A stretch of DNA of 64,000 nucleotides. It comes from an uncultured Bacteroidales bacterium. GTDB lineage: Bacteria > Bacteroidota > Bacteroidia > Bacteroidales > Muribaculaceae. The stretch spans positions 36,889 to 100,888 of the forward strand of contig CAMQYL010000001.1 in assembly GCA_947039275.1 (NCBI GenBank), written 5' to 3'. The position numbers were made by a program, and so were the translations under genes. Below the pieces are notes generated by a model, which did not search any database, was not told the DNA's origin, and saw only the letters and a list, made by a program, of their open reading frames with translations. Numbering within the stretch: the first letter of the stretch is position 1; the number at the start of each line of letters is the position of its first letter. Shown one piece after another: positions 1-64,000 of the stretch.

Positions 1-479
1 TGCTGCTCTATCTGCTTTGGACGTTCGTATCGCCGGCTTTGCTGCCCGAGGAAAAGCGTGGAGCACGCACTGCTTACCTGCTCGGCACAGTGATGTTTTA
101 CATCGGCGTGGGTGTCGGGTATCTGCTTGTATTTCCGTTGACGCTCCGCTTCCTCGCCACATACAATCTGACATCAGCCGTCACCAATACCCTCTCCCTT
201 GACTCCTACATGGATAATTTTCTGACCCTCATCCTGACCATGGGCATCATTTTCGAGCTGCCCTTAGTGGCGTGGATGCTGGGGCGGCTTCACATACTGA
301 CACGCAACATATTCACCAGATTCCGCCGCCACGCCATAGTAGCCCTCCTCATCCTCGCCGCCGTAGTCACCCCCACCGGTGACCCCTTCACCCTTGCCGT
401 GGTCTTCCTCCCCCTTTATCTCCTCTGGGAATTCTCCGCCCTCCTCATCCCCAAAGACACATCCAGTCAACATCTGTAG
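1..479 (+). CDS. tatC: Tat translocase subunit TatC, C-terminal part (5' end outside window)
   Basis: The frame is open from base 3. The translation LLYLLWTFVSPALLPEEKRGARTAYLLGTVMFYIGVGVGYLLVFP... is a multi-pass hydrophobic protein with a TatC-like ...VVTPTGDPFT... segment. Stop TAG is at 477-479. Confidence 0.75.
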   Translation, partial: LLYLLWTFVSPALLPEEKRGARTAYLLGTVMFYIGVGVGYLLVFPLTLRFLATYNLTSAVTNTLSLDSYMDNFLTLILTMGIIFELPLVAWMLGRLHILTRNIFTRFRRHAIVALLILAAVVTPTGDPFTLAVVFLPLYLLWEFSALLIPKDTSSQHL

Positions 480-561
480 GGACATGCCGTGGCATGTCCG
501 CTTCACAGGCGATGTAATCTTCACGTTGGTATCCGCAGACATGCCGTGGCATGTCCCTACA
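475..561. repeat. REPIN-like inverted doublet of GTAG+palindrome units (type 1 stem GGACATGCC/GGCATGTCC)
   Basis: TGTAGGGACATGCCGTGGCATGTCCGC at 475-501 and its inverted copy GCAGACATGCCGTGGCATGTCCCTACA at 535-561. The GTAG of the left unit supplies the tatC stop codon. Confidence 0.85.
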
Positions 562-583
562 ATTTCAGCTCAATCCATACTAA

Positions 584-2734
584 TCAGTAACTGCGAGATG
601 ACTCGCGTTCTTTTGAGTCGCGGTGGACATTGTTGACTTTGTTACCGCCAAACGACCATGCAGCACGAAGCACTACGGCATGAGCATGAATATCATTACA
701 TGTGTTGACTGTGAAATCATCGTAGAGAGCTGTTGATTTTGTGATATTCCATCCAAACGGATCATTGACCGCAAGCGACAGATTCAATCTATTGTTAATC
801 AGCGAGTATCTTATATCAGCCCCTATCAGAGAAAAATCCTCATACCTGACCATCCTCTCGTGATATGGGAAGTAGTGGCTGAAACGGATGTTGAAAATCA
901 GAGTTTTCTGGCGATTGAGCATCCATGAGGTATTGAACTCCATTTTGCCGCTCCACCCATAGTCGCTTGCATATTCGAAATCTGGCACACGCGACTCGGC
1001 TTGGGTGTAGAATACTTCGCCACCGACTTTGATATTCCACCATGAAAATAGTCCACGATTATAAGCAACATATAATCCGGTCTTGTTGCTGTTGATAAAA
1101 TTCTCAGGCACAGTGTACTGGCTGCCGTCAACATTAAACCGTGTAATATATCCTATAGCATCATGGTTATAGGAATTGTAGAGCACCGCATATATGCCTT
1201 TGTAGCTGTAGTTGATTTCGGCATTGTGAGATATGCTTGGTTTCAAGTCAGGATTGCCTGACACATAGTCCGTAGTGGTGAAATAGTAGCGAAACGGATT
1301 CAGATCATTGAAGTTGGGTCGCGATATGCCCATTGAATACGATGCCGAGATGCGTCCGATGGCTTGTTTGTTCCAGCTGAGAGTCAATGTCGGAAACAGA
1401 TAACCGTAACTGTTGTCATGGCGTTCCATCCCCACCGTCTGAAGCTCTCGTACATCGGTATGCTCATAGCGCAGACCCAGTTTGCCGAAAAAAGCATTCG
1501 AGAAACTGCGCTCAGCACTCAGATACACCGCGGCGGTCTTCTCGGTATAATCAAAAGCATTGCTTCGCAACGCATCATTAATCCATACGCCATCCATAAG
1601 ATTTGCCGTGTTGATCAGCGTATTGTTACCAATGGAAGTATAAGCCGCTCCAGTCTCCATCTTCATAAACGAGAACGAAAGTACAGCATCCAATTTCACC
1701 GAATGGATGTGATACTTGTTGTGCCCCTCATCTGACAGTTTAGTGTCAGCACCAAAAGCAGTCTCCGTCTCAACCTCCGAATAAGATTTACTATCCTTGT
1801 TGAAATAATTATAGGTAAGACTCAGCATCTTGCCCGAATTGTCTAACTTCCAATCGGTAAAAGCAGTCAGTGTGATAGCATTGTTTGGACGTGAGGGCGA
1901 ATAGTTGGATGAATGATATGCTACGCCATGATCAACAGTAGTGTCTATAAGCGAACTTTTCAGGCGTGTAGTGCTGAAATTGGCGATGACACCAGCTGAT
2001 AAGCAATCTGTAAACTTGTATTTGAACAGTCCGTTAGCTCCGAAGATACGGTTCGTGAAATCATTGGTGCGCCACGATGTTTTTACATAGTCGGCAAACG
2101 TATATGTGCGGTCAAGGTCGTTCCTCCCTTTCATATCCTGCCAACTGGCATCGGCAGAAATCTCCACTTTCCTCGTGGTATGAGACACGCTCCCACCAAG
2201 CAGATAACTGAAATCCTCACGGATATTGCCGTTACCCCACAGGTTGCCGCGGGTCCCGAGCAACTCGTTTCTCGTAGTGATGCTTATATAAGCCACATTG
2301 GCAGCAGCCGCATATTTCGCCGGAGGAGTGGTGAGCAGTTCGATCTTCTCTATCCCTGACGACTGGAGGTTTTTGAGACGCAGAGCTATAGCTTCATCGG
2401 GTATTTCAAGCAGATGACCGTCGATGATATACCGCACCGACGACTTTCCAGCCACCGACACCATGTCATTGACAACGGATACACGCGGTATGCGGTCAAG
2501 CACCTGCACCCCATTGAGTCCCACGGCATAGGGATCATTCTTGATCAGATACACGATTTTATCAGGCTGCTGCTTCATAACCGGCTGCCTTGCCACAACC
2601 ACCACCTCGTTAAGTTCAAGTTCCCTCTCCCACCGAACCAATATCGAGTCATTGACCTCCTGACCAGCGGCATCCATAGCGGAAAACATCAATACAACAG
2701 CCACTACACAAGCATAAATGCGATAAAATTTCAT
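584..2734 (-). CDS. TonB-dependent-receptor-like outer membrane beta-barrel protein (OMP_b-brl_3 / PF14905-like)
   Basis: 716 aa with a signal peptide (MKFYRIYACVVAVVLMFSAMDAAGQ), a plug-like N-terminal region, the family hallmark ...RPNFNDLNPFRYY...GNPDLKPS, and an aromatic C-terminus. Paralogous to six genes later in the window. Confidence 0.8.
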   Translation of the reverse strand: MKFYRIYACVVAVVLMFSAMDAAGQEVNDSILVRWERELELNEVVVVARQPVMKQQPDKIVYLIKNDPYAVGLNGVQVLDRIPRVSVVNDMVSVAGKSSVRYIIDGHLLEIPDEAIALRLKNLQSSGIEKIELLTTPPAKYAAAANVAYISITTRNELLGTRGNLWGNGNIREDFSYLLGGSVSHTTRKVEISADASWQDMKGRNDLDRTYTFADYVKTSWRTNDFTNRIFGANGLFKYKFTDCLSAGVIANFSTTRLKSSLIDTTVDHGVAYHSSNYSPSRPNNAITLTAFTDWKLDNSGKMLSLTYNYFNKDSKSYSEVETETAFGADTKLSDEGHNKYHIHSVKLDAVLSFSFMKMETGAAYTSIGNNTLINTANLMDGVWINDALRSNAFDYTEKTAAVYLSAERSFSNAFFGKLGLRYEHTDVRELQTVGMERHDNSYGYLFPTLTLSWNKQAIGRISASYSMGISRPNFNDLNPFRYYFTTTDYVSGNPDLKPSISHNAEINYSYKGIYAVLYNSYNHDAIGYITRFNVDGSQYTVPENFINSNKTGLYVAYNRGLFSWWNIKVGGEVFYTQAESRVPDFEYASDYGWSGKMEFNTSWMLNRQKTLIFNIRFSHYFPYHERMVRYEDFSLIGADIRYSLINNRLNLSLAVNDPFGWNITKSTALYDDFTVNTCNDIHAHAVVLRAAWSFGGNKVNNVHRDSKERESSRSY

Positions 2735-2843
2735 AATAAAAAGAGTGTTGATTAATATTACACTCTATATACGATGCTTGTCCTTCAAACATAACAGCCC
2801 CCAGTGAAATTAACATACTAATGCTGTTAACAGTATATAATCA

Positions 2844-3266
2844 TCAGTCTGTTTTTATGGCGGGGTTTTGGCGAAGGAGGTGGGTGATGAAGCTGGAACA
2901 GTGGATTGGGGAGATGTGTAGCGGAGTGCGACTTTTGAGGGGCGACGGGACAGTGAAAGTGATGGTCAGACGGCGGTTTGACAAGCCTGATGTGCCTATG
3001 TAACCTGTGGTTTTGCGTACCTCCTTTATGGCGGAGATAGGGAAACGCTTAGGGATGAATTGGCGATATACCACCAACTCTTCATCAGTGATAACGTACC
3101 AATAGCCGAATATCATGACAATATCCACTGCCATGATTCCACCGCACACTGATATTGCATAACGCCATGACATCTCTTTAGCAAAAAAAAATATCACGCC
3201 GAAGGTAACTATGAGGATTACCCATACCCACATGCCTATCTTGGAACGATACACTCTTTTTGCCAT
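2844..3266 (-). CDS. small membrane protein, probably bacterial PH-like (bPH) domain protein
   Basis: 140 aa with two N-terminal TM helices followed by a YVITDEELVVYRQF...ISAIKEV... segment that resembles bPH-domain proteins. The family call is weak. Confidence 0.45.
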   Translation of the reverse strand: MAKRVYRSKIGMWVWVILIVTFGVIFFFAKEMSWRYAISVCGGIMAVDIVMIFGYWYVITDEELVVYRQFIPKRFPISAIKEVRKTTGYIGTSGLSNRRLTITFTVPSPLKSRTPLHISPIHCSSFITHLLRQNPAIKTD

Positions 3267-3269
3267 GAC

Positions 3270-3935
3270 CTATATTGCTGGGATTTCTATTTTTTCACCG
3301 AGGAAGTGAGGCTGTTTGCCAGTCCACACGTCAAGCATCATCTTGTCACGGGCAAGCCATTCCCTCAACGCCAGTCTCGTCCTGACCCAACGTCCTGCTC
3401 TCAACGAAGCCGATACAGCCACCGCCTCTATCCCATTGGCTTCGGCGAGGTATAAGGCCCGGGCGTTATGATCTGCCTGTGAAATAATGGTGAGACTGTC
3501 GCAACCAAACACCTCCTTAGCTCTGACCACTGAATCAAGAGTGCGGAAACCTGCATAATCAAGCACTATGCGTTCCTCCGGCACACCGTGAGCCATCAGC
3601 GAGTCACGCATCGCCGTAGGCTCGTCATAACCTCTGGTGTGATTATCTCCACTGGCAATTATATAGTCGATTTTCCCGGCATGAAAGAGCTTAACAGCCG
3701 TATTGATACGATTGATAAAATACGAGTTGGGACGACCGAGGCGGTTCATCGGATTTGTCCCCAGAAGCAGCCCCACCCGATTATAAGGAATATAATCCAC
3801 ATCGGTATAAATCCGTCCTGCTGCAGCCCTCTCGACCCTGACGTTAGCATACACAGTAAACGCCACGACCACAAGCAACAAGCCACCAAGCCCAAGCGCA
3901 ATCCGCGAAATAAGTCTCCTTGTCCGTATCATCAC
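3270..3935 (-). CDS. sanA: SanA/YdcF (DUF218) family protein
   Basis: 221 aa with an N-terminal TM anchor, then VGLLLGT...INRINTAVKLFHAGKIDYIIASGDNHTRGYDEPTAMRDSL...DYAGFRTLDSVVRAKEVFG, typical of SanA. Confidence 0.8.
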   Translation of the reverse strand: MMIRTRRLISRIALGLGGLLLVVVAFTVYANVRVERAAAGRIYTDVDYIPYNRVGLLLGTNPMNRLGRPNSYFINRINTAVKLFHAGKIDYIIASGDNHTRGYDEPTAMRDSLMAHGVPEERIVLDYAGFRTLDSVVRAKEVFGCDSLTIISQADHNARALYLAEANGIEAVAVSASLRAGRWVRTRLALREWLARDKMMLDVWTGKQPHFLGEKIEIPAI

Positions 3936-4029
3936 AATATGATTAAAATTTAGACATTATAAATCTCCTACACAAGCTCTATCATAGTAATGAATATATT
4001 TTACTAAAGAGATGTCAAAGATTGGAGAG

Positions 4030-5274
4030 TTAGGGTTGGAGGAGGTGGAGGGCGGTGATGAGGGCGGTGGTGGTGGATTGGTCGATGATGCGGGTGCGGG
4101 TGCCTCCGAAGTGCCAGGTGGCGATGACGGGGGGTGTGCCGCTGAGGGAGACACCGATGACTACGGTACCTACGGGTTTATCGGGAGTGCTTCCTCCAGG
4201 ACCGGCTATGCCGCTGGTCGCCATGACGAGGTCGGCTCCGCATGCTTCGTGTGCGCCACGGAGCATCTCGGCTACTGTCTGCCCGGAGACGGCTCCATGT
4301 TGCGCCAATGTGTCGGGGCTGACACCGAGGACGCGCATCTTCACATCGTTGCTATAGCTGACTATACCTCCAATCATCACGTCGGAGCATCCGGGGACGG
4401 TGGTGATTTCATGTGCTATGTTGCCGCCTGTACAGCTCTCGGCTGTACCGATGGTCAAGCCCTTTGCCCTGGCAGCCTTAATGAGCACTTCGGGCAGGGG
4501 AATGTCTTCGGTCGCCACGACATGATTGCCAAGCAGAGCTATCATCTTGGCATACTCGCGGTCAAGGTCTGCACTGAGCGACGCAGCATCGGTAGATTTA
4601 CCGTCAAGTCGGAGACGTATCAGACGCGCCTTGGGCAGATAGGCGATATGGAGGTGCTCAGGCAGTGCTTCCTCCCACTCAGCAAGTGTCATAGCGACAC
4701 GGCTCTCGCTCAAATCGGCTACAAGAGCCACACGGTGGTCAAGGGCTACATCTGACGGGAAACGCTGGAGCAGTCGAGGCGTCACACTGCGCTGCATCAT
4801 GGTAAGTGTCTCGTGGGGCACACCAGGCATCGACACAAGCACTTTGCCGTCAAGTTCAAACCACATCAGCGGAGCGGTACCCACTTCGTTCTGTATGACT
4901 TCGCACGATGTCGGCACGATGGCTTGTGCCCTGGTCAAATCATTTAGTTCACGTCCGTTGCGTGTCATCACGGAGATGACATTTTCAAGCACGGCGGTAT
5001 CTTCATGCAGCTCACCGCCGAAATATGCTGTAAGTACGCCCTTAGTGATGTCATCTTTAGTCGGACCCAGACCGCCAGTGGTCAAAACCACATCCGTGGC
5101 AGCAAAAGCGCGGTCAATCGCCTGACGGATGGCATCGGCATCGTCAGCCACAACCTGCACATTGTCAAGTTTCCACCCATATGGATCAAGCATGCGGGCT
5201 ATGGAACCGCTGTTTGTATCGGTGACCTGACCAAGGAGGAGTTCGTCACCTATGGCTATGACAGAATATTTCAT
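4030..5274 (-). CDS. cinA: CinA family protein (competence/damage-inducible protein A; NMN amidohydrolase-type C-terminal domain)
   Basis: 414 aa. The N-terminal MoCF-biosynthesis-like domain is MKYSVIAIGDELLLGQVTDTNS...TTGGLGPTKDDITK, and the C-terminal CinA domain is ...TAESCTGGNIAHEIT...SGIAGPGG. Confidence 0.9.
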   Translation of the reverse strand: MKYSVIAIGDELLLGQVTDTNSGSIARMLDPYGWKLDNVQVVADDADAIRQAIDRAFAATDVVLTTGGLGPTKDDITKGVLTAYFGGELHEDTAVLENVISVMTRNGRELNDLTRAQAIVPTSCEVIQNEVGTAPLMWFELDGKVLVSMPGVPHETLTMMQRSVTPRLLQRFPSDVALDHRVALVADLSESRVAMTLAEWEEALPEHLHIAYLPKARLIRLRLDGKSTDAASLSADLDREYAKMIALLGNHVVATEDIPLPEVLIKAARAKGLTIGTAESCTGGNIAHEITTVPGCSDVMIGGIVSYSNDVKMRVLGVSPDTLAQHGAVSGQTVAEMLRGAHEACGADLVMATSGIAGPGGSTPDKPVGTVVIGVSLSGTPPVIATWHFGGTRTRIIDQSTTTALITALHLLQP

Positions 5275-5288
5275 ACAATCTTAGAGTT

Positions 5289-6308
5289 TTAGACAGTTAC
5301 ACGAGCGAACGGCACAGCGTCCAATGAGCAGAAATCGCCGTTAAGAGCCTTGAAATGTCCGGCAATCGCCACCATGGCGGCATTGTCGGTGGTGAACTTG
5401 CGTGGGGGGATAAATGCTTTCAGCCCGTGGCGGTCGCAGTAGTCAGCCACAGCCTGACGCACTCCTGAATTTGCCGACACACCTCCACCGATTGCCACAG
5501 TCTTGATACTGGTCTGCTTTACCGCTTTGTCAAGTTTGTCAATGAGTATGTCAATGATGGTGCGCTGCAACGAAGCTGCAAGGTCAGACTTATTTTCCTC
5601 AACGAAATTCTCGTTTTTCTTCTTCTCGTCACGCAGCGTGTAGAGAAAAGATGTCTTAAGACCGCTGAAACTGTAGTCAAGCCCAGGGATATGAGGTTTG
5701 GCAAACTTGAATCGGTTTGGGTCACCCTCCTGTGCCAGTCGGTCAACATGTGGACCGCCAGGATAAGGGAGCCCCATAACTTTGGCACACTTGTCAAATG
5801 CCTCTCCGGCAGCGTCATCGATAGTACGACCGATAATCTCCATCTCCTCTGGCGAACGGACGATGATAAGCTGACTGTTGCCACCCGAAATCAGCAGACA
5901 GAGATATGGAAACTCCGGCACCTCGTCATCCTCCTTCTCGCGGATAAAATGACTAAGTACATGTCCGTGGAGATGGTTTACATCCACCATGGGTATGCCA
6001 AGACCTATCGACATACCTTTGGCAAACGAGGTGCCGACGAGCAGCGAGCCTATCAGTCCCGGTCCGCGGGTAAATGCTATTGCCGTAAGCTCCTGTGGTG
6101 TTATACCAGCCTGTTTGATGGCAGCATCAACCACCGGGACTATATTTTGCTGATGGGCACGTGATGCCAGTTCTGGCACCACTCCACCCCATTGTTCATG
6201 CACCTGCTGGGAGGCGATTACATTTGAGCGGAGCAGTCCGTCAACTATCACAGCGGCAGAGGTGTCGTCGCATGACGACTCTATGCCGAGGATAACGCTA
6301 TGTTTCAT
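5289..6308 (-). CDS. tsaD: tRNA N6-adenosine threonylcarbamoyltransferase TsaD
   Basis: 339 aa with ILGIESSCDDTSAAV, HLHGHVLS and PGGP motifs characteristic of the Kae1/TsaD family. Confidence 0.93.
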   Translation of the reverse strand: MKHSVILGIESSCDDTSAAVIVDGLLRSNVIASQQVHEQWGGVVPELASRAHQQNIVPVVDAAIKQAGITPQELTAIAFTRGPGLIGSLLVGTSFAKGMSIGLGIPMVDVNHLHGHVLSHFIREKEDDEVPEFPYLCLLISGGNSQLIIVRSPEEMEIIGRTIDDAAGEAFDKCAKVMGLPYPGGPHVDRLAQEGDPNRFKFAKPHIPGLDYSFSGLKTSFLYTLRDEKKKNENFVEENKSDLAASLQRTIIDILIDKLDKAVKQTSIKTVAIGGGVSANSGVRQAVADYCDRHGLKAFIPPRKFTTDNAAMVAIAGHFKALNGDFCSLDAVPFARVTV

Positions 6309-6373
6309 ATAGATTATATTCGTTACAATTGGGTTCTTAGATAGAGTATGCTATAAATTATATTTATAACCGA

Positions 6374-6459
6374 TAGTAGGGTCGCTACATGTAGCGACAG
6401 CAAATAGCGACTGTCAGTAGTCAGCCTGTCAACGGTCGCTACATGTAGCGACCCTACTA
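6374..6459. repeat. REPIN-like inverted doublet (type 2 stem GGTCGCTACATGTAGCGACC)
   Basis: TAGTAGGGTCGCTACATGTAGCGAC at 6374-6398 and GGTCGCTACATGTAGCGACCCTACTA at 6434-6459, lying between tsaD and the S41 protease gene. Confidence 0.85.
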
Positions 6460-6498
6460 ATTTTAACATATTATATACGTGATATGGCAACGCCTGTA

Positions 6499-9400
6499 TC
6501 ATTTCAGCTGTTTGAGGAGTTCGGTAACGGCAGCCTCTATCTGACGGTCGGTGCCGGTGACCACTGTGGCAGGGTCGTTGAGCACGAGGATGTCCGGCTC
6601 AAGCTGCTGGTTTTCGAGGAATGAGCCATCGGCAAGCTGCATCCCCACAACGGGCACACCGAAGAGCATGGATGGATCCTGGAGATCAATCCAGTTGACC
6701 GAGGTCATGGTGCCCGGGACAGGTGCACCCACAAGTTTGCCAAGCCCTTTGTGCTTGTAGACCCAAGGAGTGCCGTGGGCATTGCTGTAGTTTGCCTCGC
6801 ATATGAGCATAATCGAAGGCTTGTTCCAACGGCGCGAAGGCATCTCGCCAGCCTTCTTGCCATGCACCATCTGGGTCATGTACTTGTCACCCGACAGGAG
6901 CACCTCTATATCCTCATGAAGTCTGCCACCGCCATTCCAACGGGTGTCGATAATCATGCCATCGCGCTGGTAGTAACGACCGAGCATGTCGGCATAGATT
7001 GTGCGGAAACTGTCGTCAGTCATATTGCGCAGATGCACATACCCGAGACGGCCTCCCGACAGGCTATCAACGAGAGCCTGATTTCGCTCTACCCAGCGGT
7101 CATAAAGTTTATCATTGAGCGTGCCTCGGCTAATAGGCTTAATCACTTCCTCAAACCGTTTGCCCAATGCAGGGTCATAGATGGATACGAGAGTATTGGT
7201 ATTGGCAGCCCGTTTGAGCAACACGTCCAAAGTGACCGAGTCGGTCAATGCTTCGCCATTGATTTTCTCTATAATCATGCCAGGACGTAGTTTTGAGGAT
7301 GCGCGATTAAACGGCGTACCCTTCACAACTTCTGCGACCTTCATGCCAGGACCAGCATAAGTCATGTCATAGAGAAGTCCCAGCACTGCCGACGGTTCCT
7401 TGGATCCATCGGGGAAGAAACGGGAGCCGGTGTGCGATACGTTCAGCTCGCCGAGCAGTTCGCTCAGCATCTCCGCGAAATCATAATTGTTGGTGATATG
7501 CGGCAGATAGCGGCGATACTGGTCAGCCAGTCCAGCCCAATCCACACCATTCATGTCAGGCACATAGAAACGCTCCTTAACTTCACGCACAGCGAAGTCA
7601 TACATAGCCTCGCGCTCGGCGGGAGCATCGACACGCAACTTGCCACTGACCTTTACAGGCTTGACCGACTCCGATGCCAAATCCATCTTCTTGAGGGTGT
7701 TAGAGCCTATCATAAACATCGTCTTGCCCTTGGCATCCGTGGCAAGTTTCATATTGCGTCCATTGAGTTTTTCGGCAATAGACACATCACCCTTACGGGG
7801 CACGACTTTCCAGAGGTCGAAGCCATCTTCGAAATTGCTCATATAGTAGAGCACTTCCTTGCCGTCCTCACCAACAAGTACGAAATCACCCAGATTGGAC
7901 GAGTTGGGTGTCAGGCGTAGCACACGGTCACGGATACCGTCAAGCTCCACTTTGATGGCTTTGGAGTCATCTGCCTTTTTATCTTTGTCGGCTTTTTTCT
8001 TCTTATCCTTCTTTTTCTTGCTGTCTTTGTCAGATTCCTTCGCCTCCTTGGCTTTCTCCTCAGCCTTTGACAGCAGCTTGAATTCCTCCTCGTCAAGCAT
8101 GAAGCGATCCATCGCCTCCTGATTGAGGAACACAATCATCACATCAGACTGCGACCCCCACGATGCATGACTGCGCATGCCGTAACGGTCACTCTCAAAT
8201 ATGATGGCATTGCCGTCAAGCGCCCAGCGCGGATTGTAGTCAAAGTAACCCGTACCGGTCAGATTGGTCTGCTCGCCGCTCTCGGCATTAATGAGCACCA
8301 CATCATAGTAAGGCTCATGCTGGTTGGTGTTGAGGAAAGTTACAATCCATCGGCTATCAGGACTCCAATGATATTCAGTATCAAGGCTGCGCGAATATAT
8401 GCCGTTACCGTCAGTCAGAGCTTTTGATTTCCCGGATGCCACGTCCATCACCATGATAGAGTCACGGTTATGCAGATACACAATTTTCTTGCCGTCAGGT
8501 GAATATTTCGCACCTGTACGGTCAACACCATCAGACTGAAAAACAGGACGCTCGTTTATAATTGTAGCATTTGAAAAATTCGGTTCCTCGTCACGCACTA
8601 TTGAGGCTTCGTAGATGTTCCAGTGTCCGTCACGCTGAGAAGTGTAGAGCAGTTTGCGTCCCTCGGGATGCCATGACACCTCCATCTCCATACCCGGAGT
8701 CTTGCTGACCTGCTTTGTGGTTGCATAATCGGCAGATGTCACAAACACCTCTCCGCGTGATATCAGAGCCAGTTCCGACCCGTCGGGCGAAGGAGAGCCA
8801 AACGAGTAGTCGCCCAACGCCACAAACTCAGGTTGCTCCGACAGGTCATCTACCACAGCAATGTCAAGTTTTTGCGGACTGCCTGATGGTTGCTGGGTGT
8901 AGATTTCGCCATCATATGTATACACCAGATTGCCGTTGCTGCCCATTGAGAGGAATCGAACAGGAGCATCCTTAAAATTAGTGACCGCTGTAACCTTGGC
9001 GGGAGAGGTCAGGTCAAAGGCGTAAACATTCATCGACCCACCGTCACGTTCGCTCAAAAAATACACAGTATGTCCGTCAGGAGCCACTACAGGATTGCGG
9101 TCCTCGCCACCACGGGCAGTCAGATTGGTGTGCTTGCCACTCTGCGCATCATACTTCCATATGTCGCGAGTCACCGACGATGTATGATGCTTGCGCCATA
9201 CATCTTCCATGCCCTTCTGGTCCTGATAGAGGAAGCTCTTGCCGTCAGGGAGATATGAGATGCTTTCGGCAGGTGATGCAAGAATCTGCACAGATGCACC
9301 ACCATCAACCGGCACTGAATACAACTCTGTCAGACGAGCCGTCGGAAACAGACGGCTCATGACAGGATCCTGTATGGATGCCGAATACAACACCGCTTTG

Positions 9401-9759
9401 CCGTCAGGAGTGAACGCCTCGGGTACAACATTGGTGCTTCCAAAAGTCAATTGACGAGCCGCTCCTCCCTTTGCACTCATCACATAGAGATTCATGGCTC
9501 CGTCACGGTCACTTGCGAAGGCTATCATGCTGCCGTCGGGCGACCAGAGCGGAGTTTTTTCCATCCCCGAAATAGCAGTGATACGTCGAGCTTCGCCACC
9601 CTTTACAGGGACAGTGAAAAGGTCGCCTTTATAACGGAATACTATGGTGTTGCCATCGGGAGAAACCTTGGCATCTCTTAGCCACAAAGGCGACTCCGCA
9701 CAGATAGCCGAAAGCGCAGTGGCTGCGGCAGCTGTAAGAGTGATAAGTGTGCGTTTCAT
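6499..9759 (-). CDS. tricorn-protease-like S41 family peptidase (beta-propeller + PDZ + S41 domains)
   Basis: 1086 aa with a signal peptide, repeated TolB-like SPDG...(I/V)(A/V)F motifs, and a C-terminal PDZ/S41 region (...DTRWNGGG...). It contains a Lys/Asp-rich insert. Confidence 0.85.
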   Translation of the reverse strand: MKRTLITLTAAAATALSAICAESPLWLRDAKVSPDGNTIVFRYKGDLFTVPVKGGEARRITAISGMEKTPLWSPDGSMIAFASDRDGAMNLYVMSAKGGAARQLTFGSTNVVPEAFTPDGKAVLYSASIQDPVMSRLFPTARLTELYSVPVDGGASVQILASPAESISYLPDGKSFLYQDQKGMEDVWRKHHTSSVTRDIWKYDAQSGKHTNLTARGGEDRNPVVAPDGHTVYFLSERDGGSMNVYAFDLTSPAKVTAVTNFKDAPVRFLSMGSNGNLVYTYDGEIYTQQPSGSPQKLDIAVVDDLSEQPEFVALGDYSFGSPSPDGSELALISRGEVFVTSADYATTKQVSKTPGMEMEVSWHPEGRKLLYTSQRDGHWNIYEASIVRDEEPNFSNATIINERPVFQSDGVDRTGAKYSPDGKKIVYLHNRDSIMVMDVASGKSKALTDGNGIYSRSLDTEYHWSPDSRWIVTFLNTNQHEPYYDVVLINAESGEQTNLTGTGYFDYNPRWALDGNAIIFESDRYGMRSHASWGSQSDVMIVFLNQEAMDRFMLDEEEFKLLSKAEEKAKEAKESDKDSKKKKDKKKKADKDKKADDSKAIKVELDGIRDRVLRLTPNSSNLGDFVLVGEDGKEVLYYMSNFEDGFDLWKVVPRKGDVSIAEKLNGRNMKLATDAKGKTMFMIGSNTLKKMDLASESVKPVKVSGKLRVDAPAEREAMYDFAVREVKERFYVPDMNGVDWAGLADQYRRYLPHITNNYDFAEMLSELLGELNVSHTGSRFFPDGSKEPSAVLGLLYDMTYAGPGMKVAEVVKGTPFNRASSKLRPGMIIEKINGEALTDSVTLDVLLKRAANTNTLVSIYDPALGKRFEEVIKPISRGTLNDKLYDRWVERNQALVDSLSGGRLGYVHLRNMTDDSFRTIYADMLGRYYQRDGMIIDTRWNGGGRLHEDIEVLLSGDKYMTQMVHGKKAGEMPSRRWNKPSIMLICEANYSNAHGTPWVYKHKGLGKLVGAPVPGTMTSVNWIDLQDPSMLFGVPVVGMQLADGSFLENQQLEPDILVLNDPATVVTGTDRQIEAAVTELLKQLK

Positions 9760-9809
9760 ATGGTGAAGTGGTATGTTAATGGTTGGTTCTTACGAATATA
9801 TGTATCAGT

Positions 9810-9879
9810 GCAGGGACGCGGCGCACCGCGTGGACGCATCAGATATGACTGCTACCACGCGGCACGCCGCGTCCCTACG
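9810..9879. repeat. REPIN-like inverted doublet (type 3 stem ACGCGG/CCGCGT)
   Basis: GCAGGGACGCGGCGCACCGCGTGGACGC at 9810-9837 and CCACGCGGCACGCCGCGTCCCTACG at 9855-9879. Confidence 0.75.
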
Positions 9880-9906
9880 TCCGTATGATTATGCTTTTAA
9901 GCCGTA

Positions 9907-10233
9907 TTACAGCGCAAGCAGTTTCTCAAGGTTGGCGCGGATGGCATCTATAGGCTGTGCGCCTGCCATGCGGAGCTCCTTGACCTGTTCGCCGTTCTTG
10001 AAGAACAAAAGTGTGGGGATAGACATGATGCGGTTAGCCGAGGCAAGCTCGTTTTCCTCATCAACATTGTATTTTCCTATGACCACTCGGTCTTCGTATT
10101 CCTTGGCGAGCTCCTCGATGACAGGAGTGAGACGGTTGCAGGGACCACACCATGTTGCCCAGAAATCAACCATTACAGGTTTACCTGATTCAATGAGTTC
10201 GCTGACCGACGCATCGGTAAAATTAAGTGCCAT
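9907..10233 (-). CDS. trxA: thioredoxin
   Basis: 108 aa with the active site WATWCGPC and a typical thioredoxin length. Confidence 0.93.
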   Translation of the reverse strand: MALNFTDASVSELIESGKPVMVDFWATWCGPCNRLTPVIEELAKEYEDRVVIGKYNVDEENELASANRIMSIPTLLFFKNGEQVKELRMAGAQPIDAIRANLEKLLAL

Positions 10234-10393
10234 AAAAATAAGAGATTAGATAATATGGTATAAGGTTAATGTCACAAATAAGGCCGACGGCATTACCTTG
10301 CCGTCTTCATGCGCAAAGTTACCCTTTTTCCCCCACTATTCAAAATCCGCGTCCATACATCTCAGATGGTAAGCGTTGTTGGATTTGAAGTGG

Positions 10394-10762
10394 TCAGGCA
10401 ATGGACTTGCCGAAGGGAAACAGAGCCAGACGCATCAATTTGAAGTGCTGGATGCCAAAAGACAGTCCTATGATGGTAATCGAGAAGATGATGCCCCACA
10501 GTAGGTGTGTCAGGGCTATTGGGATGCCGCCGAGAAACCACCAGATTATATTCATCAGTCCAGCCAGACAACCTGACGGGAAGCCCGTGCTGACCACATC
10601 GGTGCCAAACGGCCACAACGCCACCGCAGCCAGTTTCATGGTCTGCAATCCAAACGGAATGCCCACGATCGTGATCATCATCAGCACACTCGAAATGGCA
10701 TACTCAATGGCAATCATCAATCCACCGAACACCACCCACAAGATATTGAGAAATATATTCAT
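10394..10762 (-). CDS. yccF: YccF domain-containing inner membrane protein
   Basis: 122 aa with a duplicated YccF repeat (...TIVGIPFGLQTMKLA... and ...ITIIGLSFGIQHFKL...). Confidence 0.8.
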   Translation of the reverse strand: MNIFLNILWVVFGGLMIAIEYAISSVLMMITIVGIPFGLQTMKLAAVALWPFGTDVVSTGFPSGCLAGLMNIIWWFLGGIPIALTHLLWGIIFSITIIGLSFGIQHFKLMRLALFPFGKSIA

Positions 10763-10822
10763 ATTATTAAAATTTTATGAAAACAGATATATCATGGTAT
10801 ATACATATAACTTTCACCATGG

Positions 10823-13453
10823 TTATTTGCCGGTGAGGATGGACTGGATGTCGGAGAGTTTGTTGAGGGCCTGGAGGGGGGAGAGGGAGTTGATGTCTAT
10901 GCCGAGGATTTCGTCGCGGACGGCACTCAGCACGGGGTCGTCGAGTTGGAAGAAACTGAGCTGGATGCCATCCTCCATGCGCTGGTTGGGAGCGAGCGTC
11001 GACATGGTGGCGGGGGTGACTGAAGAACCGTTGTCACGGTTGGCTGCTTCAAGGCGGTGAAGTACTTCGTCAGCACGTGTGACGATGCTGCGAGGCATAC
11101 CTGCCAGCTTGGCTACATGTATGCCGAAACTATGTTCTGAACCCCCCTTGGAGAGTTTACGCAAAAACACAACCTTACCATCAATCTCCTTTACGGAGAC
11201 ATTGTAGTTGACCACGCGCTCAAACGACTTCTCCATCTCGTTGAGTTCATGGTAGTGCGTCGCAAAGAGGGTCTTGGGGTGCATCGAACCATGCTGATGG
11301 ATGTACTCCACTATCGCCCAAGCTATCGATATGCCGTCGTAGGTGGATGTGCCTCGCCCGAGTTCGTCAAAGAGAATCAGCGACCGCTGGCTCATGTTGT
11401 TGAGGATGGAAGCCGCCTCGTTCATCTCTACCATAAAGGTAGACTCGCCCAAAGAGATATTATCGCTGGCACCGACACGCGTAAATATCTTGTCGACCAC
11501 GCCGATACGCGCACTCTCAGCCGCCACATAGCATCCTATCTGTGCCATGAGCACGTTGAGAGCAGTCTGACGCAACAGTGCCGACTTACCCGACATGTTG
11601 GGTCCGGTAATCATCATTATCTGCGTCTTGTCATTATCAAGATGCACAGTGTTGGATATGTAAGGTTCCCCAGGGGGCAATTCGCGCTCAATGACAGGGT
11701 GACGCGCCTCCACAAGATCTATGCACAGCGAATCATCGACAACTGGACGTGCATAGCGGTTTTCAATTGCCACACGCGTAAACGAACTGAGCACATCAAG
11801 GCGTGCCACCATCGTAGCATCAAGCTGTATCGCCGGGATAAACTCTGCGATGTCAGCAACAAGATCATTGTAGAGCCTCAGCTCTATCGAATCAATCTTA
11901 TCCTGCGCACCGAGTATCTTCTCCTCATACTCCTTCAGCTCCTGAGTAATGTATCGTTCGGCATTGACAAGCGTCTGCTTGCGGATCCATTCGGGAGGCA
12001 CTTTATCCTTATGCGTATTGGTCACTTCAATATAGTAACCAAACACATTGTTATATGCCACTTTGAGGCTCGGGATACCCGTAGCCTGAATCTCACGCTG
12101 CTGCAATCGCAACAGATACTCCTTGCCATGATGCACTATATCACGCAAATCGTCAAGCTCGGCATCAACACCAGGCTTGATCACAGTGCCACGGTTGACC
12201 GCAGCCGGAGCATCCTCCACAATCTCGCGCTCGATGCGGTCATGTATTGCCTTGAGCGGATTAATCTGCTCTCCGATGGCAGCCAGAGCCTTGTTGTCAG
12301 CTCCGAGACACACGTTCTTGATAGGTTCAAGCGCACCCAACGCATGCTTAAGCTGTATGACTTCACGCGGGGAAATGCGTCCTGTGGCAGTCTTGCCAGT
12401 CAGACGTTCCAGGTCCCCCACCCTTTCAAGAGCCTCACGCAGCGATTCACGCGCCTCAGGGTCGCGGAAGAAATATTCCACCACGTCAAGTCGGGCATTT
12501 ATAGCCTTGACATCACGCAATGGGAACGCAATCCAACGTCGGAGCAGACGGGCACCCATGGGACTGACCGTGCGGTCTATTACGTCCAGAAGACTCTTAC
12601 CCTCATCGCCGAGCGAACTGAGCAACTCAAGATTGCGCACCGTGAAACGGTCAAGCCTGACATAACGATCCTCTTCAATTCGCGCTATAGAGGTGATATG
12701 CGATGTGCGTGTATGCTGGGTGATGTCAAGATAGTGGAGTATCGCACCCGAAGCCACAATTGCCGCCTGCATATTGTGTATGCCGAAGCCTTTGAGCGAG
12801 CCTGTCTCAAACTGTTTGAGCAGCCTGTCCATGGCTGCCGTCTCTGTAAACACCCAGTCGTCAAGTTCAAAACTGAGGTAATGCGGCGCTATCTGTTCGT
12901 CAAGGATGGCGCGCTTTCCCCGCTCCACCAGCACCTCCTTAGGCGCAAACGCGGCAAGCAGCTTGCCGACATATTCGTTATCACCTTGGGCGGTCAGAAA
13001 TTCACCCGTAGATATGTCAAGAAACGACACACCTGTAACGTGGCGGTCGATATGAAGTGCGGCAAGGAAGTTATTTTCGCGATGGTCAAGGATATTGTCG
13101 TTGATGGACACACCAGGAGTAACCAGTTCGGTAATACCACGCTTGACCAGCTTCTTTGTCAGTTTGGGGTCTTCAAGCTGCTCGCAGATAGCCACACGTT
13201 TCCCAGCCCTGACCAGTTTGGGCAAATATGTGTCAAGGGCATGGTGGGGAAATCCGGCAAGCTCCACATGCTGCGAAACACCGTTGGCACGGCGTGTCAA
13301 CGTGATGCCGAGTATCTCCGATGCCGTGATGGCATCATCGGAAAACGTCTCATAGAAATCCCCTACCCTGAAAAGCAGCACAGCATCGGGATGCTTTTGT
13401 TTCATCTCGATGTACTGCTTCATCAGCGGTGTCTCAACTATTTTCTTTGCCAC
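10823..13453 (-). CDS. mutS: DNA mismatch repair protein MutS
   Basis: 876 aa with N-terminal TPLMKQY...[11 protein letters not shown], Walker A GPNMSGKS, and FATHYHEL. Confidence 0.97.
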
Positions 13454-13501
13454 TGGTGAGATATATGTGCCTTTATTAATTCTTACTACGCATAGGCGTA
13501 A

Positions 13502-14044
13502 TCACTCGCCGCTGACCAATGACATGCCGCGAAGGATTGCGTCGCGATTAAGCGGCAGCAGATGGTGATGGCGCTCTGGGAGCACCTTCTGCAAACCCTT
13601 CATCACGCTTTCCACCGGCACCACCGGCACTATGGCAAGCAGTGCGCCGAGCAATATCATGTTGTAGGTCTTGGTATTTTTCATGTCTATGGCAGCATCC
13701 ATACCGTTGACCTCATAGATTTTGATATCAGAGCGTGTGGGCTTATGGTGGATTCCATATGGGTCATAGATGAGTATTCCTCCCGGCTTGATACGGCTCT
13801 CGAATTTGTCAAGACTCTGCTGATTGAGTATGACAGCCACATCGTATGTGTCAAGCACCGGTGAACTGATAGGTTGGTCGCTCAGTATCACTGTGACATT
13901 TGCAGTGCCTCCTCGCTGTTCAGGTCCGTAAGAAGGCATCCATGACACCTCCAGGTCATCCATCAGACCTGCATAGGCAAGAATCTTGCCCATCGAAAGC
14001 ACTCCCTGACCGCCGAAACCGGCTATTATGATTTCCTTTTTCAT
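13502..14044 (-). CDS. 2-oxoacid:ferredoxin oxidoreductase, gamma subunit
   Basis: 180 aa beginning [18 protein letters not shown].... It ends a four-gene operon with 4-nt and 3-nt junctions. Confidence 0.85.
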
Positions 14045-14856
14045 TTTGCAGAGGCAGTTTCAGCACCTTTGGACTGAGCCGCAGGAGCAGGGTTAACAGT
14101 ATTCTTCAAATCGCCTATTGGATATTTCTTAAACATATGTTCCACCATCCAGTCGTTAGACTGCGCTGGAGTCATCTTCCAGCCGGAATTACATGTCGAT
14201 ACCACTTCCACGACAGATGTACCCTTGCCGTCCATGGCATTCTTGAAAGCCTGCTTGATTGCTGCCTTGGTCTTGCGGACTGCTGCTGCCGTATGCACAC
14301 TCTGACGAGTGACGTAGCATGTGCCGTCAAGCCCCACGAGAAGATTGGTGATAGGCAGCGGGTAACCGTTAAGGTCGATGCGACGTCCATAGGGCGATGT
14401 CGAAGTCTTCATGCCCTCGAGAGTGGTCGGCGACATCTGACCACCCGTCATACCATAAATGCCATTGTTGATAAATATGATGGCGATATTTTCGCCGCGG
14501 TTGGCGGCATGTATGGTCTCACCGGTACCTATGGCAGCCAAGTCACCATCACCTTGATACGTGAACACCATGCGGTCAGGATTCAGACGCTTGACAGCCG
14601 TCGCCACCGCAGGCGCACGTCCATGAGCTGCCTCAATCCAGTCTATGTCAACGTAATTGTAAGCAAACACGGCGCAACCCACCGGAGCGATGCCGATGGT
14701 CTTGTCCTGAAGCCCCATTTCCTCCACGATTTCGGCTATGAGCTTGTGTACCACACCGTGGCTACATCCCGGACAATAGTGCATATGGTTGTCATTGAGC
14801 AGCGACGGACGCTGATAGACGACATTTTCCGGTTTCTTGATATCTTCGTGTGTCAT
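14041..14856 (-). CDS. 2-oxoacid:ferredoxin oxidoreductase, beta (TPP-binding) subunit
   Basis: 271 aa with CPGCSHG near the N-terminus and a GDGD...NN..YGMTGGQ TPP-binding motif. Confidence 0.88.
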
Positions 14857-14858
14857 AA

Positions 14859-15956
14859 TTACTTCTCGGGATTAATTTCAGGAAAATCACGATAAAGAGC
14901 GTCGATGACCTCTGACGGATTAGGCACTATGCCACCCATGCGACCGTAGTAATACACGGGCACTTTGCCGTTGACGGCAAGGCGCACATCCTCCACCATC
15001 TGTCCGGCGTTGATTTCTACTGTAAGGATGCCCTTTACACGGTCAGCCATAGCCGCGATAGCGTCTGTCGGGAACGGCCACAGGGTAATAGGACGAAGCA
15101 GACCCACCTTGATGCCTTTGGCGCGAGCCTCCTCTATGGCTTTAAGGCATATACGGGCTATTGAGCCGAAAGCCACTATGAGATATTCGCAGTCATCAGT
15201 GTAATACTCCTGATAGCGTACCTCGTTCTGGCGTATGCGCTCATATGTGGCTTGAAGACGGTGGTTGTTCTCCTCCATCGTGGAGCTTTCAAGCTCCAGA
15301 GTAGTCATAATGTTGGGCTTGCGGGTGGCTGGGCGACCTGTCACCGCCCACGGGCACTGCTCGGCTATCTCGGCATCGGTGCGACGCGCACGCTGTTTGG
15401 GCAGCTTTACTTTCTCCATCATCTGGCCCACTATGCCATCGGCAAGTATCATGGCAGGGGTGCGGTATTTGAAAGCAAGATCAAATCCGAGGCATACAAA
15501 ATCAGCCATTTCCTGAACCGACGACGGGGCAAGCACAATCAGATGGTAATCGCCATGACCACCACCCTTGGTTGCCTGAAAATAATCAGCCTGTGACGGC
15601 TGTATTGTACCGAGACCCGGACCTCCACGCATCACATTGATTATCAGAGCCGGCAGCTCGCCAGCAGCTATGTATGATATGCCCTCCTGCTTGAGGCTTA
15701 CGCCAGGGCTGGAGGAGGATGTCATGACAGCCTTGCCAGTGGAGGCACCGCCATAGACCATATTGATGGCAGCAAGCTCACTCTCAGCCTGAAGCACCAC
15801 CATGCCAGTGGTCTCCCACGGCATCTGCTCCTCCAGAGTCTCAAGGATCTCGCTCTGAGGGGTGATGGGATAACCGAAATAGCCGTCAACACCATATCGG
15901 ATAGCGGCATGGGCTATGGCTTCATTGCCCTTCATTAATCTTACTTCTTTATCCAT
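14859..15956 (-). CDS. 2-oxoacid:ferredoxin oxidoreductase, alpha subunit
   Basis: MDKEVRLMKGNEAIAHAAIRYGVDGYFGYPITPQSE... The ATG at 15956 is preferred over the GTG at 15977 given by the ORF track. Confidence 0.85.
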   Translation of the reverse strand: MDKEVRLMKGNEAIAHAAIRYGVDGYFGYPITPQSEILETLEEQMPWETTGMVVLQAESELAAINMVYGGASTGKAVMTSSSSPGVSLKQEGISYIAAGELPALIINVMRGGPGLGTIQPSQADYFQATKGGGHGDYHLIVLAPSSVQEMADFVCLGFDLAFKYRTPAMILADGIVGQMMEKVKLPKQRARRTDAEIAEQCPWAVTGRPATRKPNIMTTLELESSTMEENNHRLQATYERIRQNEVRYQEYYTDDCEYLIVAFGSIARICLKAIEEARAKGIKVGLLRPITLWPFPTDAIAAMADRVKGILTVEINAGQMVEDVRLAVNGKVPVYYYGRMGGIVPNPSEVIDALYRDFPEINPEK

Positions 15957-16076
15957 GTCTTTAATTGTGTAAAGCACTACGTGTGTCAGGCACTTATAGT
16001 GTGGACTTTAAATTTGTTTCCGTTAAAAAAGCTACATAGAGATGTCTTCTGCATGACCGCCGACAACTAATGCCTG

Positions 16077-16307
16077 TCAGTCAACCTTCTGTCTGTAGAC
16101 AGTGATGCATGCATCAGGACAAACCATAGCGCATGCCGCACAACCTATACATTTGTCAGGTGAGGCTGTGTACGCAAAGTGATACCCACGGTCATTGACC
16201 TCCTTAGGCTGGAGAAGCAACACATCAGTTGGGCATGCCACAACGCACAGGTCACACCCTTTACATCTCTCGATGTTAATATCTACTGCACCAATTATTT
16301 TAGGCAT
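16077..16307 (-). CDS. 4Fe-4S dicluster ferredoxin-type delta subunit of the oxidoreductase
   Basis: 76 aa with two CxxCxxCxxxCP motifs (CKGCDLCVVACP, CIGCAACAMVCP). Confidence 0.85.
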   Translation of the reverse strand: MPKIIGAVDINIERCKGCDLCVVACPTDVLLLQPKEVNDRGYHFAYTASPDKCIGCAACAMVCPDACITVYRQKVD

Positions 16308-16542
16308 ATGACAGATAGCGTATTAGTGATGAAAAACATGTTTTATAAACATCTTCTTCGTCATGATGTTTAATAAATCAATACAAATATAGCTGATTTC
16401 TTCTGCTCTTATACACTTTTTTACAAATACTTAACAAAAATCACACAAACGCAAAAAACGTGCAATAGCCAGTCGCACACAGTAACGCGATAATCCCTCC
16501 CACCAATTAATTTCACTCGGTGATGCCGAACAAACATCGAAT

Positions 16543-16620
16543 TGTAGGGACATGCCATGGCATGTCCGCATTATGCGACTACGAATATGAGTGGCGGACA
16601 TGCCACGGCATGTCCCTACA
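16543..16620. repeat. REPIN-like inverted doublet (type 1)
   Basis: TGTAGGGACATGCCATGGCATGTCCGC ... GCGGACATGCCACGGCATGTCCCTACA. Confidence 0.85.
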
Positions 16621-16660
16621 GATAATGCACAATATATATACTATGCAGATGTTATGTTAC

Positions 16661-16697
16661 AAAAAACGGCTTCCTTGTCAATATGACTGGAAGCCGT
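16661..16697 (-). terminator. rho-independent terminator downstream of rpoD
   Basis: On the minus strand, ACGGCTTCC-loop-GGAAGCCGT is followed by TTTTTT, about 35 nt after the rpoD stop. Confidence 0.6.
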
Positions 16698-16730
16698 ATG
16701 GGTAGTACTTATCAAATGTCGGTATGGTCC

Positions 16731-17591
16731 TTACTGACCAAGATAGGTCTTGAGCAGTTTGCTCTTCTGACCTTTGAGGCGGCGGATAGCCTTCTCCTTG
16801 ATCTGACGGACACGCTCGCGCGTGAGGTCAAACTTCGCTCCGATCTCTTCAAGAGTCATCTCCTGGCAACCGATGCCGAAGAACATCTTGAGGATCTCGC
16901 GCTCACGCTCGTGAAGCTGTCGCAGAGCCCGATCCACTTCCTTCGACAGAGATTCCTGGGTCAGAGTACTGTCAGCCATAGGAGAGTCATCGTTGGTGAG
17001 CACATCAAGCAGACTGTTGTCCTCACCCTCCACAAAGGGGGCGTCAACTGATATGTGACGGCCTGACACCTTGAGAGTGTCAGCAATCTTCTCTACAGGC
17101 ACGTCAAGACGCTCCGCCAACTCCTCGGGAGAAGGACGGCGTTCGTTTTCCTGCTCGAATTTCGACAGAGCTTTGCTTATCTTATTGAGCGAGCCTACCT
17201 GATTGAGAGGCAGACGCACGATGCGTGACTGCTCGGCAAGAGCCTGAAGAATCGACTGTCGGATCCACCATACTGCATACGAGATGAATTTGAAACCGCG
17301 GGTCTCGTCAAATTTCTGGGCTGCCTTAATCAGGCCGAGATTTCCTTCATTGATCAGGTCAGGCAGGCTAAGCCCCTGATTCTGATACTGCTTTGCCACA
17401 GAAACTACGAATCGCAGGTTGGCTCGTGTCAGTTTGTCGAGAGCGCGCTCGTCGCCCTCGCGTATCTTCTGTGCGAGTTCTACCTCCTCCTCTACGGATA
17501 TGAGTTCCTCGCGGCCGATCTCCTGAAGATACTTATCGAGTGATGCGCTCTCTCGATTGGTGATTGATTTGGTGATTTTTAATTGTCTCAT
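16731..17591 (-). CDS. rpoD: primary RNA polymerase sigma factor (Bacteroidetes sigma-A type)
   Basis: 286 aa with region 2 ([13 protein letters not shown]...[17 protein letters not shown]...[13 protein letters not shown]) and region 4 ([26 protein letters not shown]). Confidence 0.93.
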
Positions 17592-17689
17592 CTAATCTAA
17601 CGGTATATGCTTAGATTTTAACGCGCGAAATTACGATTTTATTTTGTGATGACCAATCAAGCTTATATCTTTTATGCTTTTTTATATCA

Positions 17690-18994
17690 TCAAGCCTGAC
17701 GTGACCATCGCCAGAGGTCTTTGAGCGTAGGTTTCTTGCCATACATGAATATGCCCACCCGATAAATCTTGCCGGCAAGCCACGCAGTGAACACAAACGA
17801 TGCCACAAGTATGGCAAGCGACAATGCCACTTCCCACGCCGCTATGCCAAAGGGCAGACGCGCCATCATCACCATAGGCGAGGTCAGCGGTATGTAACTG
17901 CATACCACCGAAAGCCCCGACTGTGGATCCTGTGCGGCTGCCAGAGAGAACACCAGCCCGAGAATAATAGGCAGCATGGCTATGATAGACAGCTGTGAGG
18001 CATCCTGCACATTTTCCACAGCCGATCCGATTGCAGCAAAAATGGCAGAATAGAACAGGAAACCGCCTACAAGGAAAAGCAGCATCACAAACAGTATGTT
18101 GAATATATAGCTGACGCTTCCAAGAGTCGCAACGACATTGACCATCTCGGCATCATATTGCGATGTAGCGGCATCAAACGTTCCTGCCTGCACTGCCGAC
18201 ACTTCGGTCATCACGCCTGTAGGGAGAGTGGCTGGGAGCACGAACGCTGATATGCAGCAAAGCAGCACCATCCATATAAGTATCTGCACCACCGCCACAC
18301 TGGCTATGCCGAATATCTTGCCAAGCATGAGATGCACAGGCTTGACGGATGTAACCACAAGTTCCAGCACACGGTTGTTCTTCTCCTCGATGATGCTCGA
18401 CATGACCATCTGCCCATACATCAGCAGAAACATGTAGAGGATAAACGAAAGTCCCATGCCGAGAGCGAAACTCAATGCGCTTGACTCCTGCGACAGCTCA
18501 TCAGTGTCGTTGCGGAATGTCAGCAACTGCACATCGCTATGAATGTCATCCATCACCTGACGCAGGTTTTCGATGTTGCTCTTCTCGATGCGGCGCGCCT
18601 CTATGATGTCATTGAGCTGCCCCTGTATCTCCTTCTCCACACTCATCGAGGCTGGACCGTTGCTGTAATAAGCTATCCCGGAGGTGTTTGCCACAGCATC
18701 CGACGGGATATAGAGTATTCCAGCCACCTCCTTCATGGTCAGAGCCGAGTCAAGCACCTGCGTGCTCCGCGTGAATGTCATATCTTCGGTGTCATGGAAA
18801 TCAGGAGCTATCACTCCGGTCTCGTCCACAACCACGATATTACGAGCATCACCCGATGCAAACTCCATGATGAGAGCCGGAAGCACCGACAGCACCAGCA
18901 TAAGCAACGGCATCAGTATCGTGATGATAATAAAACTCTTCTTGGATACGCGCTCCAGAAATTCGCGCTGTATTATAAGGTATATATGATTCAT
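17690..18994 (-). CDS. ABC-2 type transporter permease (NatB-like)
   Basis: 434 aa with an N-terminal TM, a large extracytoplasmic loop and a C-terminal cluster of TM helices. It lies 24 nt downstream of the ATPase gene. Confidence 0.75.
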   Translation of the reverse strand: MNHIYLIIQREFLERVSKKSFIIITILMPLLMLVLSVLPALIMEFASGDARNIVVVDETGVIAPDFHDTEDMTFTRSTQVLDSALTMKEVAGILYIPSDAVANTSGIAYYSNGPASMSVEKEIQGQLNDIIEARRIEKSNIENLRQVMDDIHSDVQLLTFRNDTDELSQESSALSFALGMGLSFILYMFLLMYGQMVMSSIIEEKNNRVLELVVTSVKPVHLMLGKIFGIASVAVVQILIWMVLLCCISAFVLPATLPTGVMTEVSAVQAGTFDAATSQYDAEMVNVVATLGSVSYIFNILFVMLLFLVGGFLFYSAIFAAIGSAVENVQDASQLSIIAMLPIILGLVFSLAAAQDPQSGLSVVCSYIPLTSPMVMMARLPFGIAAWEVALSLAILVASFVFTAWLAGKIYRVGIFMYGKKPTLKDLWRWSRQA

Positions 18995-19018
18995 TGTACG
19001 ATCAGATTTCGTGATACG

Positions 19019-19951
19019 TTAGATGCGTGTGGATTCTACCACGTTGATAAATATGTCGTTCATTGATGCCATCGCTTCGTTAAACGACAGCATCATGCCA
19101 TGGTCATTGACCGCGCTGATAAACTCGCGCACATCAGCATCAGATGCAAGATGCACTTTCAGCGTCGATGTGCCGTCAGCATTACGCTCCATGGACTGCT
19201 CTATGGTCATCGGCTCTATTGAAGGCAGCAACAACTCGTCACCTTCACCTGCCAGAGTCACTACATAGCGGTCCTTGCAGAAACGGCGCCGTATCTCGTT
19301 GACGTTACCTGAAAGCACATTGCGTGAACGGTTGATCAAAGTGATATCGTCGCAAATCTCCTCCACGCTCGACATGTTGTGGGTGCTGAATATGATGGTA
19401 GCCCCATCGCGACGCAGCTCCATGATTTCCTCTTTGAGCATGTTGGCATTTATGGGGTCAAATCCAGAGAAAGGCTCGTCGAATATCAGCAGTTTGGGGC
19501 GGTGAAGCACCGTGATGATGAACTGTATCTTCTGAGCCATACCCTTTGACAGCTCCGACACCTTCTTGCCCCACCAATCCATTATGCCGAACTTCTCAAA
19601 CCATTTCTTCAGCTCCATGATGGCTTGCGCACGGCTGAGGCCTTTAAGACGGGCAAAGAAGATGGCTTGCTCTCCAACCTTCATCTTTTTGTAAAGTCCG
19701 CGTTCCTCCGGCAGGTAACCTATATGCGCCACATCGGCAGCCGTCAGCGGATGTCCGTCAAAGATGACTTCACCGCTGTCAGGCAGCGTTATATGGTTGA
19801 TTATACGTATCAGCGTGGTCTTGCCGGCTCCGTTAGGACCGAGCAACCCGTATATGGAACCCTGCGGCACCTCCAACGACATGTCGTCCAGGGCGACATG
19901 CCCCGTGAAACGCTTATTGACGTGGCTTACCTTCAAGAGTGGTTGAGTCAT
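19019..19951 (-). CDS. ABC transporter ATP-binding protein (NatA-like)
   Basis: 310 aa with Walker A GPNGAGKTT, signature LSKGMAQK and Walker B LLIFDEP. Confidence 0.9.
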   Translation of the reverse strand: MTQPLLKVSHVNKRFTGHVALDDMSLEVPQGSIYGLLGPNGAGKTTLIRIINHITLPDSGEVIFDGHPLTAADVAHIGYLPEERGLYKKMKVGEQAIFFARLKGLSRAQAIMELKKWFEKFGIMDWWGKKVSELSKGMAQKIQFIITVLHRPKLLIFDEPFSGFDPINANMLKEEIMELRRDGATIIFSTHNMSSVEEICDDITLINRSRNVLSGNVNEIRRRFCKDRYVVTLAGEGDELLLPSIEPMTIEQSMERNADGTSTLKVHLASDADVREFISAVNDHGMMLSFNEAMASMNDIFINVVESTRI

Positions 19952-20055
19952 GATGGTCGGTTATTGTATTAACATTAATGTATGTACGGAGACAAAGTTA
20001 CACAAATTTTTACTACAAATTTGTCAAAGGTCTTGCAAAAGTCATTTTTTCACTA

Positions 20056-20063
20056 TAACTTTG
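20056..20063 (+). promoter_or_regulatory. candidate Bacteroidetes -7 promoter box (TAnnTTTG) for the tRNA gene
   Basis: TAACTTTG lies 40 nt upstream of the tRNA 5' end. Confidence 0.4.
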
Positions 20064-20102
20064 CACTCGCAAATGAGGCACAGCCTCCTTGTCAACCTCC
20101 AT

Positions 20103-20176
20103 GGCGGGATAGCTCAGTTGGTTAGAGCGTCGGATTCATAACCCGGAGGTCCCGAGTTCAATTCTCGGTCCCGCTA
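20103..20176 (+). tRNA. tRNA with CAT anticodon (elongator Met type, or Ile2 if lysidinylated)
   Basis: Manual cloverleaf: acceptor GGCGGGA/TCCCGCT (G1-U72 wobble), D arm GCTC-AGTTGGTTA-GAGC, anticodon loop TTCATAA, T arm CCGAG-TTCAATT-CTCGG. C11:G24 argues against an initiator. There is an A-C mismatch at the loop-proximal pair of the anticodon stem. No CCA is encoded. Confidence 0.85.
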
Positions 20177-20196
20177 CAAAAAAACTTTCATCATCG

Positions 20197-20231
20197 CATC
20201 TCTGAGCATCCATGCTCAGAGATGTTTTTTT
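20197..20231 (+). terminator. rho-independent terminator after the tRNA
   Basis: A 12-bp perfect stem CATCTCTGAGCA/TGCTCAGAGATG with loop TCCA, followed by TTTTTTT. Confidence 0.8.
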
Positions 20232-20272
20232 ATCCGCCCCTCTCGAAAAATGTGTATATTTGCATCATCCAA

Positions 20273-20674
20273 TGTAGGATATGCCTAATGCTGTTGAAAA
20301 AGACAATGATACAGACAGAAAGATACGTCGGAGACGTATCCGCCGTGAGTAACCCCATGCACGGAGCGTCAGCGAACGTACATGGGGCTTCACGCTATAC
20401 TCTTAGGATCAACCTCGGAGAGGTTGGGGCATATTGCCGACATTGTGCAGACACAACCATATCATACATTAAATCAATGGTTTACACACATAAGCAGGTG
20501 TGCCACAACCTCTCCGAGGTTGATCTGACAGGAGCTTTTCGTACCCCATGTACGTTCGCTGACGCTCCGTGCATGGGGTTATGCATAGCTGGCACGTCTC
20601 CGACGTGCCTCTTCCATTGGATCAATCACATTGCACATACTCTAATTTCCACAGCATTTAGGTGCAGTCCTACA
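20273..20674. repeat. large nested inverted-repeat element (MITE/BIME-like), flanked by TGTAGGA...TCCTACA
   Basis: The core arms at 20322-20425 and 20508-20609 share three inverted modules: ACGTCGGAGACGT, AACCCCATGCACGGAGCGTCAGCGAACGTACATGGGG and GATCAACCTCGGAGAGGTTG. The 152-aa ORF across it is judged spurious. Confidence 0.7.
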
Positions 20675-20757
20675 ACATAGCGGTTTTGCAACACCCCTAC
20701 AAGATGTTAATCCATATTTCAACTAACTATACAATTAACCATAAAAATATTACAATT

Positions 20758-21279
20758 ATGATCAGCAACAAACTCCAGGACGCTATCAACGAGCAGATCA
20801 ACGCAGAGCTTTGGTCGGCATATCTCTACCTGTCAATGTCACTTGACGCAGAAGCCAAGGGACACAAAGGCGTTGCCAACTGGTTCTACATCCAGTTTCG
20901 CGAAGAGCAGGACCACGCTCGTATATTCATGAACTTCATGAACTCTCGCGATGCCAAGGTCGTGCTCCGTCCCATCGAGGAAGTGCCCACCACATGGCCC
21001 AGCGTACTCGCAATGTTTGAGCAGACCCTTCAGCACGAGCAGAAGGTGACATCGCTCATCAACAACCTCGCAGCCATAGCCCGCGAGGACAACGATTTCG
21101 CTTCAACCAACCGCTTCATCTGGTTCATTGACGAGCAGGTTGAGGAAGAGGATACCGCACGCGCCATGATACAGGCATTCCGAGCAGTAGAGAGCAATCA
21201 GTATGGCATGTACATGCTCGACAAAGACCTTGCAAGCCGCACATACTCTACCCCCTCTCCGCTGGCATCTGCCGAATAA
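20758..21279 (+). CDS. ftnA: ferritin (non-heme, bacterial Ftn type)
   Basis: 173 aa from the internal ATG: MISNKLQDAINEQINAELWSAYLYLSMS...FREEQDHARIFMNFM...LQHEQKVT, which are ferroxidase-centre residues. Confidence 0.9.
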   Translation: MISNKLQDAINEQINAELWSAYLYLSMSLDAEAKGHKGVANWFYIQFREEQDHARIFMNFMNSRDAKVVLRPIEEVPTTWPSVLAMFEQTLQHEQKVTSLINNLAAIAREDNDFASTNRFIWFIDEQVEEEDTARAMIQAFRAVESNQYGMYMLDKDLASRTYSTPSPLASAE

Positions 21280-21301
21280 GCAGGTTCTTATCATAGCACA
21301 A

Positions 21302-21349
21302 ATGCGAGTGTTAATCAGGCTGACCCTGATAAACACTCGCATCTTTTTT
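21302..21349 (+). terminator. rho-independent terminator after ferritin
   Basis: ATGCGAGTGTT-loop-AACACTCGCAT followed by CTTTTTT. Confidence 0.7.
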
Positions 21350-21462
21350 AACCGTTTTTATACCCTTTAAACACTCCCTTTGGCAAATTTCTTATAATTT
21401 TGCCGTTGGCAGCGAGGATGCTGCTTTTACTTATATCCATTCTTCTTGCATTAGGAAAAGCT

Positions 21463-23742
21463 ATGAAACTTTCAACAAGTCTGTGCATCTACATTCTGTG
21501 CATATGCGTCTGCATATTCGCAGGCATCAGCATAGTGCTTGAGAAGTATGCCTCGACACGAGAGCAAGAGCAGATCCACCGTCTGACCGAACTGTTGCAG
21601 GGACAGATGATACGCAGTGTAGAAGATGACCTTCATGGTGTAGCTCAGAATACTGAACGCACAGTGCGTGAATTGGCAGCCATGCCTGTGTCAGTCAACG
21701 AAACCAATGCCGCCAAACTGATCGGCATAATGGTGGAGAGCAATCCGCTCATCAAGGGCGGAAGCATAGCCTATGTCCCTGAAAAAGCTCCCGAAAGTGA
21801 CGGAGAGTGGATGATCTATGTGCAACGCTCCCCGTCGGGGCTAACAACGCAACAATTAGGAGGCTCCGATTACAACTATACAACCCAACAATGGTTCACT
21901 GCCCCTCTCCGCACAGGAAAGGCTACATGGAGCACACCCTATATGGACACAGGCGCAGGCGACTGCCTAATGACCACCTACAGCGTGCCTGTCACGGATT
22001 CCCACGGACACATCTATGCAGTCGTCACCGCCGATGTCGCCCTATCATATCTTGAAACCGAGGCTGACCAATTACGGCCGTATAAGGCAAGCCGCTCGTT
22101 GCTGCTATCTGCTGACGGCTCGCCTCTTACGGCATCTGTCCCCTCTGACAAGCAGACCATAGAACAGCTATCAGACATCACTGAACAACTTGCTTCGCAC
22201 AACCATGCCGACGGAGAAATAACTGCTGACGGAGAGAAACTGATTGCATGCTGTTCGCGCATCGCCGGACCTGACATCATAATCGCCACGCTGACACCAT
22301 ATAAGTCAGCACTGACTGTAATGAAGCAGATAAAACTCCCCATCCTCCTTATCGTAGGGTGCGGATTCATCTTGCTGCTCATAGGTCTACGTCTGATAAT
22401 CCCTTATGTCACCCGACCGCTCAACAGGCTGAGCAATGCAGCCATCAGCATAGGTAACGGAGATTTTACCACTCCCATTCCTCCGTCTGGTCCATATGCC
22501 GATATCAGACATCTTCACGATGCCATGGCTTATATGACCAATGCCATCCAGCAACACATCACGACCATAGCGCAAAATGCCCGCAACATGCAGCGCATAG
22601 AAAGCGAACTCACAATAGCCCGCAGCATCCAGCAAGGCATGCAGCCCCGACCGCTGCCTGCCAACGGCATAATCTTCAATGGCACACAGGTCTCGGTCGC
22701 TTCTCTGCTCCAACCGGCACGTGAGGTAAGCGGAGACATGTATGACTATGTATATGCCGACGGCAGCCTGTATTTCATCATAGCTGATGTGAGCGACAAA
22801 GGAGTGCCAGCATCATTAGTGATGGCTGCGGTGCATACCCTGTTCCGTTTCACCGCCGAACGACATCAGACTCCACAGGATATACTTACCTGCATCAATC
22901 GACATATATGCGAAAGCAATCCCAAAAACATGTTTGTAACCCTTATAACAGGAGTTATAGACATCCAAAAGGGACTGTTGACCCTTGCCAACGGCGGACA
23001 TAACCCTCCGATCATATCTGATGGCAATGGCTGCCGGTATCTGGCGCTCCCCCCCGGATTGCCGGCTGGAGTAATGGATTATGTGGATTATACACAGACC
23101 TCCATCCCATTTGCCCCGGGGTCGATGATATTTTTGTACACTGACGGTTTGACTGAAGCAGAGAACAGCGACGGCATCCCATTTGGTGAAGACAAACTGC
23201 TCTCCTTTATAAAGGGCTTGCACACGTCTAAACCTGATAATGTCATCGCAAGTGTCAATGACTCAGTAACCGACTACAGTATCATGCCGCTATCTGACGA
23301 CATCACCATGATGTGCATCAGTACTACCCCCTGTATTTCTCTGTCATATGACATCAATGAGATAACACGGCTTGCTGACTTCATCGACAGGACGGCATGC
23401 ACATATGGGTGGAATGCAGAACTGACGCAGAGGGTCAATCTCATACTCGAAGAAGCTGTCAGCAATATCATCAACCACTCAGTGCCGACACACGACAAAG
23501 CCGACATAACAGTCGCTCTGACTGATCTCTGTGGCGACATCCAGATAGACATCACCGATTGCAGCCCACCGTTCAACCCTCTGGAATCGGCACCTGTAAT
23601 AGACACGAACCTGCCAGCCGAGCAACGACCTGTGGGCGGATTAGGACTCTTCCTTATAAGCCGCCTCGTGGCATCGGCAGAATATGAATACCACGACAAC
23701 AAAAATCATCTTAGCTTACACCTAAAAACATCACAGCAATGA
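21463..23742 (+). CDS. membrane sensor: Cache-like domain + HAMP + PP2C (SpoIIE-type) phosphatase fused to a C-terminal RsbW/SpoIIAB-like HATPase domain
   Basis: TM, then a Cache-like segment (..WFTAPLRTGKATWSTPYMDTGAGDCLMTTYSVPV..), a second TM, HAMP, PP2C motifs (ELTIARSIQQGM, SGDMYDY, IADVSDKGVPASL, NGGHNPP, LYTDGLTEAEN), then an HATPase N-box EEAVSNIINH and G-box GGLGLFLISRL. The start is the ATG at 21463, or the TTG at 21400. Confidence 0.8.
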   Translation: MKLSTSLCIYILCICVCIFAGISIVLEKYASTREQEQIHRLTELLQGQMIRSVEDDLHGVAQNTERTVRELAAMPVSVNETNAAKLIGIMVESNPLIKGGSIAYVPEKAPESDGEWMIYVQRSPSGLTTQQLGGSDYNYTTQQWFTAPLRTGKATWSTPYMDTGAGDCLMTTYSVPVTDSHGHIYAVVTADVALSYLETEADQLRPYKASRSLLLSADGSPLTASVPSDKQTIEQLSDITEQLASHNHADGEITADGEKLIACCSRIAGPDIIIATLTPYKSALTVMKQIKLPILLIVGCGFILLLIGLRLIIPYVTRPLNRLSNAAISIGNGDFTTPIPPSGPYADIRHLHDAMAYMTNAIQQHITTIAQNARNMQRIESELTIARSIQQGMQPRPLPANGIIFNGTQVSVASLLQPAREVSGDMYDYVYADGSLYFIIADVSDKGVPASLVMAAVHTLFRFTAERHQTPQDILTCINRHICESNPKNMFVTLITGVIDIQKGLLTLANGGHNPPIISDGNGCRYLALPPGLPAGVMDYVDYTQTSIPFAPGSMIFLYTDGLTEAENSDGIPFGEDKLLSFIKGLHTSKPDNVIASVNDSVTDYSIMPLSDDITMMCISTTPCISLSYDINEITRLADFIDRTACTYGWNAELTQRVNLILEEAVSNIINHSVPTHDKADITVALTDLCGDIQIDITDCSPPFNPLESAPVIDTNLPAEQRPVGGLGLFLISRLVASAEYEYHDNKNHLSLHLKTSQQ

Positions 23743-24044
23743 CAACAACCATCAACCAGCATGACGGAATCACAAATATAGCCATCAACGGACGACTCGA
23801 TTCGGTAACCGCACCTCAGTTTGACAGCGAGGTAGCCCACATATGCTCTACTGATAGCCGTGGGGACATTATCATAGACTGCGCAGGGATGGAATATATC
23901 AGCAGTGCCGGACTTCGCTCTTTCATCACCTTGCTTAAAAGTTCAAAAGCCGCCGGACGCTCACTGGAACTCCAAAACCTCTCTGCCTCGATACGTGCGA
24001 TATTCGACATGACTGGATTCACTTCAATATTCAACATCCGATAA
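23739..24044 (+). CDS. STAS-domain anti-sigma-factor antagonist (SpoIIAA/RsbV-like)
   Basis: 101 aa: ...INGRLDSVTAPQF...IIIDCAGMEYISSAGLRSFITLLK..., with the conserved Ser in ISSAGL at nt 23901-23906. The ATGA start/stop overlap with the upstream gene is at 23739-23742. Confidence 0.85.
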   Translation: MTTTINQHDGITNIAINGRLDSVTAPQFDSEVAHICSTDSRGDIIIDCAGMEYISSAGLRSFITLLKSSKAAGRSLELQNLSASIRAIFDMTGFTSIFNIR

Positions 24045-24052
24045 CATCCATT

Positions 24053-27000
24053 ATGACCGACAACATGACTCCCATGCCTGTGCTCACACAGTCGCAGCTC
24101 GGCATCTATATAGAAAGCCTGCGCCACGAAGGCACTCCCATATATCACACTCCTCACCTCGCGCGCATGCATGGAGTGGCAGATGCACAGCGTCTCGCCG
24201 ATGCAGTGCGCAAGGTCATAGCCGCCTACCCGAGCATGTCGGCAAGGATAGTGACCGACAGCGATGGCAACCCTACCCTGTCGGATGCCTCCGCTTCCCA
24301 CCCCCTTGAAGTCGTTCTCGTCGAAATGACCGAGGAGCAGTTGATGACAGATAAGGATTCGTTGGTAAAACCGTTTGGTTTAGAAGTCGGTGAACTGGCT
24401 CATGTATCAGTCATCCGGACCGAGCGCGGTGTCTATCTGTTCACCGATTTCCATCACACCATATTTGATGGACACTCACATAAATTGCTCCTTAAGGAAA
24501 TTGACAAGGCATACAGCGGCAGCCCCGTCACTCCAGAAGCGTTGACCATCTATGATATAGCCCGAGAAGAAGCCGATGCGAGAACATCAGCGGACTATGC
24601 TTCGGCACATGACAGCTACAAGAAGATGCTTGATGGCGCTGACACGGAGCTGGAACTACCCTCCTATGCCAATGCCGCCACTGAGGCTTACGACGAAGTG
24701 ACCATCTCGCTTGACATAGACAGCGAGGTTTACAAGACCTATTGCCATGCCCACAGTATGCCCCAGAGTGTACCTGCCACGGCAGCCATGGGTATAGTGC
24801 TTCAGGCATTTTCGCGCAAGGAAGATGTCACTTTCGCCACAATATACCATGGACGCAAAGGCGACCGCTATGACCGAAGCTTCGGCATGATGGTCAAAAC
24901 TCTGCCAGTCAGAGTAAGCATCAATCAGTCCACAACCATAGGCTCACTGCTTGATGCCACGAAGGTCAATCTGAAAACGGCGCGTGAAAACGACATATAC
25001 TCGTTTGCCGATGCCGCCTCTGAGTTCGGAGTCAGCTCAGATTTCCTGTTTGCTTTCCAAGGAGAGTTTCTCAACATGCCCCAGGTCAATGGTGGCGATG
25101 TGGAAGAAATACCTGTGAAGAAGCTATCAACAGGGTCAAAAATCACCGCAAACCTGTTAATGGAGGGGGGCAAGATGAAAATGGTGATGGAATACCGCAG
25201 CGATCTGTATTCACCTGCATTCATCACATCTATCGCGTCCACATTTGCAACGGTGCTGTCGGAGATTATGTCATCGGATACCGGTATTAATGTATTGGAA
25301 CTGCCACTGCTCACTCCGACGGAAATGAGCAGTGTCATCACGCTTGGAGAGGGAGCAACGTCTACAGCCGATCCTCAGGCAACCATACCTATGCTGTTTA
25401 AAGAAGCTGCCAGGTTACACGGCGACAACACCGCCATCGTGTACAATGGACGCCAGATGACTTACCGCGAACTCGACCGCGCAACCGATGCTCTCGCTGT
25501 CATGCTGCATGACCGATACGGAGTGACTACCGAGACCACGGTAGGTGTGCTGATTGAACGCTCAGAACTCATGGCTATATACCCGTTGGCTATAATGAAA
25601 GCGGGAGGGGCGTATATGCCTCTTGACCCACATTTTCCACAGGATCGCCTGATGTTCATGGTAGAAGATGCCGGGGTATCGCTGATACTTGCCGATGACG
25701 GTCTGGCAGATGTTACGATGCCTCAATTTGACGGCACTGTCATTTCAGCTTCAGTTATGGAGTCATTAGCCGATGCCGACCGAGAGATATGCGAAGCGCA
25801 ACCTGGAGATTCCATGGTCGTCCTCTATACTTCCGGCTCTACCGGCAAACCCAAAGGCGTCACCCTTGTGCAACACAATATAGTGAATTTCTGTGCCGCC
25901 TACACATCCATGACACAGCTCTCAGCAAGTGACCGTGTGGGCGCGTATGCCGCATTCGGGTTCGATGCCCACATGATGGATCTCTATCCTGCCCTGCTGT
26001 GCGGAGCCACGGTGCATATCTTTGACTCGGAGATGCGCCTTGACCTCACAGCAATGCACGAGTATATAGAGCGCGAGCAGATCACGGTTATGTTCATGAC
26101 CACACAGATTGCATGGCAGATGGCAACGCTGTTTGACTTCACATCGCTGCGAGTGCTCTCGGCTGGCGGTGAGAAACTGCCTCCTATCGGTCTGCTGCCC
26201 TACACATTCTACAATGTCTACGGACCCACCGAGTGCTCCGTACTGACCACTGCATACCCTGCCAGCGGTGGTACCGACGGCACAATCATCGGCAGACCGC
26301 TCATGGGCTATGAACTGCTTATCGTCGACCGCAATCTTCGCCCCGTACCACAGGGTGTGTCAGGCGAGCTGATTATCCTCGGAGACGGAGTAGGACGCGG
26401 CTACCTCAACCGCCCCGAACTCAATGCCGAGAAATTCATTACCATCAGCGGCAAAAAGGCATATCGCACCGGTGACCAGGCAAGATATATGACGGACGGC
26501 AATGTGGAATTTTTAGGCCGCATGGACGGACTTGTCAAGCTCCGTGGCTTGCGCATAGAACTTGGCGAAATCGAAGCGGTAGCTACTGCACATCCCACAG
26601 TTAAGACTTTCGTGGCATCCGTCAAGGAATTCGGAGGCATGGAGAATCTAATCGGCTACTATACCGTCAAGGATGGGCAGAACCTGACCGCTGACACACT
26701 GCGCGAATTCATGTCGCAGTCGCTCACCGAATTCATGGTGCCACAAGTCATAATGCAGCTCGAAACTATGCCGCTGACCCCTAACGGCAAGGTCGACCGC
26801 CGTGCGCTCCCTGTCCCTGAGACAGCTGTTGCTGAAATCATAGAGCCGGCATCGCCAATGGAGCAGACGATATACGACATCACGGCAGAGATACTCAAGC
26901 ACACAGATTTCGGTGTCACTACCAACCTGCTGTCGGTGGGTCTGACCTCTCTGATGGCTATGCGTCTCGTGGCATCGGTAATCAGGGATACCGGACTGAA

Positions 27001-30000
27001 ACTGACAGCCAAGACCGTCATGTCAACTCCCACGGTGCGCGAAATCGCCGCCTCCTTAGAGTCGGCGACAAGAACAGCCGACGATACCACCGCGCACAAA
27101 CGCCGCCGCTACTATCCGCTGACTGAAAACCAGCGCGGAGTCTACATTGACTGGGAAATGAACCGTGACGCGCTGCAATACAATATACCTCAGGCATACA
27201 AATTCGGACAGGGCACAGATGCCGAAGCTCTCCGCGAGGCAATCTACAAGGTGCTTGCAGCCCATCCGTCATTGAAAACCCGCATGGTCATGCGCGGTGG
27301 CGATGTGATGCAGGAACGCCGCGACGACGAACCCATTGAGATTACCATAACCGACCTTGACGAAGCTCCAACCCAGGAATTCTTACAGAGCCGCATCCGT
27401 CCGTTTGATCTGCTTAATGACTGCCTATTCCGCTGCGAGATATATCGCCACGGCGATGACGTGTACATGCTCCGCGACACCCATCATATCATCTACGACG
27501 GAGTGTCGGCGATGCTTTTCCATCAGGATATGGTCAAAGCCTATGACGGTGCCGCGCTTGAAGCTGAGACATACACCGCGCTTGACCACGCGCTTGACGA
27601 GAAAGAGCTGCTTGAGAGCGATGAAGCCGACAAAGCCGCGGAGTGGCTTGACCGACTCGTTGACGGCTCAGAACCGACCTCATATCCGCGCAGCGCCCAG
27701 CCCGACAACGACATATCTGGTGGCATGGGACGAATCAGACTCTCTCTACCGTCTGCCGACATCAAAGCTTTCTGCTCCAAAGGCGGCGTGACTGTCAGCA
27801 ACTACATGCTTAGTGCGTTTGTACAGCTCCTTCACCGACTCACTCGCGAACAGACCGTGCAGATCGTCACCGTCAACAACGGCAGAAGTGATATGCGCCT
27901 CATTGGCGACATGGGCATGTTTGTCAAGACCCTCCCTGTGGTGTCACGTTGCTCAGCTCCGACCGCAACACCGCTTGACTTCGCCCGCGACATGCAGACA
28001 CAGTTCTTGACATCGCAAGACTACGACTTCTATCCATTCACCGCATTGGTGGAACAGAAAGGTGTGCGCCCCGACATAATGTATGTGTATGAAGGTGGCA
28101 TCAATCTCGCAGGCGATGCCGATGACCGACTCAAAGCCGAGAAAATTCCGCTCTCGCTTGACACAGCCAAAGTACCGCTGACATTGCTCGTGTTTGAGCC
28201 GACCGATGATGAATTTGAGCTGGCACTTGAATACGACACATCCATGTATGCCAAAGCTGACATGGAGGTTTTTGTGGAAATGATGCGCACCCTCAGTCTC
28301 ACTCTCACACAGGCACCGACCATAGCCGACGGTCTGATGGTCAATGCAGCGCAAGAGAAGCAACTCCGCACCATGCGCCATGGTGATACAGGCGAAGTGC
28401 TCTACACCTCATTCCACGGCGCAATGGAAAGCCGTGCCGATGCCACTCCCGATGCCCCGGCACTCGTGGCATGCGACAAGCGGATGTCCTACCGCGACTT
28501 TGACGAGGAGTGTAACCGCATCGCCAATGCTCTGATTAAGCGCGGTGTGCGCCGTGGTGACCGCATCGTCATTCTGCTCCCGCGCCGCTCATACCTCATC
28601 ACTGCCATCTATGGCACGATGAAGGCAGGTGCTACGTATATCCCCTGCGACCCCGAATACCCGGCAGACCGCATACGCCTCATAACCGAGGACAGCGATG
28701 CGAAATTTGTCATCACGACAGCCGACAAGGTTTCTCTTTATCCCGGAAAAGCCGTTGACATTGACGAACTGCTGACCGAAACCGACACAAAACGTCCGAA
28801 TGTCGCAGTAGCACCTGAAGATATCGCCTATATGATATATACTTCCGGCTCTACCGGCAGACCAAAAGGTGTGATGATACCGCAGAGAGCCATCACCAAC
28901 TACCTCTATGGATACTATAAGATGTTCTACAAAGAGCGTCCTGACATAAAGACGCAGATGCTCCTTGTGACCATCTCGTTTGATGCCTCGCTGCTCAATC
29001 TCGGAGGTTCGCTGACATCTGGACACTGCCTGGTGCTTGCCAATGAAGACGAGTGCAAGGATGTGGTGCTGTTGTCAAAACTGATGCTCGACAATGGTGT
29101 CGACGCTACCGATATCACTCCGAGCCGTCTGGATGCGATGCTTGACCTGCCAGAATTCGGACGAGCCATAGCCCGCTGCAAGCATATCAACATCGGTGGT
29201 GAGGGTTTCCAGAACACCCTTATAGCCAAACTATGTTCGGCAGGTTTCCGTGGACGTGCTATAAACGAATACGGACCGACGGAAACCACCGTAGGCTGCA
29301 ACCAAGCCGAAGTAACTCCGTTTGAACCCATAATTGCCGGGCGACCGTTCTATAATGCAAGCGAACGAATCGTCGATGCCTGGGGGTCGGAACTGCCTGT
29401 CGGAGCCGTCGGCGAACTCTATATATTCGGTCGCGGCGTGGGTCTTGGATACAACAACCTGCCCGAAAAGACCGCACAGTCGTTCGTCGATTTCAATGGA
29501 GAGAGAGGCTATCGCACCGGCGACCTTGCCCGATGGACTCCCGAAGGGAATGTGGTCATACTCGGACGCATAGACCATCAGGTCAAGCTACGAGGTCTCC
29601 GTATAGAGCTTGGCGAAATCGAGAGCGTGGCACAGCAGTTTGATGGCATCAAAAATGCCGCTGCAGATGTGCGCGAGGTCAACAAGATTCAGCATCTCTG
29701 CCTCTACTACACTGCCACCTCGCCAATTGACAAAGCAAAATTCCGCGAGCATCTTGCATCCTCGCTTACAGAATATATGGTGCCGGACGCATACACCGAG
29801 GTGGAGGTAATGCCGCTGACACCCAACGGCAAAATCAACCGCAAAGCTCTTCCCGAACCAGAGATTGCACCCATGACACCATATGTTGAGCCAGAGGGCG
29901 AGTTAGAGAAAACGATTGCAAAGGCATTCGGCACCATCCTACGCAATGACCGCATCGGAGCCAATGACGACTTCTTCGCCATCGGTGGTACATCAATCAG

Positions 30001-31330
30001 TGCCATTAAAGTCGTGGCTGCCCTCGCTTCATCTGGTTACAGCATCACCTACAAGAACGTGTTCACCGCCCGCACTCCCCGTGCTTTGGCTGCCATGATA
30101 GAGGGCAGACCGATTGAAGAACCCATCGCAACCCCTGTAACGGCAGAAATACATGTGTCAGAATTTGCAAACGTGCTTGAACGCAACACCCTTGACGCTT
30201 TTCTCAACGGCAAGGAACAGGCTCTCGGCGATGTACTGCTGACCGGAGCCACAGGTTTCATGGGCATACATATGCTCCATGAACTGTTGACCACAACCGA
30301 CTCCCGGGTGTACTGCCTCCTGCGCCGCAAGGGAGACCTGTCAGCCGAAAGCCGTCTGCGCACGTTGCTGTTCTACTACTTTGACAATACCTTTGAGGAC
30401 GATTTCGCATCGGGACGGCTCACTGTAATCGAAGGTGACGTGACAGACCCGATTGACAGCCAACTTGCCGACAGACTGCCGGTGCAGACTGTCATCAACT
30501 GCGCCGCCAATGTCAAGCATTTCTCCGCCGGCAATGACATCGAGCAGGTCAATGTGGAGAGCGTGCGTAACCTGATCAGCTTCTGCCTTGATAAATCCGC
30601 ACGATTAGTGCATGTCTCCACCATCAGCATCGCCGGCGAGAGCGTCAACGGCTATCCCGACCCGTCATTGCTGCTGACCGAGCGCATGATGGACTTCGGA
30701 CAGAGCCTGTCAAACCAGTACGTCCATTCCAAATATGAAGCTGAACGGCTCATACTGACAGCCATCCGCGACCAGGGACTCAATGCGAAAATAATGCGTG
30801 TCGGCAATCTCTCGGCTCGTGGCACTGACGGCGAATTTCAGATCAATTTCCGCAGCAATGCCTTCATGGGCAAACTGCGAGCCTACGTGGCTCTCGGTTG
30901 CGCTCCCTATGCAGTGATGGATGCGCCATGCGAGTTCTCACCCATCGATGAAGTTTGCCATGCCATACTGCTTCTGAGCCGTACACCTGTGGAGATGTCA
31001 GTGTTCCAGCCCTGCAACAACCACCGTCTGCCGTTGGGAGATGTGTTGCATATCCTCAGCGAGGCGGGGCTGCCGGTCGCTCCTGTGGAGATGCCGCAAT
31101 TCAACGAGCGCGAACGCGAAGCCATGGATGACCCGCGTAAAGTCGATGCGCTGCAACCGCTCATGGCATACGATTCGGGAGCAGGCTCACGCACTGCCTT
31201 CATACGCTACGATTCGAGCTTCACTAACCAGATACTCTATCGTCTCGGATTCCGCTGGAATTACACTTCACGCGAATATGTCAGCCAGTTTATCCGCGCC
31301 ATCGCCTCACTCAACTACTTCGAACTATGA
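24053..31330 (+). CDS. bimodular non-ribosomal peptide synthetase, C-A-T-C-A-T-R (terminal thioester reductase)
   Basis: 2425 aa. C motifs HHTIFDG (nt 24452-24472) and HHIIYDG (about 27481). A-domain cores LYTSGSTGKPKGV (about 25821) and IYTSGSTGRPKGV (about 28836), YRTGD, KLRGLRIELGEIE and PNGK(V/I)(D/N)R(R/K)AL, each present twice. Carrier Ser sites in VGLTSLMAM and FAIGGTSISA. Reductase motifs LTGATGFMG (about 30238) and YVHSKYEAE. Confidence 0.95.
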   Translation: MTDNMTPMPVLTQSQLGIYIESLRHEGTPIYHTPHLARMHGVADAQRLADAVRKVIAAYPSMSARIVTDSDGNPTLSDASASHPLEVVLVEMTEEQLMTDKDSLVKPFGLEVGELAHVSVIRTERGVYLFTDFHHTIFDGHSHKLLLKEIDKAYSGSPVTPEALTIYDIAREEADARTSADYASAHDSYKKMLDGADTELELPSYANAATEAYDEVTISLDIDSEVYKTYCHAHSMPQSVPATAAMGIVLQAFSRKEDVTFATIYHGRKGDRYDRSFGMMVKTLPVRVSINQSTTIGSLLDATKVNLKTARENDIYSFADAASEFGVSSDFLFAFQGEFLNMPQVNGGDVEEIPVKKLSTGSKITANLLMEGGKMKMVMEYRSDLYSPAFITSIASTFATVLSEIMSSDTGINVLELPLLTPTEMSSVITLGEGATSTADPQATIPMLFKEAARLHGDNTAIVYNGRQMTYRELDRATDALAVMLHDRYGVTTETTVGVLIERSELMAIYPLAIMKAGGAYMPLDPHFPQDRLMFMVEDAGVSLILADDGLADVTMPQFDGTVISASVMESLADADREICEAQPGDSMVVLYTSGSTGKPKGVTLVQHNIVNFCAAYTSMTQLSASDRVGAYAAFGFDAHMMDLYPALLCGATVHIFDSEMRLDLTAMHEYIEREQITVMFMTTQIAWQMATLFDFTSLRVLSAGGEKLPPIGLLPYTFYNVYGPTECSVLTTAYPASGGTDGTIIGRPLMGYELLIVDRNLRPVPQGVSGELIILGDGVGRGYLNRPELNAEKFITISGKKAYRTGDQARYMTDGNVEFLGRMDGLVKLRGLRIELGEIEAVATAHPTVKTFVASVKEFGGMENLIGYYTVKDGQNLTADTLREFMSQSLTEFMVPQVIMQLETMPLTPNGKVDRRALPVPETAVAEIIEPASPMEQTIYDITAEILKHTDFGVTTNLLSVGLTSLMAMRLVASVIRDTGLKLTAKTVMSTPTVREIAASLESATRTADDTTAHKRRRYYPLTENQRGVYIDWEMNRDALQYNIPQAYKFGQGTDAEALREAIYKVLAAHPSLKTRMVMRGGDVMQERRDDEPIEITITDLDEAPTQEFLQSRIRPFDLLNDCLFRCEIYRHGDDVYMLRDTHHIIYDGVSAMLFHQDMVKAYDGAALEAETYTALDHALDEKELLESDEADKAAEWLDRLVDGSEPTSYPRSAQPDNDISGGMGRIRLSLPSADIKAFCSKGGVTVSNYMLSAFVQLLHRLTREQTVQIVTVNNGRSDMRLIGDMGMFVKTLPVVSRCSAPTATPLDFARDMQTQFLTSQDYDFYPFTALVEQKGVRPDIMYVYEGGINLAGDADDRLKAEKIPLSLDTAKVPLTLLVFEPTDDEFELALEYDTSMYAKADMEVFVEMMRTLSLTLTQAPTIADGLMVNAAQEKQLRTMRHGDTGEVLYTSFHGAMESRADATPDAPALVACDKRMSYRDFDEECNRIANALIKRGVRRGDRIVILLPRRSYLITAIYGTMKAGATYIPCDPEYPADRIRLITEDSDAKFVITTADKVSLYPGKAVDIDELLTETDTKRPNVAVAPEDIAYMIYTSGSTGRPKGVMIPQRAITNYLYGYYKMFYKERPDIKTQMLLVTISFDASLLNLGGSLTSGHCLVLANEDECKDVVLLSKLMLDNGVDATDITPSRLDAMLDLPEFGRAIARCKHINIGGEGFQNTLIAKLCSAGFRGRAINEYGPTETTVGCNQAEVTPFEPIIAGRPFYNASERIVDAWGSELPVGAVGELYIFGRGVGLGYNNLPEKTAQSFVDFNGERGYRTGDLARWTPEGNVVILGRIDHQVKLRGLRIELGEIESVAQQFDGIKNAAADVREVNKIQHLCLYYTATSPIDKAKFREHLASSLTEYMVPDAYTEVEVMPLTPNGKINRKALPEPEIAPMTPYVEPEGELEKTIAKAFGTILRNDRIGANDDFFAIGGTSISAIKVVAALASSGYSITYKNVFTARTPRALAAMIEGRPIEEPIATPVTAEIHVSEFANVLERNTLDAFLNGKEQALGDVLLTGATGFMGIHMLHELLTTTDSRVYCLLRRKGDLSAESRLRTLLFYYFDNTFEDDFASGRLTVIEGDVTDPIDSQLADRLPVQTVINCAANVKHFSAGNDIEQVNVESVRNLISFCLDKSARLVHVSTISIAGESVNGYPDPSLLLTERMMDFGQSLSNQYVHSKYEAERLILTAIRDQGLNAKIMRVGNLSARGTDGEFQINFRSNAFMGKLRAYVALGCAPYAVMDAPCEFSPIDEVCHAILLLSRTPVEMSVFQPCNNHRLPLGDVLHILSEAGLPVAPVEMPQFNEREREAMDDPRKVDALQPLMAYDSGAGSRTAFIRYDSSFTNQILYRLGFRWNYTSREYVSQFIRAIASLNYFEL

Positions 31331-33066
31331 CAGCATCCTCACGCACACCATATCTCGTAGGCAAAGCTTTCCGCAGCTTTCTTCTCGCTTCGGTACTGAC
31401 TGCCGCAGCCTCGCAGGTGGGAGCGTTGATTGACGGACTGATGCTCAGCCGCTTCATCAACGAGGAGGCGATGAGTGCCATCAACATCACCTCCCCTGTC
31501 ACGCAGGCTCTCTTTGCCCTGTGCATCCTCATAGGTGTAGGAGGGTCGATGCTCGCTGGCATAGCCATCGGCAACCACCGTAAGGATGAAGCCTCAGGCA
31601 TCTTCTCTGTGGTCATAACCACGGCTGTCACGCTCGGCATAGTGCTCGGCATAGCCGGGATGGTGTTCCTCACGCCCCTGCTGCACCTGCTCTGCCCCGA
31701 TGCTTCGCTTCAAGGGTACACCTCGCAATATCTTGTCGTGATCCTCCCTGCCTCGGCTATATATATGCTGATGGTGGTGGCGCAGATGTTTGTGACCCTT
31801 GACGGCGAACCGCGACGTGTCACTGCCGCGGTGACTACCTGCATGGTGGTCAAACTGACGCTCGACTACATCTTCATAGTGTGGTGTGGTTGGGCGATGA
31901 CAGGTGCGGCTATCGCCACAGTCATCAGCTACTTAGGCTCTCTGTGTGTCCTGTTTCCACATTTCCTAAAAAAAGAGGCTCTACGATACACCTTGCCCCG
32001 TACCATACGCCAGTTGGGCCGCATTGCCTCCATGGGTCTGCCTTTCGGCATCGCCACAGTTCTGATAGCCGTGCAGATGCTCGGCAACAACCTTGTGGCA
32101 ATCAACTACCTCGGAGCCGCCGGCATAGTCACGCTGTCGATATGCATGTATCTGCTGCGATTTTCAATGATTATCCTCACGGGGACGCTTGAATCGTTTC
32201 AGCCCGTCGCTGCCATACTAAAAGGCTCCGGTGATAACCATGGCGTAGCACTTGTGCTCGGCAGAGCCTACCGGTTTCTGGCAGTCAGCCTCTCGGTGCT
32301 TGCCCTCATACTGATAATCTTCCCGGGTTGGATTGCCGACCTGTTTGGCATCGATGATGCTGCCTCGATGGCGATGCTCCATGTGGCACTCCCGGCATAT
32401 GCAGTCAATATCATACTCCAGTGTGCCGTATATCTGCTGATACCTGTCTATCAGATATACAGCCATAAAAACATGGCTCTGATTATCTCGTTCGGACAAC
32501 CGTTGATGCCCATGGTGTGCTACTGGCTGCTGTCGGCTGCCGTCGGCGCAGGATATGCCTGGATCAATCCGTGGTGGGGCTTCGCCATCGGGCAGCTCGT
32601 TGTGGTGTTGATACTCGCTCCATTTGCACTTACACGCAAAGGCGACCACAAGCCGTTTGTACTCATCCCGACCGACAATCCCGACGAACTCTTTGACATA
32701 TCAGTGACACCTGCCATCGACCGTATGGAAGATGCCATAGTAGAAGCGGACGAATGGATGCGCACACAGAGCTTACCAGAGCAGCTGCGTCTGCGCGTTG
32801 GACTGGCATGTGAGGAAAGCATCAAGAATATCATACAGCATGCCCTCGGCAAAAAGGCACAGCACTCAGCGATAGACATGCGCATAGCTCTGTCAGCCGA
32901 CAAAGTGACGGCTGTTATCCGCGATGAAGGCACCCCTTTCAACCCCGTGGAACAAGATCCTGGCACCGGGCTCGGCTTGATGCTCGTCCGCAAAACCTGC
33001 GACGACCAAAAGTACGAGTACCTCTTCCACCAAAACATCCTCACCATCGAGTGGCAGCGCAAATAA
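31327..33066 (+). CDS. MATE/MOP-family efflux transporter fused to a C-terminal RsbW-like HATPase domain
   Basis: 579 aa. About 440 aa are polytopic and MATE-like (..LMLSRFINEEAMSAINITSPV..). The last roughly 130 aa (..LACEESIKNIIQHAL..VIRDEGTPFNPVE..GTGLGLMLVRK..KYEYL..) are paralogous to the C-terminus of the 21463-23742 product. The ATGA overlap with the NRPS stop is at 31327-31330. Confidence 0.75.
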   Translation: MTASSRTPYLVGKAFRSFLLASVLTAAASQVGALIDGLMLSRFINEEAMSAINITSPVTQALFALCILIGVGGSMLAGIAIGNHRKDEASGIFSVVITTAVTLGIVLGIAGMVFLTPLLHLLCPDASLQGYTSQYLVVILPASAIYMLMVVAQMFVTLDGEPRRVTAAVTTCMVVKLTLDYIFIVWCGWAMTGAAIATVISYLGSLCVLFPHFLKKEALRYTLPRTIRQLGRIASMGLPFGIATVLIAVQMLGNNLVAINYLGAAGIVTLSICMYLLRFSMIILTGTLESFQPVAAILKGSGDNHGVALVLGRAYRFLAVSLSVLALILIIFPGWIADLFGIDDAASMAMLHVALPAYAVNIILQCAVYLLIPVYQIYSHKNMALIISFGQPLMPMVCYWLLSAAVGAGYAWINPWWGFAIGQLVVVLILAPFALTRKGDHKPFVLIPTDNPDELFDISVTPAIDRMEDAIVEADEWMRTQSLPEQLRLRVGLACEESIKNIIQHALGKKAQHSAIDMRIALSADKVTAVIRDEGTPFNPVEQDPGTGLGLMLVRKTCDDQKYEYLFHQNILTIEWQRK

Positions 33067-33085
33067 TCCATCAGATACTAACCCT

Positions 33086-33159
33086 TGTAGGGACATGCCG
33101 TGGCATGTCCGCTGCCAACACACGCTTGATGGGCGGACATGCCACGGCATGTCCCTACA
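33086..33159. repeat. REPIN-like inverted doublet (type 1)
   Basis: TGTAGGGACATGCCGTGGCATGTCCGC ... GCGGACATGCCACGGCATGTCCCTACA, between the MATE gene and the PPTase gene. Confidence 0.85.
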
Positions 33160-33178
33160 ATCATTCGCCATATCAATT

Positions 33179-33682
33179 ATGACGGACTACCTGATTGAGG
33201 AGATATCTGAGCCGCTGAGCCCTGGGCAACTCAGCGTCAGGGCGCGCGAGGTGCTGGGACGTCTGCTTGCCGACAGGTACGGCATCAGCCAGCTGCCTGT
33301 TATCGCCACATATCCGTCAGGCAAACCGTATTTCCCTACGCATCCGCATATCCATTTCAGTCTGTCACACTGCTCTCGGGCGGTCATTGCAGTGGTCTCG
33401 GATTCGGAGGTAGGATGTGACATTGAAGATATGCAGGCCGCAGCCGATATCACAAGCGAACTGCTGCAAGTGGCGTTTTCACTCGCAGAACAAGCTCAGA
33501 TACTCCAGTCAGCCAATCCGGCTGTGGAGATGACGCGCCTTTGGACCCGCAAAGAAGCCAATATGAAACGCACCGGGAGCATCCCCGACAACCCTGTCAA
33601 CTGGCTGTCGGAGATGCCCGGTGTGTCTACGTCTACCTGCTGCGAGGCAGCGAAAGGCTACATATATTCAATCAGTCATTGA
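33179..33682 (+). CDS. 4'-phosphopantetheinyl transferase (Sfp type)
   Basis: 167 aa from the internal ATG, with GKPYF...HFSLSHC and GCDIE motifs and ...WTRKEA.... The upstream part of the ORF-track entry is a translation of the REP palindrome. Confidence 0.85.
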   Translation: MTDYLIEEISEPLSPGQLSVRAREVLGRLLADRYGISQLPVIATYPSGKPYFPTHPHIHFSLSHCSRAVIAVVSDSEVGCDIEDMQAAADITSELLQVAFSLAEQAQILQSANPAVEMTRLWTRKEANMKRTGSIPDNPVNWLSEMPGVSTSTCCEAAKGYIYSISH

Positions 33683-34049
33683 GATGCATGACCAGCTCCT
33701 CTACCGAGATGCCGAGCATCGACATCTCGTGGCGGAGACGTGGCAGCGTGTCAGCGAAAAACTCTTCACGCAGTTGCTCACGGATTATATCCTTTGCCTC
33801 CTGAGCGACAAAGCAGCCCAGACCGCGCTTCTGATATAGGATGCCGAGAGCCTGCATGTCGTCATAGCTCTTCAATACCGTGCGAGTGTTGACCGCCATG
33901 GCAACCGACAGTTCCTTGACCGACGGCACACGTCCGTCAGTCTGCCAATCGCCTGAAAGGATGCGGCTGTAGCAGTAATCGGTAATCTGCCGATAAATCG
34001 GTTTTGATGTGTTGAAATCCACTATATCTGACGGTTTTTGATTTTCCAA
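33672..34049 (-). CDS. GntR family (YtrA-like) transcriptional regulator
   Basis: 125 aa: ..KPIYRQITDYCYSRILSGDWQTDGRVPSVKELSVAMAVNTRTVLKSYDDMQALGILYQKRGLGCFV.., a winged-HTH GntR signature with a short effector region. Confidence 0.85.
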   Translation of the reverse strand: MENQKPSDIVDFNTSKPIYRQITDYCYSRILSGDWQTDGRVPSVKELSVAMAVNTRTVLKSYDDMQALGILYQKRGLGCFVAQEAKDIIREQLREEFFADTLPRLRHEMSMLGISVEELVMHLND

Positions 34050-34849
34050 GCTGTTAATATAATCAACACTACAGCGGTCACCATCCAGCCAATCGATGAG
34101 CCAACCACAATCGGCATCATCATATCATGGACTACAGTATCAGCAATCGCTTCTGCCTCCGCGGGATCCACATCCTCATCCGCAAACTGCTCTGTCATCT
34201 TGTAAAAAATCACAAATACAGTATAGGAAATGAGGCCAATGTAGACAATAGCAGCGATTATAACATCCCAGACGATGGTTTTCAGGACGATATTATACCT
34301 GAACAAGATCACGAAAAACAGGGTGAAAAGAGCCGGCACAACGCCATTCATGTAGATATTAAGCCTTGTAGATACCAATGTTTCAAGGATGGGCGGCATA
34401 TCCTGCTCCTCAAACACCTTCATGGACATCATCATAAACTTGATATTGACCTCGCCAGGCAACAGCTCCATACTCAGCACCGGAAGAAGCATAGAGAGAA
34501 GAGGTATCACTATTACAGTATAGCCTATCACGAATATGCTCTTGGCCACCCATGAGATTGGCAGTGTGATGTCCAGAGCCCTCGAATTATAGCGTGCGAA
34601 CGACAGAGGGGCAAATATCATCATGAGGCTGACGATAAGCGCAAGTGTTAGATACAGCAATTTGAGATTATAGTGCGATGTCACTGCCAACAGCACTGCT
34701 ATGACAAACGATGCAATCGCATACCATATCACCTGCCACTTCAAGCGAGGCCAGTAATAACGGCACGCATACGCAATCTGGTTCCAAAGCCACGGCACAG
34801 GCACAGTCATAGCGGCAACAGAGTTATTGTCATTCATTTTCGGAATCAT
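34022..34849 (-). CDS. polytopic membrane protein, putative permease partner of the adjacent ABC ATPase
   Basis: 275 aa with about 6 TM helices. It overlaps both flanking genes of a YtrA-style operon. No recognisable motif. Confidence 0.55.
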   Translation of the reverse strand: MIPKMNDNNSVAAMTVPVPWLWNQIAYACRYYWPRLKWQVIWYAIASFVIAVLLAVTSHYNLKLLYLTLALIVSLMMIFAPLSFARYNSRALDITLPISWVAKSIFVIGYTVIVIPLLSMLLPVLSMELLPGEVNIKFMMMSMKVFEEQDMPPILETLVSTRLNIYMNGVVPALFTLFFVILFRYNIVLKTIVWDVIIAAIVYIGLISYTVFVIFYKMTEQFADEDVDPAEAEAIADTVVHDMMMPIVVGSSIGWMVTAVVLIILTAWKIKNRQI

Positions 34850-35681
34850 TTAACAGGTGGATTATTCGTTCACGAGCAGGACTGAAAACTGCATTGTAGA
34901 GTAAATTAAGGTCCGGCTTACCGTCGGCATCGGCATATTCGCCTGACATCTCAATGACAGCACGGTAAAGGCCAAGACGCATCTCGCTATAGAGTGCTCC
35001 AGGCAGAGGTTGCACCGAGGCAGTGAAAGCGAGGCGCGATGCCACACGCTCCATGGTCGTATTAAACAGCAACACTCCATTTGAAAGCATAGCCACACCG
35101 TCAAACAGGTTTTCCAGATCCTGCACTGTATGCGTAGACACTATGACAGTCTGATCCATGTCTATGGATGATGCCATGATATTACCGAGAGTCTGCTTAG
35201 CCTTGATGTCAAGACCGTTGGCAGGCTCGTCAAGCAGCAGAACCTCCGTACCCAATGACAGCGCATAAGCCAGCTGAGCCTTACGGCGTGTGCCAAGCGA
35301 CATCTTCATAAACGGCTGCCACTCGTCTATACCGAAAGCCTTGAGGTTGGACTTCAGGAGCTCGCCGTTAAACCGTGGATATAAAAAGGCATGACACTTC
35401 ACCATCTCTGCCATATTTTTTGCCGGGAAAGTCATGTTGTCGCCTAAGAAAAACACATCGCGCATCACTTCGGGGCGGTGGGTGGCGACATCAATGCCGT
35501 CAATCAGGCATTCACCGTACTGCGGACGCAGCAGACCCGCCATCACTTCAAGTAGAGTGGTCTTGCCCGCACCGTTCTCACCGAGAAGCAGATGTATGCC
35601 CGGAGGAAAGGAGGTCGTGACATCCTTAAGTGTCACGACTCCTTTACGGTAGGCAAAACTAAGGGTTTCAAGCTTAATCAT
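34830..35681 (-). CDS. ABC transporter ATP-binding protein
   Basis: 283 aa with Walker A GENGAGKTT, signature MSLGTRRKAQL and Walker B LLLDEP. Confidence 0.88.
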   Translation of the reverse strand: MIKLETLSFAYRKGVVTLKDVTTSFPPGIHLLLGENGAGKTTLLEVMAGLLRPQYGECLIDGIDVATHRPEVMRDVFFLGDNMTFPAKNMAEMVKCHAFLYPRFNGELLKSNLKAFGIDEWQPFMKMSLGTRRKAQLAYALSLGTEVLLLDEPANGLDIKAKQTLGNIMASSIDMDQTVIVSTHTVQDLENLFDGVAMLSNGVLLFNTTMERVASRLAFTASVQPLPGALYSEMRLGLYRAVIEMSGEYADADGKPDLNLLYNAVFSPARERIIHLLNDSENE

Positions 35682-35731
35682 TGCTCAGTGTACATCAGTT
35701 GTTCTTAACCAATATATTTCAGTATCTATGT

Positions 35732-36622
35732 TCACTTGACAGGTGTCACGGTGTAGCCGGCGTTCTGCAATGCCTTGATCAATCCGTTGTCGCCCACGAG
35801 ATGTCCTACACCCACGGCTACAAACACCTTGCTGTTAGGGAGGATATTGGTGGTCAGTTTCTGCACCCATGCAGCATTGCGGTTGTCAAACAGACGCTTG
35901 AACATCGGATCTTCGGGGTCGAAATCCTCATCCTTGAAAAGGACATCGGATATGACATCCAGATTTTCGGTCATGTAGGCATCAGCCAGTCTCTTGGCTT
36001 TCTCGCCGCTCTCGCTGTCGTTACGCACAGATTCCATGAGGTCGTCTACCTGGTCCATGATGGGAGCGTTCATCAGCACGTCAAACTGTTCTTCCATAGT
36101 CTCAAGTCCCTTGACAGGCTTGTTGGCAGCCTTTACGCGCTGCTGGATCTGAGTGTCAAGCTGCTCCATGGGGTTGAAGTTGGGGAAATTTTTCGCGCTC
36201 TGGAGCATGGCGAGCTGTGTCGACACCATTGCAGGCTTGAAAGCGTCGAGTTGCGCGGCGTTGAGCATGCCGCCGGTATAAGATGCGAGCAGAGAGTTGA
36301 GCGAGTCGAGCTGCGCTGCGGTCATCACCTTGGTCAGCGTAGAGTCAGCAGGAGCGGAAGCATATTTCATTGTAAGCTGCACCATCTCAGGCGACTGGGG
36401 ATTTTCGGGCATCTCCACTTCGCCGTACATCTCCTCCACCGAAGCGAGAGCCGGTGCAAAACCGCTGATGCTGTCCATCACCGAGGCAGGAGCCAGATGG
36501 TGTGTGCCGAAGAGGTAGCTGTCACCCTTTGCATCCTTGCCGCTGACGCGCCACAGGAGTTGGGCATTGGCACTACCGAGACCTACGAGAAGTGTTGCGA
36601 TGATAAGAGCTGTCTTTTTCAT
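35732..36622 (-). CDS. TraB/GumN family protein
   Basis: Signal peptide MKKTALIIATLLVGLGSANA, then LLWRVSGKDAKGDSYLFGTHHL... and C-terminal VAVGVGHLVGDNGLIKALQNAGYTV. The ATG at 36622 is preferred over 36682. Confidence 0.75.
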   Translation of the reverse strand: MKKTALIIATLLVGLGSANAQLLWRVSGKDAKGDSYLFGTHHLAPASVMDSISGFAPALASVEEMYGEVEMPENPQSPEMVQLTMKYASAPADSTLTKVMTAAQLDSLNSLLASYTGGMLNAAQLDAFKPAMVSTQLAMLQSAKNFPNFNPMEQLDTQIQQRVKAANKPVKGLETMEEQFDVLMNAPIMDQVDDLMESVRNDSESGEKAKRLADAYMTENLDVISDVLFKDEDFDPEDPMFKRLFDNRNAAWVQKLTTNILPNSKVFVAVGVGHLVGDNGLIKALQNAGYTVTPVK

Positions 36623-36859
36623 TTCTGTCTTTTTTTGAGTTTTATTTGGAATATTGTTGATTGATTTTATCGTTGTTCTCATGTAGTGATGTAGCAGTGT
36701 GCATCACTATCACGCTGCAAATGTACGGCAATTTTCCCAATTACCAAATTTTATCGCAATTTTTTTGAAAAAAATTTCTGCGAGATACGGATTTCCGTAA
36801 TATAACTCATATAATTCTTATAATTTGAGCATAAGCATGGCGATTATCCGACAAATCAT

Positions 36860-36867
36860 TAACTTTG
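36860..36867 (+). promoter_or_regulatory. candidate -7 box (TAACTTTG) for regulator A
   Basis: TAnnTTTG match 61 nt upstream of the ATG. Box, spacing and flanks are conserved with 49509-49516. Confidence 0.4.
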
Positions 36868-36875
36868 TCCCTGGT

Positions 36876-36902
36876 TGTAGGGACATGCCGTGGCATGTCC
36901 GC
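36876..36902. repeat. single REP unit (type 1) in the predicted 5' leader of regulator A
   Basis: TGTAGGGACATGCCGTGGCATGTCCGC. Confidence 0.8.
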
Positions 36903-36927
36903 TTCCCAGCCCCGTCAGTCACACCCG

Positions 36928-38568
36928 ATGAAATACCTTGCTATCTTCATAATCGCAATCGCAGCGCTGTCGGTGTCGTGCGGCAGACACGCCGCCACCG
37001 AGGCAGTCATTGACCGCGCCGACTCACTGATGACTGAGCATCCCGACTCGGCTCTGACACTGCTCAGTGCCATCGACGGCTCAGCCCTGCCCCTCGGTTC
37101 GGAGCTTAACGCCCGCTATGCCCTGCTGCTGACTCAGGCACAGGCAAAGTGCTTCAAGACCCCAGCTGACGATTCGCTCATATCCATAGCTGTTGACTAT
37201 TATACACGCCACGAAGACCTGCTGCAGCTGACCAAGGCGCATTTCTATCGCGGGAGCGTGCAGTACAAAGCCAAACATTACGCCAAGAGCCTGATGTCGA
37301 TGTTTCAGGCTCTGGAGCTGGCGCGTGAAGTGGAGTCCGATTTCTGGATGGGGCTTGCGAGCCGCGGAGTCGCCGACGTGTATCTCGCCACATATAACGG
37401 AGAGGAGGGAGTGCGATACGCACAGAAAGAATACGAGCACTTCCGTCGCGACAAAACCCAGCCATACCTAAATTACGCACTCTTAGATCTCTCAAGAGCC
37501 TACAATAACTCATGTAGATACAAGGAATCCATACCTATCTGCCGACAAGTTGTTGACTCAGCCCGTAAGCATGATGACCCATATCTTGAGCATGAAGCAT
37601 GGGGAACAATGGGACGTTCACTGATGGGAGCACAAAGATATGCAGAGTCAGCCAAAGCGTTTGAAAAAGTTTGCGTGTCAGAATACGCCACTGCCGAAGA
37701 CTCATCATACCTTGCAACCATGTATGCAAAATCCGATCGCTTGGATAAAGCCATTGATTTATATCATGCAATAGGAAACCGAGACACTACCCTCCAGCTT
37801 GACTGGCTGAAATTTGAGATATATGTACGCATTGATTCTCCATATCGTGCCATAAAATCCCTTTTAAAACTTGACACCGAACATAATGACATTATAGAAA
37901 ACCGCATAAGCATCGATCTTACGACATCGCTGCTTGATTATCATACCAATCTTCGACAGGAAGCAGAGCGTTCACGCGATCTTTCATACATGTTTATCGG
38001 CGCCATGACCATAATAGGTCTGCTGATTGCCTTTATTATTTATGTGTGGATCAAGCGGTATCGGCAGCGGCAAAAGGAAAAGATAGAGCAAGGATTGGCA
38101 ATGGTACAGTCTCTGAGCGATTCGCTACAGACCAAATCATCAGAGTGCATACAAAACCGCCAGCTTATCCATACCCTGCTCCGCAAGAAATATGTCCTGT
38201 TTGACCAACTGTGCCGTCAGGTATATCCCCGACAGGACATCGAAGCTACCAACCGGCAGCTCTATCAGACCATCACGGACTTCGTAAAAGAAATCCAGGG
38301 CAATGAAACAAAAACCGATGAATTGGAGGCGATGGTCAATCAGCATATGTCGGGTCTGATGACTGATTTCAAAGCGGATGTCCCCAAAGCCAACAAGACC
38401 GATGCCAAGCTGTTCCTGTTTTCAGTCTTAGGCTTCTCAGACACAGCCATCGCCATGTTTCTCGGCAAAAAGCAGGTAAGAGCCGTCTACGATTCGCGCC
38501 GCCACCTCAAAGACAAAATCAAAGACTCCGGCTGTCCCAACCCCGACCGCTACATCCAATACCTATAG
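36928..38568 (+). CDS. membrane-spanning regulator: lipoprotein signal + TPR-like periplasmic domain + TM + coiled coil + C-terminal LuxR/GerE-like HTH (paralog A)
   Basis: MKYLAIFIIAIAALSVSCG lipobox, a helical-repeat region of about 340 aa, TM MFIGAMTIIGLLIAFIIYVWI (about 37984-38052), and C-terminal ..LFLFSVLGFSDTAIAMFLGKKQVRAVYDSRRHLKDKI... The architecture is shared with 49581-51242. Confidence 0.65.
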   Translation: MKYLAIFIIAIAALSVSCGRHAATEAVIDRADSLMTEHPDSALTLLSAIDGSALPLGSELNARYALLLTQAQAKCFKTPADDSLISIAVDYYTRHEDLLQLTKAHFYRGSVQYKAKHYAKSLMSMFQALELAREVESDFWMGLASRGVADVYLATYNGEEGVRYAQKEYEHFRRDKTQPYLNYALLDLSRAYNNSCRYKESIPICRQVVDSARKHDDPYLEHEAWGTMGRSLMGAQRYAESAKAFEKVCVSEYATAEDSSYLATMYAKSDRLDKAIDLYHAIGNRDTTLQLDWLKFEIYVRIDSPYRAIKSLLKLDTEHNDIIENRISIDLTTSLLDYHTNLRQEAERSRDLSYMFIGAMTIIGLLIAFIIYVWIKRYRQRQKEKIEQGLAMVQSLSDSLQTKSSECIQNRQLIHTLLRKKYVLFDQLCRQVYPRQDIEATNRQLYQTITDFVKEIQGNETKTDELEAMVNQHMSGLMTDFKADVPKANKTDAKLFLFSVLGFSDTAIAMFLGKKQVRAVYDSRRHLKDKIKDSGCPNPDRYIQYL

Positions 38569-38645
38569 CACCCTCACCACCAAAATAGAGAGTGTTGCAA
38601 AACCACCAATCCACCTTCTTGTAGGGACGCGGCACAATGCTGTCT

Positions 38646-38925
38646 GCTTAAGATTATTTCGCTTGTAAAGGCGCGGCGTAGCCGCGGCAGGAGTAGTAGC
38701 CACATGCAAGCAAGTCGTCAGACTTGTGAAGCTTGTGGTCTATAGTCCCCCATCATATCCCGGCGGCGTCAGCTGCCGGGGCTGATGCATGCGATTGCCC
38801 CGGCAGTTACACCGCCGGATTTCCATTAGATCCGTTTTCCACAAGCTACGCAAGTCTGACGACTTGCTTGCATGTGGCTACTACTCCCCTCGCGGCTAAC
38901 ACCGCGAGCGTTAAGAATAAAGGGT
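38646..38925. repeat. large nested inverted repeat (about 50-bp near-perfect arms)
   Basis: GGAGTAGTAGCCACATGCAAGCAAGTCGTCAGACTTG at 38690-38726 pairs with CAAGTCTGACGACTTGCTTGCATGTGGCTACTACTCC at 38851-38887. There is an inner hairpin CCCGGCGGCG...CGCCGGG-like and flanking small hairpins. Confidence 0.75.
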
Positions 38926-38954
38926 GTTGCAGAACTCAAAAAACACGCCGCAAA

Positions 38955-39036
38955 TTGTAGGGATGCACCCTGGTGCATCCGCCAACACACTGATAATCAG
39001 TCCATGGATTTCGGCTGCGCCATGGTACATCCCTAC
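38955..39036. repeat. REPIN-like doublet (type 4 stem GGATGCACC/GGTGCATCC; right unit degenerate)
   Basis: TGTAGGGATGCACCCTGGTGCATCCGC ... GCGCCATGGTACATCCCTACA. Confidence 0.65.
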
Positions 39037-39061
39037 AATTTAGAATTATGCAACACACTCA

Positions 39062-39352
39062 GCCGTGTGTAACTCCAGACACGGTGGATACGTCTCCGAC
39101 GTGACTATGGCCTCCGTGGGAGGCACACATGTTAGGCAGTGGTAGGGCTGGTTGTAGGTCAGCTTTACCACTGTACAAGACGCATCCCCCAAACAATCCG
39201 TCGCTGTAGGCGGCGCACCTTGACGGCACGGGGCTGTGCGCCTCCTACGGAGGTGTTTTTGGAAGGGGGCGGATGTCGGCACAGTGGTCATCCCAGCCTA
39301 CAGCTTGGCTGACCACTGCCTAACATGCCGGCCTCCTACGGAGACCAGCAGC
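39062..39352. repeat. large nested inverted repeat with internal GTAGG-type units
   Basis: CATGTTAGGCAGTGGT (about 39131) pairs with ACCACTGCCTAACATG (about 39311). There are several GCCTCC(G/T)(T/A)(G/C)GGAGG hairpins, and ACGTCTCCGACGT is shared with the 20273-20674 element. Confidence 0.65.
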
Positions 39353-39532
39353 TGATACCTATAAAAACGACTTGGCAAACGGCTTCACTAACCCACTATA
39401 TATCAGTCGGTTAAAATATCGCCAACTTGGCAAGAAAATTTTCTTTACAACACGCTGATTACCAGCAATTTAAAAATCAAGGTTGCCAACTTTTTTCGCC
39501 CCGAAAATTTGGCTGTCCCATTCCAAGCACCG

Positions 39533-39540
39533 TAACTTTG
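39533..39540 (+). promoter_or_regulatory. candidate -7 box (TAACTTTG) for cassette A structural genes
   Basis: TAnnTTTG match 25 nt upstream of the 39565 ATG. Confidence 0.4.
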
Positions 39541-39564
39541 CCGCAAAATCATCTCACCCACGTT

Positions 39565-39933
39565 ATGAAAACATTCGTCACATCAATCATCTTAGCACTG
39601 TCGCTGATATCAATCTCAATAATATGCCACGGAGGTGAATCAGATACAAAGACAGGAGCAGCAGGTAGAGTAAATAAACCCGAATCCAATCGACCGACAG
39701 CCCCCTCTCATGCGTATATATATTTCACATACACGAGAGGACACATAGATTTCACACTCAGCACCACCATGGAGTACATCGATATCATCATTAGCAAAGA
39801 TGACATCCCCATATGGTCAGGCACGGTCACACAAGACGAGCCATCCGCCGACCTACCCATCCTCTATGGTGAACACACCATCGCATGTATCACCGAAAAC
39901 GGGCACGTCTATCTCGGCTATCTGGATTTCTAA
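39565..39933 (+). CDS. small secreted protein, DUF3244-like (paralog A)
   Basis: 122 aa from the internal ATG, with signal peptide MKTFVTSIILALSLISISIIC. The C-terminal block DDIPIWSGTVTQDEPSADLPILYGEHTIACITENGHVYLGYLDF is nearly identical to the 51440-51820 product. Confidence 0.7.
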   Translation: MKTFVTSIILALSLISISIICHGGESDTKTGAAGRVNKPESNRPTAPSHAYIYFTYTRGHIDFTLSTTMEYIDIIISKDDIPIWSGTVTQDEPSADLPILYGEHTIACITENGHVYLGYLDF

Positions 39934-40005
39934 AGGATACACAACAACGATAAAATGAGATTCAATCTCATCTATTCTTTATTTTCTAACTAATTTTTCT
40001 ATCTT

Positions 40006-40215
40006 ATGAAGACATTAAAAGACGTAATGCCTGAATGTAATCTCACGTCAGAGGAGATTTCCGCCATTGCTGGTGGACGGCGACAGGATGTGAACACACT
40101 TCGTCAGGATCCATTTCAACAAGCAGACGGATGCTATACGGGCATTTGCTCACAGAAGCTCAACCCTAAATTTTGTGAAGGTGGTGCAATATGCACCTCT
40201 GGCATAGCTGGATAA
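40006..40215 (+). CDS. RiPP-type precursor peptide with double-glycine leader (cassette A)
   Basis: 69 aa. The leader ...LTSEEISAIAGG fits the L(-12)..E(-8)(L/I)(-7)..I(-4).G(-2)G(-1) consensus. The 45-aa core RRQDV...DGCYTGICSQKLNPKFCEGGAICTSGIAG has 4 Cys. The stop is 5 nt before the rSAM start. Confidence 0.75.
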   Translation: MKTLKDVMPECNLTSEEISAIAGGRRQDVNTLRQDPFQQADGCYTGICSQKLNPKFCEGGAICTSGIAG

Positions 40216-40220
40216 GCAAC

Positions 40221-41711
40221 ATGAGCACCTGCAACGAACCAAAAATCGTGTTTAATCATGCTTATTATATTAAGCATGATGAAAAGAGATGCTTAGTTAT
40301 TTCGCAACCCTCACGAGAATGGAGTAATTGCATGGAAGGATGGATTTCAAAAATCCATCCTATCTATGCAATGATTCTGTCTCTTCTATCAGAACCAGTG
40401 TCAAAACAGGAAGCAATAGCACAAGCAGCTGCTTTCTTAGATGTCAATGATTCTGTGGCTACAGAACTAATAGAAAAACTGATGGAGTCAAAAGAACCAT
40501 TTGAAATGGATTTCGACAACTCAGTGAGCTGGTTTCCGCCCTCTATAATTCTTGAAGTCCCGTCAGATTCAATCCCATCAATACCAATAGTATACGAGCC
40601 ACAACAGTTTTGTTACGACAGCATTGATTTGACGGCACAGAGACTTATCCAAAGTCCTATAGGCATAGTATGGATGATCAACAATATATGTTTGACCGAG
40701 TGTGAATATTGCTATGCTGACAAATCTACCAAATCATCTTCATTAAATCTGTCCGAAGTGACAGAGATGTTAGATGACATATCACATAACAATATCAAGA
40801 GCTTTCAGATAGTCGGGGGAGAATTTTTCAGATATCAAAACTGGAAAGAGTTGTTGAAACTGCTCAAATCATACAATCTGCTTCCTGAACTCGTCTCTAC
40901 TAAAATGCCTTTATCAGCCGATGACATTGCAATAATAGGCGAATATGGTATACAGATACAGGTCTCGCTTGATTCTTTCAATCCTGACACTATCGCTTCT
41001 ATGTGGAGGGTAAAATCTGATTATCTATATCGAATCATAGATACAATACGTTTATTGGATAAGTACAACGTAAGATATCAGATTGCTACAGTCCTTACCA
41101 AATCCAATTCTTCAAATGAGGAACTGACATCCTTGAGCAAATTTTTAGCCACATTAGAAAACCTCAAAAGATGGGAGATACGTGTAGCATTTCGTTCTTT
41201 ATACAGCAGAAAATCGTTTGATACAATCAAACTATCTCCAAATGAAATCACGGAGGTAGACAAAATCGTCAAATCCATTATGGATACTTTCCCTAAAAAT
41301 ATACTTTGGGTTAAGGATTCGGGTCGTGAGTATTTCACGGCAAAGGAAGGTAGTCGTAGCTTCAATGGATCACGATGCTCTGCTAATTATTCCCATATGG
41401 TAGTTCTTCCTGACGGCAAGGTTACAATCTGTGAGCAGTTATATTGGGCTAAACGATTCATAATCGGGGACATAAAGCTGCAATCCATTAGAGATATTTG
41501 GAACAGTCCCGAAGCTCTACATCTCGCTAAATATCCACAATCATGTGTTCAGGCCAAAAGTCCTTGCCATGATTGCAAGTTGTATGATGATTGCCAGTTG
41601 TTTCCCAACAAATGCTATGCCGACACGATAAAGGCATACGGATGGGACAACTGGGATTATCCAGACCCGAGATGCGAGAAAGGTCTGCCATTTCTTCATT
41701 CTTTATCATAA
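40221..41711 (+). CDS. radical SAM/SPASM peptide maturase with about 155-aa N-terminal extension (possible RRE)
   Basis: 496 aa. The CxxxCxxC motif is CLTECEYC (nt 40689-40712). The C-terminal Cys-rich SPASM-like region is ..GSRCSANYSHMVVLPDGKVTICEQ...CVQAKSPCHDCKLYDDCQLFPNKC... The N-terminal segment IHPIYAMILSLLSEPVSKQEAIAQAAAFLDVNDSVATELIEKLMES resembles PqqD-like recognition elements. Confidence 0.85.
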   Translation: MSTCNEPKIVFNHAYYIKHDEKRCLVISQPSREWSNCMEGWISKIHPIYAMILSLLSEPVSKQEAIAQAAAFLDVNDSVATELIEKLMESKEPFEMDFDNSVSWFPPSIILEVPSDSIPSIPIVYEPQQFCYDSIDLTAQRLIQSPIGIVWMINNICLTECEYCYADKSTKSSSLNLSEVTEMLDDISHNNIKSFQIVGGEFFRYQNWKELLKLLKSYNLLPELVSTKMPLSADDIAIIGEYGIQIQVSLDSFNPDTIASMWRVKSDYLYRIIDTIRLLDKYNVRYQIATVLTKSNSSNEELTSLSKFLATLENLKRWEIRVAFRSLYSRKSFDTIKLSPNEITEVDKIVKSIMDTFPKNILWVKDSGREYFTAKEGSRSFNGSRCSANYSHMVVLPDGKVTICEQLYWAKRFIIGDIKLQSIRDIWNSPEALHLAKYPQSCVQAKSPCHDCKLYDDCQLFPNKCYADTIKAYGWDNWDYPDPRCEKGLPFLHSLS

Positions 41712-41728
41712 TCTTAACAGTCTATATA

Positions 41729-43810
41729 ATGAAAACCAGAATTATCATATTGACGAGTATCCTATCTTTCATCATCAACATTGACGCTTTCGCGCAAGGG
41801 GAGCAGAGTGACACTCTGCGGCTGGGGGAGGTGACTGTCAGGGCAGCGCAGCAGTATGTGACGGCGGATGCTGTGGTTTATGTGCCGACTAAGGCTGACA
41901 AGAGGGATGCGCAGAGTGCGGTGGATCTGCTGCGGATGTCGGCTATACCGCAGATTAAGGTCAATCCAGTGGATGACAAAGTGACTGACAACTTCGGCGA
42001 GGATGTCAGCATATTTCTCAATTATCTCCCGGCTGGTAAGGAAGACATTTCCGGGCTTAAAACATCGGATGTGAAGAAAATCGAATATCTCACCTCCCCA
42101 ACCGATCCGCGGTTCAGAGGCGCAAAATCGGTCATAAATATCATCGTCACCGAATACGCATATGGCGGTTACACCAAACTTTCATCCACGCTACGCACTA
42201 TCAGCGACATCTCCGGAGGCGTGGATGTCTACAGCAAATTCGCATACAAACGGATGACTTTTGACCTGTATGCCGCGCTTAAAGAGTCATCGACACACCA
42301 CTCAGGCACATCCAACGATGACCGATACACCGTTGCCGACGGTATCGTCACAAGAAAGGAGACTCCCCAATCGTCTTACCTGCGTGACAGCCGTTATCCC
42401 ATCACCTTCCGCGCCACCTACAATGCACCCACCATGCAGCTGAGCAACGCTGTGGCATTTTCACATACAGCCACACGAGCCAATGACGAAAGCGGACTGA
42501 TAGATTATAATGGAGGAGCATACGGCACAACCACAGAAGCATACCGAAGATATGAGCCTGACATGTCAAACTCGGCGATGTTCTTAGGGTCTTATTATTT
42601 CGAGCTACCCAAAGGCTGGGCATTAAGCATCGTCCCTCAGCTCTCCTATTCACACTACACCGACAATCTCGGCTATTACGTCACTGACTCATCGCCGATT
42701 ATCAGAGACATAGCCGAAGATGCCACCAGCGGAGCCATTGACGGATATTTAGAAAAGACTTTCGGACAATCACATTCGCTCATACTCGGAGTCTCTTATG
42801 AAAATGAGCATAACACCCTCCATTATATCAGAGAAAACAGCAAAGAAACAATCACCTATGATGCCGTAGACGGCTATGCCGGTTACACGTTCAGCAAAAA
42901 CGGATTGACAGCATCTATCGAAGGAGGCATGAAATGGGACAAATCCAAAGCCGGAGACAGCAGCGACCATAGTATTTCGCCGTTTGTCGACTGTGATTTA
43001 CGCTACAGCCCCGATACAAGAAACATGTTCTCCGCAAGCATACGGTATAAGACGACACCTCCTGCGTCCTTTCAGAAAACATCAGCGATATTGCTGGAAA
43101 ACGAGTTTCTATACGTCACAGGCAATGCGTCGCTGAAAAACGACCGACAACTCACAGCCAATCTTGGATACTCATACATCCCGTCAAACCTCATCACATT
43201 AAGCGGATATGCAAGCTATCGCGGAATCTATGACCGAATAACCGAATCATATGCGCCTTACGCAGAGGGGACAAGGCTCCTGCGCACATATGCCAACGAC
43301 GGACGTTACGACCGCATCATGGCAGGTGTATCGCTTTTTTGGAAACCGTTGGACGGAAAGCTCGTAGTCAGTTCTTCGCCAGGATTTGCCCACTATCAGA
43401 TCAGCGGACCTGTGGCAAGATGTTACAACGCATTCCAATTCAACGCCTCCGTCAGAGGAAGCCTGTCGAATTTCTATGCCTCCGCGTCTTTCAAACTCCA
43501 AAGCCGTGAATTAGCCAGTTCAAACAATGCCATATGGAAAGACCGTGACTACTATTCCATCGAAGCCGGCTGGGCAAATGACAATCTAAACGTCCGCCTC
43601 AACGCAGCCAACCTGTTCAATCGCGGATGGGTAAGCATAACCCAGGATATGGAGAGCGAGCTATGCTCCTATTACCGCACATACTACGGCAGCACATACC
43701 ATACCACTCTGTCACTGAGCGTCACCTACACCATCGGTTACGGCAAAAAAATCACCCGCCGCAACGAGATAGGTGAACTCAACCAATCCAGCTCAGCCAT
43801 AATGAAATAA
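41729..43810 (+). CDS. TonB-dependent-receptor-like outer membrane beta-barrel protein (OMP_b-brl_3-like)
   Basis: 693 aa from the internal ATG, with signal peptide MKTRIIILTSILSFIINIDAFAQ and plug-like ..LRLGEVTVRAA...KKIEYLTSP... It is the most divergent member of the family. Confidence 0.7.
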   Translation: MKTRIIILTSILSFIINIDAFAQGEQSDTLRLGEVTVRAAQQYVTADAVVYVPTKADKRDAQSAVDLLRMSAIPQIKVNPVDDKVTDNFGEDVSIFLNYLPAGKEDISGLKTSDVKKIEYLTSPTDPRFRGAKSVINIIVTEYAYGGYTKLSSTLRTISDISGGVDVYSKFAYKRMTFDLYAALKESSTHHSGTSNDDRYTVADGIVTRKETPQSSYLRDSRYPITFRATYNAPTMQLSNAVAFSHTATRANDESGLIDYNGGAYGTTTEAYRRYEPDMSNSAMFLGSYYFELPKGWALSIVPQLSYSHYTDNLGYYVTDSSPIIRDIAEDATSGAIDGYLEKTFGQSHSLILGVSYENEHNTLHYIRENSKETITYDAVDGYAGYTFSKNGLTASIEGGMKWDKSKAGDSSDHSISPFVDCDLRYSPDTRNMFSASIRYKTTPPASFQKTSAILLENEFLYVTGNASLKNDRQLTANLGYSYIPSNLITLSGYASYRGIYDRITESYAPYAEGTRLLRTYANDGRYDRIMAGVSLFWKPLDGKLVVSSSPGFAHYQISGPVARCYNAFQFNASVRGSLSNFYASASFKLQSRELASSNNAIWKDRDYYSIEAGWANDNLNVRLNAANLFNRGWVSITQDMESELCSYYRTYYGSTYHTTLSLSVTYTIGYGKKITRRNEIGELNQSSSAIMK

Positions 43811-43913
43811 AACCCATCGCCACAGCAGCAATATAGACTGTAATATGCTGGCAATCAATGCAATATCTTTAAAATTCCACATTCATAGTCATAATCGCCT
43901 GATTTACAGCCAA

Positions 43914-44096
43914 ATACAGCCTATATTCATAAAAATACTAAAATTAAATTTTCATATCCTCGCAATATCCTTATTATCAATTAGTTACAAAGCACAAAAG
44001 CCAAATAATTTTTCCGTCAAAATAAGCAACAAACGAAAAATAGGCTCTAATTTTGCAGTTTGACATTCATTATTTTTCATCACATTCAGTAATCCG
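43914..44096 (+). promoter_or_regulatory. repeated promoter/leader cassette, copy 1 (upstream of barrel gene 44097)
   Basis: Contains ATACAGCCTATATTCATAAAAATACTAAAATTAAATTTT, AAAGCCAAATAATTTTTC (43997-44014), the -7 box TAATTTTG (44048-44055) and the leader ...TTTTCATCACATTCAGTAATCCGATG. About 80 percent alignable by eye with 46413-46594. Confidence 0.55.
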
Positions 44097-46277
44097 ATGC
44101 AGTTACGTTTCTTTTTATTTGCAGTGGTGCTTACGGCGGAGGCAGTGACAGTCTGCCATGCGCAGGTTGATGTTGATTCTATCGTTGCGGTCTATGAGAG
44201 GGAGCTGGCACTTGACGAGGTCACGGTGACGGCTCAACGCAAGAGCACGAAGGTAATCCGTGGCGGTATATCCTACGACATGGCAGGGAACAAACTGGCT
44301 GACGGGATGTCGATGGCTGACGCTATCAAATTCGTGCCGCTTGTGGCTCCTACGCCTGGGGGTGGCGTGAGCGTGACAGGGAGCAAGCCGGTGAAACTGT
44401 ATCTCAACGGCAATCCGTGGAACATCGCAGCAAGCGATCCTGCCGGGGCGTTGGCGAGTCTCCCAGCCAATTCGGTGGCAAAAGTAGAGGTAATCCTCTC
44501 GGGCGACATCCGCTATCCCGAAGCGCGTGGATATGCCGTGATTGACGTATATACAAAGCAGCGGCTTCTTGACCACTACAATCTATATGCCCGGCTCGTC
44601 GGGGAGACGATGCCTCGCGGCGAGGGGAACATCGCCGCCGACTTCGCCAAAGGAAATGTCACACTCTCGGCTTCATATCTCTACGATGTCGACCGCCAGA
44701 ACAACCAACGCGCCACATGGACGAGCGCATTCCGCTCTCCCCTCTCCGCCCCGCTCTCGGCACGGCGAGAGATGGACGACGGCACCGGCACATGGCAGAG
44801 CCACCTGGGAAGCCTCATGGCGACATGGCAGGCAGACACCCTCAACACGCTCTATGCCGACGTACATGTGTTGGCAAAAATCCAGCATTTCAACACCACA
44901 TGGCACGAAACAGCAGACCTGCATATGCCAGAGGGCATCGTGACTAATGAATATTTTGACCACAACAGGGACTACAACAATTTCACAAAATTAGAGACCA
45001 ACATAATCTGGCAGAATCATCGCCCCTCCGACCGCTCTGAGCGATGGAAAGTAGGTTACCGCTACACATTTGACCCCGATACGCGCTCATATGACGTAGA
45101 AAGCACGACCGGCAATGACTTGTCAGCCCCACAGATCGCCGAAGGAAAAACCCGCGGCAAGCAGCACAACCATCTGCTGTCGGGAATCTACACCCATCCC
45201 ATCAATCACAACAACCGCATCCAAGCCGCCATATGGCAGACCCTGCGATATGGCAGAGCCAAATATCTCATACCCGATACTGGCGAATGGGACACCGACC
45301 TCCGCTACGATTACGCCATCACGGAGGCAGCCATGGCATACAGCGGCAGCTACGGCAAAGTCAATCTCTACGCCTCTGCCGGCATGGAATATGCCCATAC
45401 CAATCTCCGTTACTACGACAGCGACAAGCGGCGTTACGATTATTGGTCGTTAGTGCCATCGCTCTCAGTGGGCTATGCCATCAGCCGCAGCAGTAACATC
45501 AGCCTCAATTACGATTACAGCGTCAAGCGTCCCGACATCATGCAGCTCAACCCATTTGCCGAGTATATTAACCGTCACGGCTGCACCCAGGGCAATCCAT
45601 CGCTGCGTCAGTCGGGCATACACAATGTGCAGTTGTCGTGGTTTAAGATGTGGCAGAAATTCATGGTATCAGCAAGTGCCTCCTACAGCCACGCCACGCA
45701 TCCCATCATGCTGATGCCGACAGAGTCCCTGTCAGACATCTATGTAATGCTATCACGTTACGCCAACATTGACCGCTCCGACATGGCAGGGCTGTCAATA
45801 TTCGGTCGCTTGACCATCCGCAACGGCATGTACCTGTCACTCAACGCCTCCGGTTCGCGCCAATGGCTCCATGATGCAGCGAGTTCACTGTCGCAAAGCA
45901 GCTATGGAGTCAACGTCTACGCCTCCTACGATGCCTCTTTCAGGCATGACTGGGCAGTAGGGGCAAGTTACGGCTACTTCAAAAACCATCCCGAGCCGTT
46001 CACATCCGTCAACTCCATGTACATCAACGATTTCAAGGTCAGAAAAGGATTCCTTGACCGCAGTCTCAACATAGAGCTGGCTCTCAGCATGCCGTTTTCA
46101 CGTCACCGCAAAATATCCCGCACAGTCACCCTCCCGACCGCAGAGATGACCCAGACCAACTGGGCGACAGCCCGCTCCCTGCGTCTGACCCTCTCCTACC
46201 TCCTCGGCGGCAAAGTCTCCAAAGTGAAGCGTGACCGCTCCCTCAACACCACCGACATCACAACCGGCATCGAATAA
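44097..46277 (+). CDS. TonB-dependent-receptor-like outer membrane beta-barrel protein (OMP_b-brl_3-like)
   Basis: 726 aa with signal peptide MQLRFFLFAVVLTAEAVTVCHAQ, ..LALDEVTVTAQRK.., and the family motif ..KRPDIMQLNPFAEYINRHGCTQGNPSLRQS... Confidence 0.8.
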   Translation: MQLRFFLFAVVLTAEAVTVCHAQVDVDSIVAVYERELALDEVTVTAQRKSTKVIRGGISYDMAGNKLADGMSMADAIKFVPLVAPTPGGGVSVTGSKPVKLYLNGNPWNIAASDPAGALASLPANSVAKVEVILSGDIRYPEARGYAVIDVYTKQRLLDHYNLYARLVGETMPRGEGNIAADFAKGNVTLSASYLYDVDRQNNQRATWTSAFRSPLSAPLSARREMDDGTGTWQSHLGSLMATWQADTLNTLYADVHVLAKIQHFNTTWHETADLHMPEGIVTNEYFDHNRDYNNFTKLETNIIWQNHRPSDRSERWKVGYRYTFDPDTRSYDVESTTGNDLSAPQIAEGKTRGKQHNHLLSGIYTHPINHNNRIQAAIWQTLRYGRAKYLIPDTGEWDTDLRYDYAITEAAMAYSGSYGKVNLYASAGMEYAHTNLRYYDSDKRRYDYWSLVPSLSVGYAISRSSNISLNYDYSVKRPDIMQLNPFAEYINRHGCTQGNPSLRQSGIHNVQLSWFKMWQKFMVSASASYSHATHPIMLMPTESLSDIYVMLSRYANIDRSDMAGLSIFGRLTIRNGMYLSLNASGSRQWLHDAASSLSQSSYGVNVYASYDASFRHDWAVGASYGYFKNHPEPFTSVNSMYINDFKVRKGFLDRSLNIELALSMPFSRHRKISRTVTLPTAEMTQTNWATARSLRLTLSYLLGGKVSKVKRDRSLNTTDITTGIE

Positions 46278-46412
46278 CCCACTCCCAACAACAAAAATAT
46301 ACAAACATACCACCACATCAAACCTGAATATAGATTATAAACTGCTATAAATCACCAATATAGACCCAAAGATAATAAGAAATCGGTCTTAACAGCTTGA
46401 TTATCAGATAAA

Positions 46413-46594
46413 TACAATCTATATTTTCAAAAAGACTAAAAATAAAATTTTGCACTTTCATAACTCTCTAATTTTAAGCACATTACAAAGCGCAAAAGCC
46501 AAATGATTTTTCTCTCAATATCAGCAAGAAACGGAAAATATGCTCTAATTTTGCAGTTTGACATTAATTAATTTTCATCACATTAAATAATCCG
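46413..46594 (+). promoter_or_regulatory. repeated promoter/leader cassette, copy 2 (upstream of ABC exporter)
   Basis: TACAATCTATATTTTCAAAAAGACTAAAAATAAAATTTT, AAAGCCAAATGATTTTTC (46495-46512), -7 box TAATTTTG (46546-46553), and leader ...TTTTCATCACATTAAATAATCCGATG. Confidence 0.55.
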
Positions 46595-48820
46595 ATGCAC
46601 TTTCCATACCACCGACATCGAATGAACATGTTGCGCAGGTTTCCTTGGGTGATGCAGAAGGATGCGATGCAGTGTGGCATCGCATGTCTGGCTATGGTGT
46701 GCCGACACTACGGCAAGGCTTATTCGCTGGCTGCGCTGTCGGAGATATGTTTCGCCACGGTGCAGGGGGTGTCGCTGCTGGGGCTTAAGGAGGCGGCGGG
46801 GAAGCTCGGCTTTGATACAGCGGCTCTGCGGCTGTCGGCGCAGAGCCTTGCCGACAAGCCGCTGCCGTGTATCCTCCACTGGAATCAGGAGCACTTCGTG
46901 GTGCTCTACAAGGTACGTCGAGGACGCTATTATGTGGCAGACCCGGGCAAAGGACTCGTCAAGTACACCGAGGAGGAGTTTTGCAAGCACTGGTGCAGTA
47001 CGTGTGCCGACGGAACGGATAAAGGCATAGCCTTGATGCTCCAGCCCAACGCCGACTTCGGCAAAACCATGTCGGAGGGCAGCGGCGAACGCCGTTCGTT
47101 CCGCTTCCTGATGGGTTATCTGCGGCAATACCGCCGCTATTTCACCCAGATCATCCTCGGATTGCTCGTGGGCTGCGTGTTGCAGCTCATCATGCCGTTT
47201 ATGACGCAGTGGATTGTGGATATAGGCATCAAGCACCAGGACATTGGCTTCATATGGCTTGTGCTCCTCGGCGAACTGATGATAGTGACCGGACGCACCG
47301 CCACCGACTTCATACGCCGCTGGCTGCTGCTCCACATATCCATGCGCATCAACATCTCGCTCATCAGCGACTTCTTCATCAAGCTGTTGAAGCTGCCCAT
47401 GTCGTTTTTCGACACCAAACTGATGGGCGACCTTCTGCAGCGCATCGGCGACCACTCGCGCATCCAGTCGTTCCTGACCAACCAGACCCTCAGCGTGGTG
47501 TTCACATTCCTCAGTTTCATCATCTTCGGATTCGTTCTTCTCATTTACGATGTTCTGATTTTTGGGGTGTTTATCATCGGCAGCGGCATCTATGGCGCGT
47601 GGATAGCGACATTCCTGAAGCGGAGAAAGGTGATAGACTACGAGCTGTTTGAGCAGCAGGCACGTAACCAAAACAAAGTATACCAGTTCATCACCTCCAT
47701 GCAGGAGATCAAGCTCCAGGACTGCGAGCAGCGGCGACGCTGGGAGTGGGAGGATACCCAAGCCGACCTCTTCGACGTGCAGATGAAGTCGCTGCGCCTC
47801 CAGCAGACCCAGGAAGCCGGCTCCATCTTCATCAACGAGGTCAAGAACATCGTCATAACCGTCATAGCAGCCACCGCCGTCATCAACGGCGAGATGACAC
47901 TCGGAGCCATGCTCGCCGTGCAGTATATCATAGGGCAGCTCAATTCGCCCGTAGAGCAACTGATGACATTCGTCTACTCACTCCAGGATGTGAAAATATC
48001 ACTCGAGCGCATCAACGAAATCCACGAAGGCAAAAACGAGGAGAGCGACGACCGCCAGCTCACGGCAATCACCCGACCCGACAAATCAATCACCATCGAC
48101 GGCATCGACTTCAAATATGACCCGCATGCGCTCCGCAAGACCCTCGACGGCGTGACATTCACCATACCCGAGGGCAAGGTAACCGCCATAGTGGGCGCAT
48201 CGGGCAGCGGCAAAACCACCCTTATCAAGCTGATGCTCGGCTACTACAAGGTCTCGGCAGGACGCATCGCCATAGCCGGGCATGACATCAACGAGTACAA
48301 TCCGCGCTGGTGGCGCCGGCAGTGCGGAGTAGTGATGCAGGACGGCGTAATCTTCTCCGAATCCATAGCCCGCAACATCGCCGTAGACGATGGCGAGATA
48401 GACGTAGAGCGGCTCGAACGGGCAGCCCGCATAGCCAACGTCCACGACTATATCATGGGCTTGCCCCTCAAATACAACACCCTCATAGGGCGCGACGGCG
48501 TAGGGCTGAGCCAAGGGCAGAAACAGCGCATACTCATAGCACGCGCCGTATATAAAAACCCCGACTACATATTTCTCGACGAAGCCACCAACTCGCTCGA
48601 TGCGCGTAACGAGCGCGTCATAGTCGAGAACCTTGCCGAATTTTACCGGGGCAGAACAGTCGTGGTCGTGGCTCACCGCCTCTCCACCGTCAGAGATGCC
48701 GACCAGATAATAGTCGTCGACGGCGGACGCATCGTGGAGCAAGGCACGCACACCTCCCTCACCAACCAAAAAGGAGTCTATTACAATCTCGTCAAAAATC
48801 AACTTGAATTAGGCAACTGA
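46595..48820 (+). CDS. peptidase C39 domain-containing ABC transporter (double-glycine leader cleavage/export)
   Basis: 741 aa. C39 motifs QKDAMQCGIACLAMV, ..HWNQEHFVVLYKV.. and VADPGKG. Six TM helices. Walker A GASGSGKTT, signature LSQGQKQR, Walker B IFLDEAT. The start is ambiguous (46595, 46622 or 46628). Confidence 0.92.
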   Translation: MHFPYHRHRMNMLRRFPWVMQKDAMQCGIACLAMVCRHYGKAYSLAALSEICFATVQGVSLLGLKEAAGKLGFDTAALRLSAQSLADKPLPCILHWNQEHFVVLYKVRRGRYYVADPGKGLVKYTEEEFCKHWCSTCADGTDKGIALMLQPNADFGKTMSEGSGERRSFRFLMGYLRQYRRYFTQIILGLLVGCVLQLIMPFMTQWIVDIGIKHQDIGFIWLVLLGELMIVTGRTATDFIRRWLLLHISMRINISLISDFFIKLLKLPMSFFDTKLMGDLLQRIGDHSRIQSFLTNQTLSVVFTFLSFIIFGFVLLIYDVLIFGVFIIGSGIYGAWIATFLKRRKVIDYELFEQQARNQNKVYQFITSMQEIKLQDCEQRRRWEWEDTQADLFDVQMKSLRLQQTQEAGSIFINEVKNIVITVIAATAVINGEMTLGAMLAVQYIIGQLNSPVEQLMTFVYSLQDVKISLERINEIHEGKNEESDDRQLTAITRPDKSITIDGIDFKYDPHALRKTLDGVTFTIPEGKVTAIVGASGSGKTTLIKLMLGYYKVSAGRIAIAGHDINEYNPRWWRRQCGVVMQDGVIFSESIARNIAVDDGEIDVERLERAARIANVHDYIMGLPLKYNTLIGRDGVGLSQGQKQRILIARAVYKNPDYIFLDEATNSLDARNERVIVENLAEFYRGRTVVVVAHRLSTVRDADQIIVVDGGRIVEQGTHTSLTNQKGVYYNLVKNQLELGN

Positions 48821-48824
48821 CACC

Positions 48825-49025
48825 ATGGCATCAGACAACGAAAAAATAGAGCTGCGCAGCGAGAAAGTCCGCCACCTCATCTCCGAAATCCCCCCGGCAC
48901 TCGTCCGCTGGGGCATCGCCATCATAGCCATAATCACCGCCGCCCTCCTCCTCGCCGTCTGCCTCCTCCCCTATCCCTACTCCGCCGGCGAATCCATCCT
49001 CCGCCACCTCCTCGACTCGATATAG
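48825..49025 (+). pseudogene. truncated HlyD-family periplasmic adaptor (N-terminal 66 aa only)
   Basis: MASDNEKIELRSEKVRHLISEIPPALVRWGIAIIAIITAALLL... matches the N-terminal cytoplasmic tail plus TM of Bacteroidetes HlyD adaptors that follow C39-ABC genes, which are normally about 400 aa. The frame ends at 49025, and the 49113-49353 inverted repeat begins 88 nt downstream. Confidence 0.5.
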
Positions 49026-49112
49026 TCCCCAGAGGCGGAAATCATATAGACGACGCGATACAATGGTGTGCATTTAAGATATATCGTATCAAATCGGATG
49101 AATAAGCATGTC

Positions 49113-49353
49113 GGAAGTCCCGAAGGGATGAGCCTATACTTAACCGTGGATGAGGATATGGCATAGCCATGACGAGTCCACGGTGGGACAAAGAGAAAGA
49201 TGTGAGTCCTGGAGGGACGGATTTGTGGTGGATACGCTACCATAAACTCGTCCCTCCAGGACTTGGTCTTTAGTGTGCCTTGCGCCGTGGACTCGGACGG
49301 CTATCGCCGCCGCTCATCCACGGTTAAGCATAGGCTCATCCCTCCGGGACTTC
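49113..49353. repeat. about 240-bp near-perfect nested inverted repeat (MITE-like)
   Basis: GGAAGTCCCGAAGGGATGAGCCTATACTTAACCGTGGATGAG pairs with CTCATCCACGGTTAAGCATAGGCTCATCCCTCCGGGACTTC. Inner pairs are GAGTCCACGG/CCGTGGACTC and GAGTCCTGGAGGGACG/CGTCCCTCCAGGACT. Confidence 0.8.
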
Positions 49354-49508
49354 TATGGTGTTTATCTATTATTTTGCATTGTTTTGACATGCACACGCAT
49401 CAAATTACCAAATCGTTAATTGAACAGCATTGTGACGCACGAGGTTACGGTTTCTATATTTTCAGCGCATACATTTGCTGAATCATTGTGATTGACGGGG
49501 CTTTTGTG

Positions 49509-49516
49509 TAACTTTG
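49509..49516 (+). promoter_or_regulatory. candidate -7 box (TAACTTTG) for regulator B
   Basis: TAnnTTTG match in the same context as 36860-36867. Confidence 0.4.
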
Positions 49517-49524
49517 TTCCCCGT

Positions 49525-49551
49525 TGTAGGGACATGCCATGGCATGTCCGC
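49525..49551. repeat. single REP unit (type 1) in the predicted 5' leader of regulator B
   Basis: TGTAGGGACATGCCATGGCATGTCCGC. Confidence 0.8.
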
Positions 49552-49580
49552 TTTCCCAGCCCCGACCAGTCACACTCCAG

Positions 49581-51242
49581 ATGAGAAATCTTGCCATCCT
49601 CTTCATAATCGCAATCGTCGCCCTGTCGGCGGCATGCAGCCGTCACGCCGCCACCGAGGCAGCCCTTGACCGCGCCGACTCCCTAATGTCAGAGCACCCC
49701 GACTCCGCACTTGCCATCCTCACCGCCATCGACGGCACACCCCTCCCCCAAGGCTCCGGACTCCAAGTCCGCTACGCCCTGCTGCTGACCCAGGCAAAAA
49801 CGAAAAACCACATAATAGAGACCAACGATTCACTGATATCCATTGCTAATGACTACTATTATAAGGAAGGGGACGAGTTTCTACTAATGAAAGCACGATT
49901 TTATTTAGGCAATATTCTCTATCATCAGAAAAACTACCCTAACTGCATGCTCAATATGTTTATGGCTTACGAGTATGCAAAGGAAATAGATGATTGTTTT
50001 TGGATCGGTATGACAGCCCGCGGGCTCGGAGACGCATATAAAGAGACTTTCAACAGCAAAGAGGAAGTGGCATACTACCACATCGCAGCAGATGCATTCG
50101 CCAGCTACGGCAAACAAGCGTTTATTGATTACAGCCTCCTTTATCTTGCAATTGCTTATTGTGATGCCGGTGAATACGAGTCGGGGATTGTCTATGCATT
50201 GGAGGCACGGGACTCTGCCCTGACGCATGGAGACGAGCCTTTGCTGATCGAGGCTTTAAGAGCTGGCGGCATGAACGGACTGGGTGCAAAAAATTACAAG
50301 ATAGCAATCTCATCGTTTGAAACCCTGTGCAAAAACCACACCTCCACTCGTGAAGATTCCCTCTACCTCGGATTGCTGTATCTACGTACTGGCGCAGTCC
50401 ATAAAGCGACAAACATCCTGAACAAAATCAAAATAAATGAAGATGGTGTGGGCGACTGGTTCCGTTATGAGTTGTATAAAGAACTGGATTCAATACCCCA
50501 AGCCCTAACCGCTCTTGAGAATCTTGAGAATTACGAAAACTCTACTTTTAATTCACGCATCAATCAAGGACTGACAGGTGTGTGCGTTGATTATTATGAT
50601 ACGCAAAAACGCGCAAAAGAGGAAGATATTAAACGGTCTCATGTCATAAATTGGGCAATGCTCTTCCTTCTCATTTGTCTCATAACCATATCATTGGCAT
50701 ACATCCTCCGCTATAAGAAAAAGAAACAGTCAGAGTTGGACACAGCTACGATAATAGCAGAAAATCTACGGGATATCTTATCAAGAAAGGAAGAGGAGTA
50801 CAGGCAGGTCAACACTGCATTTACATCTGCAAAAGAGACCATTGACAGCCTCTTGGATGTAAGATACGAGGAATTTGATATGTTGTGTCAAGAAATGTAT
50901 AGCTCTTCTAACAGGTCTTCAATCCAAAAGCAAATCGCGAGCAAGCTTAATATGATGGTAGACAGCTTTTCCTCAGACATCAAGAAAATTAAAGAACTGC
51001 AAAAGTTTGCCGATTTACATCACGACAATATAGTATCAGAACTGAAAAAAGACCTGCCATCCATAAAAGACATTGATCATAACCTGTTCCTCTACGTCGT
51101 GTTGGGTTTCTCAACTCAGGCAATTGCACTGTTTCTAAAAGCTGGCAAGATCGATTCAATCTATGAAAGAAAGCGTCGTCTCAAAGATAAGATAAAACAG
51201 CTTGATGCCACGAAAGCCCAGAAATATCAAGCGTATCTATGA
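49581..51242 (+). CDS. membrane-spanning regulator: lipoprotein signal + TPR-like domain + TM + coiled coil + LuxR/GerE-like HTH (paralog B)
   Basis: MRNLAILFIIAIVALSAAC lipobox. The first roughly 80 aa are highly similar to paralog A (..RHAATEA.(I/L)DRADSLM.EHPDSAL..L.AIDG..LP.GS.L..RYALLLTQA..). TM VINWAMLFLLICLITISLAYIL (about 50644-50712). C-terminal ..LFLYVVLGFSTQAIALFLKAGKIDSIYERKRRLKDKI... Confidence 0.65.
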   Translation: MRNLAILFIIAIVALSAACSRHAATEAALDRADSLMSEHPDSALAILTAIDGTPLPQGSGLQVRYALLLTQAKTKNHIIETNDSLISIANDYYYKEGDEFLLMKARFYLGNILYHQKNYPNCMLNMFMAYEYAKEIDDCFWIGMTARGLGDAYKETFNSKEEVAYYHIAADAFASYGKQAFIDYSLLYLAIAYCDAGEYESGIVYALEARDSALTHGDEPLLIEALRAGGMNGLGAKNYKIAISSFETLCKNHTSTREDSLYLGLLYLRTGAVHKATNILNKIKINEDGVGDWFRYELYKELDSIPQALTALENLENYENSTFNSRINQGLTGVCVDYYDTQKRAKEEDIKRSHVINWAMLFLLICLITISLAYILRYKKKKQSELDTATIIAENLRDILSRKEEEYRQVNTAFTSAKETIDSLLDVRYEEFDMLCQEMYSSSNRSSIQKQIASKLNMMVDSFSSDIKKIKELQKFADLHHDNIVSELKKDLPSIKDIDHNLFLYVVLGFSTQAIALFLKAGKIDSIYERKRRLKDKIKQLDATKAQKYQAYL

Positions 51243-51415
51243 TAAATCCATGTCAATCAACATATTAGCAATAAATGCCTGATATTCAACACATTAAGAG
51301 AAAGCCAAAAAATTTTTTCATGTTTACTCATAATTCATTGACATTCAATCTATTACAAATTTGAAAAGCCAAACGAAAAACAGGCAAAAATTCGTTCTGT
51401 AGCCTCTTTTTGACA

Positions 51416-51423
51416 TAACTTTG
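51416..51423 (+). promoter_or_regulatory. candidate -7 box (TAACTTTG) for cassette B structural genes
   Basis: TAnnTTTG match 17 nt upstream of the 51440 ATG. AAAGCCAAAAAATTTTTTC at 51301-51319 resembles the cassette motif. Confidence 0.4.
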
Positions 51424-51439
51424 CACAAAAACATGGCAC

Positions 51440-51820
51440 ATGAAATCACTCGTATCAATTTTTATCTCTCTCGTCATTTGCATGACCACATCATTGGCTA
51501 TGACCGCCAGTGAAAACAATTCGACCCCAAAAGCCGACAAACAGGCTGTACTAAAGCCACAGAATCCCACATCCAACAGACCCATGAAGCCGTCCTCAAG
51601 GTCATTGGTCTGCATATACACACAAGGCTATCTTGAGATAGAAATGCCTATTAATACGGAGTACCTCGATGTCACCATCAGCGATGATAACATTCCGGTC
51701 TGGTCAGGCACAGTCACACAGGACGAGCCATCAGCCGACATTCCCGTCCTCTACGGAGAGCATACCATCACGTGCATTACCGATGGCGGACATATCTTTA
51801 CTGGATATCTATCATTTTAA
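51440..51820 (+). CDS. small secreted protein, DUF3244-like (paralog B)
   Basis: 126 aa with signal peptide MKSLVSIFISLVICMTTSLAMTA. The C-terminal block DDNIPVWSGTVTQDEPSADIPVLYGEHTITCITDGGHIFTGYLSF is shared with paralog A. Confidence 0.7.
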   Translation: MKSLVSIFISLVICMTTSLAMTASENNSTPKADKQAVLKPQNPTSNRPMKPSSRSLVCIYTQGYLEIEMPINTEYLDVTISDDNIPVWSGTVTQDEPSADIPVLYGEHTITCITDGGHIFTGYLSF

Positions 51821-51829
51821 GAGCGGCAT

Positions 51830-53101
51830 ATGAAAGCGAGTGCTTACAACTATATCGTCCCTAACGGAGATAAGACTATTTTCTTCAATGGAATATCGGA
51901 ATCATTTTTCGAGATTCCAAATGAAAGGGCGGAAATATATGCCGAAATCATCCATAATCCGGCATCCTATGCCGACGATTTCCAGTGGTTTCTTGACAGG
52001 ATGACAGATAAAGGATTTGTCCTTGACGATGACACAGATGAAGAAGAGCTATTAGAGAAAAAGTTTCAAGCTACGCTTTCTGAAAACCTCCTCCATGTCA
52101 TGATTTTGCCCACATATCAGTGCAATTTACGATGCTGGTATTGCGTCCAGAACCATAAGGATATGACGATGTCAGATGAGACAGTTGAGCAGGTCAAGGG
52201 GATGCTGGCTCAAAAAATAAAGGACAGCAAAATCACCGATGTCAGGATTTCATGGTTTGGAGGCGAACCTCTGCTTGGTTATGATACCATAATAGACATA
52301 ACTTCTTATGTCAAAAGACTCACATCAGATTACGATAAATCTTTTATCTGTGACATAACCACCAACGGCACATTGCTCAATAGGGAGCGCATCGAGGCAT
52401 TGCGTGAGGCTGGAGTCACAAGTTACCAGATTACCATCGATGGCGACAAAGAGACTCACGACTCCATCAAAGTCCTGAATCATGGATCAGCATACGACAC
52501 CACTGTGGAGAACATAAACATCATCACAGAAACTACAAGATGCACTCTGCGCTTCAATTACACACATGACAATCTCAGACCTCAGTCCATAGTCGACAAT
52601 CTGACTGCGAGACTCAAACCCGAAAACCGGCATAATATCACATTCCTATTATATAAGGTATGGCAAGAGCCACAGAACCGCATATGTGATGACGAAGTGG
52701 AGAGTCTGATCACGCTGAGCAATGGCATCGGCATCGTGAGCCAGTTGCCTACATGCAATCTGTGCTACGCCGACTGTACAAATTTCAATTGCATATTCCC
52801 TAACGGCAATGTGGGAAAATGCGACAATGAGTCGCCCATGGCAGCAAAAGGGAGCATTGATGGCGGAGATGTCACATGGAGCGGTGACATCAGTGCGCAT
52901 ACCCCTGCATTCCTTAACCATAAGTTTCCATGCCGGAAATGCAGATATGTGCCTGTCTGCTGGGGACCATGTGTGGCTAAAAGAGCTGTCATGCTAAACA
53001 ACGACGGTGTAGGGCAATGTCAGTATGCCGATAAGGATGATGAAATGAAGAGATTTATAATTAACAGATGTTCCAATCTGAAAAGGACAGAGATTGTATG
53101 A
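51830..53101 (+). CDS. radical SAM/SPASM domain peptide maturase (cassette B, different subfamily from cassette A enzyme)
   Basis: 423 aa. The CxxxCxxC motif is CNLRCWYC (nt 52121-52144), followed by ..SWFGGEPLL... The C-terminal SPASM Cys clusters are ..CNLCYADCTNFNCIFPNGNVGKCDN...CRKCRYVPVCWGPCVAKR... Confidence 0.88.
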   Translation: MKASAYNYIVPNGDKTIFFNGISESFFEIPNERAEIYAEIIHNPASYADDFQWFLDRMTDKGFVLDDDTDEEELLEKKFQATLSENLLHVMILPTYQCNLRCWYCVQNHKDMTMSDETVEQVKGMLAQKIKDSKITDVRISWFGGEPLLGYDTIIDITSYVKRLTSDYDKSFICDITTNGTLLNRERIEALREAGVTSYQITIDGDKETHDSIKVLNHGSAYDTTVENINIITETTRCTLRFNYTHDNLRPQSIVDNLTARLKPENRHNITFLLYKVWQEPQNRICDDEVESLITLSNGIGIVSQLPTCNLCYADCTNFNCIFPNGNVGKCDNESPMAAKGSIDGGDVTWSGDISAHTPAFLNHKFPCRKCRYVPVCWGPCVAKRAVMLNNDGVGQCQYADKDDEMKRFIINRCSNLKRTEIV

Positions 53102-55272
53102 TAAGATTTTTAATGAATTGCATCATTATCGCCGCAGTGATAGCGGTGGCGAATCCCGCTTACGGTCAAGACGTGGAGACTGCCGAGATGGCTGACTCCA
53201 CGCGGAGTGTCACAAACGAGCCTGACACCCTGGCATCCAAGAGATTAGACGAAATAGTAGTGACCGCCGAGCTTTTGAAACGTCAGGGCAACGAGGACAT
53301 CATCACAGTAACCAAAGCCATGCGCGAGGGGACTCGTAATGCCGGGGAACTGCTGGGGAGAATAAACGGCATGTTCTACAACCCATTGAGTACCGACCTG
53401 CAATATATGGGGTCAAAGAATATCCTCATCTTAGTGGATGGAGTGGAGAAAGGGGCTGGCTACATCAAACGCCTACGTCCTGAGCGATTTGACAAAATCA
53501 CCATCACAAATATGCCTACAGGCATCTATGCGAGCTATGATGCCGTCATAGACCTGCACACACGTCCGCTCTACACTGGTTATGAGGGTGTCGTGCTGAC
53601 AGAAGCGGTGATAGTACCCGGAGACAGAAACGGCGATGGCGACAACTTAAGAAAATCACGCAACGAGGGGCAATTCACATATACGAGAGAAAAATTCAAC
53701 ATCGATGTCTCCGCCGGTTATACGTTTAACCAACAGGGACTGAGCGACTATTTCGATAAGGAATATCCTCTCAACGGACTCAAGGAGACAACATTGGAGA
53801 CATCAGACAAATCGCCTGACAAATATATACGCAGCAACCGTTATTCTGCCGAAGTGGCAGCCGACTACGACATCAACCGCCGCCACTCCATATCTGCAAA
53901 AATCTCGCTCGCACCTTCCTCTGACCATGACAGATACGACTACAGGATAAAACGCGATTTCACCGACCTGAATATCACAGATATCGTGTCGGAGTCACAA
54001 AACAGCGACATCAGAGACCGACTGGATGTGCTTGCCGGGCTATGGTACAGAGGCAGAGTGTCGGGGTGGAGACTCAACTCCAACCTCACCTATACTAATA
54101 TCGGATACAATCGCTGTAATGCGACAGGCAGGTCTTCAGGCTATCATAATACCGACAATCGCAAAGTATCATCACAGTATTTTACAGGAGGTCTGGAAGC
54201 CAAACGCCAGAGCAACAATCAGAAATGGATATTCACATTGTCAGATGATTTCATCCTTTCAAATTTCAAAGAGGACAGAGCGGAAACAGGCAACAGGCTC
54301 TCAGAAAGCAACGATTTCCGCAACACATTCAACGCCAGTGCCGATTACCAGGTCAACAATAAATTATCACTCGGATTCAATGCTGGTTTCTCGGTGTTCA
54401 GAAATTCATATAACACTGCCTCCGATACACATTTCACGCCCAAAGCCGGATTTCAGGCGATGTGGATACCCTCCGACAATGTATTTATGCGTCTCAACTA
54501 CTCTGCATCCACCCGATATCCGGCACTGTCGGGCCTGCAGGATTACGGACAGTTTACTGATTCGCTGATGTACTCGTCAGGCAATCCTGAACTGAAACCA
54601 TCGCTTATACACGACATATCCCTGACAGCGACGTTCCTCAAAAGCATATCCATAGAAGGACGGTACACCCATACATCCGACGGCGTGTTCAGCCACTTTT
54701 CACCAGCCTTCGGGATGATTCCGTCAGGTGCCACCACCTACTATACTATGAGCCTGCCGGTCAACGGCACCAAAGACCGATGGAGCGTCAATCTGACCTA
54801 CTCCAAAGCGTTCGGACCACATTGGCAGCTTTCCCTCACAGGCACCCTGGTCGGCGAGAGAGCCAAGTATGGCGATGATGTCACTTCCAAAGTTCTCCCC
54901 CAATACGACTGGTATGTGCTGTATCAGACCATGAAAGGCAGCCTACAGTTCTATCTGAGCGGAGCCATGATTCAGACAACTTACATCACACCTCAATCCG
55001 ACATACGGGACTGTGTGGATGTATACGCATTGTCCGTCTCCAAATTCTTGTTCAATAACCGGCTACAGATTCTCGGCATGTGGTATATCCCCATACATCT
55101 CACTGAAGGTGGAGCACATGGTGGCATCACATCCCCATCCTACAGCACCCGATATTGGGCTGACAACAATTTCCGTTTCAACAACATGTTTCAGATCTCG
55201 ATACAATACCGCTTCAACGGCGGCAAATCAGTCAAAAAATACAACCGTAACAGCGAAACGGTAGATATCTAA
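53098..55272 (+). CDS. TonB-dependent-receptor-like outer membrane beta-barrel protein (OMP_b-brl_3-like)
   Basis: 724 aa from the ATG that overlaps the rSAM stop (ATGA at 53098-53101), with signal peptide MIRFLMNCIIIAAVIAVANPAYGQ and family motif ..RYPALSGLQDYGQFTDSLMYSSGNPELKPS... Confidence 0.8.
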   Translation: MIRFLMNCIIIAAVIAVANPAYGQDVETAEMADSTRSVTNEPDTLASKRLDEIVVTAELLKRQGNEDIITVTKAMREGTRNAGELLGRINGMFYNPLSTDLQYMGSKNILILVDGVEKGAGYIKRLRPERFDKITITNMPTGIYASYDAVIDLHTRPLYTGYEGVVLTEAVIVPGDRNGDGDNLRKSRNEGQFTYTREKFNIDVSAGYTFNQQGLSDYFDKEYPLNGLKETTLETSDKSPDKYIRSNRYSAEVAADYDINRRHSISAKISLAPSSDHDRYDYRIKRDFTDLNITDIVSESQNSDIRDRLDVLAGLWYRGRVSGWRLNSNLTYTNIGYNRCNATGRSSGYHNTDNRKVSSQYFTGGLEAKRQSNNQKWIFTLSDDFILSNFKEDRAETGNRLSESNDFRNTFNASADYQVNNKLSLGFNAGFSVFRNSYNTASDTHFTPKAGFQAMWIPSDNVFMRLNYSASTRYPALSGLQDYGQFTDSLMYSSGNPELKPSLIHDISLTATFLKSISIEGRYTHTSDGVFSHFSPAFGMIPSGATTYYTMSLPVNGTKDRWSVNLTYSKAFGPHWQLSLTGTLVGERAKYGDDVTSKVLPQYDWYVLYQTMKGSLQFYLSGAMIQTTYITPQSDIRDCVDVYALSVSKFLFNNRLQILGMWYIPIHLTEGGAHGGITSPSYSTRYWADNNFRFNNMFQISIQYRFNGGKSVKKYNRNSETVDI

Positions 55273-55293
55273 CACCTCTAAAACCTTTAATTT

Positions 55294-55488
55294 ATGGAAC
55301 ACTCTATCATCAAAAAAATCGTCGCGACCCCAGAACTACTCAGCGAGATGGAAGCCCTCGAAATCCGCGGAGGCATCCGTAATAACGGAGATGATATCTA
55401 TGCTTTAGGCAGATGTCAGGTTTATTCTGGCAATTGTGTCCCCGGATGCGCCTGCAAAATTGAACCAGACAGACCTGGCTTAAAATGA
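55294..55488 (+). CDS. RiPP-type precursor peptide with double-glycine leader (cassette B)
   Basis: 64 aa. The leader ...LLSEMEALEIRGG fits the double-glycine consensus. The 37-aa core IRNNGDDIYALGRCQVYSGNCVPGCACKIEPDRPGLK has 4 Cys. It is followed by a strong hairpin. Confidence 0.7.
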   Translation: MEHSIIKKIVATPELLSEMEALEIRGGIRNNGDDIYALGRCQVYSGNCVPGCACKIEPDRPGLK

Positions 55489-55499
55489 GCCCCTTGACA

Positions 55500-55543
55500 T
55501 TCCTCGTAATGCAAGACATCCAATGTCTAAGCATTACGAGGAA
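55500..55543 (+). terminator. long hairpin (terminator/attenuator candidate) directly after precursor B
   Basis: TTCCTCGTAATGC-A-AGACAT-CCA-ATGTCT-A-GCATTACGAGGAA, followed by TGATTTTCTT. A near-copy lies at 59174-59215. Confidence 0.55.
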
Positions 55544-55662
55544 TGATTTTCTTATCCACTACAATTATATTCCACAATCTCTGTTATATTTCGCCCCATG
55601 AGGTATTCGTCCTCTCTACGAAAAAGCATATGACCCATGCCCTATAAACGAAAAAGAGTTTT

Positions 55663-55670
55663 TATCTTTG
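55663..55670 (+). promoter_or_regulatory. candidate -7 box (TATCTTTG) for barrel gene 55729
   Basis: TAnnTTTG match 59 nt upstream of the ATG. Confidence 0.35.
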
Positions 55671-55728
55671 CTTGAATTAAAATATATGAAATTGGCACGA
55701 AAATCCAATCAGGCAATATAACGCAATA

Positions 55729-58074
55729 ATGTCAGCTGTCTTTGGAAATCTCAAACGTATTCTTTCCCTTTTAATTTCTCTCATCTGGTGTGTCATTACA
55801 ACCCTTGCAGATGTCACGGGGACAGTGATTGATGATAATCAGACTCCGGTTGAATTCGTCAATGTGATATTGATGGATTCACGTGACTCTTTGTATATCA
55901 ATGGCACCACAACGGACTCGGCAGGACGTTTCTCTATCATCAATCCTGACGGACGTGGAGATATGCTCAGATTGTCGTGCATCGGTTATCAGGAAATATA
56001 CCGCAAGTTGAATAATCATGATGAAAATGCTGGAGTTATCACAATGACACCCAAGGGCCATCAGCTCGGCAGCGTGACTGTCACAGCTGACAGACCTATG
56101 TTTTACCAGGACAAAGGTTCTCTTGTCACCAATGTGCAGGGGACTGTACTGGGTGATTTATATTCGACAGATGATGTGTTGGCGCAGATACCAGGGATGG
56201 TACTAACCCCGACAGGAGCATTGGAGGTGTTCGGTCTCGGCAATCCGATAATCTACATCAACAACCGGCGCATAAGCAGCAATGCTGAATTACAGCAACT
56301 GACACCCAAGGACATCAAAAGCATACAGCTCATCACCAACCCTGGCGCGAGTTACGATGCCAGCGGACGTGCCGTGCTTAAAATAACGACTATACGCAGA
56401 GGCGATGGATTATTAATGGAAATCGGGGGAGATTTCCGCCAAAATGAGCGATCGAGTTTCGGCGGAAACGTCAATATCGGTTACAGACATAACGGCGTGA
56501 ACTTTTCAGCAAATTACGGCTACGACAGTTATGCGATGCAGGCTCGGCAGCCTTCCGGCAAGGAGTTGCATCTTGACAGCCACACGTACACATTTATACA
56601 AGATACTGACGGTGACGGCAGAGAAAAAGAACATACATGGGCGTTAAAAACCGACTATGAAATCAATGACCGACATGTAATAGGCATATCGTGGGATGCC
56701 TCCGCGTCAAAAAGAGATGATCACAGACTCTCTGAAATGGATTATCAGCTTGACAGCGAAGCTGCGCAACAGAGTCATGTAATCAACGATGACTCTAACA
56801 AAACCCATTACAATCATGTCAACGTATTCCACAATGCCCAGTGGCACAAACAATTGACATCGCGTCTCAATCTGGATTACGTATCCAATACAAACCGATA
56901 CAATCAAATCTCTGACGAGACCAATGAGGGAGTCCACCGACTCTCGCCTTTCTCAGGGAAAAGCTCACTGGATATCTACGGCGCAAAATTTGCCATGGAC
57001 TACCAGATCAGTGATGCCCTGAGCATGTCGGCTGGTGCCGACTACAGCCATGTCGGCAATGATGGAAACATGTTCAGCGATACCGCAGTCATCCCATCGT
57101 CAGATTACACAAATTCCGAAGATAGGTATGCGGCATATGCCGAACTTAATAGCACCTTAAATCAAATATCTATAGGAGCTGGCATCCGCTACGAGTATAT
57201 GAAAATGGATTACAACGACCATCTTGACAGCGAAGCCAATGTCAGACGGCGTTTCAGCAACGTCTATCCATCCCTATCACTTTCGCATAACTGTAAAGGC
57301 TGGGGCAATACCCTCTCGTTTTCGTCACGCACTCGGCGTCCGTCATTCAGTCAGCTAAGCGCCATGAGCTATTACCAGAACCGCTACATGTATCAGCACG
57401 GCAATCCGCTTCTTGTACCATCCACATCCTATATCCTCCAATGGGACTCTGGTTACAAATTTGTCAATTTCTCGCTTGGATATACATATACCAAAGATTT
57501 CATCACCAACGATATGTACACGATTGATTATGACGGTACCACACAAATCATAAGTTCATATGCCAACCGAGATAAGGTACAGTATATCAAAGCAAACGTG
57601 ACTATTCAAAAAAACATTGCATGGTGGAGACCGACCCTCTCTGCCGGAGTCAACAAACAGTTTTTCCAGACCGACTATCTTGGTGAAACAATCAACTGCA
57701 ACCGTCCCCAATACTATCTGACTTTCAACCAGTACTTCACCCTGCCTAAGTCAACGACGATTTCCGCTTACTATTACTTCAACAGCGGAGGCGATCAAGG
57801 CAGCCTCCGCTTCAAGCCGTACCAGATGCTTAACATAGGCATACAAAAATCCTTCCTCAACAAACGTCTGACCGTACGTCTGAAAGCAAACGATATTTTC
57901 CACACCATGAAATTCAAGGTCTCCGAATATCGAGGAAATATACACTTCTGGCAGACGGAAGACTATCGTATGTGGAACTATTCCGTAAGCATCACCTATC
58001 GTCTCAACAAGAAAAAGAAAATCAAATATCGAGGTGACGAATCAATCTCAGATGAAATCGAACGCATAGATTGA
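55729..58074 (+). CDS. TonB-dependent-receptor-like outer membrane protein with CarboxypepD_reg-like N-domain (OMP_b-brl_3-like)
   Basis: 781 aa. ..DVTGTVIDDNQTPVEFVNVILMDSRDSLYINGTTTDSAGRFSI.., the plug-like ..IKSIQLITNPGASYDA.., and family motif ..RRPSFSQLSAMSYYQNRYMYQHGNPLLVPS... Confidence 0.85.
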   Translation: MSAVFGNLKRILSLLISLIWCVITTLADVTGTVIDDNQTPVEFVNVILMDSRDSLYINGTTTDSAGRFSIINPDGRGDMLRLSCIGYQEIYRKLNNHDENAGVITMTPKGHQLGSVTVTADRPMFYQDKGSLVTNVQGTVLGDLYSTDDVLAQIPGMVLTPTGALEVFGLGNPIIYINNRRISSNAELQQLTPKDIKSIQLITNPGASYDASGRAVLKITTIRRGDGLLMEIGGDFRQNERSSFGGNVNIGYRHNGVNFSANYGYDSYAMQARQPSGKELHLDSHTYTFIQDTDGDGREKEHTWALKTDYEINDRHVIGISWDASASKRDDHRLSEMDYQLDSEAAQQSHVINDDSNKTHYNHVNVFHNAQWHKQLTSRLNLDYVSNTNRYNQISDETNEGVHRLSPFSGKSSLDIYGAKFAMDYQISDALSMSAGADYSHVGNDGNMFSDTAVIPSSDYTNSEDRYAAYAELNSTLNQISIGAGIRYEYMKMDYNDHLDSEANVRRRFSNVYPSLSLSHNCKGWGNTLSFSSRTRRPSFSQLSAMSYYQNRYMYQHGNPLLVPSTSYILQWDSGYKFVNFSLGYTYTKDFITNDMYTIDYDGTTQIISSYANRDKVQYIKANVTIQKNIAWWRPTLSAGVNKQFFQTDYLGETINCNRPQYYLTFNQYFTLPKSTTISAYYYFNSGGDQGSLRFKPYQMLNIGIQKSFLNKRLTVRLKANDIFHTMKFKVSEYRGNIHFWQTEDYRMWNYSVSITYRLNKKKKIKYRGDESISDEIERID

Positions 58075-58174
58075 CATATCACAATGTGCAATATAGGTGT
58101 TAAATCATTAAAAATCAGAGTTTTACCTTTAATTATTCGTTATTATAGATATAACGTCCTAATTTGCAGCCGAT

Positions 58175-58355
58175 TACAATCTATATTTCAAAAAAGCCTA
58201 AAAATTAAAAACCAACTATCTGTAACACATTGATTATATGAATGTTACATAACGTCAAAGCCAAATGATTTTTTCACCCAAACATGGCTCCAAGAATCAA
58301 AATTCAGTATCTTTGCGAATTAACTACCTGTTTTTATCAATCAACACAATCTATC
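58175..58355 (+). promoter_or_regulatory. repeated promoter/leader cassette, copy 3
   Basis: TTACAATCTATATTTCAAAAAAGCCTAAAAATTAAAAACC, AAAGCCAAATGATTTTTTC (58258-58276) and -7 box TATCTTTG (58308-58315). Confidence 0.5.
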
Positions 58356-58733
58356 ATGAGTGTATTTTTTAAGAGTATTGCTGCTATAACGTTAGGCTTG
58401 TTGGCAGTATCGTGTGGCAGCGACAATGACGAGGATGTGATGCAGCCTATGAGCCTGTCGGATGGTTCTGTCAAAATGTGCCTTCGAGGAGATACACAAT
58501 CCATCAGCATCAGTGGCGGCAGCGGCAACTTCACTGTTGCGGTCAATGGTAATTCCGTCACTGCTGCCTGTGACGGACGCATCATCAGACTCACGCCCGA
58601 AGCATTTGGCGATGCCACGCTTACGGTAACTGACGCTTCAACTGGAGCAACGGCACAGTGCACCGTCAACGTCGGTAAATCGTTTGCCGAATTCCGTCCT
58701 TCATACACCATCGACCCGTTTTTCGGCGAGTAA
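58356..58733 (+). CDS. small lipoprotein with Ig-like (Big_2-like) fold
   Basis: 125 aa from the internal ATG, with lipobox ..LGLLAVSCGSDND and ..ISISGGSGNFTVAVNGNSVTAACDGRIIRLTPEAFGDATLTVTD... It ends at TAA 58731-58733, in the same frame as the next ORF. Confidence 0.55.
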   Translation: MSVFFKSIAAITLGLLAVSCGSDNDEDVMQPMSLSDGSVKMCLRGDTQSISISGGSGNFTVAVNGNSVTAACDGRIIRLTPEAFGDATLTVTDASTGATAQCTVNVGKSFAEFRPSYTIDPFFGE

Positions 58734-58745
58734 AGCATCCTCTAC

Positions 58746-59153
58746 ATGGACTGCGACTTGCAGTCATCTCCGCGCCAGTGGGTAATTACCACCCTGAACG
58801 GGCATAAACTCCACGAAGGGACTTTCACCACGACATATATGCGAGACGAGACCGTGACCAACCAAGGCGAGGATTACAACTTCGCCCTTTTTACCCTTGA
58901 AATGAACGAGGGCAGCACTACACACCATTACATAGCAGGCGACATGATGACCATCGCAGACGGCACTCCCTGGTGGGCAATCCTATTCCCCGGCACAGGC
59001 TGGCACGCTCTGAACCAGACTGCACTTGATAAAGCCCTGACACGCTCAACAATGCCCACGACCATCATCGGCATCTCATTCTTCGGCACCGATGCTGACC
59101 TGCTCAACCCCTTGGTGTCATGGCGAGCCACAGATCCAGTTCCCCTCCCATAA
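58746..59153 (+). CDS. hypothetical protein (same frame as the upstream lipoprotein; possibly its detached C-terminal domain)
   Basis: 135 aa with no signal peptide and no recognised motif. The ATG is 12 nt after the upstream TAA, in frame. Confidence 0.4.
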   Translation: MDCDLQSSPRQWVITTLNGHKLHEGTFTTTYMRDETVTNQGEDYNFALFTLEMNEGSTTHHYIAGDMMTIADGTPWWAILFPGTGWHALNQTALDKALTRSTMPTTIIGISFFGTDADLLNPLVSWRATDPVPLP

Positions 59154-59173
59154 TCCCCATACACCCATCCCCA

Positions 59174-59219
59174 TCCTCGTAATGCAAGCAATCCAATGTC
59201 TCAGCATTACGAGGATTTT
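59174..59219 (+). terminator. second copy of the long hairpin (terminator/attenuator candidate)
   Basis: TCCTCGTAATGC-AAGCAATCCAATGTCTC-AGCATTACGAGGA followed by TTTTCC. It shares the stem and most of the loop with 55500-55543. Confidence 0.55.
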
Positions 59220-59325
59220 CCTTTCCCATTGTAATTTTATTCACAACCCTTGTTATGTTTTGACTTCCTGTAACGTATATATTTTGGAGTTTTACACGAG
59301 ATTTCATATCACCAACAAACAAATC

Positions 59326-61620
59326 ATGAATCGGACAATACTTGCAGCAGCATTTTGCCTAATAATGCTTACGGCTTTCGGGCGTGAGATTACAGGGAGT
59401 GTCGTATCACGGACTGACGGTGAGGGAGTCATCGGGGCGTATGTGTCAATGTTTGAGAGGGATTCGTTGTTACAGGTATTGCAATCAGATGCGGAGGGGT
59501 TGTTTTCATTAGATGTTACTGATTCGGCGAAGTGTTCGCTGACCGTTACAGCATTGGGATACAGGGATGTGGAGATTGATTTGCTGACGGATACAATCAG
59601 CAGCCCCCTGAAAGTCTACATGGATGAAAATGACGGCATCGCATTGGGCGAGGTGGTTGTGTCGGCTGACAAGAGCCAGATGGTCAGGCGTACTGCCAAC
59701 GGGCAGATATTCTATCTATCCAAAGATGCCAAGGAGCTTAAAAATCCGTTTCAGGCGTTACAGGAAGTGCCGCTGCTGATTGCCGACGAAGCTAATTCCA
59801 CAATCAGGATGCTTGACGGCAAAACACCCCTCATACTGATAGACGGCAACAGGGTCAACTCCGGCATAGCACCGCTAAACCCTTCGGAAATCGAATCGGT
59901 GGAGGTTGTCAATGTCGTCCCGGCACGCTACCTGCAAGAAGGCTATGACGGCATCATAAACATCAAACTGAAAAAGCATGCCGGACCCTACTTGTGGGCA
60001 GAAGCAGCGACACGTCACGAGCTACCTCTACACAACGGTTTCGGAGTAGGCTACTTCGAAGTGGGGAATCAGAAGTACAGTCTCTACGGTCGTGGAGTCT
60101 ACAATTATACCCATAACGATGACACCGACCGCGACACATGGCGCGAAGCTCCCACATACTCCCAGCAGTTCACATCGGCAGAACGCAATAACGGACACTC
60201 ATGGATCGGCGAACTGCTGTTTAAGTGGAACGTTGCCCCCAAAGACTATATCGCCATCCATGGATATATCAACCGTGACCACACTTCATCTCACACCACT
60301 GGCGCAGGAGAATATACAGCAGATGACTGTCAGCCTTACAGCTTCACTGCCGACGATCGAAACGACTGCACTGTAGTGACCTCAAGCCTCTATTACAAGC
60401 ACACCTTTGAGCCATCGTCAGACAACATCCTGGAAGTCAGAGCCGCATATAACCATAACAGCAACATCCTTGACTCGTGGCGCTCGGAACAGTATGGATC
60501 GACTGTCTCTCCTCTCGCATCATCGTTTGACAATCTGCGCAACTCAGGCAATGTGGACGTGGACTATTCAAAATCCTACGCATCGGGCATCTCCATATCG
60601 TTTGGCAACCACCTATCCCTACAGTCCGATAGGATACATCAGATAAGCTCTCCCTACCCCATCTTCCATCATCGGAAACTCAACGAGTACCTGTTTGGCT
60701 CAGTCAGTGGAAAGATTCATAACATCTATTATCTTGCCTCGCTCGGATTGGAGATGATATGGCTCAAAGCCGGAGAAACCGACAACGACTATATGCGTCC
60801 ACGCGCATCCCTTAGCGGCACATGGGCTATCACCAGCAACAATTCGCTCCAACTGGGCTATACCCTCTCTAACGAAACGCCTCAGATATCCGAACTCAAT
60901 CCATACGACACCTCCACAGATCCGTTGCTCGTAGTCAGTGGCAACCCCTATCTCAAGCCGCAGACCACTCATCGCGTGAACCTCAACTATACCTTCAATC
61001 GTGGCAATCTTTACCTGCAGCCATCGCTGTCATATCGCGTAATGTCTGACATGATAGAGCCTGGAGGATATATGGTCGGCGATGTCTACCATAGCACATA
61101 CCTCAACACCGGACATTTCTCCCAGCTGACAGCTTCAATCTATGCAAGCTACCGCTTCCGATGGGGACGCATAGGCATCGGAGGTGGATGGAGCGAGAGC
61201 TATTACACGGATGCCCCGGCTCGGGGAGCATTTCTGTCAATGATGGATTTCAATGCCCGCGCAGGCAGATTTTCATTCTACGCCAATGTCGACTACACCA
61301 ACCGTGAAATCGGCAAGACCTCTGTGGTGCGCAATCTCCGTCCCACCATGGCACAGGTGCAGGTAAACTACAACATAACCCCCGATTTCTACATAGCCCT
61401 CTGCCTACAGAACATCACAGGCGAAGTCCGCACCCGCACCGTCTTAGATGACGGAGCCTACCACAGCATCACCCGTACAAACTACCGTGACCGCAACCTG
61501 CGCCCGTGGATTCTCCTCCGCTACACCTTCCGCAAAAACGCCCACCGAAAAATCGACCTCGGCAACAACATCCTCCGCGCCGAGGAAGAAGGCATCCGCC
61601 TGACCCCCTCCCCCAAGTAA
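59326..61620 (+). CDS. TonB-dependent-receptor-like outer membrane protein with CarboxypepD_reg-like N-domain (OMP_b-brl_3-like)
   Basis: 764 aa from the internal ATG, with signal peptide MNRTILAAAFCLIMLTAFG, ..ITGSVVSRTDGEGVIGAYVSMFE...DAEGLFSL.., and family motif ..ETPQISELNPYDTSTDPLLVVSGNPYLKPQ... Confidence 0.85.
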   Translation: MNRTILAAAFCLIMLTAFGREITGSVVSRTDGEGVIGAYVSMFERDSLLQVLQSDAEGLFSLDVTDSAKCSLTVTALGYRDVEIDLLTDTISSPLKVYMDENDGIALGEVVVSADKSQMVRRTANGQIFYLSKDAKELKNPFQALQEVPLLIADEANSTIRMLDGKTPLILIDGNRVNSGIAPLNPSEIESVEVVNVVPARYLQEGYDGIINIKLKKHAGPYLWAEAATRHELPLHNGFGVGYFEVGNQKYSLYGRGVYNYTHNDDTDRDTWREAPTYSQQFTSAERNNGHSWIGELLFKWNVAPKDYIAIHGYINRDHTSSHTTGAGEYTADDCQPYSFTADDRNDCTVVTSSLYYKHTFEPSSDNILEVRAAYNHNSNILDSWRSEQYGSTVSPLASSFDNLRNSGNVDVDYSKSYASGISISFGNHLSLQSDRIHQISSPYPIFHHRKLNEYLFGSVSGKIHNIYYLASLGLEMIWLKAGETDNDYMRPRASLSGTWAITSNNSLQLGYTLSNETPQISELNPYDTSTDPLLVVSGNPYLKPQTTHRVNLNYTFNRGNLYLQPSLSYRVMSDMIEPGGYMVGDVYHSTYLNTGHFSQLTASIYASYRFRWGRIGIGGGWSESYYTDAPARGAFLSMMDFNARAGRFSFYANVDYTNREIGKTSVVRNLRPTMAQVQVNYNITPDFYIALCLQNITGEVRTRTVLDDGAYHSITRTNYRDRNLRPWILLRYTFRKNAHRKIDLGNNILRAEEEGIRLTPSPK

Positions 61621-61726
61621 AAATATATCCCTCTCACATTAAATATAGACCATATATATCTGAATGTCAGTGTATTATGTGCCATACCCCATGTATATTA
61701 CTCTTAACACATTGATTAATAGAAGA

Positions 61727-61933
61727 TTACAATCTATATTTTGAAAAAGACAAAAATTAATTTCTCAGCAGTCTATAACCATCTGATTATTACATCATTA
61801 CAAACCAGTGATGCCAAATCATTTTTTGCCATATTTTCGTTAAACGCTTAATATAACCGTAAATTTGTGCTCAAATAATCTTCCATTAAAGACCAGAAAC
61901 CACCTTCAAATTCAGGTCTGATATATCGCATAA
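61727..61933 (+). promoter_or_regulatory. repeated promoter/leader cassette, copy 4
   Basis: TTACAATCTATATTTTGAAAAAGACAAAAATTAATTTC, ATGCCAAATCATTTTTTGCC (61811-61830) and -7 box TAAATTTG (61860-61867). Confidence 0.5.
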
Positions 61934-64000
61934 ATGAAACCACTCATCATTATCGTGCTGGCTATTGCTACCACATCTTCAAGTCTGATAGCTGGAGCAA
62001 TGGAACAGCTGAAAGGGGTCGTGATTGACGACTTCAGCATGCCGATAGAACTTGCATCTGTGAGGATGCTGTCGGCTGACAGCACTTTCATTGACGGTGC
62101 GGTTACAGACTCTTGCGGACGGTTTTCTATGCGTCTGCTGCCTGATGCTCGGTATGTGTCTGTGTCCGCTTTGGGTTATGAGGATGTGTCATTGGGAATT
62201 TCTTCGCTGTCCGACACAATCAGGCTGCATACTCCCACCCTGAATTTAGGGGAAGTTACGGTCAATGGCGCTAAGAACCCGGTGACTCTTAACGGCAGTA
62301 ACATCATAGTGGATATTCAGCACACTCTGCTTGGTGACATGCCCACAACCGAAGATGTGCTTAACCATCTGCCATCAGTGTCAGGAAGCGGAGGCACATA
62401 TCAAGTATTCGGGCGTGGAGTCGCCACCATATACATCAACAACCGAAAAGTTACTGACAACGGACAACTTTCCCGCTTGCGACCATCGGACATCCGTAAA
62501 ATTGAGGTGGTGCGTAATCCAGGGGCTGAATATGACTCCGATACCCCTGCCGTGATACGCATATATCTCAAGCGTTCGGCTTTTGACGGATTAGGTGTAG
62601 ATGCAATGGTCTACGTTAGCCAAGGACGACGTTTTTCCGACTACGAACAGCTCTCTCTTACATACGGCATCGGAGCTGTGAATCTATTTTTTACCGCTGC
62701 CAATTCATCATCTCGACTAAGAAGCGACCAGACAAATCTGCAAAGCACCTACACTTCTGCCGGAATATGGGAGATGATATCCGATATGCCACGGTGGGAT
62801 TCAGAATACTATAATTTATCGCTTAACGGCGGCTTAAACATCACTGTGTCACAAGCGCATCAATTAGGTGCAAAATTCAGCTATACCTCAGACACACAAC
62901 GTAACGGCGGAGGGAAATCATCATATATGACCCTTGATGATTCCCCTTATGAGATCTTAGCATCCTCAAGCTGCAGTCCGCAAGGATACCACCAATATCT
63001 GACCAACATATATTATGAGGGCAGGCTGTCAGAGAAAACGGAACTCGTATTCAACGGAGATTACATAAACCGCCGCTCACACAATACAGATGAAATCACC
63101 GAGGAAGGCAATCTCACACCACTGCACGCAGTCGAAAACATCAACATGGCTACCTACAACTTATGGTCATCAAATCTTAAACTGAATTGGAAGCCGACTG
63201 ACCCTTTTGATTTTACCTTCGGTTGCGATGGAGATATAATCAAGCAAAACCGCACAAGCAATCAGACCGGAAACATATATACCTCTCAACTTGACTCTAA
63301 GGAGTCAAAATATGGCTTGTTTGCCCAAGGGAGATTCGACCTACAGAAATGGAGTTTTTCTTTAGGACTGAGATATGAATGGAACAGTATGCGTTACACA
63401 GACGGCATCAGTCAGGTGCAATTGCTTGACAAGGACTATTGCCGTCTCTATCCCTCCGCATCCATATCTACCAAATGCGGCAAAACCGATATGACCCTCT
63501 CCTTCACATCCAAAATCCGTCGCCCAACATTCTATCAGTTACGCAACAGCAGCGAATATTTCAACCGCTATGAGACCACTGAGGGCAACCCTATGTTGCT
63601 GCCGACATACACTTATGACTTGACATATTCCGTGGGTTACTCAGACATCACCGCCAACATCGGATACCGCTGGATCAAGGATTACATTGCCGAAGAAAAT
63701 ACCATCGATACAGCCAATCCGCTGCATATGACTTCGCGTCCATTTAACAAACCACTCTACACGGCTTTTGATATCGGCATAAATTACAATAAGACATTTG
63801 GATGCTATCACCCCTATCTGTCGGCTGAATTATCCAAGACATTTTACACCATGGAAAACCGGACGTTAAATACTCCGACCGTAGGCAAAACACCCTCAAT
63901 GCGATTCACTCTGTCTAATTATATCACCATAGGAGGCTATAAGCTCTATCTTGATATAAAGTATTCTCCTGCCGGTTCGTATTGTCAGTTTTGGGAGGAC
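61934..64000 (+). CDS. TonB-dependent-receptor-like outer membrane protein (OMP_b-brl_3-like), 3' end outside window
   Basis: Not in the ORF track because it has no stop in the window. My translation from ATG 61934 is open to base 64000: MKPLIIIVLAIATTSSSLIAGAMEQLKGVVIDDFSMPIELASVRMLSADSTFIDGAVTDSCGRFSM..., with family motif ..IRRPTFYQLRNSSEYFNRYETTEGNPMLLPT... Confidence 0.8.
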   Translation, partial: MKPLIIIVLAIATTSSSLIAGAMEQLKGVVIDDFSMPIELASVRMLSADSTFIDGAVTDSCGRFSMRLLPDARYVSVSALGYEDVSLGISSLSDTIRLHTPTLNLGEVTVNGAKNPVTLNGSNIIVDIQHTLLGDMPTTEDVLNHLPSVSGSGGTYQVFGRGVATIYINNRKVTDNGQLSRLRPSDIRKIEVVRNPGAEYDSDTPAVIRIYLKRSAFDGLGVDAMVYVSQGRRFSDYEQLSLTYGIGAVNLFFTAANSSSRLRSDQTNLQSTYTSAGIWEMISDMPRWDSEYYNLSLNGGLNITVSQAHQLGAKFSYTSDTQRNGGGKSSYMTLDDSPYEILASSSCSPQGYHQYLTNIYYEGRLSEKTELVFNGDYINRRSHNTDEITEEGNLTPLHAVENINMATYNLWSSNLKLNWKPTDPFDFTFGCDGDIIKQNRTSNQTGNIYTSQLDSKESKYGLFAQGRFDLQKWSFSLGLRYEWNSMRYTDGISQVQLLDKDYCRLYPSASISTKCGKTDMTLSFTSKIRRPTFYQLRNSSEYFNRYETTEGNPMLLPTYTYDLTYSVGYSDITANIGYRWIKDYIAEENTIDTANPLHMTSRPFNKPLYTAFDIGINYNKTFGCYHPYLSAELSKTFYTMENRTLNTPTVGKTPSMRFTLSNYITIGGYKLYLDIKYSPAGSYCQFWED

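Follow-up and report, generated by a model that had tools for sequence, protein, structure and literature searches.

The Two Proposed Regulator Genes and Their Products

The stretch of DNA analysed here (the window; 64 kb from an uncultured Bacteroidales bacterium) contains two genes, designated reg1 and reg2, which code for proteins of identical architecture. The following features were assigned to them:

36928..38568, + strand: reg1, a protein of 546 aa with lipobox, TPR domain, TM helix, coiled linker and LuxR-type HTH
36928..36981, + strand: signal peptide of reg1 up to the lipobox Cys18 (LSVSC), from the hydropathy peak at aa 1-23 and the conservation of Cys18
36982..37977, + strand: TPR superhelix of reg1, predicted to be periplasmic, aa 19-350, with the best conserved block at aa 19-95 (profile, AF2, Foldseek)
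37978..38061, + strand: TM helix of reg1, aa 351-378 (Kyte-Doolittle 2.58; KRYRQRQKEK follows; within the AF2 helix 331-432)
38365..38529, + strand: LuxR/FixJ-type HTH of reg1, aa 480-534 (PDB profile, Foldseek, hhalign)
49581..51242, + strand: reg2, the paralog of reg1, 553 aa (open reading frame and alignment)
50634..50717, + strand: TM helix of reg2, aa 352-379 (hydropathy)
51039..51203, + strand: LuxR/FixJ-type HTH of reg2, aa 487-541 (positioned by alignment with reg1)

Both are real full-length open reading frames, and their products were confirmed to be paralogs over the entire length, with 36% identity over 554 columns (E 4e-119). The N-terminal hydrophobic stretch of aa 1-23 terminates in LSVSC in reg1 and in LSAAC in reg2. 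With an h-region followed by a lipobox Cys, both proteins have the sequence hallmarks of lipoproteins, and the Cys is invariant across 45 homologs, with a conservation of 90% or more in a second homolog set, in agreement with the lipoprotein signal of the original prediction. Since Ser, not Leu, is found at position -3, the lipobox is of a relaxed type.

The TPR-like helical repeats that had been proposed for the following segment were recovered over about 320 aa. The Pfam family TPR_2 is matched by reg1 (31.8 bits, cutoff 27), by reg2 below the threshold only, and by 28 of the 45 family members. A search of the PDB with the family profile identified consensus TPR, LGN and LapB structures, with E-values down to 1.8e-71. 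Structure prediction, which had been suggested as a check, gave an all-helical AF2 model of reg1 (pLDDT 84), whose Foldseek neighbours are the TPR superhelices of LGN/Pins, CTPR and Rap. Pfam, the PDB profile and AF2 with Foldseek thus place this domain among the TPR repeats. Conservation along the periplasmic domain is maximal in the first ~75 residues, regardless of the genes that accompany the regulator, and the highest variability within the protein is found at aa 216-330 of the TPR region.

One strong TM helix was identified in each protein (Kyte-Doolittle 2.5-2.6), at the place where a single internal helix had been expected, and it is followed by a Lys/Arg-rich stretch, which reads RYKKKKQ in reg2. 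In the AF2 model, the TM helix of reg1 runs on into a single long helix (331-432), with a confidence of just 53-68 in the cytoplasmic linker at aa 400-460; beyond the long helix comes a helical domain, at the end of which the HTH is located. From the signal peptide, the lone TM helix and the charge distribution, we infer a topology in which the TPR domain lies in the periplasm and the HTH in the cytoplasm; this fits the periplasmic sensor and cytoplasmic effector of a one-component regulator, as had been predicted. A second hydrophobic segment at aa 494-513 (Kyte-Doolittle 1.79) was rejected as a TM helix, because it forms the core of the HTH and homologs have Lys/Arg there.

The C-Terminal Domain

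A LuxR/GerE-like HTH had been proposed for the C-terminus. The comparison by hhalign to the LuxR-type HTHs of VraR, FixJ and PdeL supports this assignment with 95.6% probability (E 1.3e-8, 54 columns), although Pfam GerE (PF00196) is matched neither by reg1 nor by reg2 at E <= 1, and GerE is missing from the 25 Pfam families most often matched by the 45 members. In the PDB profile search, region 4 of sigma-H was found with an E-value of 3.9e-4, and seven LuxR-type DNA-binding domains, among them those of VraR, FixJ, PdeL, NarL, DevR and RcsB, were found in register with E-values of 0.02-1.6, such LuxR-type domains making up most of the list of matches. Foldseek neighbours were FixJ, RcsB, StyR, VraR, LiaR and ECF sigma region 4, with weak E-values of 0.6-4; the superposition on region 4 of SigD gave a TM-score of 0.76 and an rmsd of 1.5 A. 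The C-terminal 55 residues, including the recognition helix, align in register with the LuxR/FixJ HTHs, and the HTH is the second most conserved region of the regulator. By homology and fold, the C-terminal domain is a LuxR-like HTH, for which DNA binding is predicted.

An identity of reg1 and reg2 as sigma factors was considered and rejected, since the region-4-like domain is their sole sigma-like part.

A Large Family with BT3442 as a Distant Homolog

Judged by sequence, reg1 and reg2 belong to a very large uncharacterised family in Bacteroidales. The C-terminal module is matched by 9,984 clusters at 50% identity (E <= 1e-3); among the matches listed, most full-length proteins measure ~540-560 aa and carry the module at their C-terminal end. 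In the exhaustive representative search with this module, no link to DUF6377 or SusR was found among the matches listed, which are close relatives, and a word-indexed protein search with the C-terminal profile returned short unannotated fragments only. DUF6377 (PF19904) is weakly matched by six of the 45 family members (best E 2.8e-4), while Pfam scans gave no match to it for reg1, reg2 or ten distant members.

Both proteins are collinear over the full length with the NCBIfam entry NF053779, 'BT3442 family protein', with reg2 covering positions 1-547 of the 563 in the profile. The scores of 61.5 and 38.1 bits are far under the equivalog cutoff of 940, and by this comparison reg1 and reg2 are distant homologs of the BT3442 family, not orthologs or equivalogs. 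The literature classes BT3442 of B. thetaiotaomicron as a multi-domain TPR protein and reports homology of BT3441 to structure 3d33 (BVU_0276), which has an Ig-like fold; the cluster BT_3442-BT_3433, at the head of which this pair stands, also holds MACPF genes (PMC2954219). Like reg1 and reg2, BT3442 is a multi-domain TPR protein whose gene precedes that of a small Ig-like-fold protein (BT_3441), whereas the cargo genes are not alike. In the literature on BT3442, BT_3439-3441, DUF6377 and DUF3244, no functional study of any family member was found.

The DUF3244 Partner and the Cargo Genes

The neighbourhood of the family was analysed at 78 related loci, mostly from Muribaculaceae and other gut Bacteroidales, in a scan seeded with a 20-sequence subset of the family alignment. 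Directly downstream of the regulator, at a distance of roughly 100-250 nt, a gene for a small secreted DUF3244 protein was identified in 49 of 72 cases; for the other 23, no DUF3244 gene was detectable downstream. The window contains two such genes, both assigned by family profile and neighbourhood:

39565..39933, + strand: DUF3244-like small secreted protein, first gene of cassette 1
51440..51820, + strand: second DUF3244-like small secreted protein, encoded 198 nt past reg2

The identity as DUF3244 was reached through the profile of the small-protein family, which matched PDB entry 3sd2 with an E-value of 1.3e-3, while a PDB search with a single sequence of the small protein gave no match. 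PF11589 is matched by four of the 33 small-protein members, with E-values down to 3.7e-8. A conserved linear motif, RPxxPS, precedes the Ig domain. The small secreted Ig-like DUF3244 protein is the conserved genomic partner of the family.

Each regulator had been described as lying immediately upstream of its cassette. This holds for reg2, but not for reg1: between it and the next gene (39565) lie 996 nt of non-coding DNA that is REP-like and rich in palindromes. A close relative has a further regulator paralog at the position between reg1 and cassette 1, and so the genes downstream of reg1 may not be under its control in the window.

Beyond the DUF3244 genes, the cassettes of the window comprise a GG-leader precursor, radical-SAM and C39-ABC exporter genes and OMP_b-brl_3 outer-membrane barrels. 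In the family, C10 peptidases, serpins, OMPs and unknown operons were found as further cargo. Among the 51 regulators for which 6 kb or more of sequence was available downstream, a radical-SAM gene is present downstream of 10 and a C39-ABC exporter gene downstream of 8. The genes beyond DUF3244 are interchangeable cargo for secreted or envelope factors.

These frequencies bear on the autoinduction circuit of the original prediction, in which the TPR domain would bind the exported mature radical-SAM-modified peptide and the HTH would induce the cassette, as in a membrane-tethered Gram-negative analogue of the RRNPP regulators. The TPR fold resembles the peptide-binding superhelices of LGN and Rap, both reg1 and reg2 adjoin cassettes with GG-leader precursor, radical-SAM and C39-ABC genes, the variable region at aa 216-330 could hold ligand specificity, and small clades of a few radical-SAM-linked regulators exist. 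A survey from 2023 also identified TPR genes in Bacteroidales radical-SAM clusters and floated a pheromone-type regulation (PMC10352776). However, autoinduction by the modified peptide finds no support in the family context. The radical-SAM linkage is limited to ~20% of the members with enough flanking sequence, and most members head protease, serpin, OMP or MACPF operons. The radical-SAM-linked regulators are scattered over the family tree, interleaved with others and forming small local groups only, and the likeness to Rap is generic among TPR superhelices. Moreover, the best conserved periplasmic segment is the same whatever the cargo, which argues for a common partner rather than for variable peptides. 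A sensor of the mature peptide is therefore considered unlikely, although reg1 and reg2 in particular could still act in this way.

Promoters and a Candidate Operator

The pattern GCCAA[AC]-N41-44-TAnnTTTG occurs in six copies in the 64 kb, all on the + strand and all inside the two cassettes, with 0.37 matches expected. The distance from the box to the -7 element is 48 nt in five promoters and 47 nt in one. The following promoters were assigned:

39485..39540, + strand: promoter of DUF3244 gene 1, GCCAAC 48 nt before the -7 box TAACTTTG (pattern search)
44000..44055, + strand: cassette promoter, GCCAAAT box 48 nt before the -7 element, upstream of the outer-membrane barrel gene 44097
46498..46553, + strand: cassette promoter, GCCAAAT box, upstream of the C39-ABC exporter gene 46595
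51368..51423, + strand: promoter of DUF3244 gene 2, GCCAAA 48 nt before TAACTTTG, with a second AAGCCAAAAAATTTTT at 51302
58260..58315, + strand: cassette promoter, GCCAAAT box, upstream of ORF 58284 (internal lipobox-like signal peptide)
61813..61867, + strand: sixth promoter with box and -7 element, spacing 47 nt, no obvious ORF downstream
36860..36907, + strand: promoter of reg1 itself, -7 box TAACTTTG followed by the perfect hairpin GGGACATGCC-GT-GGCATGTCC
49509..49556, + strand: promoter and hairpin of reg2 itself, 90% identical to the copy of reg1

The hairpin of reg1 would lie in the 5'UTR if transcription begins just past the -7 box. By eye, a second GCCAAC was noticed ~64 nt further upstream in the promoter of DUF3244 gene 1. 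The cassettes also contain an internal direct repeat, TAACnnnnTRATTWT, in copies ~71-74 nt apart.

Across the related loci, from which 40 distinct DUF3244 promoters were collected (the closely related M7 loci L001 and L002 included), the pentamer [AC]C[AT]A[AC] starts exactly at -47 in 11, against a background of usually 0-1 per position and a maximum of 4. An exact GCCAA box was found ~160 nt past the regulator stop codon in L015, L019, L025 and L002, the regulators of which all share one region of the NJ tree with reg1 and reg2. When GCCAA[ACT]-N-TAnnTTTG was searched over the 78 loci, matches directly downstream of the regulator were obtained only in L015, L019 and L025, apart from the M7 relative; four more were scattered. 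Across the family, the box is degenerate and of low information content. Its exact position at -47 in DUF3244 promoters of different species makes the CCAAA-like box a candidate operator. The link of the box to reg1 and reg2 is based on its position and on their joint occurrence, and the box could also be due to another factor or an UP-like element. A good -33 TTTG appears, by eye, to be absent from four of the six box promoters, which may consequently depend on an activator.

The position-locked upstream box, conserved in neighbouring promoters, also bears on a role of the proteins outside transcription, in which the TPR lipoprotein would organise secreted or outer-membrane cargo and the function of the helical C-terminal domain would not involve DNA. 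Envelope assembly is a frequent task of TPR lipoproteins, the cargo proteins are consistently of the secreted or outer-membrane type, Pfam identifies no DNA-binding domain, and a protein-protein interaction of BT_3442 with a MACPF protein was proposed in 2010 (PMC2954219). Such a scaffold would leave unexplained not only the box, but also the homology of the C-terminal 55 residues to the LuxR/FixJ HTHs, recognition helix included, and the rank of this domain as second in conservation. In addition, the domain would face the cytoplasm, which contains no cargo for it to organise. We regard this role as very improbable.

Comparison to Known Regulatory Systems

By architecture, the SusR-like membrane regulators of Bacteroidetes are the closest known kind. 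SusR, from the starch system of Bacteroides, resides in the membrane, with its sensor in the periplasm and the HTH at its C-terminus in the cytoplasm; the operators predicted for it consist of direct repeats at a distance of 67 or 77 bp (PMC3878776). The distance of the TAACnnnnTRATTWT repeats in the cassettes may be set beside these values. Both groups are restricted to Bacteroidetes, and the N-terminal periplasmic sensor and C-terminal cytoplasmic HTH are common to SusR-type proteins, which are one-component activators of adjacent genes (PMC3878776), and, by prediction, to reg1 and reg2. The SusR-like class also includes the DUF6377 proteins, described as membrane-associated predicted regulators in PULs. 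In contrast, the cargo is not a PUL, and neither susC/susD nor glycoside hydrolase genes are present near reg1 and reg2, whose family is associated with RiPP, protease, serpin, MACPF and OMP cassettes and with DUF3244 as partner. Unlike for the SusR-like proteins, the signal is probably not a sugar.

The single TM helix between sensor and effector would also be compatible with a proteolytic mechanism, in which the tethered protein would be inactive until a signal in the periplasm sets off cleavage at site 1 and within the membrane, so that a soluble HTH is released to act on DNA. The Lys/Arg/Gln-rich linker is of lower predicted confidence, and C10 peptidases and serpins are often neighbours. 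However, no protease is conserved alongside the family, the modelled extension of the TM helix as one long helix (331-432) would be expected of a stable dimeric transducer, and SusR, of analogous topology, is described as binding to its target promoters while being a membrane protein (PMC3878776). Release by proteolysis is thus judged improbable.

With the LuxR/FixJ/NarL (GerE) proteins and with sigma-70 region 4, the C-terminal 55 aa share the fold and align in register. Unlike the LuxR/FixJ/NarL proteins, reg1 and reg2 have no receiver or autoinducer domain and are membrane-tethered by prediction.

The RRNPP proteins are cytoplasmic proteins of Gram-positive bacteria, in which the HTH, if there is any, is N-terminal and the peptides are imported. 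The analogy drawn to them at the outset is valid on the structural level: Rap, NprR, PlcR and PrgX contain a TPR superhelix of similar size, and Rap was among the Foldseek matches and NprR among the profile matches. It does not extend to the arrangement, since in reg1 and reg2 the domain order is reversed: the TPR domain is predicted to be extracytoplasmic, a TM helix lies in between, and the HTH is C-terminal and LuxR-type, which places them outside the RRNPP proteins.

In ToxR, CadC and TcpP, a winged HTH at the N-terminus lies in the cytoplasm and the C-terminal domain in the periplasm, and small periplasmic partners such as ToxS, TcpH and VtrC are common. As proposed for reg1 and reg2, these are single-pass proteins in which a periplasmic domain is wired straight to a DNA-binding domain, and their partners would correspond to DUF3244 in its proposed role. 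However, the polarity is opposite and the folds are unrelated, so that reg1 and reg2 are not ToxR-like.

Proposed Mechanism

Taken as a whole, the data are probably best explained by inner-membrane one-component regulators which respond to a periplasmic signal through the TPR domain and activate promoters with a CCAAA box. The regulator would remain in the membrane, probably as a dimer formed through the long helix, and would activate promoters in which a CCAAA-type box precedes TAnnTTTG, the -7 element of Bacteroidetes, by 47-48 nt. Its activity would be set by whatever the periplasmic TPR domain binds, and the most likely ligand would be the DUF3244 partner or a ligand that DUF3244 presents.

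A more specific form of this one-component model is put forward tentatively, as a possibility that we consider doubtful: the regulator and DUF3244 might constitute a previously unrecognised two-gene sensory module of the whole family in gut Bacteroidales, with the TPR groove binding the conserved RPxxPS tail of secreted DUF3244 and the CCAAA box at -47 as the operator. Such a module may switch on radical-SAM peptide, MACPF toxin, C10 protease and serpin cassettes. Anchored by a lipid at its N-terminus and by the TM helix at its C-terminal end, the TPR superhelix could even bridge the outer and inner membranes, and signals would then cross the envelope by a route other than those of the HTCS, SusR and ECF/anti-sigma systems.

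Implications for Gut Bacteroidales

Thousands of such regulator proteins are encoded in gut Bacteroidales. Should they act as the switches of cassettes for antagonism and defence, with modified peptides as the cargo and, elsewhere in the family, pore-forming toxins, proteases and serpins, the control of these loci would be explained. In this case, silent RiPP clusters could be activated by overexpression of the regulator or by promoters carrying the box. A fourth class of envelope-to-DNA signalling would be added to the repertoire of the Bacteroidetes, and the conserved DUF3244 partner would obtain its first functional context.

Architecture of the Regulators

The regulators standing before the two radical-SAM (rSAM) peptide cassettes, designated reg1 and reg2, are encoded by the following open reading frames:

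36928-38568, reg1, 546 aa
49581-51242, reg2, 553 aa

The two proteins align end to end with 36% identity (E 4e-119) and are therefore true paralogs. In both, aa 1-23 form a hydrophobic signal segment terminating in LSVSC or LSAAC, of which the cysteine is invariant in 45 homologs, and the best conserved stretch of the whole regulator lies directly after this residue (ADSLMxxxPDSAL ... YALLLTQA ... DDSLISIAVDYY). Pfam matches were confined to TPR families, and the family profile matched consensus TPR, LGN, and LapB structures with E-values down to 1.8e-71. The AlphaFold2 model was all-helical (mean pLDDT 84), with the TPR superhelices of LGN/Pins and Rap as nearest solved folds. One strong hydrophobic helix was identified (aa 351-378 in reg1, aa 352-379 in reg2), which is followed by a Lys/Arg cluster and forms part of one long helix, 331-432, in the model. 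A second transmembrane helix was rejected for the weaker hydrophobic peak of aa 494-513, which is the core of the HTH and in which homologs carry Lys or Arg. Because a signal peptide is combined with one transmembrane helix, each protein must expose its TPR domain to the periplasm and its C-terminus to the cytoplasm. The architecture originally read from these two open reading frames was confirmed.

The original prediction also placed a LuxR/GerE-like HTH at the C-terminus. The Pfam GerE model gave no match in reg1 or reg2. A profile of the last 80 residues identified sigma-H region 4 (E 3.9e-4) and next VraR, FixJ, PdeL, NarL, DevR, and RcsB, every one in register, while hhalign against three LuxR-type HTHs gave 95.6% probability over 54 columns. 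For a separate AlphaFold2 model of aa 410-546 (pLDDT 83), the top structural matches were the DNA-binding domains of FixJ, RcsB, StyR, VraR, and LiaR and ECF sigma region 4, with a TM score of 0.76 and an rmsd of 1.5 Å to SigD region 4; the Foldseek E-values were weak because the domain is short. By profile, hhalign, and structural matches, the C-terminal domain is therefore a LuxR-type HTH, real at the superfamily level though GerE does not detect it.

Homologs are unnamed or "hypothetical" proteins from Muribaculaceae and other gut Bacteroidales. The C-terminal module alone matched 9,984 clusters at 50% identity (E <= 1e-3); among the full-length matches listed, most are ~540-560 aa long with the module in the C-terminal position. 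The NCBIfam model "BT3442 family protein" matched over the full length but far below threshold. No experimental data on any family member were found in the searchable literature.

The DUF3244 Partner and the Variable Cargo

The genomic context was surveyed in 78 related loci, with the following genes downstream of the regulators:

DUF3244-like small secreted protein, within 1.2 kb: 49 of 72 regulators having at least 700 nt downstream
Radical-SAM protein: 10 of 51 regulators having at least 6 kb downstream
C39-ABC exporter: 8 of the same 51

The small-protein gene usually starts roughly 100-250 nt past the regulator stop codon. Its family profile matches PDB 3sd2, and four members match PF11589 (E down to 3.7e-8), by which sequence matches it is assigned to DUF3244. 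The DUF3244 proteins of the window (39565-39933 and 51440-51820) and of 49 loci share a conserved linear motif, (N)RPxxPSxxxIxCxY, before the Ig-like domain. This motif, probably located in an extended tail at the N-terminus, is a plausible candidate for a TPR-groove ligand.

Further cargo includes a C10 peptidase with a Spi inhibitor domain, serpins, small OMP barrels, and CarboxypepD_reg receptors. The BT_3442-BT_3433 cluster of B. thetaiotaomicron, which holds MACPF genes, also includes BT_3442 (TPR) and BT_3441, the latter homologous to structure 3d33 with its Ig-like fold (PMC2954219). In a neighbour-joining tree, the protease-, serpin-, and OMP-linked regulators are interleaved with the rSAM-linked ones. 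From the counts, the cargo variety, and the tree, it is the pair of regulator and DUF3244 that is conserved as a unit, with interchangeable cargo. This speaks against the regulators sensing the adjacent modified peptide throughout the family: autoinduction by such a peptide, as proposed earlier, is possible for reg1 and reg2 but is not the common logic of the family.

A close relative of the window is found in Bacteroidales bacterium M7, whose counterpart of reg1 is 94% identical. In the window, 996 nt of noncoding DNA rich in palindromes separate reg1 from the next gene, a region taken up in M7 by another regulator paralog and a cassette head of a different kind; the target of reg1 in the window is therefore uncertain. 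Between 34001-59123 and the two M7 loci (L001 and L002), 87-96% identical blocks are shared, while the cassette heads are mosaic. After reg1 in M7, the additional paralog, a DUF3244 gene belonging to M7 itself, and a counterpart of window 58332-59123 stand in place of the DUF3244-precursor-rSAM1 segment of the window, suggesting module shuffling at repeated promoters or REP elements.

Promoters and a Candidate Operator

The pattern GCCAA[AC]-N41-44-TAnnTTTG, which ends with the Bacteroidetes -7 element, occurs six times in the 64-kb window (box pattern: 6 matches, 0.37 expected), always on the + strand and within the two cassettes:

39485, + strand, before the DUF3244 gene of cassette 1
51368, + strand, before the DUF3244 gene of cassette 2
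+ strand, before the barrel gene at 44097
+ strand, before the ABC exporter at 46595
+ strand, before the open reading frame at 58284
61813, + strand, in the promoter cassette 61702-61867, box and -7 element complete

No convincing open reading frame was found downstream of the sixth, which may be a remnant or else the promoter of a small RNA or of a small peptide. The box-to-(-7) spacing is 48 nt in five cases and 47 nt in one. By eye, the four promoters of the repeated cassette are without a good -33 TTTG, while DUF3244 promoters generally have one; activator dependence of these four would fit this absence. In 40 distinct DUF3244 promoters from related loci, including L001 and L002, the pentamer [AC]C[AT]A[AC] starts exactly at -47 in 11, against a background of usually 0-1 and at most 4 per position. 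Shortly downstream of the regulators of four loci (L002, L015, L019, and L025), the exact GCCAA box is found again; these regulators belong to the same tree region as reg1 and reg2. From its counts, spacing, position, and recurrence, we infer that the CCAAA box is the best candidate operator.

Each repeated promoter cassette (43889-44013, 46387-46511, 58149-58273, and 61702-61826) also has TAACnnnnTRATTWT ... TTACAA as a direct repeat in its interior, the period being about 71-74 nt (four exact matches, 0.09 expected); this arrangement resembles the long-spacer direct repeats predicted as SusR-like operators.

Leaders, Palindromes, and Neighbouring Genes

A -7 box (TAACTTTG) together with a perfect hairpin of 10 bp (GGGACATGCC-GT-GGCATGTCC) precedes both reg1 (36860-36907) and reg2 (49509-49556). 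These two copies share 90% identity, so that promoter and leader were part of the duplication; the hairpin could serve both genes as an element of post-transcriptional control. A third, weaker copy (33070-33117, 67% identical) precedes a PPTase gene. REP-like palindromic elements with TGTAGGGAYR number 12 (0.3 expected), three of them in the ~1-kb gap behind reg1 (38569-39564); outside it they often form inverted pairs 65-80 nt apart (475/552, 16543/16611, and 33086/33150). Two 42-nt near-perfect palindromes, 93% identical with 12-nt arms (TCCTCGTAATGC...GCATTACGAGGA), lie just past the second GG-leader precursor gene (55294-55488) and the open reading frame 58746-59153, at 55501-55542 and 59174-59215, respectively, and are possibly terminators or attenuators setting the precursor-to-enzyme ratio.

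The two cassettes contain five large outer-membrane barrel genes:

41726-43810, no Pfam match
44097-46277
53068-55272
55729-58074
59338-61620

The other four match OMP_b-brl_3, two of them also CarboxypepD_reg with a Plug or TonB-receptor barrel domain; NCBIfam models gave no match in the four scanned (all but 59338-61620). The barrels may import or export peptides, or act as immunity or receptor proteins. Upstream, an unrelated biosynthetic locus (24053-33682) codes for an NRPS of 2425 aa, in which AMP-binding, condensation, and PP-binding domains were each matched twice and which ends in a reductase. The locus further encodes a fusion of a MatE transporter with a HATPase_c_2 domain (31327-33066), as well as a 4'-phosphopantetheinyl transferase (33095-33682). 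A single 780-aa protein (21400-23742) with dCache/PDC sensor, HAMP, SpoIIE phosphatase, and anti-sigma-kinase-like HATPase_c_2 domains looks like a fused partner-switching sensor.

Proposed Mechanism and Comparison to Known Systems

For DNA binding, signal, and regulon, we infer a scheme to be set beside the computationally derived architecture, synteny, and motif positions. The regulator would be a membrane-resident, probably dimeric one-component activator, the periplasmic TPR domain of which would read the signal, while the cytoplasmic LuxR-type HTH would bind the box near -55 and recruit RNA polymerase. The ligand would most likely be the DUF3244 partner or something presented by it, given that the two genes are tightly syntenic, that the first TPR segment is conserved throughout the family, and that DUF3244 carries a conserved linear motif.

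In a 2023 survey, attention had already been drawn to TPR genes within rSAM clusters of Bacteroidales, with speculation about control of a pheromone type; the parts of it available to us do not describe the TM-HTH architecture or the link to DUF3244 (PMC10352776). RRNPP and ToxR-type regulators each have single features in common with reg1 and reg2, but differ in domain order and location. By analogy, the closest functional counterpart is SusR, a membrane regulator specific to Bacteroidetes with a periplasmic sensor and a cytoplasmic C-terminal HTH (PMC3878776). DUF6377-annotated proteins have been described as predicted, membrane-associated regulators in PULs. Weak DUF6377 matches were obtained for 6 of 45 members of the family described here (best E 2.8e-4), and none for reg1, reg2, or ten distant members; the genomic surroundings are not those of a PUL. 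Within the known Bacteroidetes class of one-component membrane regulators, reg1 and reg2 represent a variant that has DUF3244 as its conserved partner and a candidate operator.

Follow-up and report, generated by a model that had tools for sequence, protein, structure and literature searches.

A peptide system of the Bacteroidales, in which precursors with a double-glycine (GG) leader are modified by radical SAM (rSAM) enzymes, is said to have been described by Haft and Basu in 2011. In the available text of two papers (PMC4573289, PMC8939145), the families TIGR04149 (precursor), TIGR04148 (rSAM enzyme) and TIGR04150 (pseudo-rSAM) stand for such GG-leader Bacteroidales peptides and the rSAM/SPASM proteins encoded beside them. 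A mining study published in 2023 (PMC10352776, Front Microbiol) reports, in the parts of its text accessible to us, Bacteroidales clusters that unite an rSAM gene, a GG precursor, a peptidase-containing ABC transporter (PCAT), an outer-membrane protein (OMP) and a TPR gene; as that text describes them, these clusters are in silico with no experimental product, and a membrane-fusion protein (MFP) is frequently missing. Systems with rSAM-type precursors have therefore already been predicted across gut Bacteroidales, and the locus analyzed here appears, from its genes, to belong to that predicted kind. The searchable literature yielded in-silico reports only and no experimentally characterized member of its family, nor does it hold a determined structure or activity for any predicted rSAM-modified peptide of the Bacteroidales, which dominate many gut communities.

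The locus lies within a stretch of 64,000 nucleotides from an uncultured Bacteroidales bacterium (GCA_947039275.1, CAMQYL010000001.1:36889-100888; herein referred to as the window), to which all coordinates refer; features are on the plus strand unless stated otherwise. NCBI copies that are nearly identical to neighboring proteins of the window carry the names Candidatus Amulumruptor sp. or Muribaculaceae bacterium, and by these names the host appears to be a member of the Muribaculaceae. Within the window, we consider an ORF of 69 aa and the genes that follow it, and compare them with related loci and with the closest described systems.

The precursor and its peptide family

The precursor gene (40006-40215; ATG at 40006, TAA at 40213-40215) is supported by orthologues and family alignments, and its translation is identical, over all 69 aa, to the peptide quoted in a preliminary description of the locus. 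It divides into a leader of 24 aa, MKTLKDVMPECNLTSEEISAIAGG (40006-40077), and a core of 45 aa (40078-40212). The first reading of the leader, with L(-12), E(-8), I(-7), I(-4), G(-2) and G(-1), holds at every position. We defined GG leaders by GG (or GA/GS) at positions -2/-1, hydrophobic residues at -4, -7 and -12, an acidic residue at -8 and a length of about 15-30 aa, and MKTLKDVMPECNLTSEEISAIAGG has the terminal GG, hydrophobic residues at all three positions, the acidic residue and a length of 24 aa; its position -15 is Glu and not hydrophobic. The core holds four cysteines, in agreement with the first count (residues 43, 48, 57 and 63), and an additional one, Cys11, lies in the leader. 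Because the core cysteines stand at these positions, the middle gap is x8 and the spacing is C-x4-C-x8-C-x5-C, which corrects by one residue the C-x4-C-x9-C-x5-C of the preliminary description. A variable linker of 18 aa (residues 25-42) separates the leader GG from a conserved C-terminal core segment of 27 residues, CYTGICSQKLNPKFCEGGAICTSGIAG (40132-40212), delimited by alignment and Cys-spacing statistics. The stop codon ends at 40215 and the ATG of the rSAM gene stands at 40221, leaving the gap of 5 nt that had been noted between the two genes. When the 64-kb window was scanned for the leader motif in six frames, the matches were the precursor ORF and two unrelated ORFs on the minus strand (22530-22739, and 46098-46316 with three nested starts in a single ORF); a stricter motif returned, besides the precursor ORF, only two ORFs on the minus strand that share its DNA.

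In a set of 5.8 billion protein clusters, only two hold close homologues of the precursor, one at 94% and the other at 83% identity. The orthologue contigs (L001-L009) keep the order of regulator, 122-aa gene, precursor, rSAM, OMP and PCAT, and three of them (L007-L009) hold an extra, paralogous precursor, MKKLKDIVPSCILKATELYTITGG / RHDNQTLRHRQTKEDHGCATAIGRISKCEGGPICVVNMTD, that shares the leader and contains the motif C-E-G-G-x-I-C. Comparison of the window precursor with the relative P0002 reveals that the leader and the last 27 residues are retained, all changes in them being conservative (L/I, P/T, F/Y, I/V), and that the 18-residue linker after the GG is divergent. Synonymous and non-synonymous substitutions in the precursor number 6:5 against L001 and 11:11 against L007, counts that are by themselves too few to show selection.

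An alignment of homologous peptides had been proposed as a means of finding the invariant cysteines, and the alignment made here (22 precursors) gives C43, C57 and C63 as invariant, together with G24, and C48 and G23 as at least 90% conserved. A profile of the window peptide and its database relatives detected 122 peptide clusters (50% identity, E<=1e-3) among 1.84 billion representatives, nearly all of them 40-110 aa long. The Cys spacings that dominate after the GG split (112 members) are 4-10-4, 4-10-5, 4-8-5, 4-10-4-4 and 4-10-6; the window peptide is of the 4-8-5 type. Its closest relatives share the pattern C-x4-C-x8-11-C-x4-6-C, and the closest subtype has the consensus D-G-C-x-[TS]-G-[IV]-C-S-x-K-[IV]-N-[PT]-x-[FY]-C-x-G-G-A-[IV]-C-T-S-G-I. 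Two parts of the leader are conserved throughout the family, K-[LF]-x-D-[LIV] at the N-terminus and L-x3-E-[IL]-x2-I-x-G-G, which may constitute the recognition elements for the enzyme and the C39 domain, respectively. At 18 aa, the stretch separating the GG from the conserved core is longer than is usual in the family and could point to a further trimming step in the window precursor.

Curated models scarcely cover these peptides. The window peptide matched 0 NCBIfam families at E<=10, TIGR04149 included, and reached 15.3 bits (E 0.024, residues 12-43) against the Pfam model PF14406 (Bacteroid_pep), for which the gathering threshold is 25 bits; TIGR04149 (“rSAM-modified RiPP”) is matched weakly by 10 of the 22 aligned relatives, with a best E of 3.4e-6. 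The window peptide is hence a member of a sub-family without a curated model, one that the TIGR04149 model misses and whose peptides are mostly uncalled or annotated as “hypothetical”.

Searching species-representative contigs with the single rSAM protein returned no relative, whereas an alignment-based search of one-genome-per-species contigs located rSAM relatives in 283 places. The best rSAM identity in the alignment-based search was 46%, and no close relative of the cluster was therefore found among the species representatives. From the 283 places we took 79 loci for linkage statistics, labeled mostly as Bacteroidales and including Bacteroides, Phocaeicola, Parabacteroides, Segatella, Muribaculaceae and Tannerellaceae; cultivable carriers of the family are Parabacteroides distasonis (L033), Segatella copri (L032) and Phocaeicola sartorii (L048). 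Where at least 260 nt of DNA lay upstream of the rSAM gene (72 of the 79 loci), a small GG-leader ORF with at least two cysteines was found just upstream of it in 64; the preliminary description had held that homologous loci lacking a conserved ORF at this position would speak against the precursor, and this result favors the gene. A PCAT was detected by tblastn within flanks of about 9 kb in 53 of the 79 loci, many of which are on incomplete contigs. In 65 loci the DNA extends far enough downstream, and 34 of them have an ORF of at least 550 aa that starts no more than 400 nt after the rSAM gene, a few of these ORFs being the PCAT itself. Eight of ten such downstream ORFs that we sampled match OMP_b-brl_3, frequently alongside CarboxypepD_reg, TonB-receptor barrel or Plug domains. 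From this family-wide linkage, the canonical cassette therefore consists of a GG precursor, an rSAM/SPASM enzyme, a TonB-receptor-like barrel and a PCAT. With 283 enzyme relatives and 122 peptide clusters, the family is both coherent and widespread.

The maturase, the exporter and neighboring genes

The gene following the precursor (40221-41711) encodes a radical SAM/SPASM peptide maturase of 496 aa, as identified by the Pfam models Radical_SAM and SPASM (the latter at 44.8 bits) and by TIGR04085 (34 bits against a cut-off of 27). Sister contigs, in which the gene is likewise called at 496 aa, and the N-termini of 34 homologues agree with its start at ATG 40221; use of an alternative in-frame ATG at 40191 would give a longer protein and overlap the precursor. 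The CX3CX2C motif (C157, C161, C164) is invariant in 35 homologues, as are seven cysteines of the SPASM region (C386, C404, C449, C452, C458, C465 and C485), spaced C386-x12-G-x4-C404 and C449-x2-C-x5-C-x6-C465; the number of SPASM cysteines that we looked for in a maturase, corresponding to two auxiliary clusters, was about seven. Homologues with E<1e-5 number 889, the best 120 of which are 38-51% identical when two close orthologues are set aside. No NCBIfam equivalog came near its cut-off for this enzyme, the best being NirJ2 at 55 bits against 500; the score for TIGR04150 was 32 bits (cut-off 250), and the 25 best matches do not include TIGR04148.

An AlphaFold2 model of the enzyme, built from the homologue alignment, has a pLDDT of 90.8 and a pTM of 0.87. 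Compared with the PDB by Foldseek, the model finds SuiB at the top (E 1.5e-16, TM 0.60/0.68) over about 495 columns that cover the N-terminal region, the SuiB chains being followed by SkfB (sixth), CteB, and then PqqE and anSME, all at 13-16% identity. A profile-to-PDB sequence search places SkfB first; the E-values for SkfB and SuiB lie between about 1e-12 and 1e-10. Because both searches favor RRE-containing RiPP maturases, the fold class predicted by the model is clearly of that type. An N-terminal RRE would be a winged-helix, PqqD-like element; residues 8-113 of the model form beta-strands and then three helices, a putative RRE-like domain.

Downstream of the maturase lie two OMP genes. 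The first (41729-43810) encodes a beta-barrel-like protein of 693 aa with a signal-peptide-like N-terminus, no Pfam match and no recognizable Plug, and its pairwise BLASTP comparisons with the other two OMPs of the window are not significant. Over about 700 aa it shares 24-25% identity with the genes that follow the rSAM gene in two Muribaculaceae loci (L031 and L036), the latter of which matches OMP_b-brl_3; because of its position and this weak similarity we place it in the barrel family, as a putative divergent positional equivalent of the OMP_b-brl_3 or TonB-receptor-like gene. The second (44097-46277) encodes a protein of 726 aa that matches OMP_b-brl_3 (Pfam E 2e-49), and its GC content is higher than that of its neighbors. 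In six of the orthologue contigs (L001-L006) about 300 nt separate the first OMP gene from the PCAT gene and there is no second OMP gene, and because the PCAT directly follows the first OMP there, the second OMP gene is an addition in the window.

The PCAT gene itself (46595-48820) encodes 741 aa with the Pfam domains Peptidase_C39 (120 bits), ABC_membrane and ABC_tran, and matches PCAT1 (4ry2, E 3e-106) and ComA over its full length. That a C39 exporter is encoded 6.4 kb downstream of the precursor, as the preliminary description stated, is borne out by this gene, which starts 6,380 nt beyond the precursor; the distance, however, is a feature of this locus, arising because the extra OMP gene intervenes. 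The C39 domain (~46595-47050) has Q21, C27, H100 and D116, in stretches (vmQkdamqCgiacl, eHfvvly, vaDpgkg) that correspond to vrQydltdCgaacl, aHfvviy and vaDpgkg of PCAT1, and the entry for a Cys-to-Ala mutant of PCAT1 has Ala at the position of the catalytic Cys; because these four residues align with the PCAT1 motifs, the domain looks catalytically competent. Directly after the PCAT gene, a single-TM protein of 66 aa (48825-49025) resembles the N-terminal anchor of an HlyD-type adaptor and has tblastn matches in 15 of the 79 related loci; apart from this remnant-like ORF, the cluster contains no full-length membrane-fusion adaptor.

Upstream of the precursor, a secreted or lipoprotein-like protein of 122 aa (39565-39933) is encoded directly before it and has a paralogue at 51440-51820. 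The 122-aa protein shows a weak, sub-threshold resemblance to DUF3244-type proteins, which occupy the same position in L014 and L076. Further upstream, a TPR membrane protein (36928-38568; TPR Pfam match and hydropathy) is a candidate cluster regulator, with a paralogue at 49539-51242. It has a lipoprotein-type signal, one TM helix and a hydrophobic C-terminal segment, matches the BT3442 family weakly and keeps its position in L001-L007. No HTH model matched this protein; we read the hydrophobic C-terminal segment as helix-turn-helix-like, and this segment and the position of the gene suggest a DNA-binding role. A palindrome between the 122-aa gene and the precursor (ATGAGAT-TCA-ATCTCAT, 39955-39971) was rejected as an RNA structure, its fold energy having a z of -0.15 against shuffles, and was dropped as a family feature because it is kept in the closest contigs only. 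An Rfam search of 36000-56000 returned sub-threshold eukaryotic families only, which we take to be chance matches.

A second cassette (cassette B, 49539-55272; the precursor and its maturase belong to cassette A) comprises the paralogous TPR regulator, a protein of 126 aa, a second rSAM enzyme (51830-53101) and an OMP (53068-55272). The second enzyme is TIGR04463-like at a score below the cut-off and is unrelated to the enzyme of cassette A; tested against the partner families TIGR04148 and TIGR04150, it reached 54 bits against a cut-off of 300. The 126-aa protein, a paralogue of the 122-aa protein, is encoded directly before this rSAM gene with a 9-nt gap, and six-frame scans found no GG-leader ORF that adjoins cassette B or lies in a fitting orientation. 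The L014 locus has a cassette of the same type in which a GG peptide of its own is present.

Predicted pathway and alternative readings

Gene order, family-wide linkage, the intact triad of the C39 domain and the maturase fold agree with the first reading of the ORF as a GG-leader RiPP precursor coupled to an rSAM enzyme and exported by a C39 transporter, cleavage being predicted. We hold it to be quite probable that the ORF encodes a RiPP precursor that is modified by the rSAM enzyme and cleaved and exported by the PCAT. We further infer the modified residues and their chemistry, a cleavage site at Gly24, a function for the OMP and an activity of the product, as follows. The N-terminal leader part K-[LF]-x-D-[LIV] is probably bound by the RRE-like domain of the enzyme, which would modify the C-terminal core of 27 residues. 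The likeliest modification would be Cys-derived thioether cross-links, of the sactionine or ranthionine type, on the four core cysteines. The PCAT would then recognize the GG, cleave after Gly24 by means of Cys27, His100 and Asp116 and pump the product across the inner membrane. The TonB-receptor-like barrel encoded beside the enzyme may handle the outer-membrane step, whether export or re-uptake, and expression may be under the control of the upstream membrane-anchored TPR protein. Thioether chemistry is favored because cysteines are the only invariant core residues and because SkfB and CteB are among the nearest folds; its chances are about evenly balanced, because the top structural match, SuiB, makes a C-C bond.

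The same parts list permits a different view of what the product is for. The mature peptide might serve not as an antimicrobial but as a ligand, for example an autoinducer or a metal-binding compound, that the producer imports again or senses, with the OMP as importer and the TPR protein as sensor. Two features prompt this idea: the TonB-receptor-like OMP_b-brl_3 barrel is the most constant partner of the enzyme, and each cassette is bordered by a membrane-anchored TPR protein that has a signal peptide and a single TM helix. It is also consistent with the four core cysteines, which could bind metal if not all are cross-linked, and with the cluster, in which searches with NCBIfam and Pfam recognized no immunity gene. 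GG-leader/PCAT systems, however, classically serve bacteriocins as well as signals, the first OMP is the one without a recognizable Plug or Pfam match, and tblastn picks up the TPR regulator in just 17 of the 79 related loci; on balance we regard a ligand role as possible and hold it tentatively.

A bolder proposal, which we think rather unlikely, would join function and chemistry. This clade of rSAM enzymes (~490 aa) may install a cross-link or other chemistry as yet undescribed on G-C-x4-C-x8-11-C-x4-6-C-x-S-G, and the product may be a signal or metallophore that leaves the cell by way of the PCAT and is then imported or sensed by means of the barrel and the TPR protein. If true, a signal or metallophore system would be widespread in gut Bacteroidales. 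Antagonism, signaling and metal handling are all candidates for the ecological role of the peptide, and a conserved core of 27 residues together with defined parts offers a tractable entry to both its chemistry and that role.

It seems very improbable that the peptide is an unmodified, disulfide-bonded bacteriocin of class II type, similar to the bacteroidetocins, with the rSAM enzyme acting elsewhere, for example on the 122-aa protein. A GG leader and a PCAT alone would suffice for such a product, four cysteines could give two disulfides, and the rSAM gene of cassette B is preceded by the 126-aa paralogue and not by a GG peptide. The coupling of peptide and enzyme nevertheless argues for modification: the two genes lie only 5 nt apart in the window, they remain linked in 64 of 72 loci despite very divergent peptides, and the enzyme has a predicted RRE-like domain and RiPP-maturase fold, whereas the 122-aa protein has a tblastn match in just 1 of the 79 related loci.

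Still less credible is a second C39 cleavage at Gly59-Gly60 that would split the product in two. The preliminary description had pointed to a second GG within the core, and this is indeed present (E58-G59-G60) and kept in most members of the 4-8-5 subtype, but it bears no mark of a second cleavage site. The hydrophobic and acidic pattern of a leader is missing upstream of it; it lies between two invariant cysteines, inside the most conserved block, where it is partly conserved as part of C-x-G-G-A-[IV]-C in the closest subtype; and relatives with the same Cys frame have AGA, DA or DGDG in its place. The conserved block, the missing leader context and the replacements in relatives leave no reason to take the internal GG as a cleavage site. 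That the precursor is a chance ORF, as its shortness and want of a curated family match might suggest, is already refuted by its orthologues, its paralogue, family-wide synteny and a profile family of 122 clusters, all of which indicate a real gene at 40006-40215.

Comparison with known systems

Among the closest described systems is the TIGR04149 system, which can be set beside the rSAM-modified precursor proposed here: both occur in Bacteroidales, with a short GG-leader precursor, a variable Cys-containing core, an rSAM/SPASM gene adjacent to it (5 nt away in the window) and often a C39 ABC exporter nearby. They differ in that the window peptide has no TIGR04149 match at E<=10 and its enzyme belongs to neither TIGR04148 nor TIGR04150; the window contains no pseudo-rSAM partner, and the constant partner is instead an OMP_b-brl_3 barrel.

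Known examples of sactipeptide and ranthipeptide maturases come from Gram-positive bacteria. The maturases SkfB (6efn) and CteB (5why/5wgg) have an RRE-rSAM-SPASM architecture and act on Cys-rich cores; the window enzyme resembles them in its rSAM and SPASM domains, its putative RRE and its predicted Cys-rich substrate, but shares with them only 13-16% identity. The product of SuiB carries a Lys-Trp C-C cross-link. Among known structures, SuiB with SuiA (5v1q, 5v1s, 5v1t) is the best match over the whole length of the modeled enzyme, whereas the core of the window family has no conserved Lys/Trp pair and its invariant residues are cysteines.

The clusters BGC1 and BGC2 (PMC10352776), compared here by their description in the accessible text, contain the same kinds of gene as the window (rSAM, GG precursor, PCAT, OMP and TPR); BGC2, as described there, has a complete set of PCAT, MFP and OMP, in contrast to the 66-aa MFP-like remnant found here.

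With regard to export, the window lies in a Gram-negative setting with a dedicated barrel and no evident TolC/MFP pair, unlike the PCAT1, ComA and LahT systems, and couples an rSAM enzyme to its precursor, whereas the substrates of those systems are mostly unmodified or lanthipeptides. The leader of the window precursor nonetheless has the L(-12), E(-8), I(-7), I(-4) and GG of the substrates of PCAT1, ComA and LahT, of class II bacteriocins and of bacteroidetocins, and the exporter can be aligned from end to end with PCAT1 and ComA, its catalytic Cys, His and Asp falling in register.

A second cassette and the paralogous small secreted proteins

Beyond the exporter side of the RiPP cluster lies a second cassette (cassette B, 49539-55272), which encodes a TPR protein paralogous to that of cassette A, a 126-aa protein that is itself a paralogue of the cassette A 122-aa protein, an rSAM enzyme and an OMP_b-brl_3 barrel. 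The rSAM enzyme is 423 aa long and scores 126 bits against TIGR04463, for which the cut-off is 525; its gene begins 9 nt after the end of the 126-aa gene, and cassette B lacks a GG-leader peptide of its own. Because a cassette of this type in the related locus L014 does carry a GG peptide (L014:840-1070), cassette B may have become an orphan; alternatively, it may use the precursor of cassette A jointly with that cassette, or the 126-aa protein may be what it acts on.

The two paralogous small secreted proteins (39565-39933 and 51440-51820) match no known family, and their C-terminal halves are near-identical, sharing …IPIWSGTVTQDEPSAD…GEHTI.CIT..GH...GYL.F. The equivalent position is likewise filled by small secreted proteins in three related loci (L014, L063 and L076), that of L014 being DUF3244-like.

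Intergenic DNA upstream of the precursor gene

The DNA that separates the TPR gene from the 122-aa gene (38570-39430) holds several long inverted repeats, including a pair with 60-nt arms of 92% complementarity (38679-38738/38839-38898) and further pairs at 39108-39174/39281-39347 and 38952-38981/39012-39041; the region has no Rfam match. Since the corresponding gap in the sister contig L001 is only ~300 nt, the window carries ~560 nt of extra DNA here, possibly a MITE-like insert. Nearer the precursor, a perfect 7-bp palindrome (ATGAGAT-TCA-ATCTCAT, 39955-39971) lies 35 nt upstream of the ATG. It is conserved in both L001 and the sister contig L007, in the latter with a change compatible with G-U pairing, and is not kept in distant loci. 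As RNA, it has an unremarkable fold energy (z -0.15), and it could be a protein-binding site.

Outer-membrane and exporter-side genes

The first OMP gene is separated from the PCAT by an extra OMP_b-brl_3 gene (44097-46277) that is absent from sister contigs L001-L006 and has a higher GC content (0.53-0.54) than the precursor and rSAM genes (0.40-0.43). Immediately 3' of the PCAT, a 66-aa single-TM ORF (48825-49025) resembles the N-terminal anchor of an HlyD-type adaptor (cf. L014:6890-7357, an ORF of 155 aa) and has tblastn matches in 15 of the 79 related loci; the window's cluster encodes no full-length membrane-fusion protein.

Flanking genes and a differently composed cluster

Upstream of the RiPP cluster, at a distance of a few kb, are a 2,425-aa NRPS-like ORF and a 579-aa ORF (24053-33066). 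Matching genes are present in L007, where they encode Condensation, AMP-binding and PP-binding domains as well as MatE plus HATPase domains, and are not found in L001-L004.

In Porphyromonas pogonae (L010, CP143258.1, 8001-17211), an rSAM enzyme of the family (43% identity) belongs to a differently composed cluster. Its partners are a PCAT and two glycosyltransferases; immediately upstream is a DDE transposase, and the 1.2 kb on that side yielded no GG peptide.

Follow-up and report, generated by a model that had tools for sequence, protein, structure and literature searches.

In Bacteroidales peptide cassettes, the outer-membrane barrel genes lying directly behind a radical SAM (rSAM) maturase (B1 and B3 of the locus described here) are, with strong support from sequence comparison, an integral and co-inherited component of a cassette that appears to be widespread in this order. 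The cassette barrel is quite probably a peptide-specific gate across the outer membrane, whichever way the peptide travels. As to the direction, we tentatively prefer peptide-specific, TonB-energised uptake into the periplasm combined with sensing by a TPR regulator, the main rival being outer-membrane export. The association of PF14905 proteins with RiPPs in Bacteroidetes was noted in 2022 and 2023, and the present cassette is a new variant of it. PF14905 proteins in graspetide loci were predicted to be exporters by Makarova et al. 2022 (PMC8939145), and a similar export prediction or question for such barrels is found in the literature (PMC10352776).

Barrel genes and cassette parts

The window analysed is a 64-kb stretch of a mouse-gut Muribaculaceae genome, and contains seven diverged TonB-dependent-transporter-like barrel genes (six in the final 22 kb, one in the initial 41 kb). 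All seven were listed in the earlier note and are present at the coordinates given there, each encoding an N-terminal hydrophobic signal segment:

584..2734, minus strand: B7, OMP_b-brl_3 barrel, 716 aa (PF14905 2e-72, PF00593 5e-11)
41729..43810, plus strand: B1, first-slot barrel of cassette A (TonB-dependent-transporter fold, subfamily without a Pfam match)
44097..46277, plus strand: B2, second-slot barrel of cassette A (PF14905 at about 1e-49 to 2e-49)
53098..55272, plus strand: B3, first-slot barrel of cassette B (PF14905 6e-18; ATGA overlap between its start and the rSAM B stop)
55729..58074, plus strand: B4, barrel with a CarboxypepD_reg N-domain (PF14905 1e-57, PF00593, PF13715)
59326..61620, plus strand: B5, barrel with a CarboxypepD_reg N-domain (PF14905 1e-16)
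61934..64000, continuing past the window, plus strand: B6, barrel with a CarboxypepD_reg N-domain and Plug (PF14905 1e-27; 771 aa when complete)

An eighth paralogue of 773 aa follows B6 past the window end; the complete B6 gene and this barrel are both seen in L061. All seven window genes encode TonB-dependent-transporter-fold outer-membrane barrels of the Bacteroidota OMP_b-brl_3 branch, the type originally proposed for them. PF14905 scores above threshold in six (B2–B7). Pfam and NCBIfam searches gave no match for B1, which is placed by its family profile, alignable over the full length with the B3/OMP_b-brl_3 profile (hhalign 99.7%, E 1e-25, 619 columns), and by its AF2 model (pLDDT 82), whose Foldseek matches in the PDB are TonB-dependent transporters only. 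The best of these are BtuB1, FemA, FrpB, Cir and FepA, and the matches include BtuB1 of B. thetaiotaomicron, the BtuB:TonB complex, the copper transporter OprC and PDB 9nn6. The plug-like L.EV.V.A motif ascribed to all barrels is found in 7/7 (LGSVTVTA in B4). It resembles a TonB box, which the earlier note had suggested looking for, and in each of the eight paralogues, as in the two family consensuses, it is a strand in the disordered N-terminus before the plug. The GNP.L hallmark of the C-terminal half, previously credited to most barrels, occurs in all seven (GNASL in B1), and the three CarboxypepD_reg N-domains are assigned by Pfam to B4, B5 and B6. At their C-termini the barrels have a conserved charged tail where classical TonB-dependent transporters have a terminal aromatic residue. 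Old duplication or recruitment, the origin first suggested, is supported by the pairwise identities of 17–28% among the paralogues and by the orthologues that B1 and B3 each have elsewhere. No SusD-like, OEP/TolC or full HlyD match was obtained for any ORF scanned, in keeping with the reported lack of a SusD-like partner and a TolC-like channel.

The cassette has the order TPR-TM-LuxR regulator, DUF3244-like small protein, GG-leader Cys-rich precursor, rSAM/SPASM maturase, barrel(s), C39-ABC exporter (PCAT) and 66-aa HlyD stub. Its parts other than barrels, with the two small genes preceding B5, are as follows:

36928..38568, plus strand: TPR_A, cassette A regulator (TPR and BT3442-family matches; hydrophobic segments)
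39565..39933, plus strand: small_A, secreted protein of about 122 aa, paralogue of small_B by alignment
40006..40215, plus strand: precursor A, translated as a GG leader (...SAIAGG) and a core with 4 Cys
40191..41711, plus strand: rSAM A, radical SAM/SPASM maturase, 506 aa (PF04055, PF13186 SPASM, Fer4_12)
46595..48820, plus strand: C39-peptidase ABC exporter, PCAT (Peptidase_C39, ABC_membrane, ABC_tran; resembles TIGR03796/TIGR01193)
48825..49025, plus strand: tm66, 66-aa single-TM protein, stub of an HlyD-type adaptor
49581..51242, plus strand: TPR_B, cassette B regulator with the architecture of TPR_A (resembles NF053779 BT3442 family)
51440..51820, plus strand: small_B, secreted protein, 126 aa, DUF3244-like Ig fold (AF2 model, PDB match)
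51830..53101, plus strand: rSAM B, radical SAM peptide maturase, 423 aa (PF04055)
55294..55488, plus strand: precursor B, translated as a leader ...PELLSEMEALEIRGG and a core with 5 Cys
58353..58733, plus strand: predicted surface lipoprotein upstream of B5, from sequence reading (signal ...LLAVSC-GSDNDED)
58746..59153, plus strand: orf135, ORF between the lipoprotein gene and B5

Both TPR proteins are transmembrane LuxR-type regulators. TPR_A has a lipobox signal, and its TM helix (ORF residues 372-399) separates a TPR domain in the periplasm from a LuxR-type HTH in the cytoplasm, the C-terminal profile matching the HTH domains of FixJ, VraR, EvgA and NarL; a lipobox, a TM helix and a C-terminal HTH profile matching LuxR-type domains are also found in TPR_B. 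The small proteins share 45% identity overall and are almost identical in their C-terminal halves, and the folded domain of small_B (AF2 pLDDT 85-92) has 3d33 as its best PDB match. Precursor A is present in two copies in a related strain, and more than 30 loci have leaders homologous to that of precursor B, joined to hypervariable cores. rSAM B has 1103 homologues, and its top NCBIfam models are Cys-rich-peptide SPASM maturases, each under cutoff. The 603 relatives of tm66 fall into two length classes, the longer of which (214-239 aa) carries HlyD_3, and tm66 itself is a truncated HlyD-type adaptor; in at least 15 loci a homologue of it comes after PCAT. Neither an MFP nor a TolC gene was found in any cassette ORF scanned or in the window. 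The lipoprotein has a weak Ig-like BiPBP_C match, and the acidic residues following its Cys are presumably a surface-export signal. orf135 has no family match and no homologue in the other loci compared.

Linkage of barrels to the peptide system

Sequence beyond an rSAM-B homologue is available in 47 Bacteroidales loci, which cover Muribaculaceae, Prevotella, Paraprevotella and Bacteroides; in all 47 the first large gene behind the maturase is a barrel, although a short precursor or another copy of the maturase can lie in between. The gap between the two genes is at most 70 nt in 19 loci, and in the window rSAM B and B3 are joined by an ATGA overlap, which had been noticed earlier and proves real. 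The usual gene order is rSAM, barrel, PCAT, with one barrel only in most cassettes. The barrels form clusters that lie within rSAM clades and follow the core-peptide classes. The median identity across loci is 26% for barrels, 41% for rSAM proteins and about 59% for PCAT; such fast barrel divergence is expected for a cassette part that meets a hypervariable core.

The earlier note argued from the ATGA overlap that one barrel is a functional part of the peptide system. For B1 and B3 such membership has strong support from the 47/47 synteny and from the way barrel clusters nest within rSAM clades, and B1 is retained with rSAM A in L068. It fails for B7, which is clearly unlinked, lying 39 kb from the peptide loci among housekeeping neighbours (bPH_4, DUF218, CinA, TsaD). 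The tie is weaker for B2, because the second slot is swapped between close strains (its content differs in M7 and L068), and also for B4, B5 and B6, where it consists solely in position and shared upstream sequences. Variation of barrels independently of the maturase, named at the outset as a sign of plain neighbours, is absent from the first slot and seen in part in the second. B5-like barrels occupy the first slot in L020, L021, L022 and L027.

The shared upstream sequences were recovered by repeat search and alignment:

43889..44096, plus strand: copy 1, before B2
46387..46594, plus strand: copy 2, before the ABC exporter
58149..58352, plus strand: copy 3, before the lipoprotein gene
61702..61933, plus strand: copy 4, before B6

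This putative promoter element, which includes a TAnnTTTG box and is a candidate sign of co-regulation, is common to B2, PCAT, the lipoprotein-B5 unit and B6 and is absent elsewhere in the 64 kb.

Direction of transport and rival explanations

We infer peptide binding, TonB dependence, transport direction, TPR sensing and the producer's exit route as follows. The leaderless cross-linked peptide would bind its cognate barrel on the outer side and be pulled through it to the periplasm by TonB energy, where the periplasmic TPR domain of the membrane-anchored LuxR-type regulator would detect it, and the regulator would then drive the cassette promoters. B2, B4, B5 (with the surface lipoprotein), B6 and the eighth barrel would be additional receptors of like kind, and the peptide might first leave the producer in outer-membrane vesicles, through the same barrel or through a second one. 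Such a system would let producers autoinduce, and strains keeping only regulator and barrel eavesdrop.

Uptake and sensing are favoured by the PF14905, PF00593 and Plug matches, by the B1 fold matches, all of which are TonB-dependent importers, by the TonB-box-like strand in all eight paralogues, and by regulators that combine a periplasmic TPR domain with a cytoplasmic LuxR-type HTH. Characterised BGC-encoded TonB-dependent transporters are mostly importers. Intact B3-clade barrels are moreover kept where a functional maturase is lacking, and this in several contexts independent of one another: next to an rSAM that is truncated (L006, L069), with nothing but a TPR-HTH regulator (L065/L066, 63% identity, at least 24 contigs), alone (L001/L002), or joined straight to PCAT-tm66 on metagenome contigs. 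An OPT oligopeptide importer adjoins the barrel of L012, and the predicted surface lipoprotein precedes B5. Several observations sit poorly with uptake. With a stub adaptor and no TolC or full MFP in the cassettes scanned, the peptide needs an exit, for which one barrel is the sole candidate in about 28 loci, and this suits export better. The barrel stands between maturase and exporter, often translationally coupled, as a production or export gene would; barrels beside truncated maturases may reflect just recent decay; and the charged tail, the closest widespread B1 homologues lying outside peptide loci, and the prediction of Makarova et al. 2022 also count against it.

Export is possible, though on present evidence we consider it rather unlikely. 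The stub-adaptor PCAT would free the leaderless peptide to the periplasm and the adjacent barrel would export it with TonB energy, replacing the TolC/MFP leg of type I secretion and playing the same role as Oar of Myxococcus in the outward transport of PopC. The architecture of Oar includes a CarboxypepD_reg N-domain, as do B4–B6. The truncated adaptor, the lack of MFP/TolC genes noted above, the constant rSAM-barrel adjacency and gene order with frequent overlaps or tiny gaps, and the single barrel of most cassettes all agree with export, as do the requirement of the Oar transporter for PopC secretion (PMC6434023) and the comparable literature predictions or questions (PMC8939145, PMC10352776). 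However, known proteins of this fold are nearly all importers, and export does not account for B3-clade barrels kept without maturase, precursor or exporter, also as TPR-regulator and barrel pairs, for the additional tandem barrels that come with no peptide (B4, B5, B6 and the eighth), or for the B5-adjoining lipoprotein and the L012 importer. Immunity by receptor replacement or decoy is improbable. Here bacteriocin peptides would enter targets via such barrels and the producer would have a cassette-linked insensitive variant, a strategy resembling that of BSAP producers in Bacteroides, whose own orthologue of the targeted outer-membrane protein is resistant. Barrels diverge fastest of the cassette parts and co-vary with peptide class, the sensitive receptors could be the cassette-less barrels of the same clade in other genomes, no immunity gene can be recognised, and microcins use Cir and FepA as receptors, with PDB 9nn6 among the B1 fold matches; in B. 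thetaiotaomicron, the MACPF operon likewise starts with a TPR and DUF3244-like gene pair (PMC2954219). Yet an additional resistant copy gives protection only where the sensitive one has been replaced at its native locus, and cassette barrels and cassette-less orthologues occupy different genomic contexts. The 47/47 conservation and translational coupling to the maturase suggest a pathway role, and we know of no antibacterial activity for any of these peptides.

Equally improbable is metal or nutrient uptake, in which a Cys-rich chelator peptide (bufferin- or methanobactin-like), retained in the periplasm or brought back to it, would act with a barrel importing the metal or metal-peptide complex, MbnT being the precedent. 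The Cys-rich cores, a PCAT without a tunnel that would place the peptide in the periplasm, cassette-less B3 orthologues adjoining ferritin in one case and thioredoxin-like genes in another, and the match to OprC fit this idea. The length and Cys spacing of the cores are nevertheless hypervariable, which is not what a conserved chelating scaffold would show; related SPASM maturases (the NCBIfam neighbours) form thioether links, using up thiols; the ferritin adjacency is one case; and no metal-responsive regulator was seen. That the barrels are ordinary nutrient receptors near peptide genes by position alone is very unlikely overall, and for B1 and B3 is excluded by the synteny across genera, the clade nesting and the ATGA coupling. 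The unlinked B7, the non-peptide contexts of the nearest widespread B1 homologues, the variable B2 slot, and the ties of B5 and B6 through position and promoter element only would agree with it, against which stands the restriction of that element, within the 64 kb, to B2, PCAT, the lipoprotein-B5 unit and B6.

Two hairpins also lie between these genes:

55498..55545, plus strand: 42-nt perfect hairpin (repeat D6), directly 3' of precursor B (-29.8 kcal/mol, z = -8.5)
59173..59216, plus strand: second copy of the 42-nt hairpin, 3' of orf135 (-20.5 kcal/mol, z = -6.9)

Gene content of the two peptide cassettes

The 36-64 kb region of the window holds two paralogous cassettes, both on the + strand. 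Cassette A encodes, in order, the regulator TPR_A, the secreted protein small_A, precursor A, the maturase rSAM A, the outer-membrane barrels B1 and B2, the C39-peptidase ABC exporter (PCAT) and tm66, a 66-aa protein with a single TM segment. Cassette B encodes TPR_B, small_B, rSAM B, B3 (through an ATGA overlap), precursor B and B4, and is followed on its 3' side by a lipoprotein gene, orf135, B5, B6 and an eighth barrel just past the window end.

Barrels and selected neighboring genes (window coordinates)
584-2734, - strand: barrel B7
35732-36682, - strand: TraB/PrgY/GumN family protein with a signal peptide (5.8e-60), divergent beside cassette A
41729-43810, + strand: barrel B1
44097-46277, + strand: barrel B2
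46595-48820, + strand: PCAT
48825-49025, + strand: tm66
53098-55272, + strand: barrel B3
55729-58074, + strand: barrel B4
58746-59153: orf135
59326-61620: barrel B5
61934 to beyond 64000: barrel B6

Maturase, Cys-rich GG-leader precursor and PCAT are encoded together, as in rSAM/SPASM cassettes for Cys-rich RiPPs. The rSAM proteins reach none of the curated NCBIfam equivalogs (best TIGR04463, 126 bits against a cutoff of 525), and the precursors, small proteins, tm66 and orf135 have no match in Pfam or NCBIfam. PCAT combines Peptidase_C39, ABC_membrane and ABC_tran domains and is accompanied by GG-leader precursors, which supplies the exporter and the substrate of type I secretion; the adaptor and the outer-membrane channel of such a system are missing at these loci, with no full HlyD adaptor and no TolC/OEP encoded in the window or in the scanned cassette ORFs of 47 related loci, although a TolC may lie elsewhere in the genome. 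A full HlyD-type adaptor typically has 350-450 aa. The 603 relatives of tm66 fall into two length classes (60-90 aa and 150-240 aa), of which those with 214-239 aa carry HlyD_3, and none of the best 150 of the 603 approaches the full adaptor length. Given the HlyD_3 domain in its longer relatives, tm66, which is homologous to the N-terminal part of short HlyD_3 proteins, is the cytoplasmic-tail-plus-TM stub of a membrane-fusion adaptor, and its interpretation as an immunity peptide was set aside on the same grounds.

The two TPR proteins begin with a lipobox signal peptide, which is followed by a periplasmic part of ~330 residues containing TPR repeats, a single TM helix, a Lys/Arg run and a C-terminal domain, the profile of which matches LuxR/FixJ-type HTH domains (FixJ at 1e-4, then VraR, EvgA and NarL). 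This architecture and the HTH match mark them as one-component transmembrane regulators with a periplasmic sensor. The model of small_B is a beta-sandwich, with the best PDB match to 3d33, a DUF3244 protein named as a BT_3441 homolog, and TPR_A and TPR_B show weak, below-cutoff similarity to the NCBIfam BT3442 family (1e-17 and 7e-10, respectively); the TPR-small protein pair therefore resembles BT_3442/BT_3441, which heads a MACPF operon in B. thetaiotaomicron (PMC2954219). The gene order is the same, and in both cases the pair opens a locus that encodes many secreted or pore-forming proteins, whereas the cargo is MACPF and lectin-like proteins there and rSAM peptides here, and the sequence similarity is weak. 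In some strains with an identical B4, small_B is called only as a 58-aa fragment (L062/L063, 5600-6092), which looks like a disruption.

Fold and family of the barrels

All seven barrel ORFs proposed in the earlier note are present, each with a hydrophobic signal segment at its start. Six of them score above the Pfam gathering threshold of 27 bits for PF14905 (OMP_b-brl_3; 61-245 bits), the exception being B1. Pfam also reports PF00593 in B4 and B7 and the Plug domain in B5 and B6, and recovers the CarboxypepD_reg N-domain that had been assigned to three barrels in B4, B5 and B6; the eighth barrel has this domain too, while B1-B3 are without it. Beyond the window end, B6 totals 771 aa and is followed by the eighth paralog (773 aa, 28% identical to B4), before the locus ends. 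Pairwise identity between the paralogs is 17-28%.

B1 has no match in Pfam or NCBIfam, and among the 295 matches that make up its family, nearly all annotated "hypothetical", Pfam domains are recorded for just one. Nevertheless, a profile of the B1 family aligns with a profile of B3 orthologs and other paralogs over 619 columns (99.7%, E 1e-25; hhalign). The AlphaFold/AF2 model of B1 (pLDDT 82, pTM 0.78) has TonB-dependent transporters as its only PDB matches, with BtuB1 of B. thetaiotaomicron, FemA, FrpB, Cir and FepA at the top, and it aligns with BtuB, FepA, Cir, FpvA and others over ~700 columns (E down to 4e-18, TM 0.5-0.57). The profile-profile match and the fold search of the model rule out a non-barrel protein, and the predicted fold is the plug-closed large beta-barrel of the TonB-dependent transporter superfamily. 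A sequence search of B7 against the PDB gave no match.

A TonB box is a short extended strand, N-terminal and ahead of the plug (DTLVVTA in BtuB). The motif L.EV.V.A, described earlier as plug-like, is indeed present, but is better read as a TonB-box-like strand. In the form L.(E/S)V(T/V)V.(A/S/G) it occurs in all eight paralogs in a sequence-level test: B1, B2, B3 and B7 have it immediately behind the signal peptide, and B4, B5, B6 and the eighth barrel immediately behind the CarboxypepD_reg domain. Both barrel-family consensuses keep it, and in the B1 model it lies within the disordered residues 1-38, ahead of the plug. The barrels thus carry a putative TonB box, as TonB-dependent transporters do; no TonB or Exb gene is found within the 64-kb window.

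The C-terminal-half hallmark noticed before (...P....L......GNP.L.P) is found in 7/7 barrels, in B1 as GNASL. The C-terminal beta-signal with an aromatic final residue of classical transporters is absent from all paralogs, in which the last strand is followed instead by a charged tail of ~20 aa (e.g. window 43744-43807 in B1). In the B1 family this tail reads GYGKK..R.NE.GE....SAIMK, and conservation of at least 90% is reached at ~44% of the last 36 positions, compared with 22% overall; the tail is disordered in the B1 model. By sequence the barrels are not SusC/RagA members: the best score against TIGR04056 is that of B5 (38 bits, cutoff 368), and no scanned neighbor of the barrels matches a SusD-like gene.

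Pairing of maturase and barrel across genomes and strains

A search with the rSAM-B alignment against one genome per species returned 51 loci, 50 of them in Bacteroidota (Muribaculaceae, Prevotella, Paraprevotella, Bacteroides, Lepagella and Heminiphilus). The other (L057) is a Candidatus Sulfotelmatobacter (Acidobacteriota) contig with five distantly related tandem rSAM genes and no barrel. In three loci the sequence does not extend beyond the maturase, and the 47 others were assessed. Co-occurrence with barrels, which the earlier note had suggested as a check, was seen throughout: a same-strand barrel is the first large recognizable gene after the maturase in 47/47 loci, preceded by a short precursor gene in two and by a second rSAM copy in one. 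The gap between maturase and barrel is at most 70 nt in 19 loci, and most other gaps contain a precursor gene. The barrel directly behind the maturase is B3-like, B1-like or B5-like (B5-like in L020-L022 and L027), and is often followed by a second barrel and then by PCAT (31 loci) and a tm66 homolog (at least 15 loci). The leader ...ELLSEMExLxIxGG is common to the precursors, whose Cys-rich cores are hypervariable.

Among the 38 complete loci, PCAT has a median pairwise identity of 59%, rSAM of 41% and the first barrel of 26%, and barrel clusters nest inside rSAM clades and follow core-peptide classes. The constant synteny, the nesting and this ranking together argue that the maturase-adjacent barrel is a co-inherited, fast-evolving core component rather than a chance neighbor. 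The association was tested for the rSAM-B clade only, since rSAM A returned a single near-identical locus in the metagenome scan. Some related cassettes (L034, L046, L047, L050, L007 and L012) have extra genes encoding a Branch-glycosyltransferase/methyltransferase fusion, UDP-galactopyranose mutase, DUF6734 proteins and an OPT oligopeptide transporter, and some of the peptides may therefore be glycosylated.

Repeated elements occur in the intergenic regions.

Repeated elements (window coordinates)
43889-44096: ~170-nt element, before B2
46387-46594: ~170-nt element, before PCAT
58149-58352: ~170-nt element, before the lipoprotein-orf135-B5 unit
61702-61933: ~170-nt element, before B6
55498-55545: 42-nt perfect hairpin (-29.8 kcal/mol), after precursor B
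59173-59216: 42-nt perfect hairpin (-20.5 kcal/mol), after orf135
479-557, 16547-16616, 33090-33155, 36880-36901, 49529-49550: palindrome GGGACATGCCNTGGCATGTCC, 8 sites, all intergenic

The ~170-nt element contains a TAnnTTTG box, the Bacteroides -7 promoter consensus, together with two repeated TAAC..TGATT..TTACA half-sites, and has no further copy in the 64 kb. It may be what ties B2, the lipoprotein-orf135-B5 unit and B6, if weakly, to the peptide system. As a family-wide operator it was discarded, being seen elsewhere only in the genome of "Bacteroidales bacterium M7" besides this species. Each hairpin copy opens a stretch common to the B4 and B5 upstream regions and may act as an attenuator or an RNA-stabilizing element. 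The palindrome GGGACATGCCNTGGCATGTCC, of which 0 sites are expected by chance, is paired three times, 45-57 nt apart, and its copy at 49524-49555 turns up at very high depth on numerous unrelated metagenome contigs. Its spread over 8 sites including housekeeping intergenic regions rules out an operator at the TPR gene starts and points to a REP-like element. Another intergenic element of ~245 nt (38672-38917), located between TPR_A and small_A, has matches of both orientations at L007 6671-6914 and is therefore an inverted-repeat element. A sigma-70 promoter/terminator scan is not informative for Bacteroidota. The 8.5-kb stretch is contained in no RNA run, and runs flagged "RNA?" were rejected as evidence of co-regulation, as they contain only ~15% of words and, when compared with the window, behave like DNA contigs of a related strain.

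The window nearly duplicates contig LUJR01000009 of M7, a mouse-gut Muribaculaceae, with 94-97% identity in shared blocks, and is found in many mouse-gut metagenomes. Between close strains the locus is a mosaic in which the second barrel slot varies. M7 (L007) has an extra 2.2-kb barrel gene between B2 and PCAT (window 46512-46631) and a precursor-B-like gene upstream of TPR_B; from window 55299 on, precursor B, B4 and what follows are replaced by another cassette with a TPR gene, a small protein, a third rSAM type and two DUF6734 proteins. In another strain that keeps rSAM A and B1, the B2 position is taken by a different short barrel. The nearest widespread homologs of B1 (40% identity) lie outside peptide loci, some adjoining a cNMP-binding regulator, and in L059 (8001-14297) three tandem B1-family barrels (697, 699 and 696 aa) stand beside RteC and TraG-like genes, i.e. 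in a conjugative element. The earlier proposal that the barrels are part of the peptide system is strongly supported for B1 and B3 and weakly for B2 and B4-B6; it does not extend to B7, which lies 39 kb from the peptide loci among housekeeping genes.

PrgY and TraB are pheromone-shutdown proteins in Enterococcus. The TraB/PrgY/GumN gene beside cassette A was dismissed as a conserved partner of that kind, a counterpart being found near just one other cassette (L049).

Direction of transport and relation to known systems

The reading we lean towards, tentatively, is peptide-specific uptake into the periplasm, where the TPR-LuxR regulator would sense the peptide. It is favored on balance, the arguments being weighed along with a strong prior that barrels of this kind are importers. 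Fold, plug and TonB-box-like motif match those of importers, and the regulators are predicted to sense the periplasm. Barrels that outlast the biosynthetic genes also speak for uptake. Intact B3-clade barrels persist beside a truncated maturase (L006, L069), accompany a TPR-HTH regulator only (L065/L066, 63% identity, at least 24 contigs) or stand alone (L001/L002), and in contigs of four public runs position 49023 is joined to 53097 via 25 other letters, so that PCAT-tm66 leads straight into B3 and TPR_B, small_B and rSAM B are skipped. In addition, a predicted surface lipoprotein precedes B5, an OPT peptide importer adjoins the barrel in L012, and the extra barrels, in their array, resemble a set of receptors. 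Uptake, however, leaves the first exit of the peptide from its producer unexplained. Export through the barrel would account for that step and comes next, although we consider it rather unlikely. In its favor, the adaptor is a stub only, no TolC is encoded in the window or the scanned cassette ORFs, the genes run in the order rSAM, barrel, PCAT and are frequently coupled, and most cassettes have a single barrel. There is a precedent in Oar, a TonB-dependent transporter needed for PopC secretion in Myxococcus xanthus (PMC6434023), and the pfam14905 proteins of graspetide loci have been predicted to be exporters (PMC8939145). Immunity by receptor replacement and a metal-related role rank below export, each being improbable. 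For immunity, BSAP-type systems have the toxin gene next to a resistant allele of an outer-membrane protein, at the chromosomal position that the sensitive allele occupies in sensitive strains, and this siting was not found among the few contexts sampled: cassette-less B3 orthologs occur in unrelated surroundings, with glycosyltransferase and ferritin genes in one and TPR and thioredoxin-like genes in another.

Extending the uptake reading, a two-membrane peptide-pheromone circuit in gut Bacteroidales is conceivable, if doubtful. The rSAM-cross-linked peptide would be taken up by its cognate TonB-dependent barrel, and in the periplasm the lipid-anchored TPR-TM-LuxR one-component regulator would read it, perhaps aided by the DUF3244-like protein. 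Diversification of barrel, maturase and peptide would be joint, like that of pherotypes, and strains with regulator and barrel only would be eavesdroppers.

Several known systems share parts of this arrangement. MbnT is a TonB-dependent transporter encoded in operons for methanobactin, a RiPP, and is specific for the product of its own cluster; MbnT-type receptors without biosynthetic genes occur in non-producers. The cassettes are similar in both respects, a transporter gene being conserved within the RiPP gene cluster (in 47/47 loci and with clade nesting, as the logic of a cluster-encoded uptake receptor has it) and barrels being found also without biosynthetic genes. Methanobactin, however, is a conserved copper chelator; a MATE pump exports it and a periplasmic binding protein handles it, whereas the cassettes have hypervariable cores, PCAT export and no binding protein, and their barrels are related to MbnT no more closely than at the superfamily level. 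Oar is built of a CarboxypepD_reg N-domain, plug and barrel, which B4-B6 resemble but B1-B3, without the N-domain, do not, and offers a fold implicated in outward transport and a TolC-free crossing of the outer membrane; its cargo is a 50-kDa protease and it lies outside any peptide cassette.

In FecA-FecR-FecI and SusC-like/anti-sigma systems, an outer-membrane receptor signals via the periplasmic domain of an inner-membrane protein to its own locus. The cassettes likewise encode a putative TonB-dependent receptor with a single-pass inner-membrane protein having a periplasmic domain, but here that protein is itself the predicted DNA-binding regulator (TPR-TM-LuxR HTH) and an ECF sigma factor is absent. 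The barrels are without an STN signaling domain, and the signal would be a peptide from the same locus. The RRNPP proteins of Firmicutes are cytoplasmic peptide-pheromone receptors, the peptide returning via Opp. A TPR-HTH fusion beside a secreted peptide and an exporter, with signal and receptor parts diversifying jointly, is common to both, whereas the TPR domain here is periplasmic and the barrier is the outer membrane.

The barrel finding is not categorically new, because the link of pfam14905 with RiPPs and the combination of PCAT and OMP without MFP were already noted. Makarova et al. (2022; PMC8939145) listed pfam14905 as enriched beside Bacteroidetes graspetide/SPASM loci and predicted export, and a 2023 survey (PMC10352776) described Bacteroidales RiPP clusters with PCAT and OMP but no adaptor/MFP, asked about a distinct transport mechanism and also raised the TPR/pheromone idea. 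These were a list entry and an open question, the barrels themselves not being analyzed there. New here are the family of rSAM-only Cys-rich GG-peptide cassettes, mostly in Muribaculaceae (also in Prevotella), the obligate rSAM-to-barrel pairing, the Pfam-invisible barrel subfamily, the adaptor stub, the TPR-LuxR regulator architecture and the barrels surviving without maturase.

Muribaculaceae and Prevotella are dominant gut bacteria, the peptide natural products of which are essentially uncharacterized. All peptides exported by diderms must cross the outer membrane, and in these cassettes the TolC/adaptor route appears to be dismantled, with a TonB-type barrel as the only constant companion of the maturase. 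An exporting barrel would provide a dedicated RiPP secretion route, to our knowledge only the second case of export by such a barrel after Oar. If it imports, barrel and TPR-LuxR regulator would form a peptide receptor/sensor pathway. We know of no peptide signaling in Bacteroidota, and the pheromone circuit, if true, would be the first peptide quorum-sensing system described there and a new use of the TonB-dependent-transporter fold. Whichever direction holds, the ELLSEMExLxIxGG leader with rSAM, barrel(s), PCAT and stub provides a practical handle for genome mining, and it becomes clear that the B1-type barrel subfamily escapes Pfam.

The window contains a second biosynthetic locus (24053-33682), which encodes an NRPS, a MatE/HATPase_c_2 fusion protein and a phosphopantetheinyl transferase. 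The NRPS (2425 aa) has two AMP-binding, two condensation and two PP-binding domains and a terminal NAD_binding_4 reductase. Directly upstream (21400-24044) lies a partner-switching module of a Cache/HAMP-SpoIIE phosphatase-HATPase_c_2 protein and a STAS protein, and a ferritin gene is located at 20662-21279.

Follow-up and report, generated by a model that had tools for sequence, protein, structure and literature searches.

What is encoded by the 64-codon open reading frame (ORF) that closes the second radical SAM (rSAM) cassette of this Bacteroidales locus, and does the strong hairpin directly behind it belong to that gene? We consider both questions for a stretch of 64,000 nucleotides, called the window here, together with related loci (prefix L) and contigs from public sequencing runs (prefix X). 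It seems quite likely that the ORF encodes the ribosomally made precursor of a modified, Cys-rich peptide (RiPP), as the last gene of an operon that runs from a small secreted protein through a radical SAM/SPASM enzyme and a TonB-dependent-transporter-like protein to the peptide. The precursor family is uncharacterised but of a known kind, that of the radical-SAM RiPPs, and has an unusual, conserved transporter partner.

The precursor gene and its family

The features of cassette B and its surroundings are collected in Table 1. Translation of the precursor B gene gives MEHSIIKKIVATPELLSEMEALEIRGG/IRNNGDDIYALGRCQVYSGNCVPGCACKIEPDRPGLK (leader/core), identical to the peptide proposed in a preliminary description of this DNA. 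Read directly, the leader MEHSIIKKIVATPELLSEMEALEIRGG has L-12, S-11, E-8, I-4, G-2 and G-1, which are the residues of the L(-12)S..E(-8)...I(-4).GG pattern put forward there. The features of a double-glycine leader, namely Gly-Gly at -2/-1, hydrophobic residues at -4 and -12 and Glu at -8, are all present and are kept across a 44-member alignment of the family. The core spacing C-x6-C-x3-C-x-C could likewise be read from the sequence, and the view that core B is unlike the core of precursor A (40006-40215) held up, BLASTP showing no similarity between the two. Precursors A and B were the only ORFs with GG leaders in a six-frame scan of the window. The exact precursor B peptide is indexed in 81 blocks of a public assembly collection.

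Table 1. Coordinates of cassette B, the neighbouring exporter genes and the repeated element in the window
Feature	Position	Strand	Remarks
C39-peptidase ABC exporter (PCAT)	46595..48820	+	Peptidase_C39 7.5e-35, ABC_membrane, ABC_tran
Single-pass membrane protein	48825..49025	+	66 aa; directly 3' of PCAT
TPR protein	49581..51242	+	N-terminal lipoprotein-type signal, one internal TM helix; paralogue of 36865-38568
Small secreted protein	51440..51820	+	126 aa; paralogue of C-terminal part of 39427-39933
Radical SAM/SPASM enzyme B, presumed maturase	51830..53101	+	423 aa, N-terminal RRE-like domain; Pfam Radical_SAM 2.7e-19
Barrel 1, TonB-dependent-transporter-like outer-membrane protein	53098..55272	+	724 aa; Pfam OMP_b-brl_3
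Precursor peptide B gene	55294..55488	+	ATG start, 64 aa, stop codon 55486-55488
Precursor B leader codons	55294-55374	+	27 aa, GG at end
Precursor B core codons	55375-55485	+	37 aa, 4 Cys
~105-nt element, copy 1	55496..55600	+	hairpin + T-rich segment ending TGTTATATTTCG; upstream of transporter-like gene 55729-58074
Imperfect 21-bp hairpin	55498..55545	+	starts 10 nt past peptide stop codon; UGAUUUUCUU after it
~105-nt element, copy 2	59169..59270	+	upstream of transporter-like gene 59326-61620

The precursor B ORF is a real, conserved gene under selection. Among four homologues of 70 to 93% identity, the leader is nearly unchanged and all four Cys are invariant, while the remaining core is variable. 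The window and L008 ORFs differ by 18 synonymous and 5 non-synonymous changes (pS 0.456, pN 0.035), of which 8 and 0, respectively, fall in the leader; the comparison with L010 gives 15 and 9. Between two of the peptide alleles from the loci called type 2 below, pN/pS of the core is about 0.83. The preliminary description had said that lack of conservation of the ORF in related loci would speak against it; we find the ORF kept there and under purifying selection.

It is exceedingly improbable that positions 55294-55488 are instead a chance open frame, or an annotation artefact between barrel genes. Such a reading could point to the lack of any match to the peptide in Pfam and NCBIfam, to an overlapping antisense ORF of 64 codons and to the synonymous excess that is also seen in the antisense frame sharing third codon positions. 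However, the ratio of synonymous to non-synonymous changes is best in the sense frame among all six, the ORF has a canonical GG leader, and the family is kept across distant Bacteroidales, tied to the same enzyme family. Both a chance ORF and the antisense ORF were rejected, given the sense-frame ratio and the comparative data, which contradict them.

A profile built from five close sequences and run against 1.84 billion representative proteins gave 43 matches at E<=1e-3, about 38 of them peptides of 52-89 aa. The family leader reads x-P-[TS]-x-E-L-L-S-E-M-E-x-L-E-[IV]-x-G-G, and the core has [YH]-[AF]-[LV]-x-x-C, then [GA]-N-C-[VI]-x-x-C-[GA]-C, followed by a variable tail rich in Pro, Asp, Glu and Lys. 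The strict core motif, of the GNCVxxCxC type, occurs in 29 of the 44 aligned members. Median lengths in this alignment are 26 aa for the leader and 44.5 aa for the core, with 5 Cys, and the core is net negative in most members (38/44). The profile search gives the breadth of the family; a pattern scan with peptide alignment found one distant locus in genome contigs and three loci in metagenome contigs, its tblastn confirmation step dropping relatives that share the leader only. Some loci have more than one precursor: a tandem pair stands behind the barrel of L010 (6535-6738), and L024 has two rSAM-peptide pairs (4820-5143 and 6684-6908), one with a very Cys-rich precursor of 107 aa.

No entry in Pfam, NCBIfam or the PDB covers the family peptides, and we did not find the family motifs printed in the literature searched, where TIGR04463 likewise goes unmentioned. 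This Cys-rich GG-leader family, whose hosts are gut Bacteroidales, is thus undescribed in the curated libraries and papers searched.

The radical SAM enzyme and the conserved module

The presumed maturase, rSAM B, has a CX3CX2C motif (C98/C102/C105) and the SPASM cysteine set C312, C321, C331, C368, C371, C377, C381 and C397, all invariant in 33 homologues. In its AF2 model (pLDDT 93), residues 7-60 form three strands and then three helices (beta3-alpha3), with pLDDT >94. This is the arrangement of RiPP leader-recognition (RRE-like) domains, and leader binding is predicted from it. The best fold match is the thioether synthase CteB (TM 0.66, full-length), followed by TigE, SuiB, SkfB, ChlB and anSME; CteB is also the best sequence match in the PDB (1.7e-16). 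The best similarities in NCBIfam are to maturases of Cys-rich peptides (TIGR04463, CefB, Clo7bot, PapB and CcpM) and to ranthipeptide and SCIFF maturases, all far below cut-off, the top score being 126 bits against a required 525; the other curated families also remain below their own cut-offs. Membership in a curated maturase family, those compared being TIGR04463, CefB (NF038107), PapB (NF047865), CcpM (TIGR04068) and SCIFF (TIGR03974), was rejected on these scores, and so a thioether type of reaction is suggested by analogy only. Relatives of rSAM B fall into at least 120 clusters, the best 120 all at >=43% identity, and the names of some place them in Muribaculaceae, Bacteroides or Bacteroidales.

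Cassette B runs in the order rSAM, barrel, peptide. The first two genes overlap by 4 nt (ATGA, with the barrel start over the rSAM stop), and 21 nt separate the end of barrel 1 from the start of the peptide gene. The preliminary description had placed the peptide downstream of rSAM and barrel, and the gene coordinates agree. The same order recurs in L008, L010, L016, L017, L019 and L023, and is therefore a common layout of the family, not an unusual one.

These six loci belong to a set of ten independent ones collected through rSAM B homologues of 45-87% identity, the others being L015/L022, L018, L024 and L025. A family peptide adjoins the rSAM gene or follows the barrel in all ten. It lies immediately 3' of the rSAM gene in L015/L022 and L018, and immediately 5' in L024, with its two rSAM-peptide pairs, and L025. 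A barrel-1 homologue is found in 9/10 loci; in L017 its position is held by a homologue of the 739-aa protein of cassette A. The PCAT gene adjoins in half of the loci (5/10). Precursor and enzyme are thus inherited together in 10/10 sampled loci, with the type-2 loci, which have the peptide without the enzyme, as the exception. Together with the conservation of the ORF and the purifying selection on it, this bears out the earlier proposal of a GG-leader precursor belonging to the second rSAM cassette. The conserved module is made up of rSAM, peptide, barrel and PCAT, whose co-occurrence is established.

Barrel 1 is itself a member of this module, which the preliminary description had missed. 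Its AF2 model (pLDDT 84) comprises a signal peptide, a disordered linker, a plug-like domain (residues 60-155) and a barrel (160-708). The best 50 Foldseek matches listed from the PDB were all TonB-dependent transporters, each at probability 1.0; Cir, the receptor of colicin I and microcin V, came first, and ChuA, PirA and PfeA were also among them. A TonB-box-like LDEIVVTA follows the signal peptide, and Pfam gives a faint Plug match (0.13). As modelled, barrel 1 is of the plug-plus-barrel TonB-dependent transporter type; its dependence on TonB is putative.

The PCAT is the only one in the window and lies between cassettes A and B. It matches PCAT1 (4ry2, 2.6e-106) over its full length, and also ComA, and its C39 domain is intact, with the Q21...C27 motif read. 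A protein in its 90% cluster bears the name Candidatus Amulumruptor sp. (Muribaculaceae), which gives a hint of the host. The small membrane protein 3' of the PCAT has 66 aa in the window, 67 aa in L024 (12811-13014) and 47 aa in L017 (11846-11989); those of the window and L024 have clearly similar sequences. This protein could be an accessory conserved with the PCAT, and perhaps a counterpart of the "TM protein" found in bacteroidetocin regions. Pfam matched neither it nor the C-terminal part of the TPR protein, in which no HTH domain was detected, and the ideas of an "HTH regulator" and an "MFP stub" in these small regions would be a reading of the sequence only. Genes similar to that of the small secreted protein precede rSAM in L016, L024 and L025. 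A scan of 36.9-61.6 kb of the window showed no gene for a membrane-fusion protein (MFP) or of TolC type.

The TPR protein could have a regulatory role. With the small secreted protein it forms a pair that is seen twice in the window (36865-39933 and 49539-51820) and also in L005 (13095-14741), at the head of cassettes with rSAM A, rSAM B, a C10 protease or another barrel; the pair gives the impression of a control or accessory unit that is used repeatedly. Just 5' of both TPR genes of the window lies a palindromic repeat, GTTGTAGGGACATGCC(A/G)TGGCATGTCCGC (36860-36907 and 49509-49556). Contig depth over 49524-49558 is 20-30x that of the flanks in public runs, and many contigs stop there, which suggests a dispersed, REP-like element. 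The repeat overlaps the 5' extension of the TPR ORF, so that the TPR genes would start at a downstream Met (49581 for the second).

The 739-aa protein of cassette A (41591-43810) has no Pfam match and is 31% identical to the protein of L017 (7280-9409) that sits at the barrel position behind an rSAM-B-type enzyme. Given this likeness, cassette A may follow the same logic of an rSAM enzyme plus an outer-membrane protein.

Strain variation and the element behind the peptide gene

The samples behind the related sequences were from human and mouse gut. In seven loci of sister strains (type 2: L001-L005, L020 and L021), the peptide lies behind the same barrel gene, with leader and Cys intact, but without the rSAM. 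The counterpart of window 49018-53222 (TPR protein, small secreted protein, rSAM and the barrel's first 40 codons) is missing from them. In its place are TPR and small-protein alleles of divergent sequence, together with genes for a C10 cysteine protease, which has its I69 propeptide, and for a protein of 261 aa. From the barrel through the peptide to the hairpin, nucleotide identity to the window is about 92%, and the barrel gene is split in 5/7 of these loci. The peptide can therefore persist without that enzyme nearby, a point likewise missing from the preliminary description. The arrangement may equally be a decaying cassette or one served by an enzyme encoded elsewhere.

A third arrangement was seen on contigs of X2-X4, X11 and X13, where 49023 and 53097 are linked by 25 other bases. 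The PCAT and 66-aa genes thus run into the barrel, without the TPR, small-protein and rSAM genes. The X13 sequence diverges from 55299 on and has a different gene behind the barrel. The 261-aa gene of the type-2 loci also has a counterpart in the window, where two ORFs in one frame (58284-58733 and 58746-59153), parted by the stop codon 58731-58733, together (58284-59153) match the intact gene. Related strains have C where the window has T at 58731, which makes the window copy a nonsense mutant. Contig depth of the 261-aa gene in X12 and X13, both from mouse gut, is 5-15x that of the barrel gene.

We turn now to the hairpin, which the preliminary description had taken as a feature often seen behind highly expressed RiPP structural genes, where it would stabilise the transcript or partly terminate it. 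That a hairpin follows the peptide gene is correct: its 21 bp are arranged as 15+6 pairs, with an RNA MFE of -29.8 kcal/mol and z = -7.1, and 0 of 200 shuffles were as stable. As a hallmark of this structural gene, however, it did not hold. A copy of 93% identity lies behind a different gene (about 55501-55542 for the first copy, 59174-59215 for the second), the peptides of L008 and L010, the closest relatives of rSAM type, have no such hairpin behind them, and the ~105-nt element that contains it precedes two unrelated transporter-like genes.

We consider it about an even chance that the hairpin is not for the peptide gene and belongs to this ~105-nt element of the downstream transporter-like genes. 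The element could combine a terminator with a promoter, act as an operator palindrome or mark a recombination junction. The element copies are ~85% identical, as against 20% protein identity for the CarboxypepD_reg/OMP_b-brl_3 genes behind them. Among the related loci fetched, the hairpin is confined to the near-identical L011-L014, with both copies, and to L001-L007, L020 and L021, with a single copy behind the peptide. Past the hairpin, the DNA of the type-2 loci continues as the window does from 59215 on, which means that the 3.7 kb between the copies is present in some strains and absent from others. This variation, the place of the second copy and the lack of a hairpin in L008 and L010 would all fit such an element. 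Against it, a hairpin 10 nt past the stop codon with a U-rich run behind it resembles an operon-end terminator, and strong hairpins of terminator type, with other sequences, also follow the peptides of L018 and L019. A role as operon-end terminator is plausible. The stem is stable and has UGAUUUUCUU after it; a simple consensus scan for terminators did not list the hairpin, for which a bulge in the stem is the probable reason. Neither reading contradicts the other. In L016 and L017, the PCAT gene begins within a few bases of the end of the peptide gene. Rfam gave nothing meaningful for the hairpin or the ~105-nt element, and the outer stem is invariant in all copies, so covariation is uninformative either way.

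The transcript data comprise one metatranscriptome contig of 173 nt (X1, 55154-55326), which runs from the 3' end of the barrel gene into the ORF and covers 33 nt of its start; X2-X4 and X11-X13, runs that may contain DNA, gave only contigs of related strains with other arrangements.

Other repeats and receptor genes surround this region. Downstream of the peptide is a tandem array of at least four very divergent CarboxypepD_reg + OMP_b-brl_3 (TonB-dependent-receptor-like) genes, namely 55729-58074, 59326-61620 and others beyond (L011 16641-18956 and 19079-). A further intergenic element, of ~125 nt, is present in four copies of 71-83% identity (43889-44013, 46387-46511, 58149-58273 and 61702-61826), 3' of the 739-aa gene and of three barrel-type genes.

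A possible pathway and its relation to known systems

We infer the steps of the pathway, from leader binding, modification chemistry and GG cleavage to transport direction and biological role, along the following lines. The 27-aa leader (xPELLSEMEALEIRGG) would be bound by the RRE-like N-terminal domain modelled for rSAM B, and the enzyme would then modify the 37-aa core. By analogy with the nearest enzymes, the modification would most likely be cross-links from the Cys sulfurs of the conserved C...GNCVxxCxC motif to carbons of other residues (thioethers of the sacti- or ranthipeptide type). The C39 domain of the exporter presumably cuts after Gly-Gly, and the exporter would pump the core over the inner membrane. 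At the outer membrane, the TonB-dependent-transporter-like protein may handle the peptide, either releasing it, much as Oar does PopC, or taking it up again, as MbnT does methanobactin.

Several observations stand against this account: the type-2 loci have the peptide without the rSAM and several of them have a broken barrel, no MFP- or TolC-like gene is seen in the scanned part of the window, and the maturase scores are low. The peptide might instead be an unmodified, or only disulfide-bonded, class II bacteriocin-like product, exported and cleaved by the PCAT as bacteroidetocins are, with the rSAM acting on another substrate. The type-2 arrangement is the main evidence for such a bacteroidetocin-like product. 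Bacteroidetocins also come from Bacteroidales and have a GG leader and four Cys, and a peptidase-ABC exporter and a small TM protein accompany them (PMC6671954); in the window, too, a small TM protein lies 3' of the PCAT. We nevertheless regard an unmodified product as unlikely. A family peptide adjoins the enzyme in every one of the ten rSAM-family loci, over a range of 45-87% enzyme identity. The leader, at 27 aa and not 15-16, is the most conserved part of the peptide, as expected of a recognition sequence, and no thiol oxidoreductase was found among the scanned neighbours. Furthermore, the net charge is negative in 38 of the 44 family cores, as against +6 and +2 for bacteroidetocins A and B (PMC6671954). 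A modified RiPP remains our preferred explanation, and the natural swap of rSAM for protease beside an unchanged peptide offers a ready comparison for the contribution of the modification.

More tentatively, and with the odds somewhat against it, one can imagine that the product is a secreted, rSAM-cross-linked, mostly anionic peptide that does not act as a conventional antibiotic. Its dedicated TonB-dependent transporter would release it or return it to the periplasm, where it might hand over a metal that it has bound, or be sensed by the TPR domain, on the periplasmic side, of the membrane protein whose gene heads the cassette. If true, this would amount to a circuit for peptide signalling, or one of metallophore type, without a described precedent in Bacteroidales. 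Through this locus one can define a precursor family with clear motifs in leader and core, an rSAM family that goes with it and a fixed outer-membrane partner. It provides a testable entry to RiPP chemistry in Bacteroidales, a dominant order of the gut flora, and a way to study how the cargo of a PCAT crosses, or recrosses, the outer membrane where MFP and TolC genes are not at hand.

How does this locus compare with systems already described? The SCIFF, ranthipeptide and sactipeptide systems (CteA/CteB of thermocellin, PapA/PapB, TIGR04463, CefB and CcpM) share with it a small, Cys-rich precursor with a leader and a radical SAM/SPASM enzyme with an N-terminal RRE-like domain, CteB being the closest among solved structures. 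The window differs by leader and core motifs of its own, which no model matches, by its Gram-negative Bacteroidales host and by the TonB-dependent-transporter-like gene fixed in the cluster.

Nearer in host is the GG-Bacteroidales system, which has a TIGR04148 maturase, a TIGR04149 precursor and a TIGR04150 pseudo-rSAM, and which likewise combines a GG leader with an rSAM maturase. Membership in it was rejected: TIGR04149 does not match the window peptide and gives a weak match (0.026) to 1 of the 44 family members, and rSAM B reaches 54 bits with TIGR04148, far under the cut-off of 300. Cassette B also has no pseudo-rSAM, unlike that system. The bacteroidetocins (class IIf, Bacteroidales; PMC6671954) resemble precursor B in their GG leader, about four Cys, mature length of about 40 aa, peptidase-ABC exporter and small TM protein. 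They have a leader of 15-16 aa and a thiol oxidoreductase, in contrast to the longer leader and the rSAM here; the window adds a transporter-like outer-membrane protein (OMP), and the cores of its family are mostly anionic and hydrophilic. Membership was rejected here as well, on leader length and the lack of an oxidoreductase among the neighbours scanned.

For the transporter, two precedents come from further afield. The MbnA RiPP cluster of methanobactin carries its own TonB-dependent transporter, MbnT, which re-imports the secreted peptide (PMC3621798). Those operons share with the window a RiPP cluster with such a transporter, but use the MbnBC enzymes, which are unrelated and not of the rSAM type, and a MATE pump as exporter where the window has a PCAT; metal binding by the window peptide would be conjecture. 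In Myxococcus, Oar, an OMP of the TonB-dependent transporter type, is needed for release of PopC (PMC6434023). By functional analogy only, since the substrate there is a protease and here a peptide, this points to a possible exit for PCAT cargo in a locus without MFP or TolC.

Genome mining has described Bacteroidales rSAM RiPP clusters with PCAT and OMP genes, without MFP and in some cases with TPR genes, and by the same survey no class I bacteriocin, and no modified ribosomal peptide, from Bacteroidales has been characterised (PMC10352776). The OMP of those clusters was not identified there as being of the TonB-dependent transporter type, and the motifs of our family are absent from the text supplements of that study; any correspondence between its clusters and our family is putative. 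From the known rSAM RiPP systems, the family described here differs by its fixed TonB-dependent-transporter-like partner.
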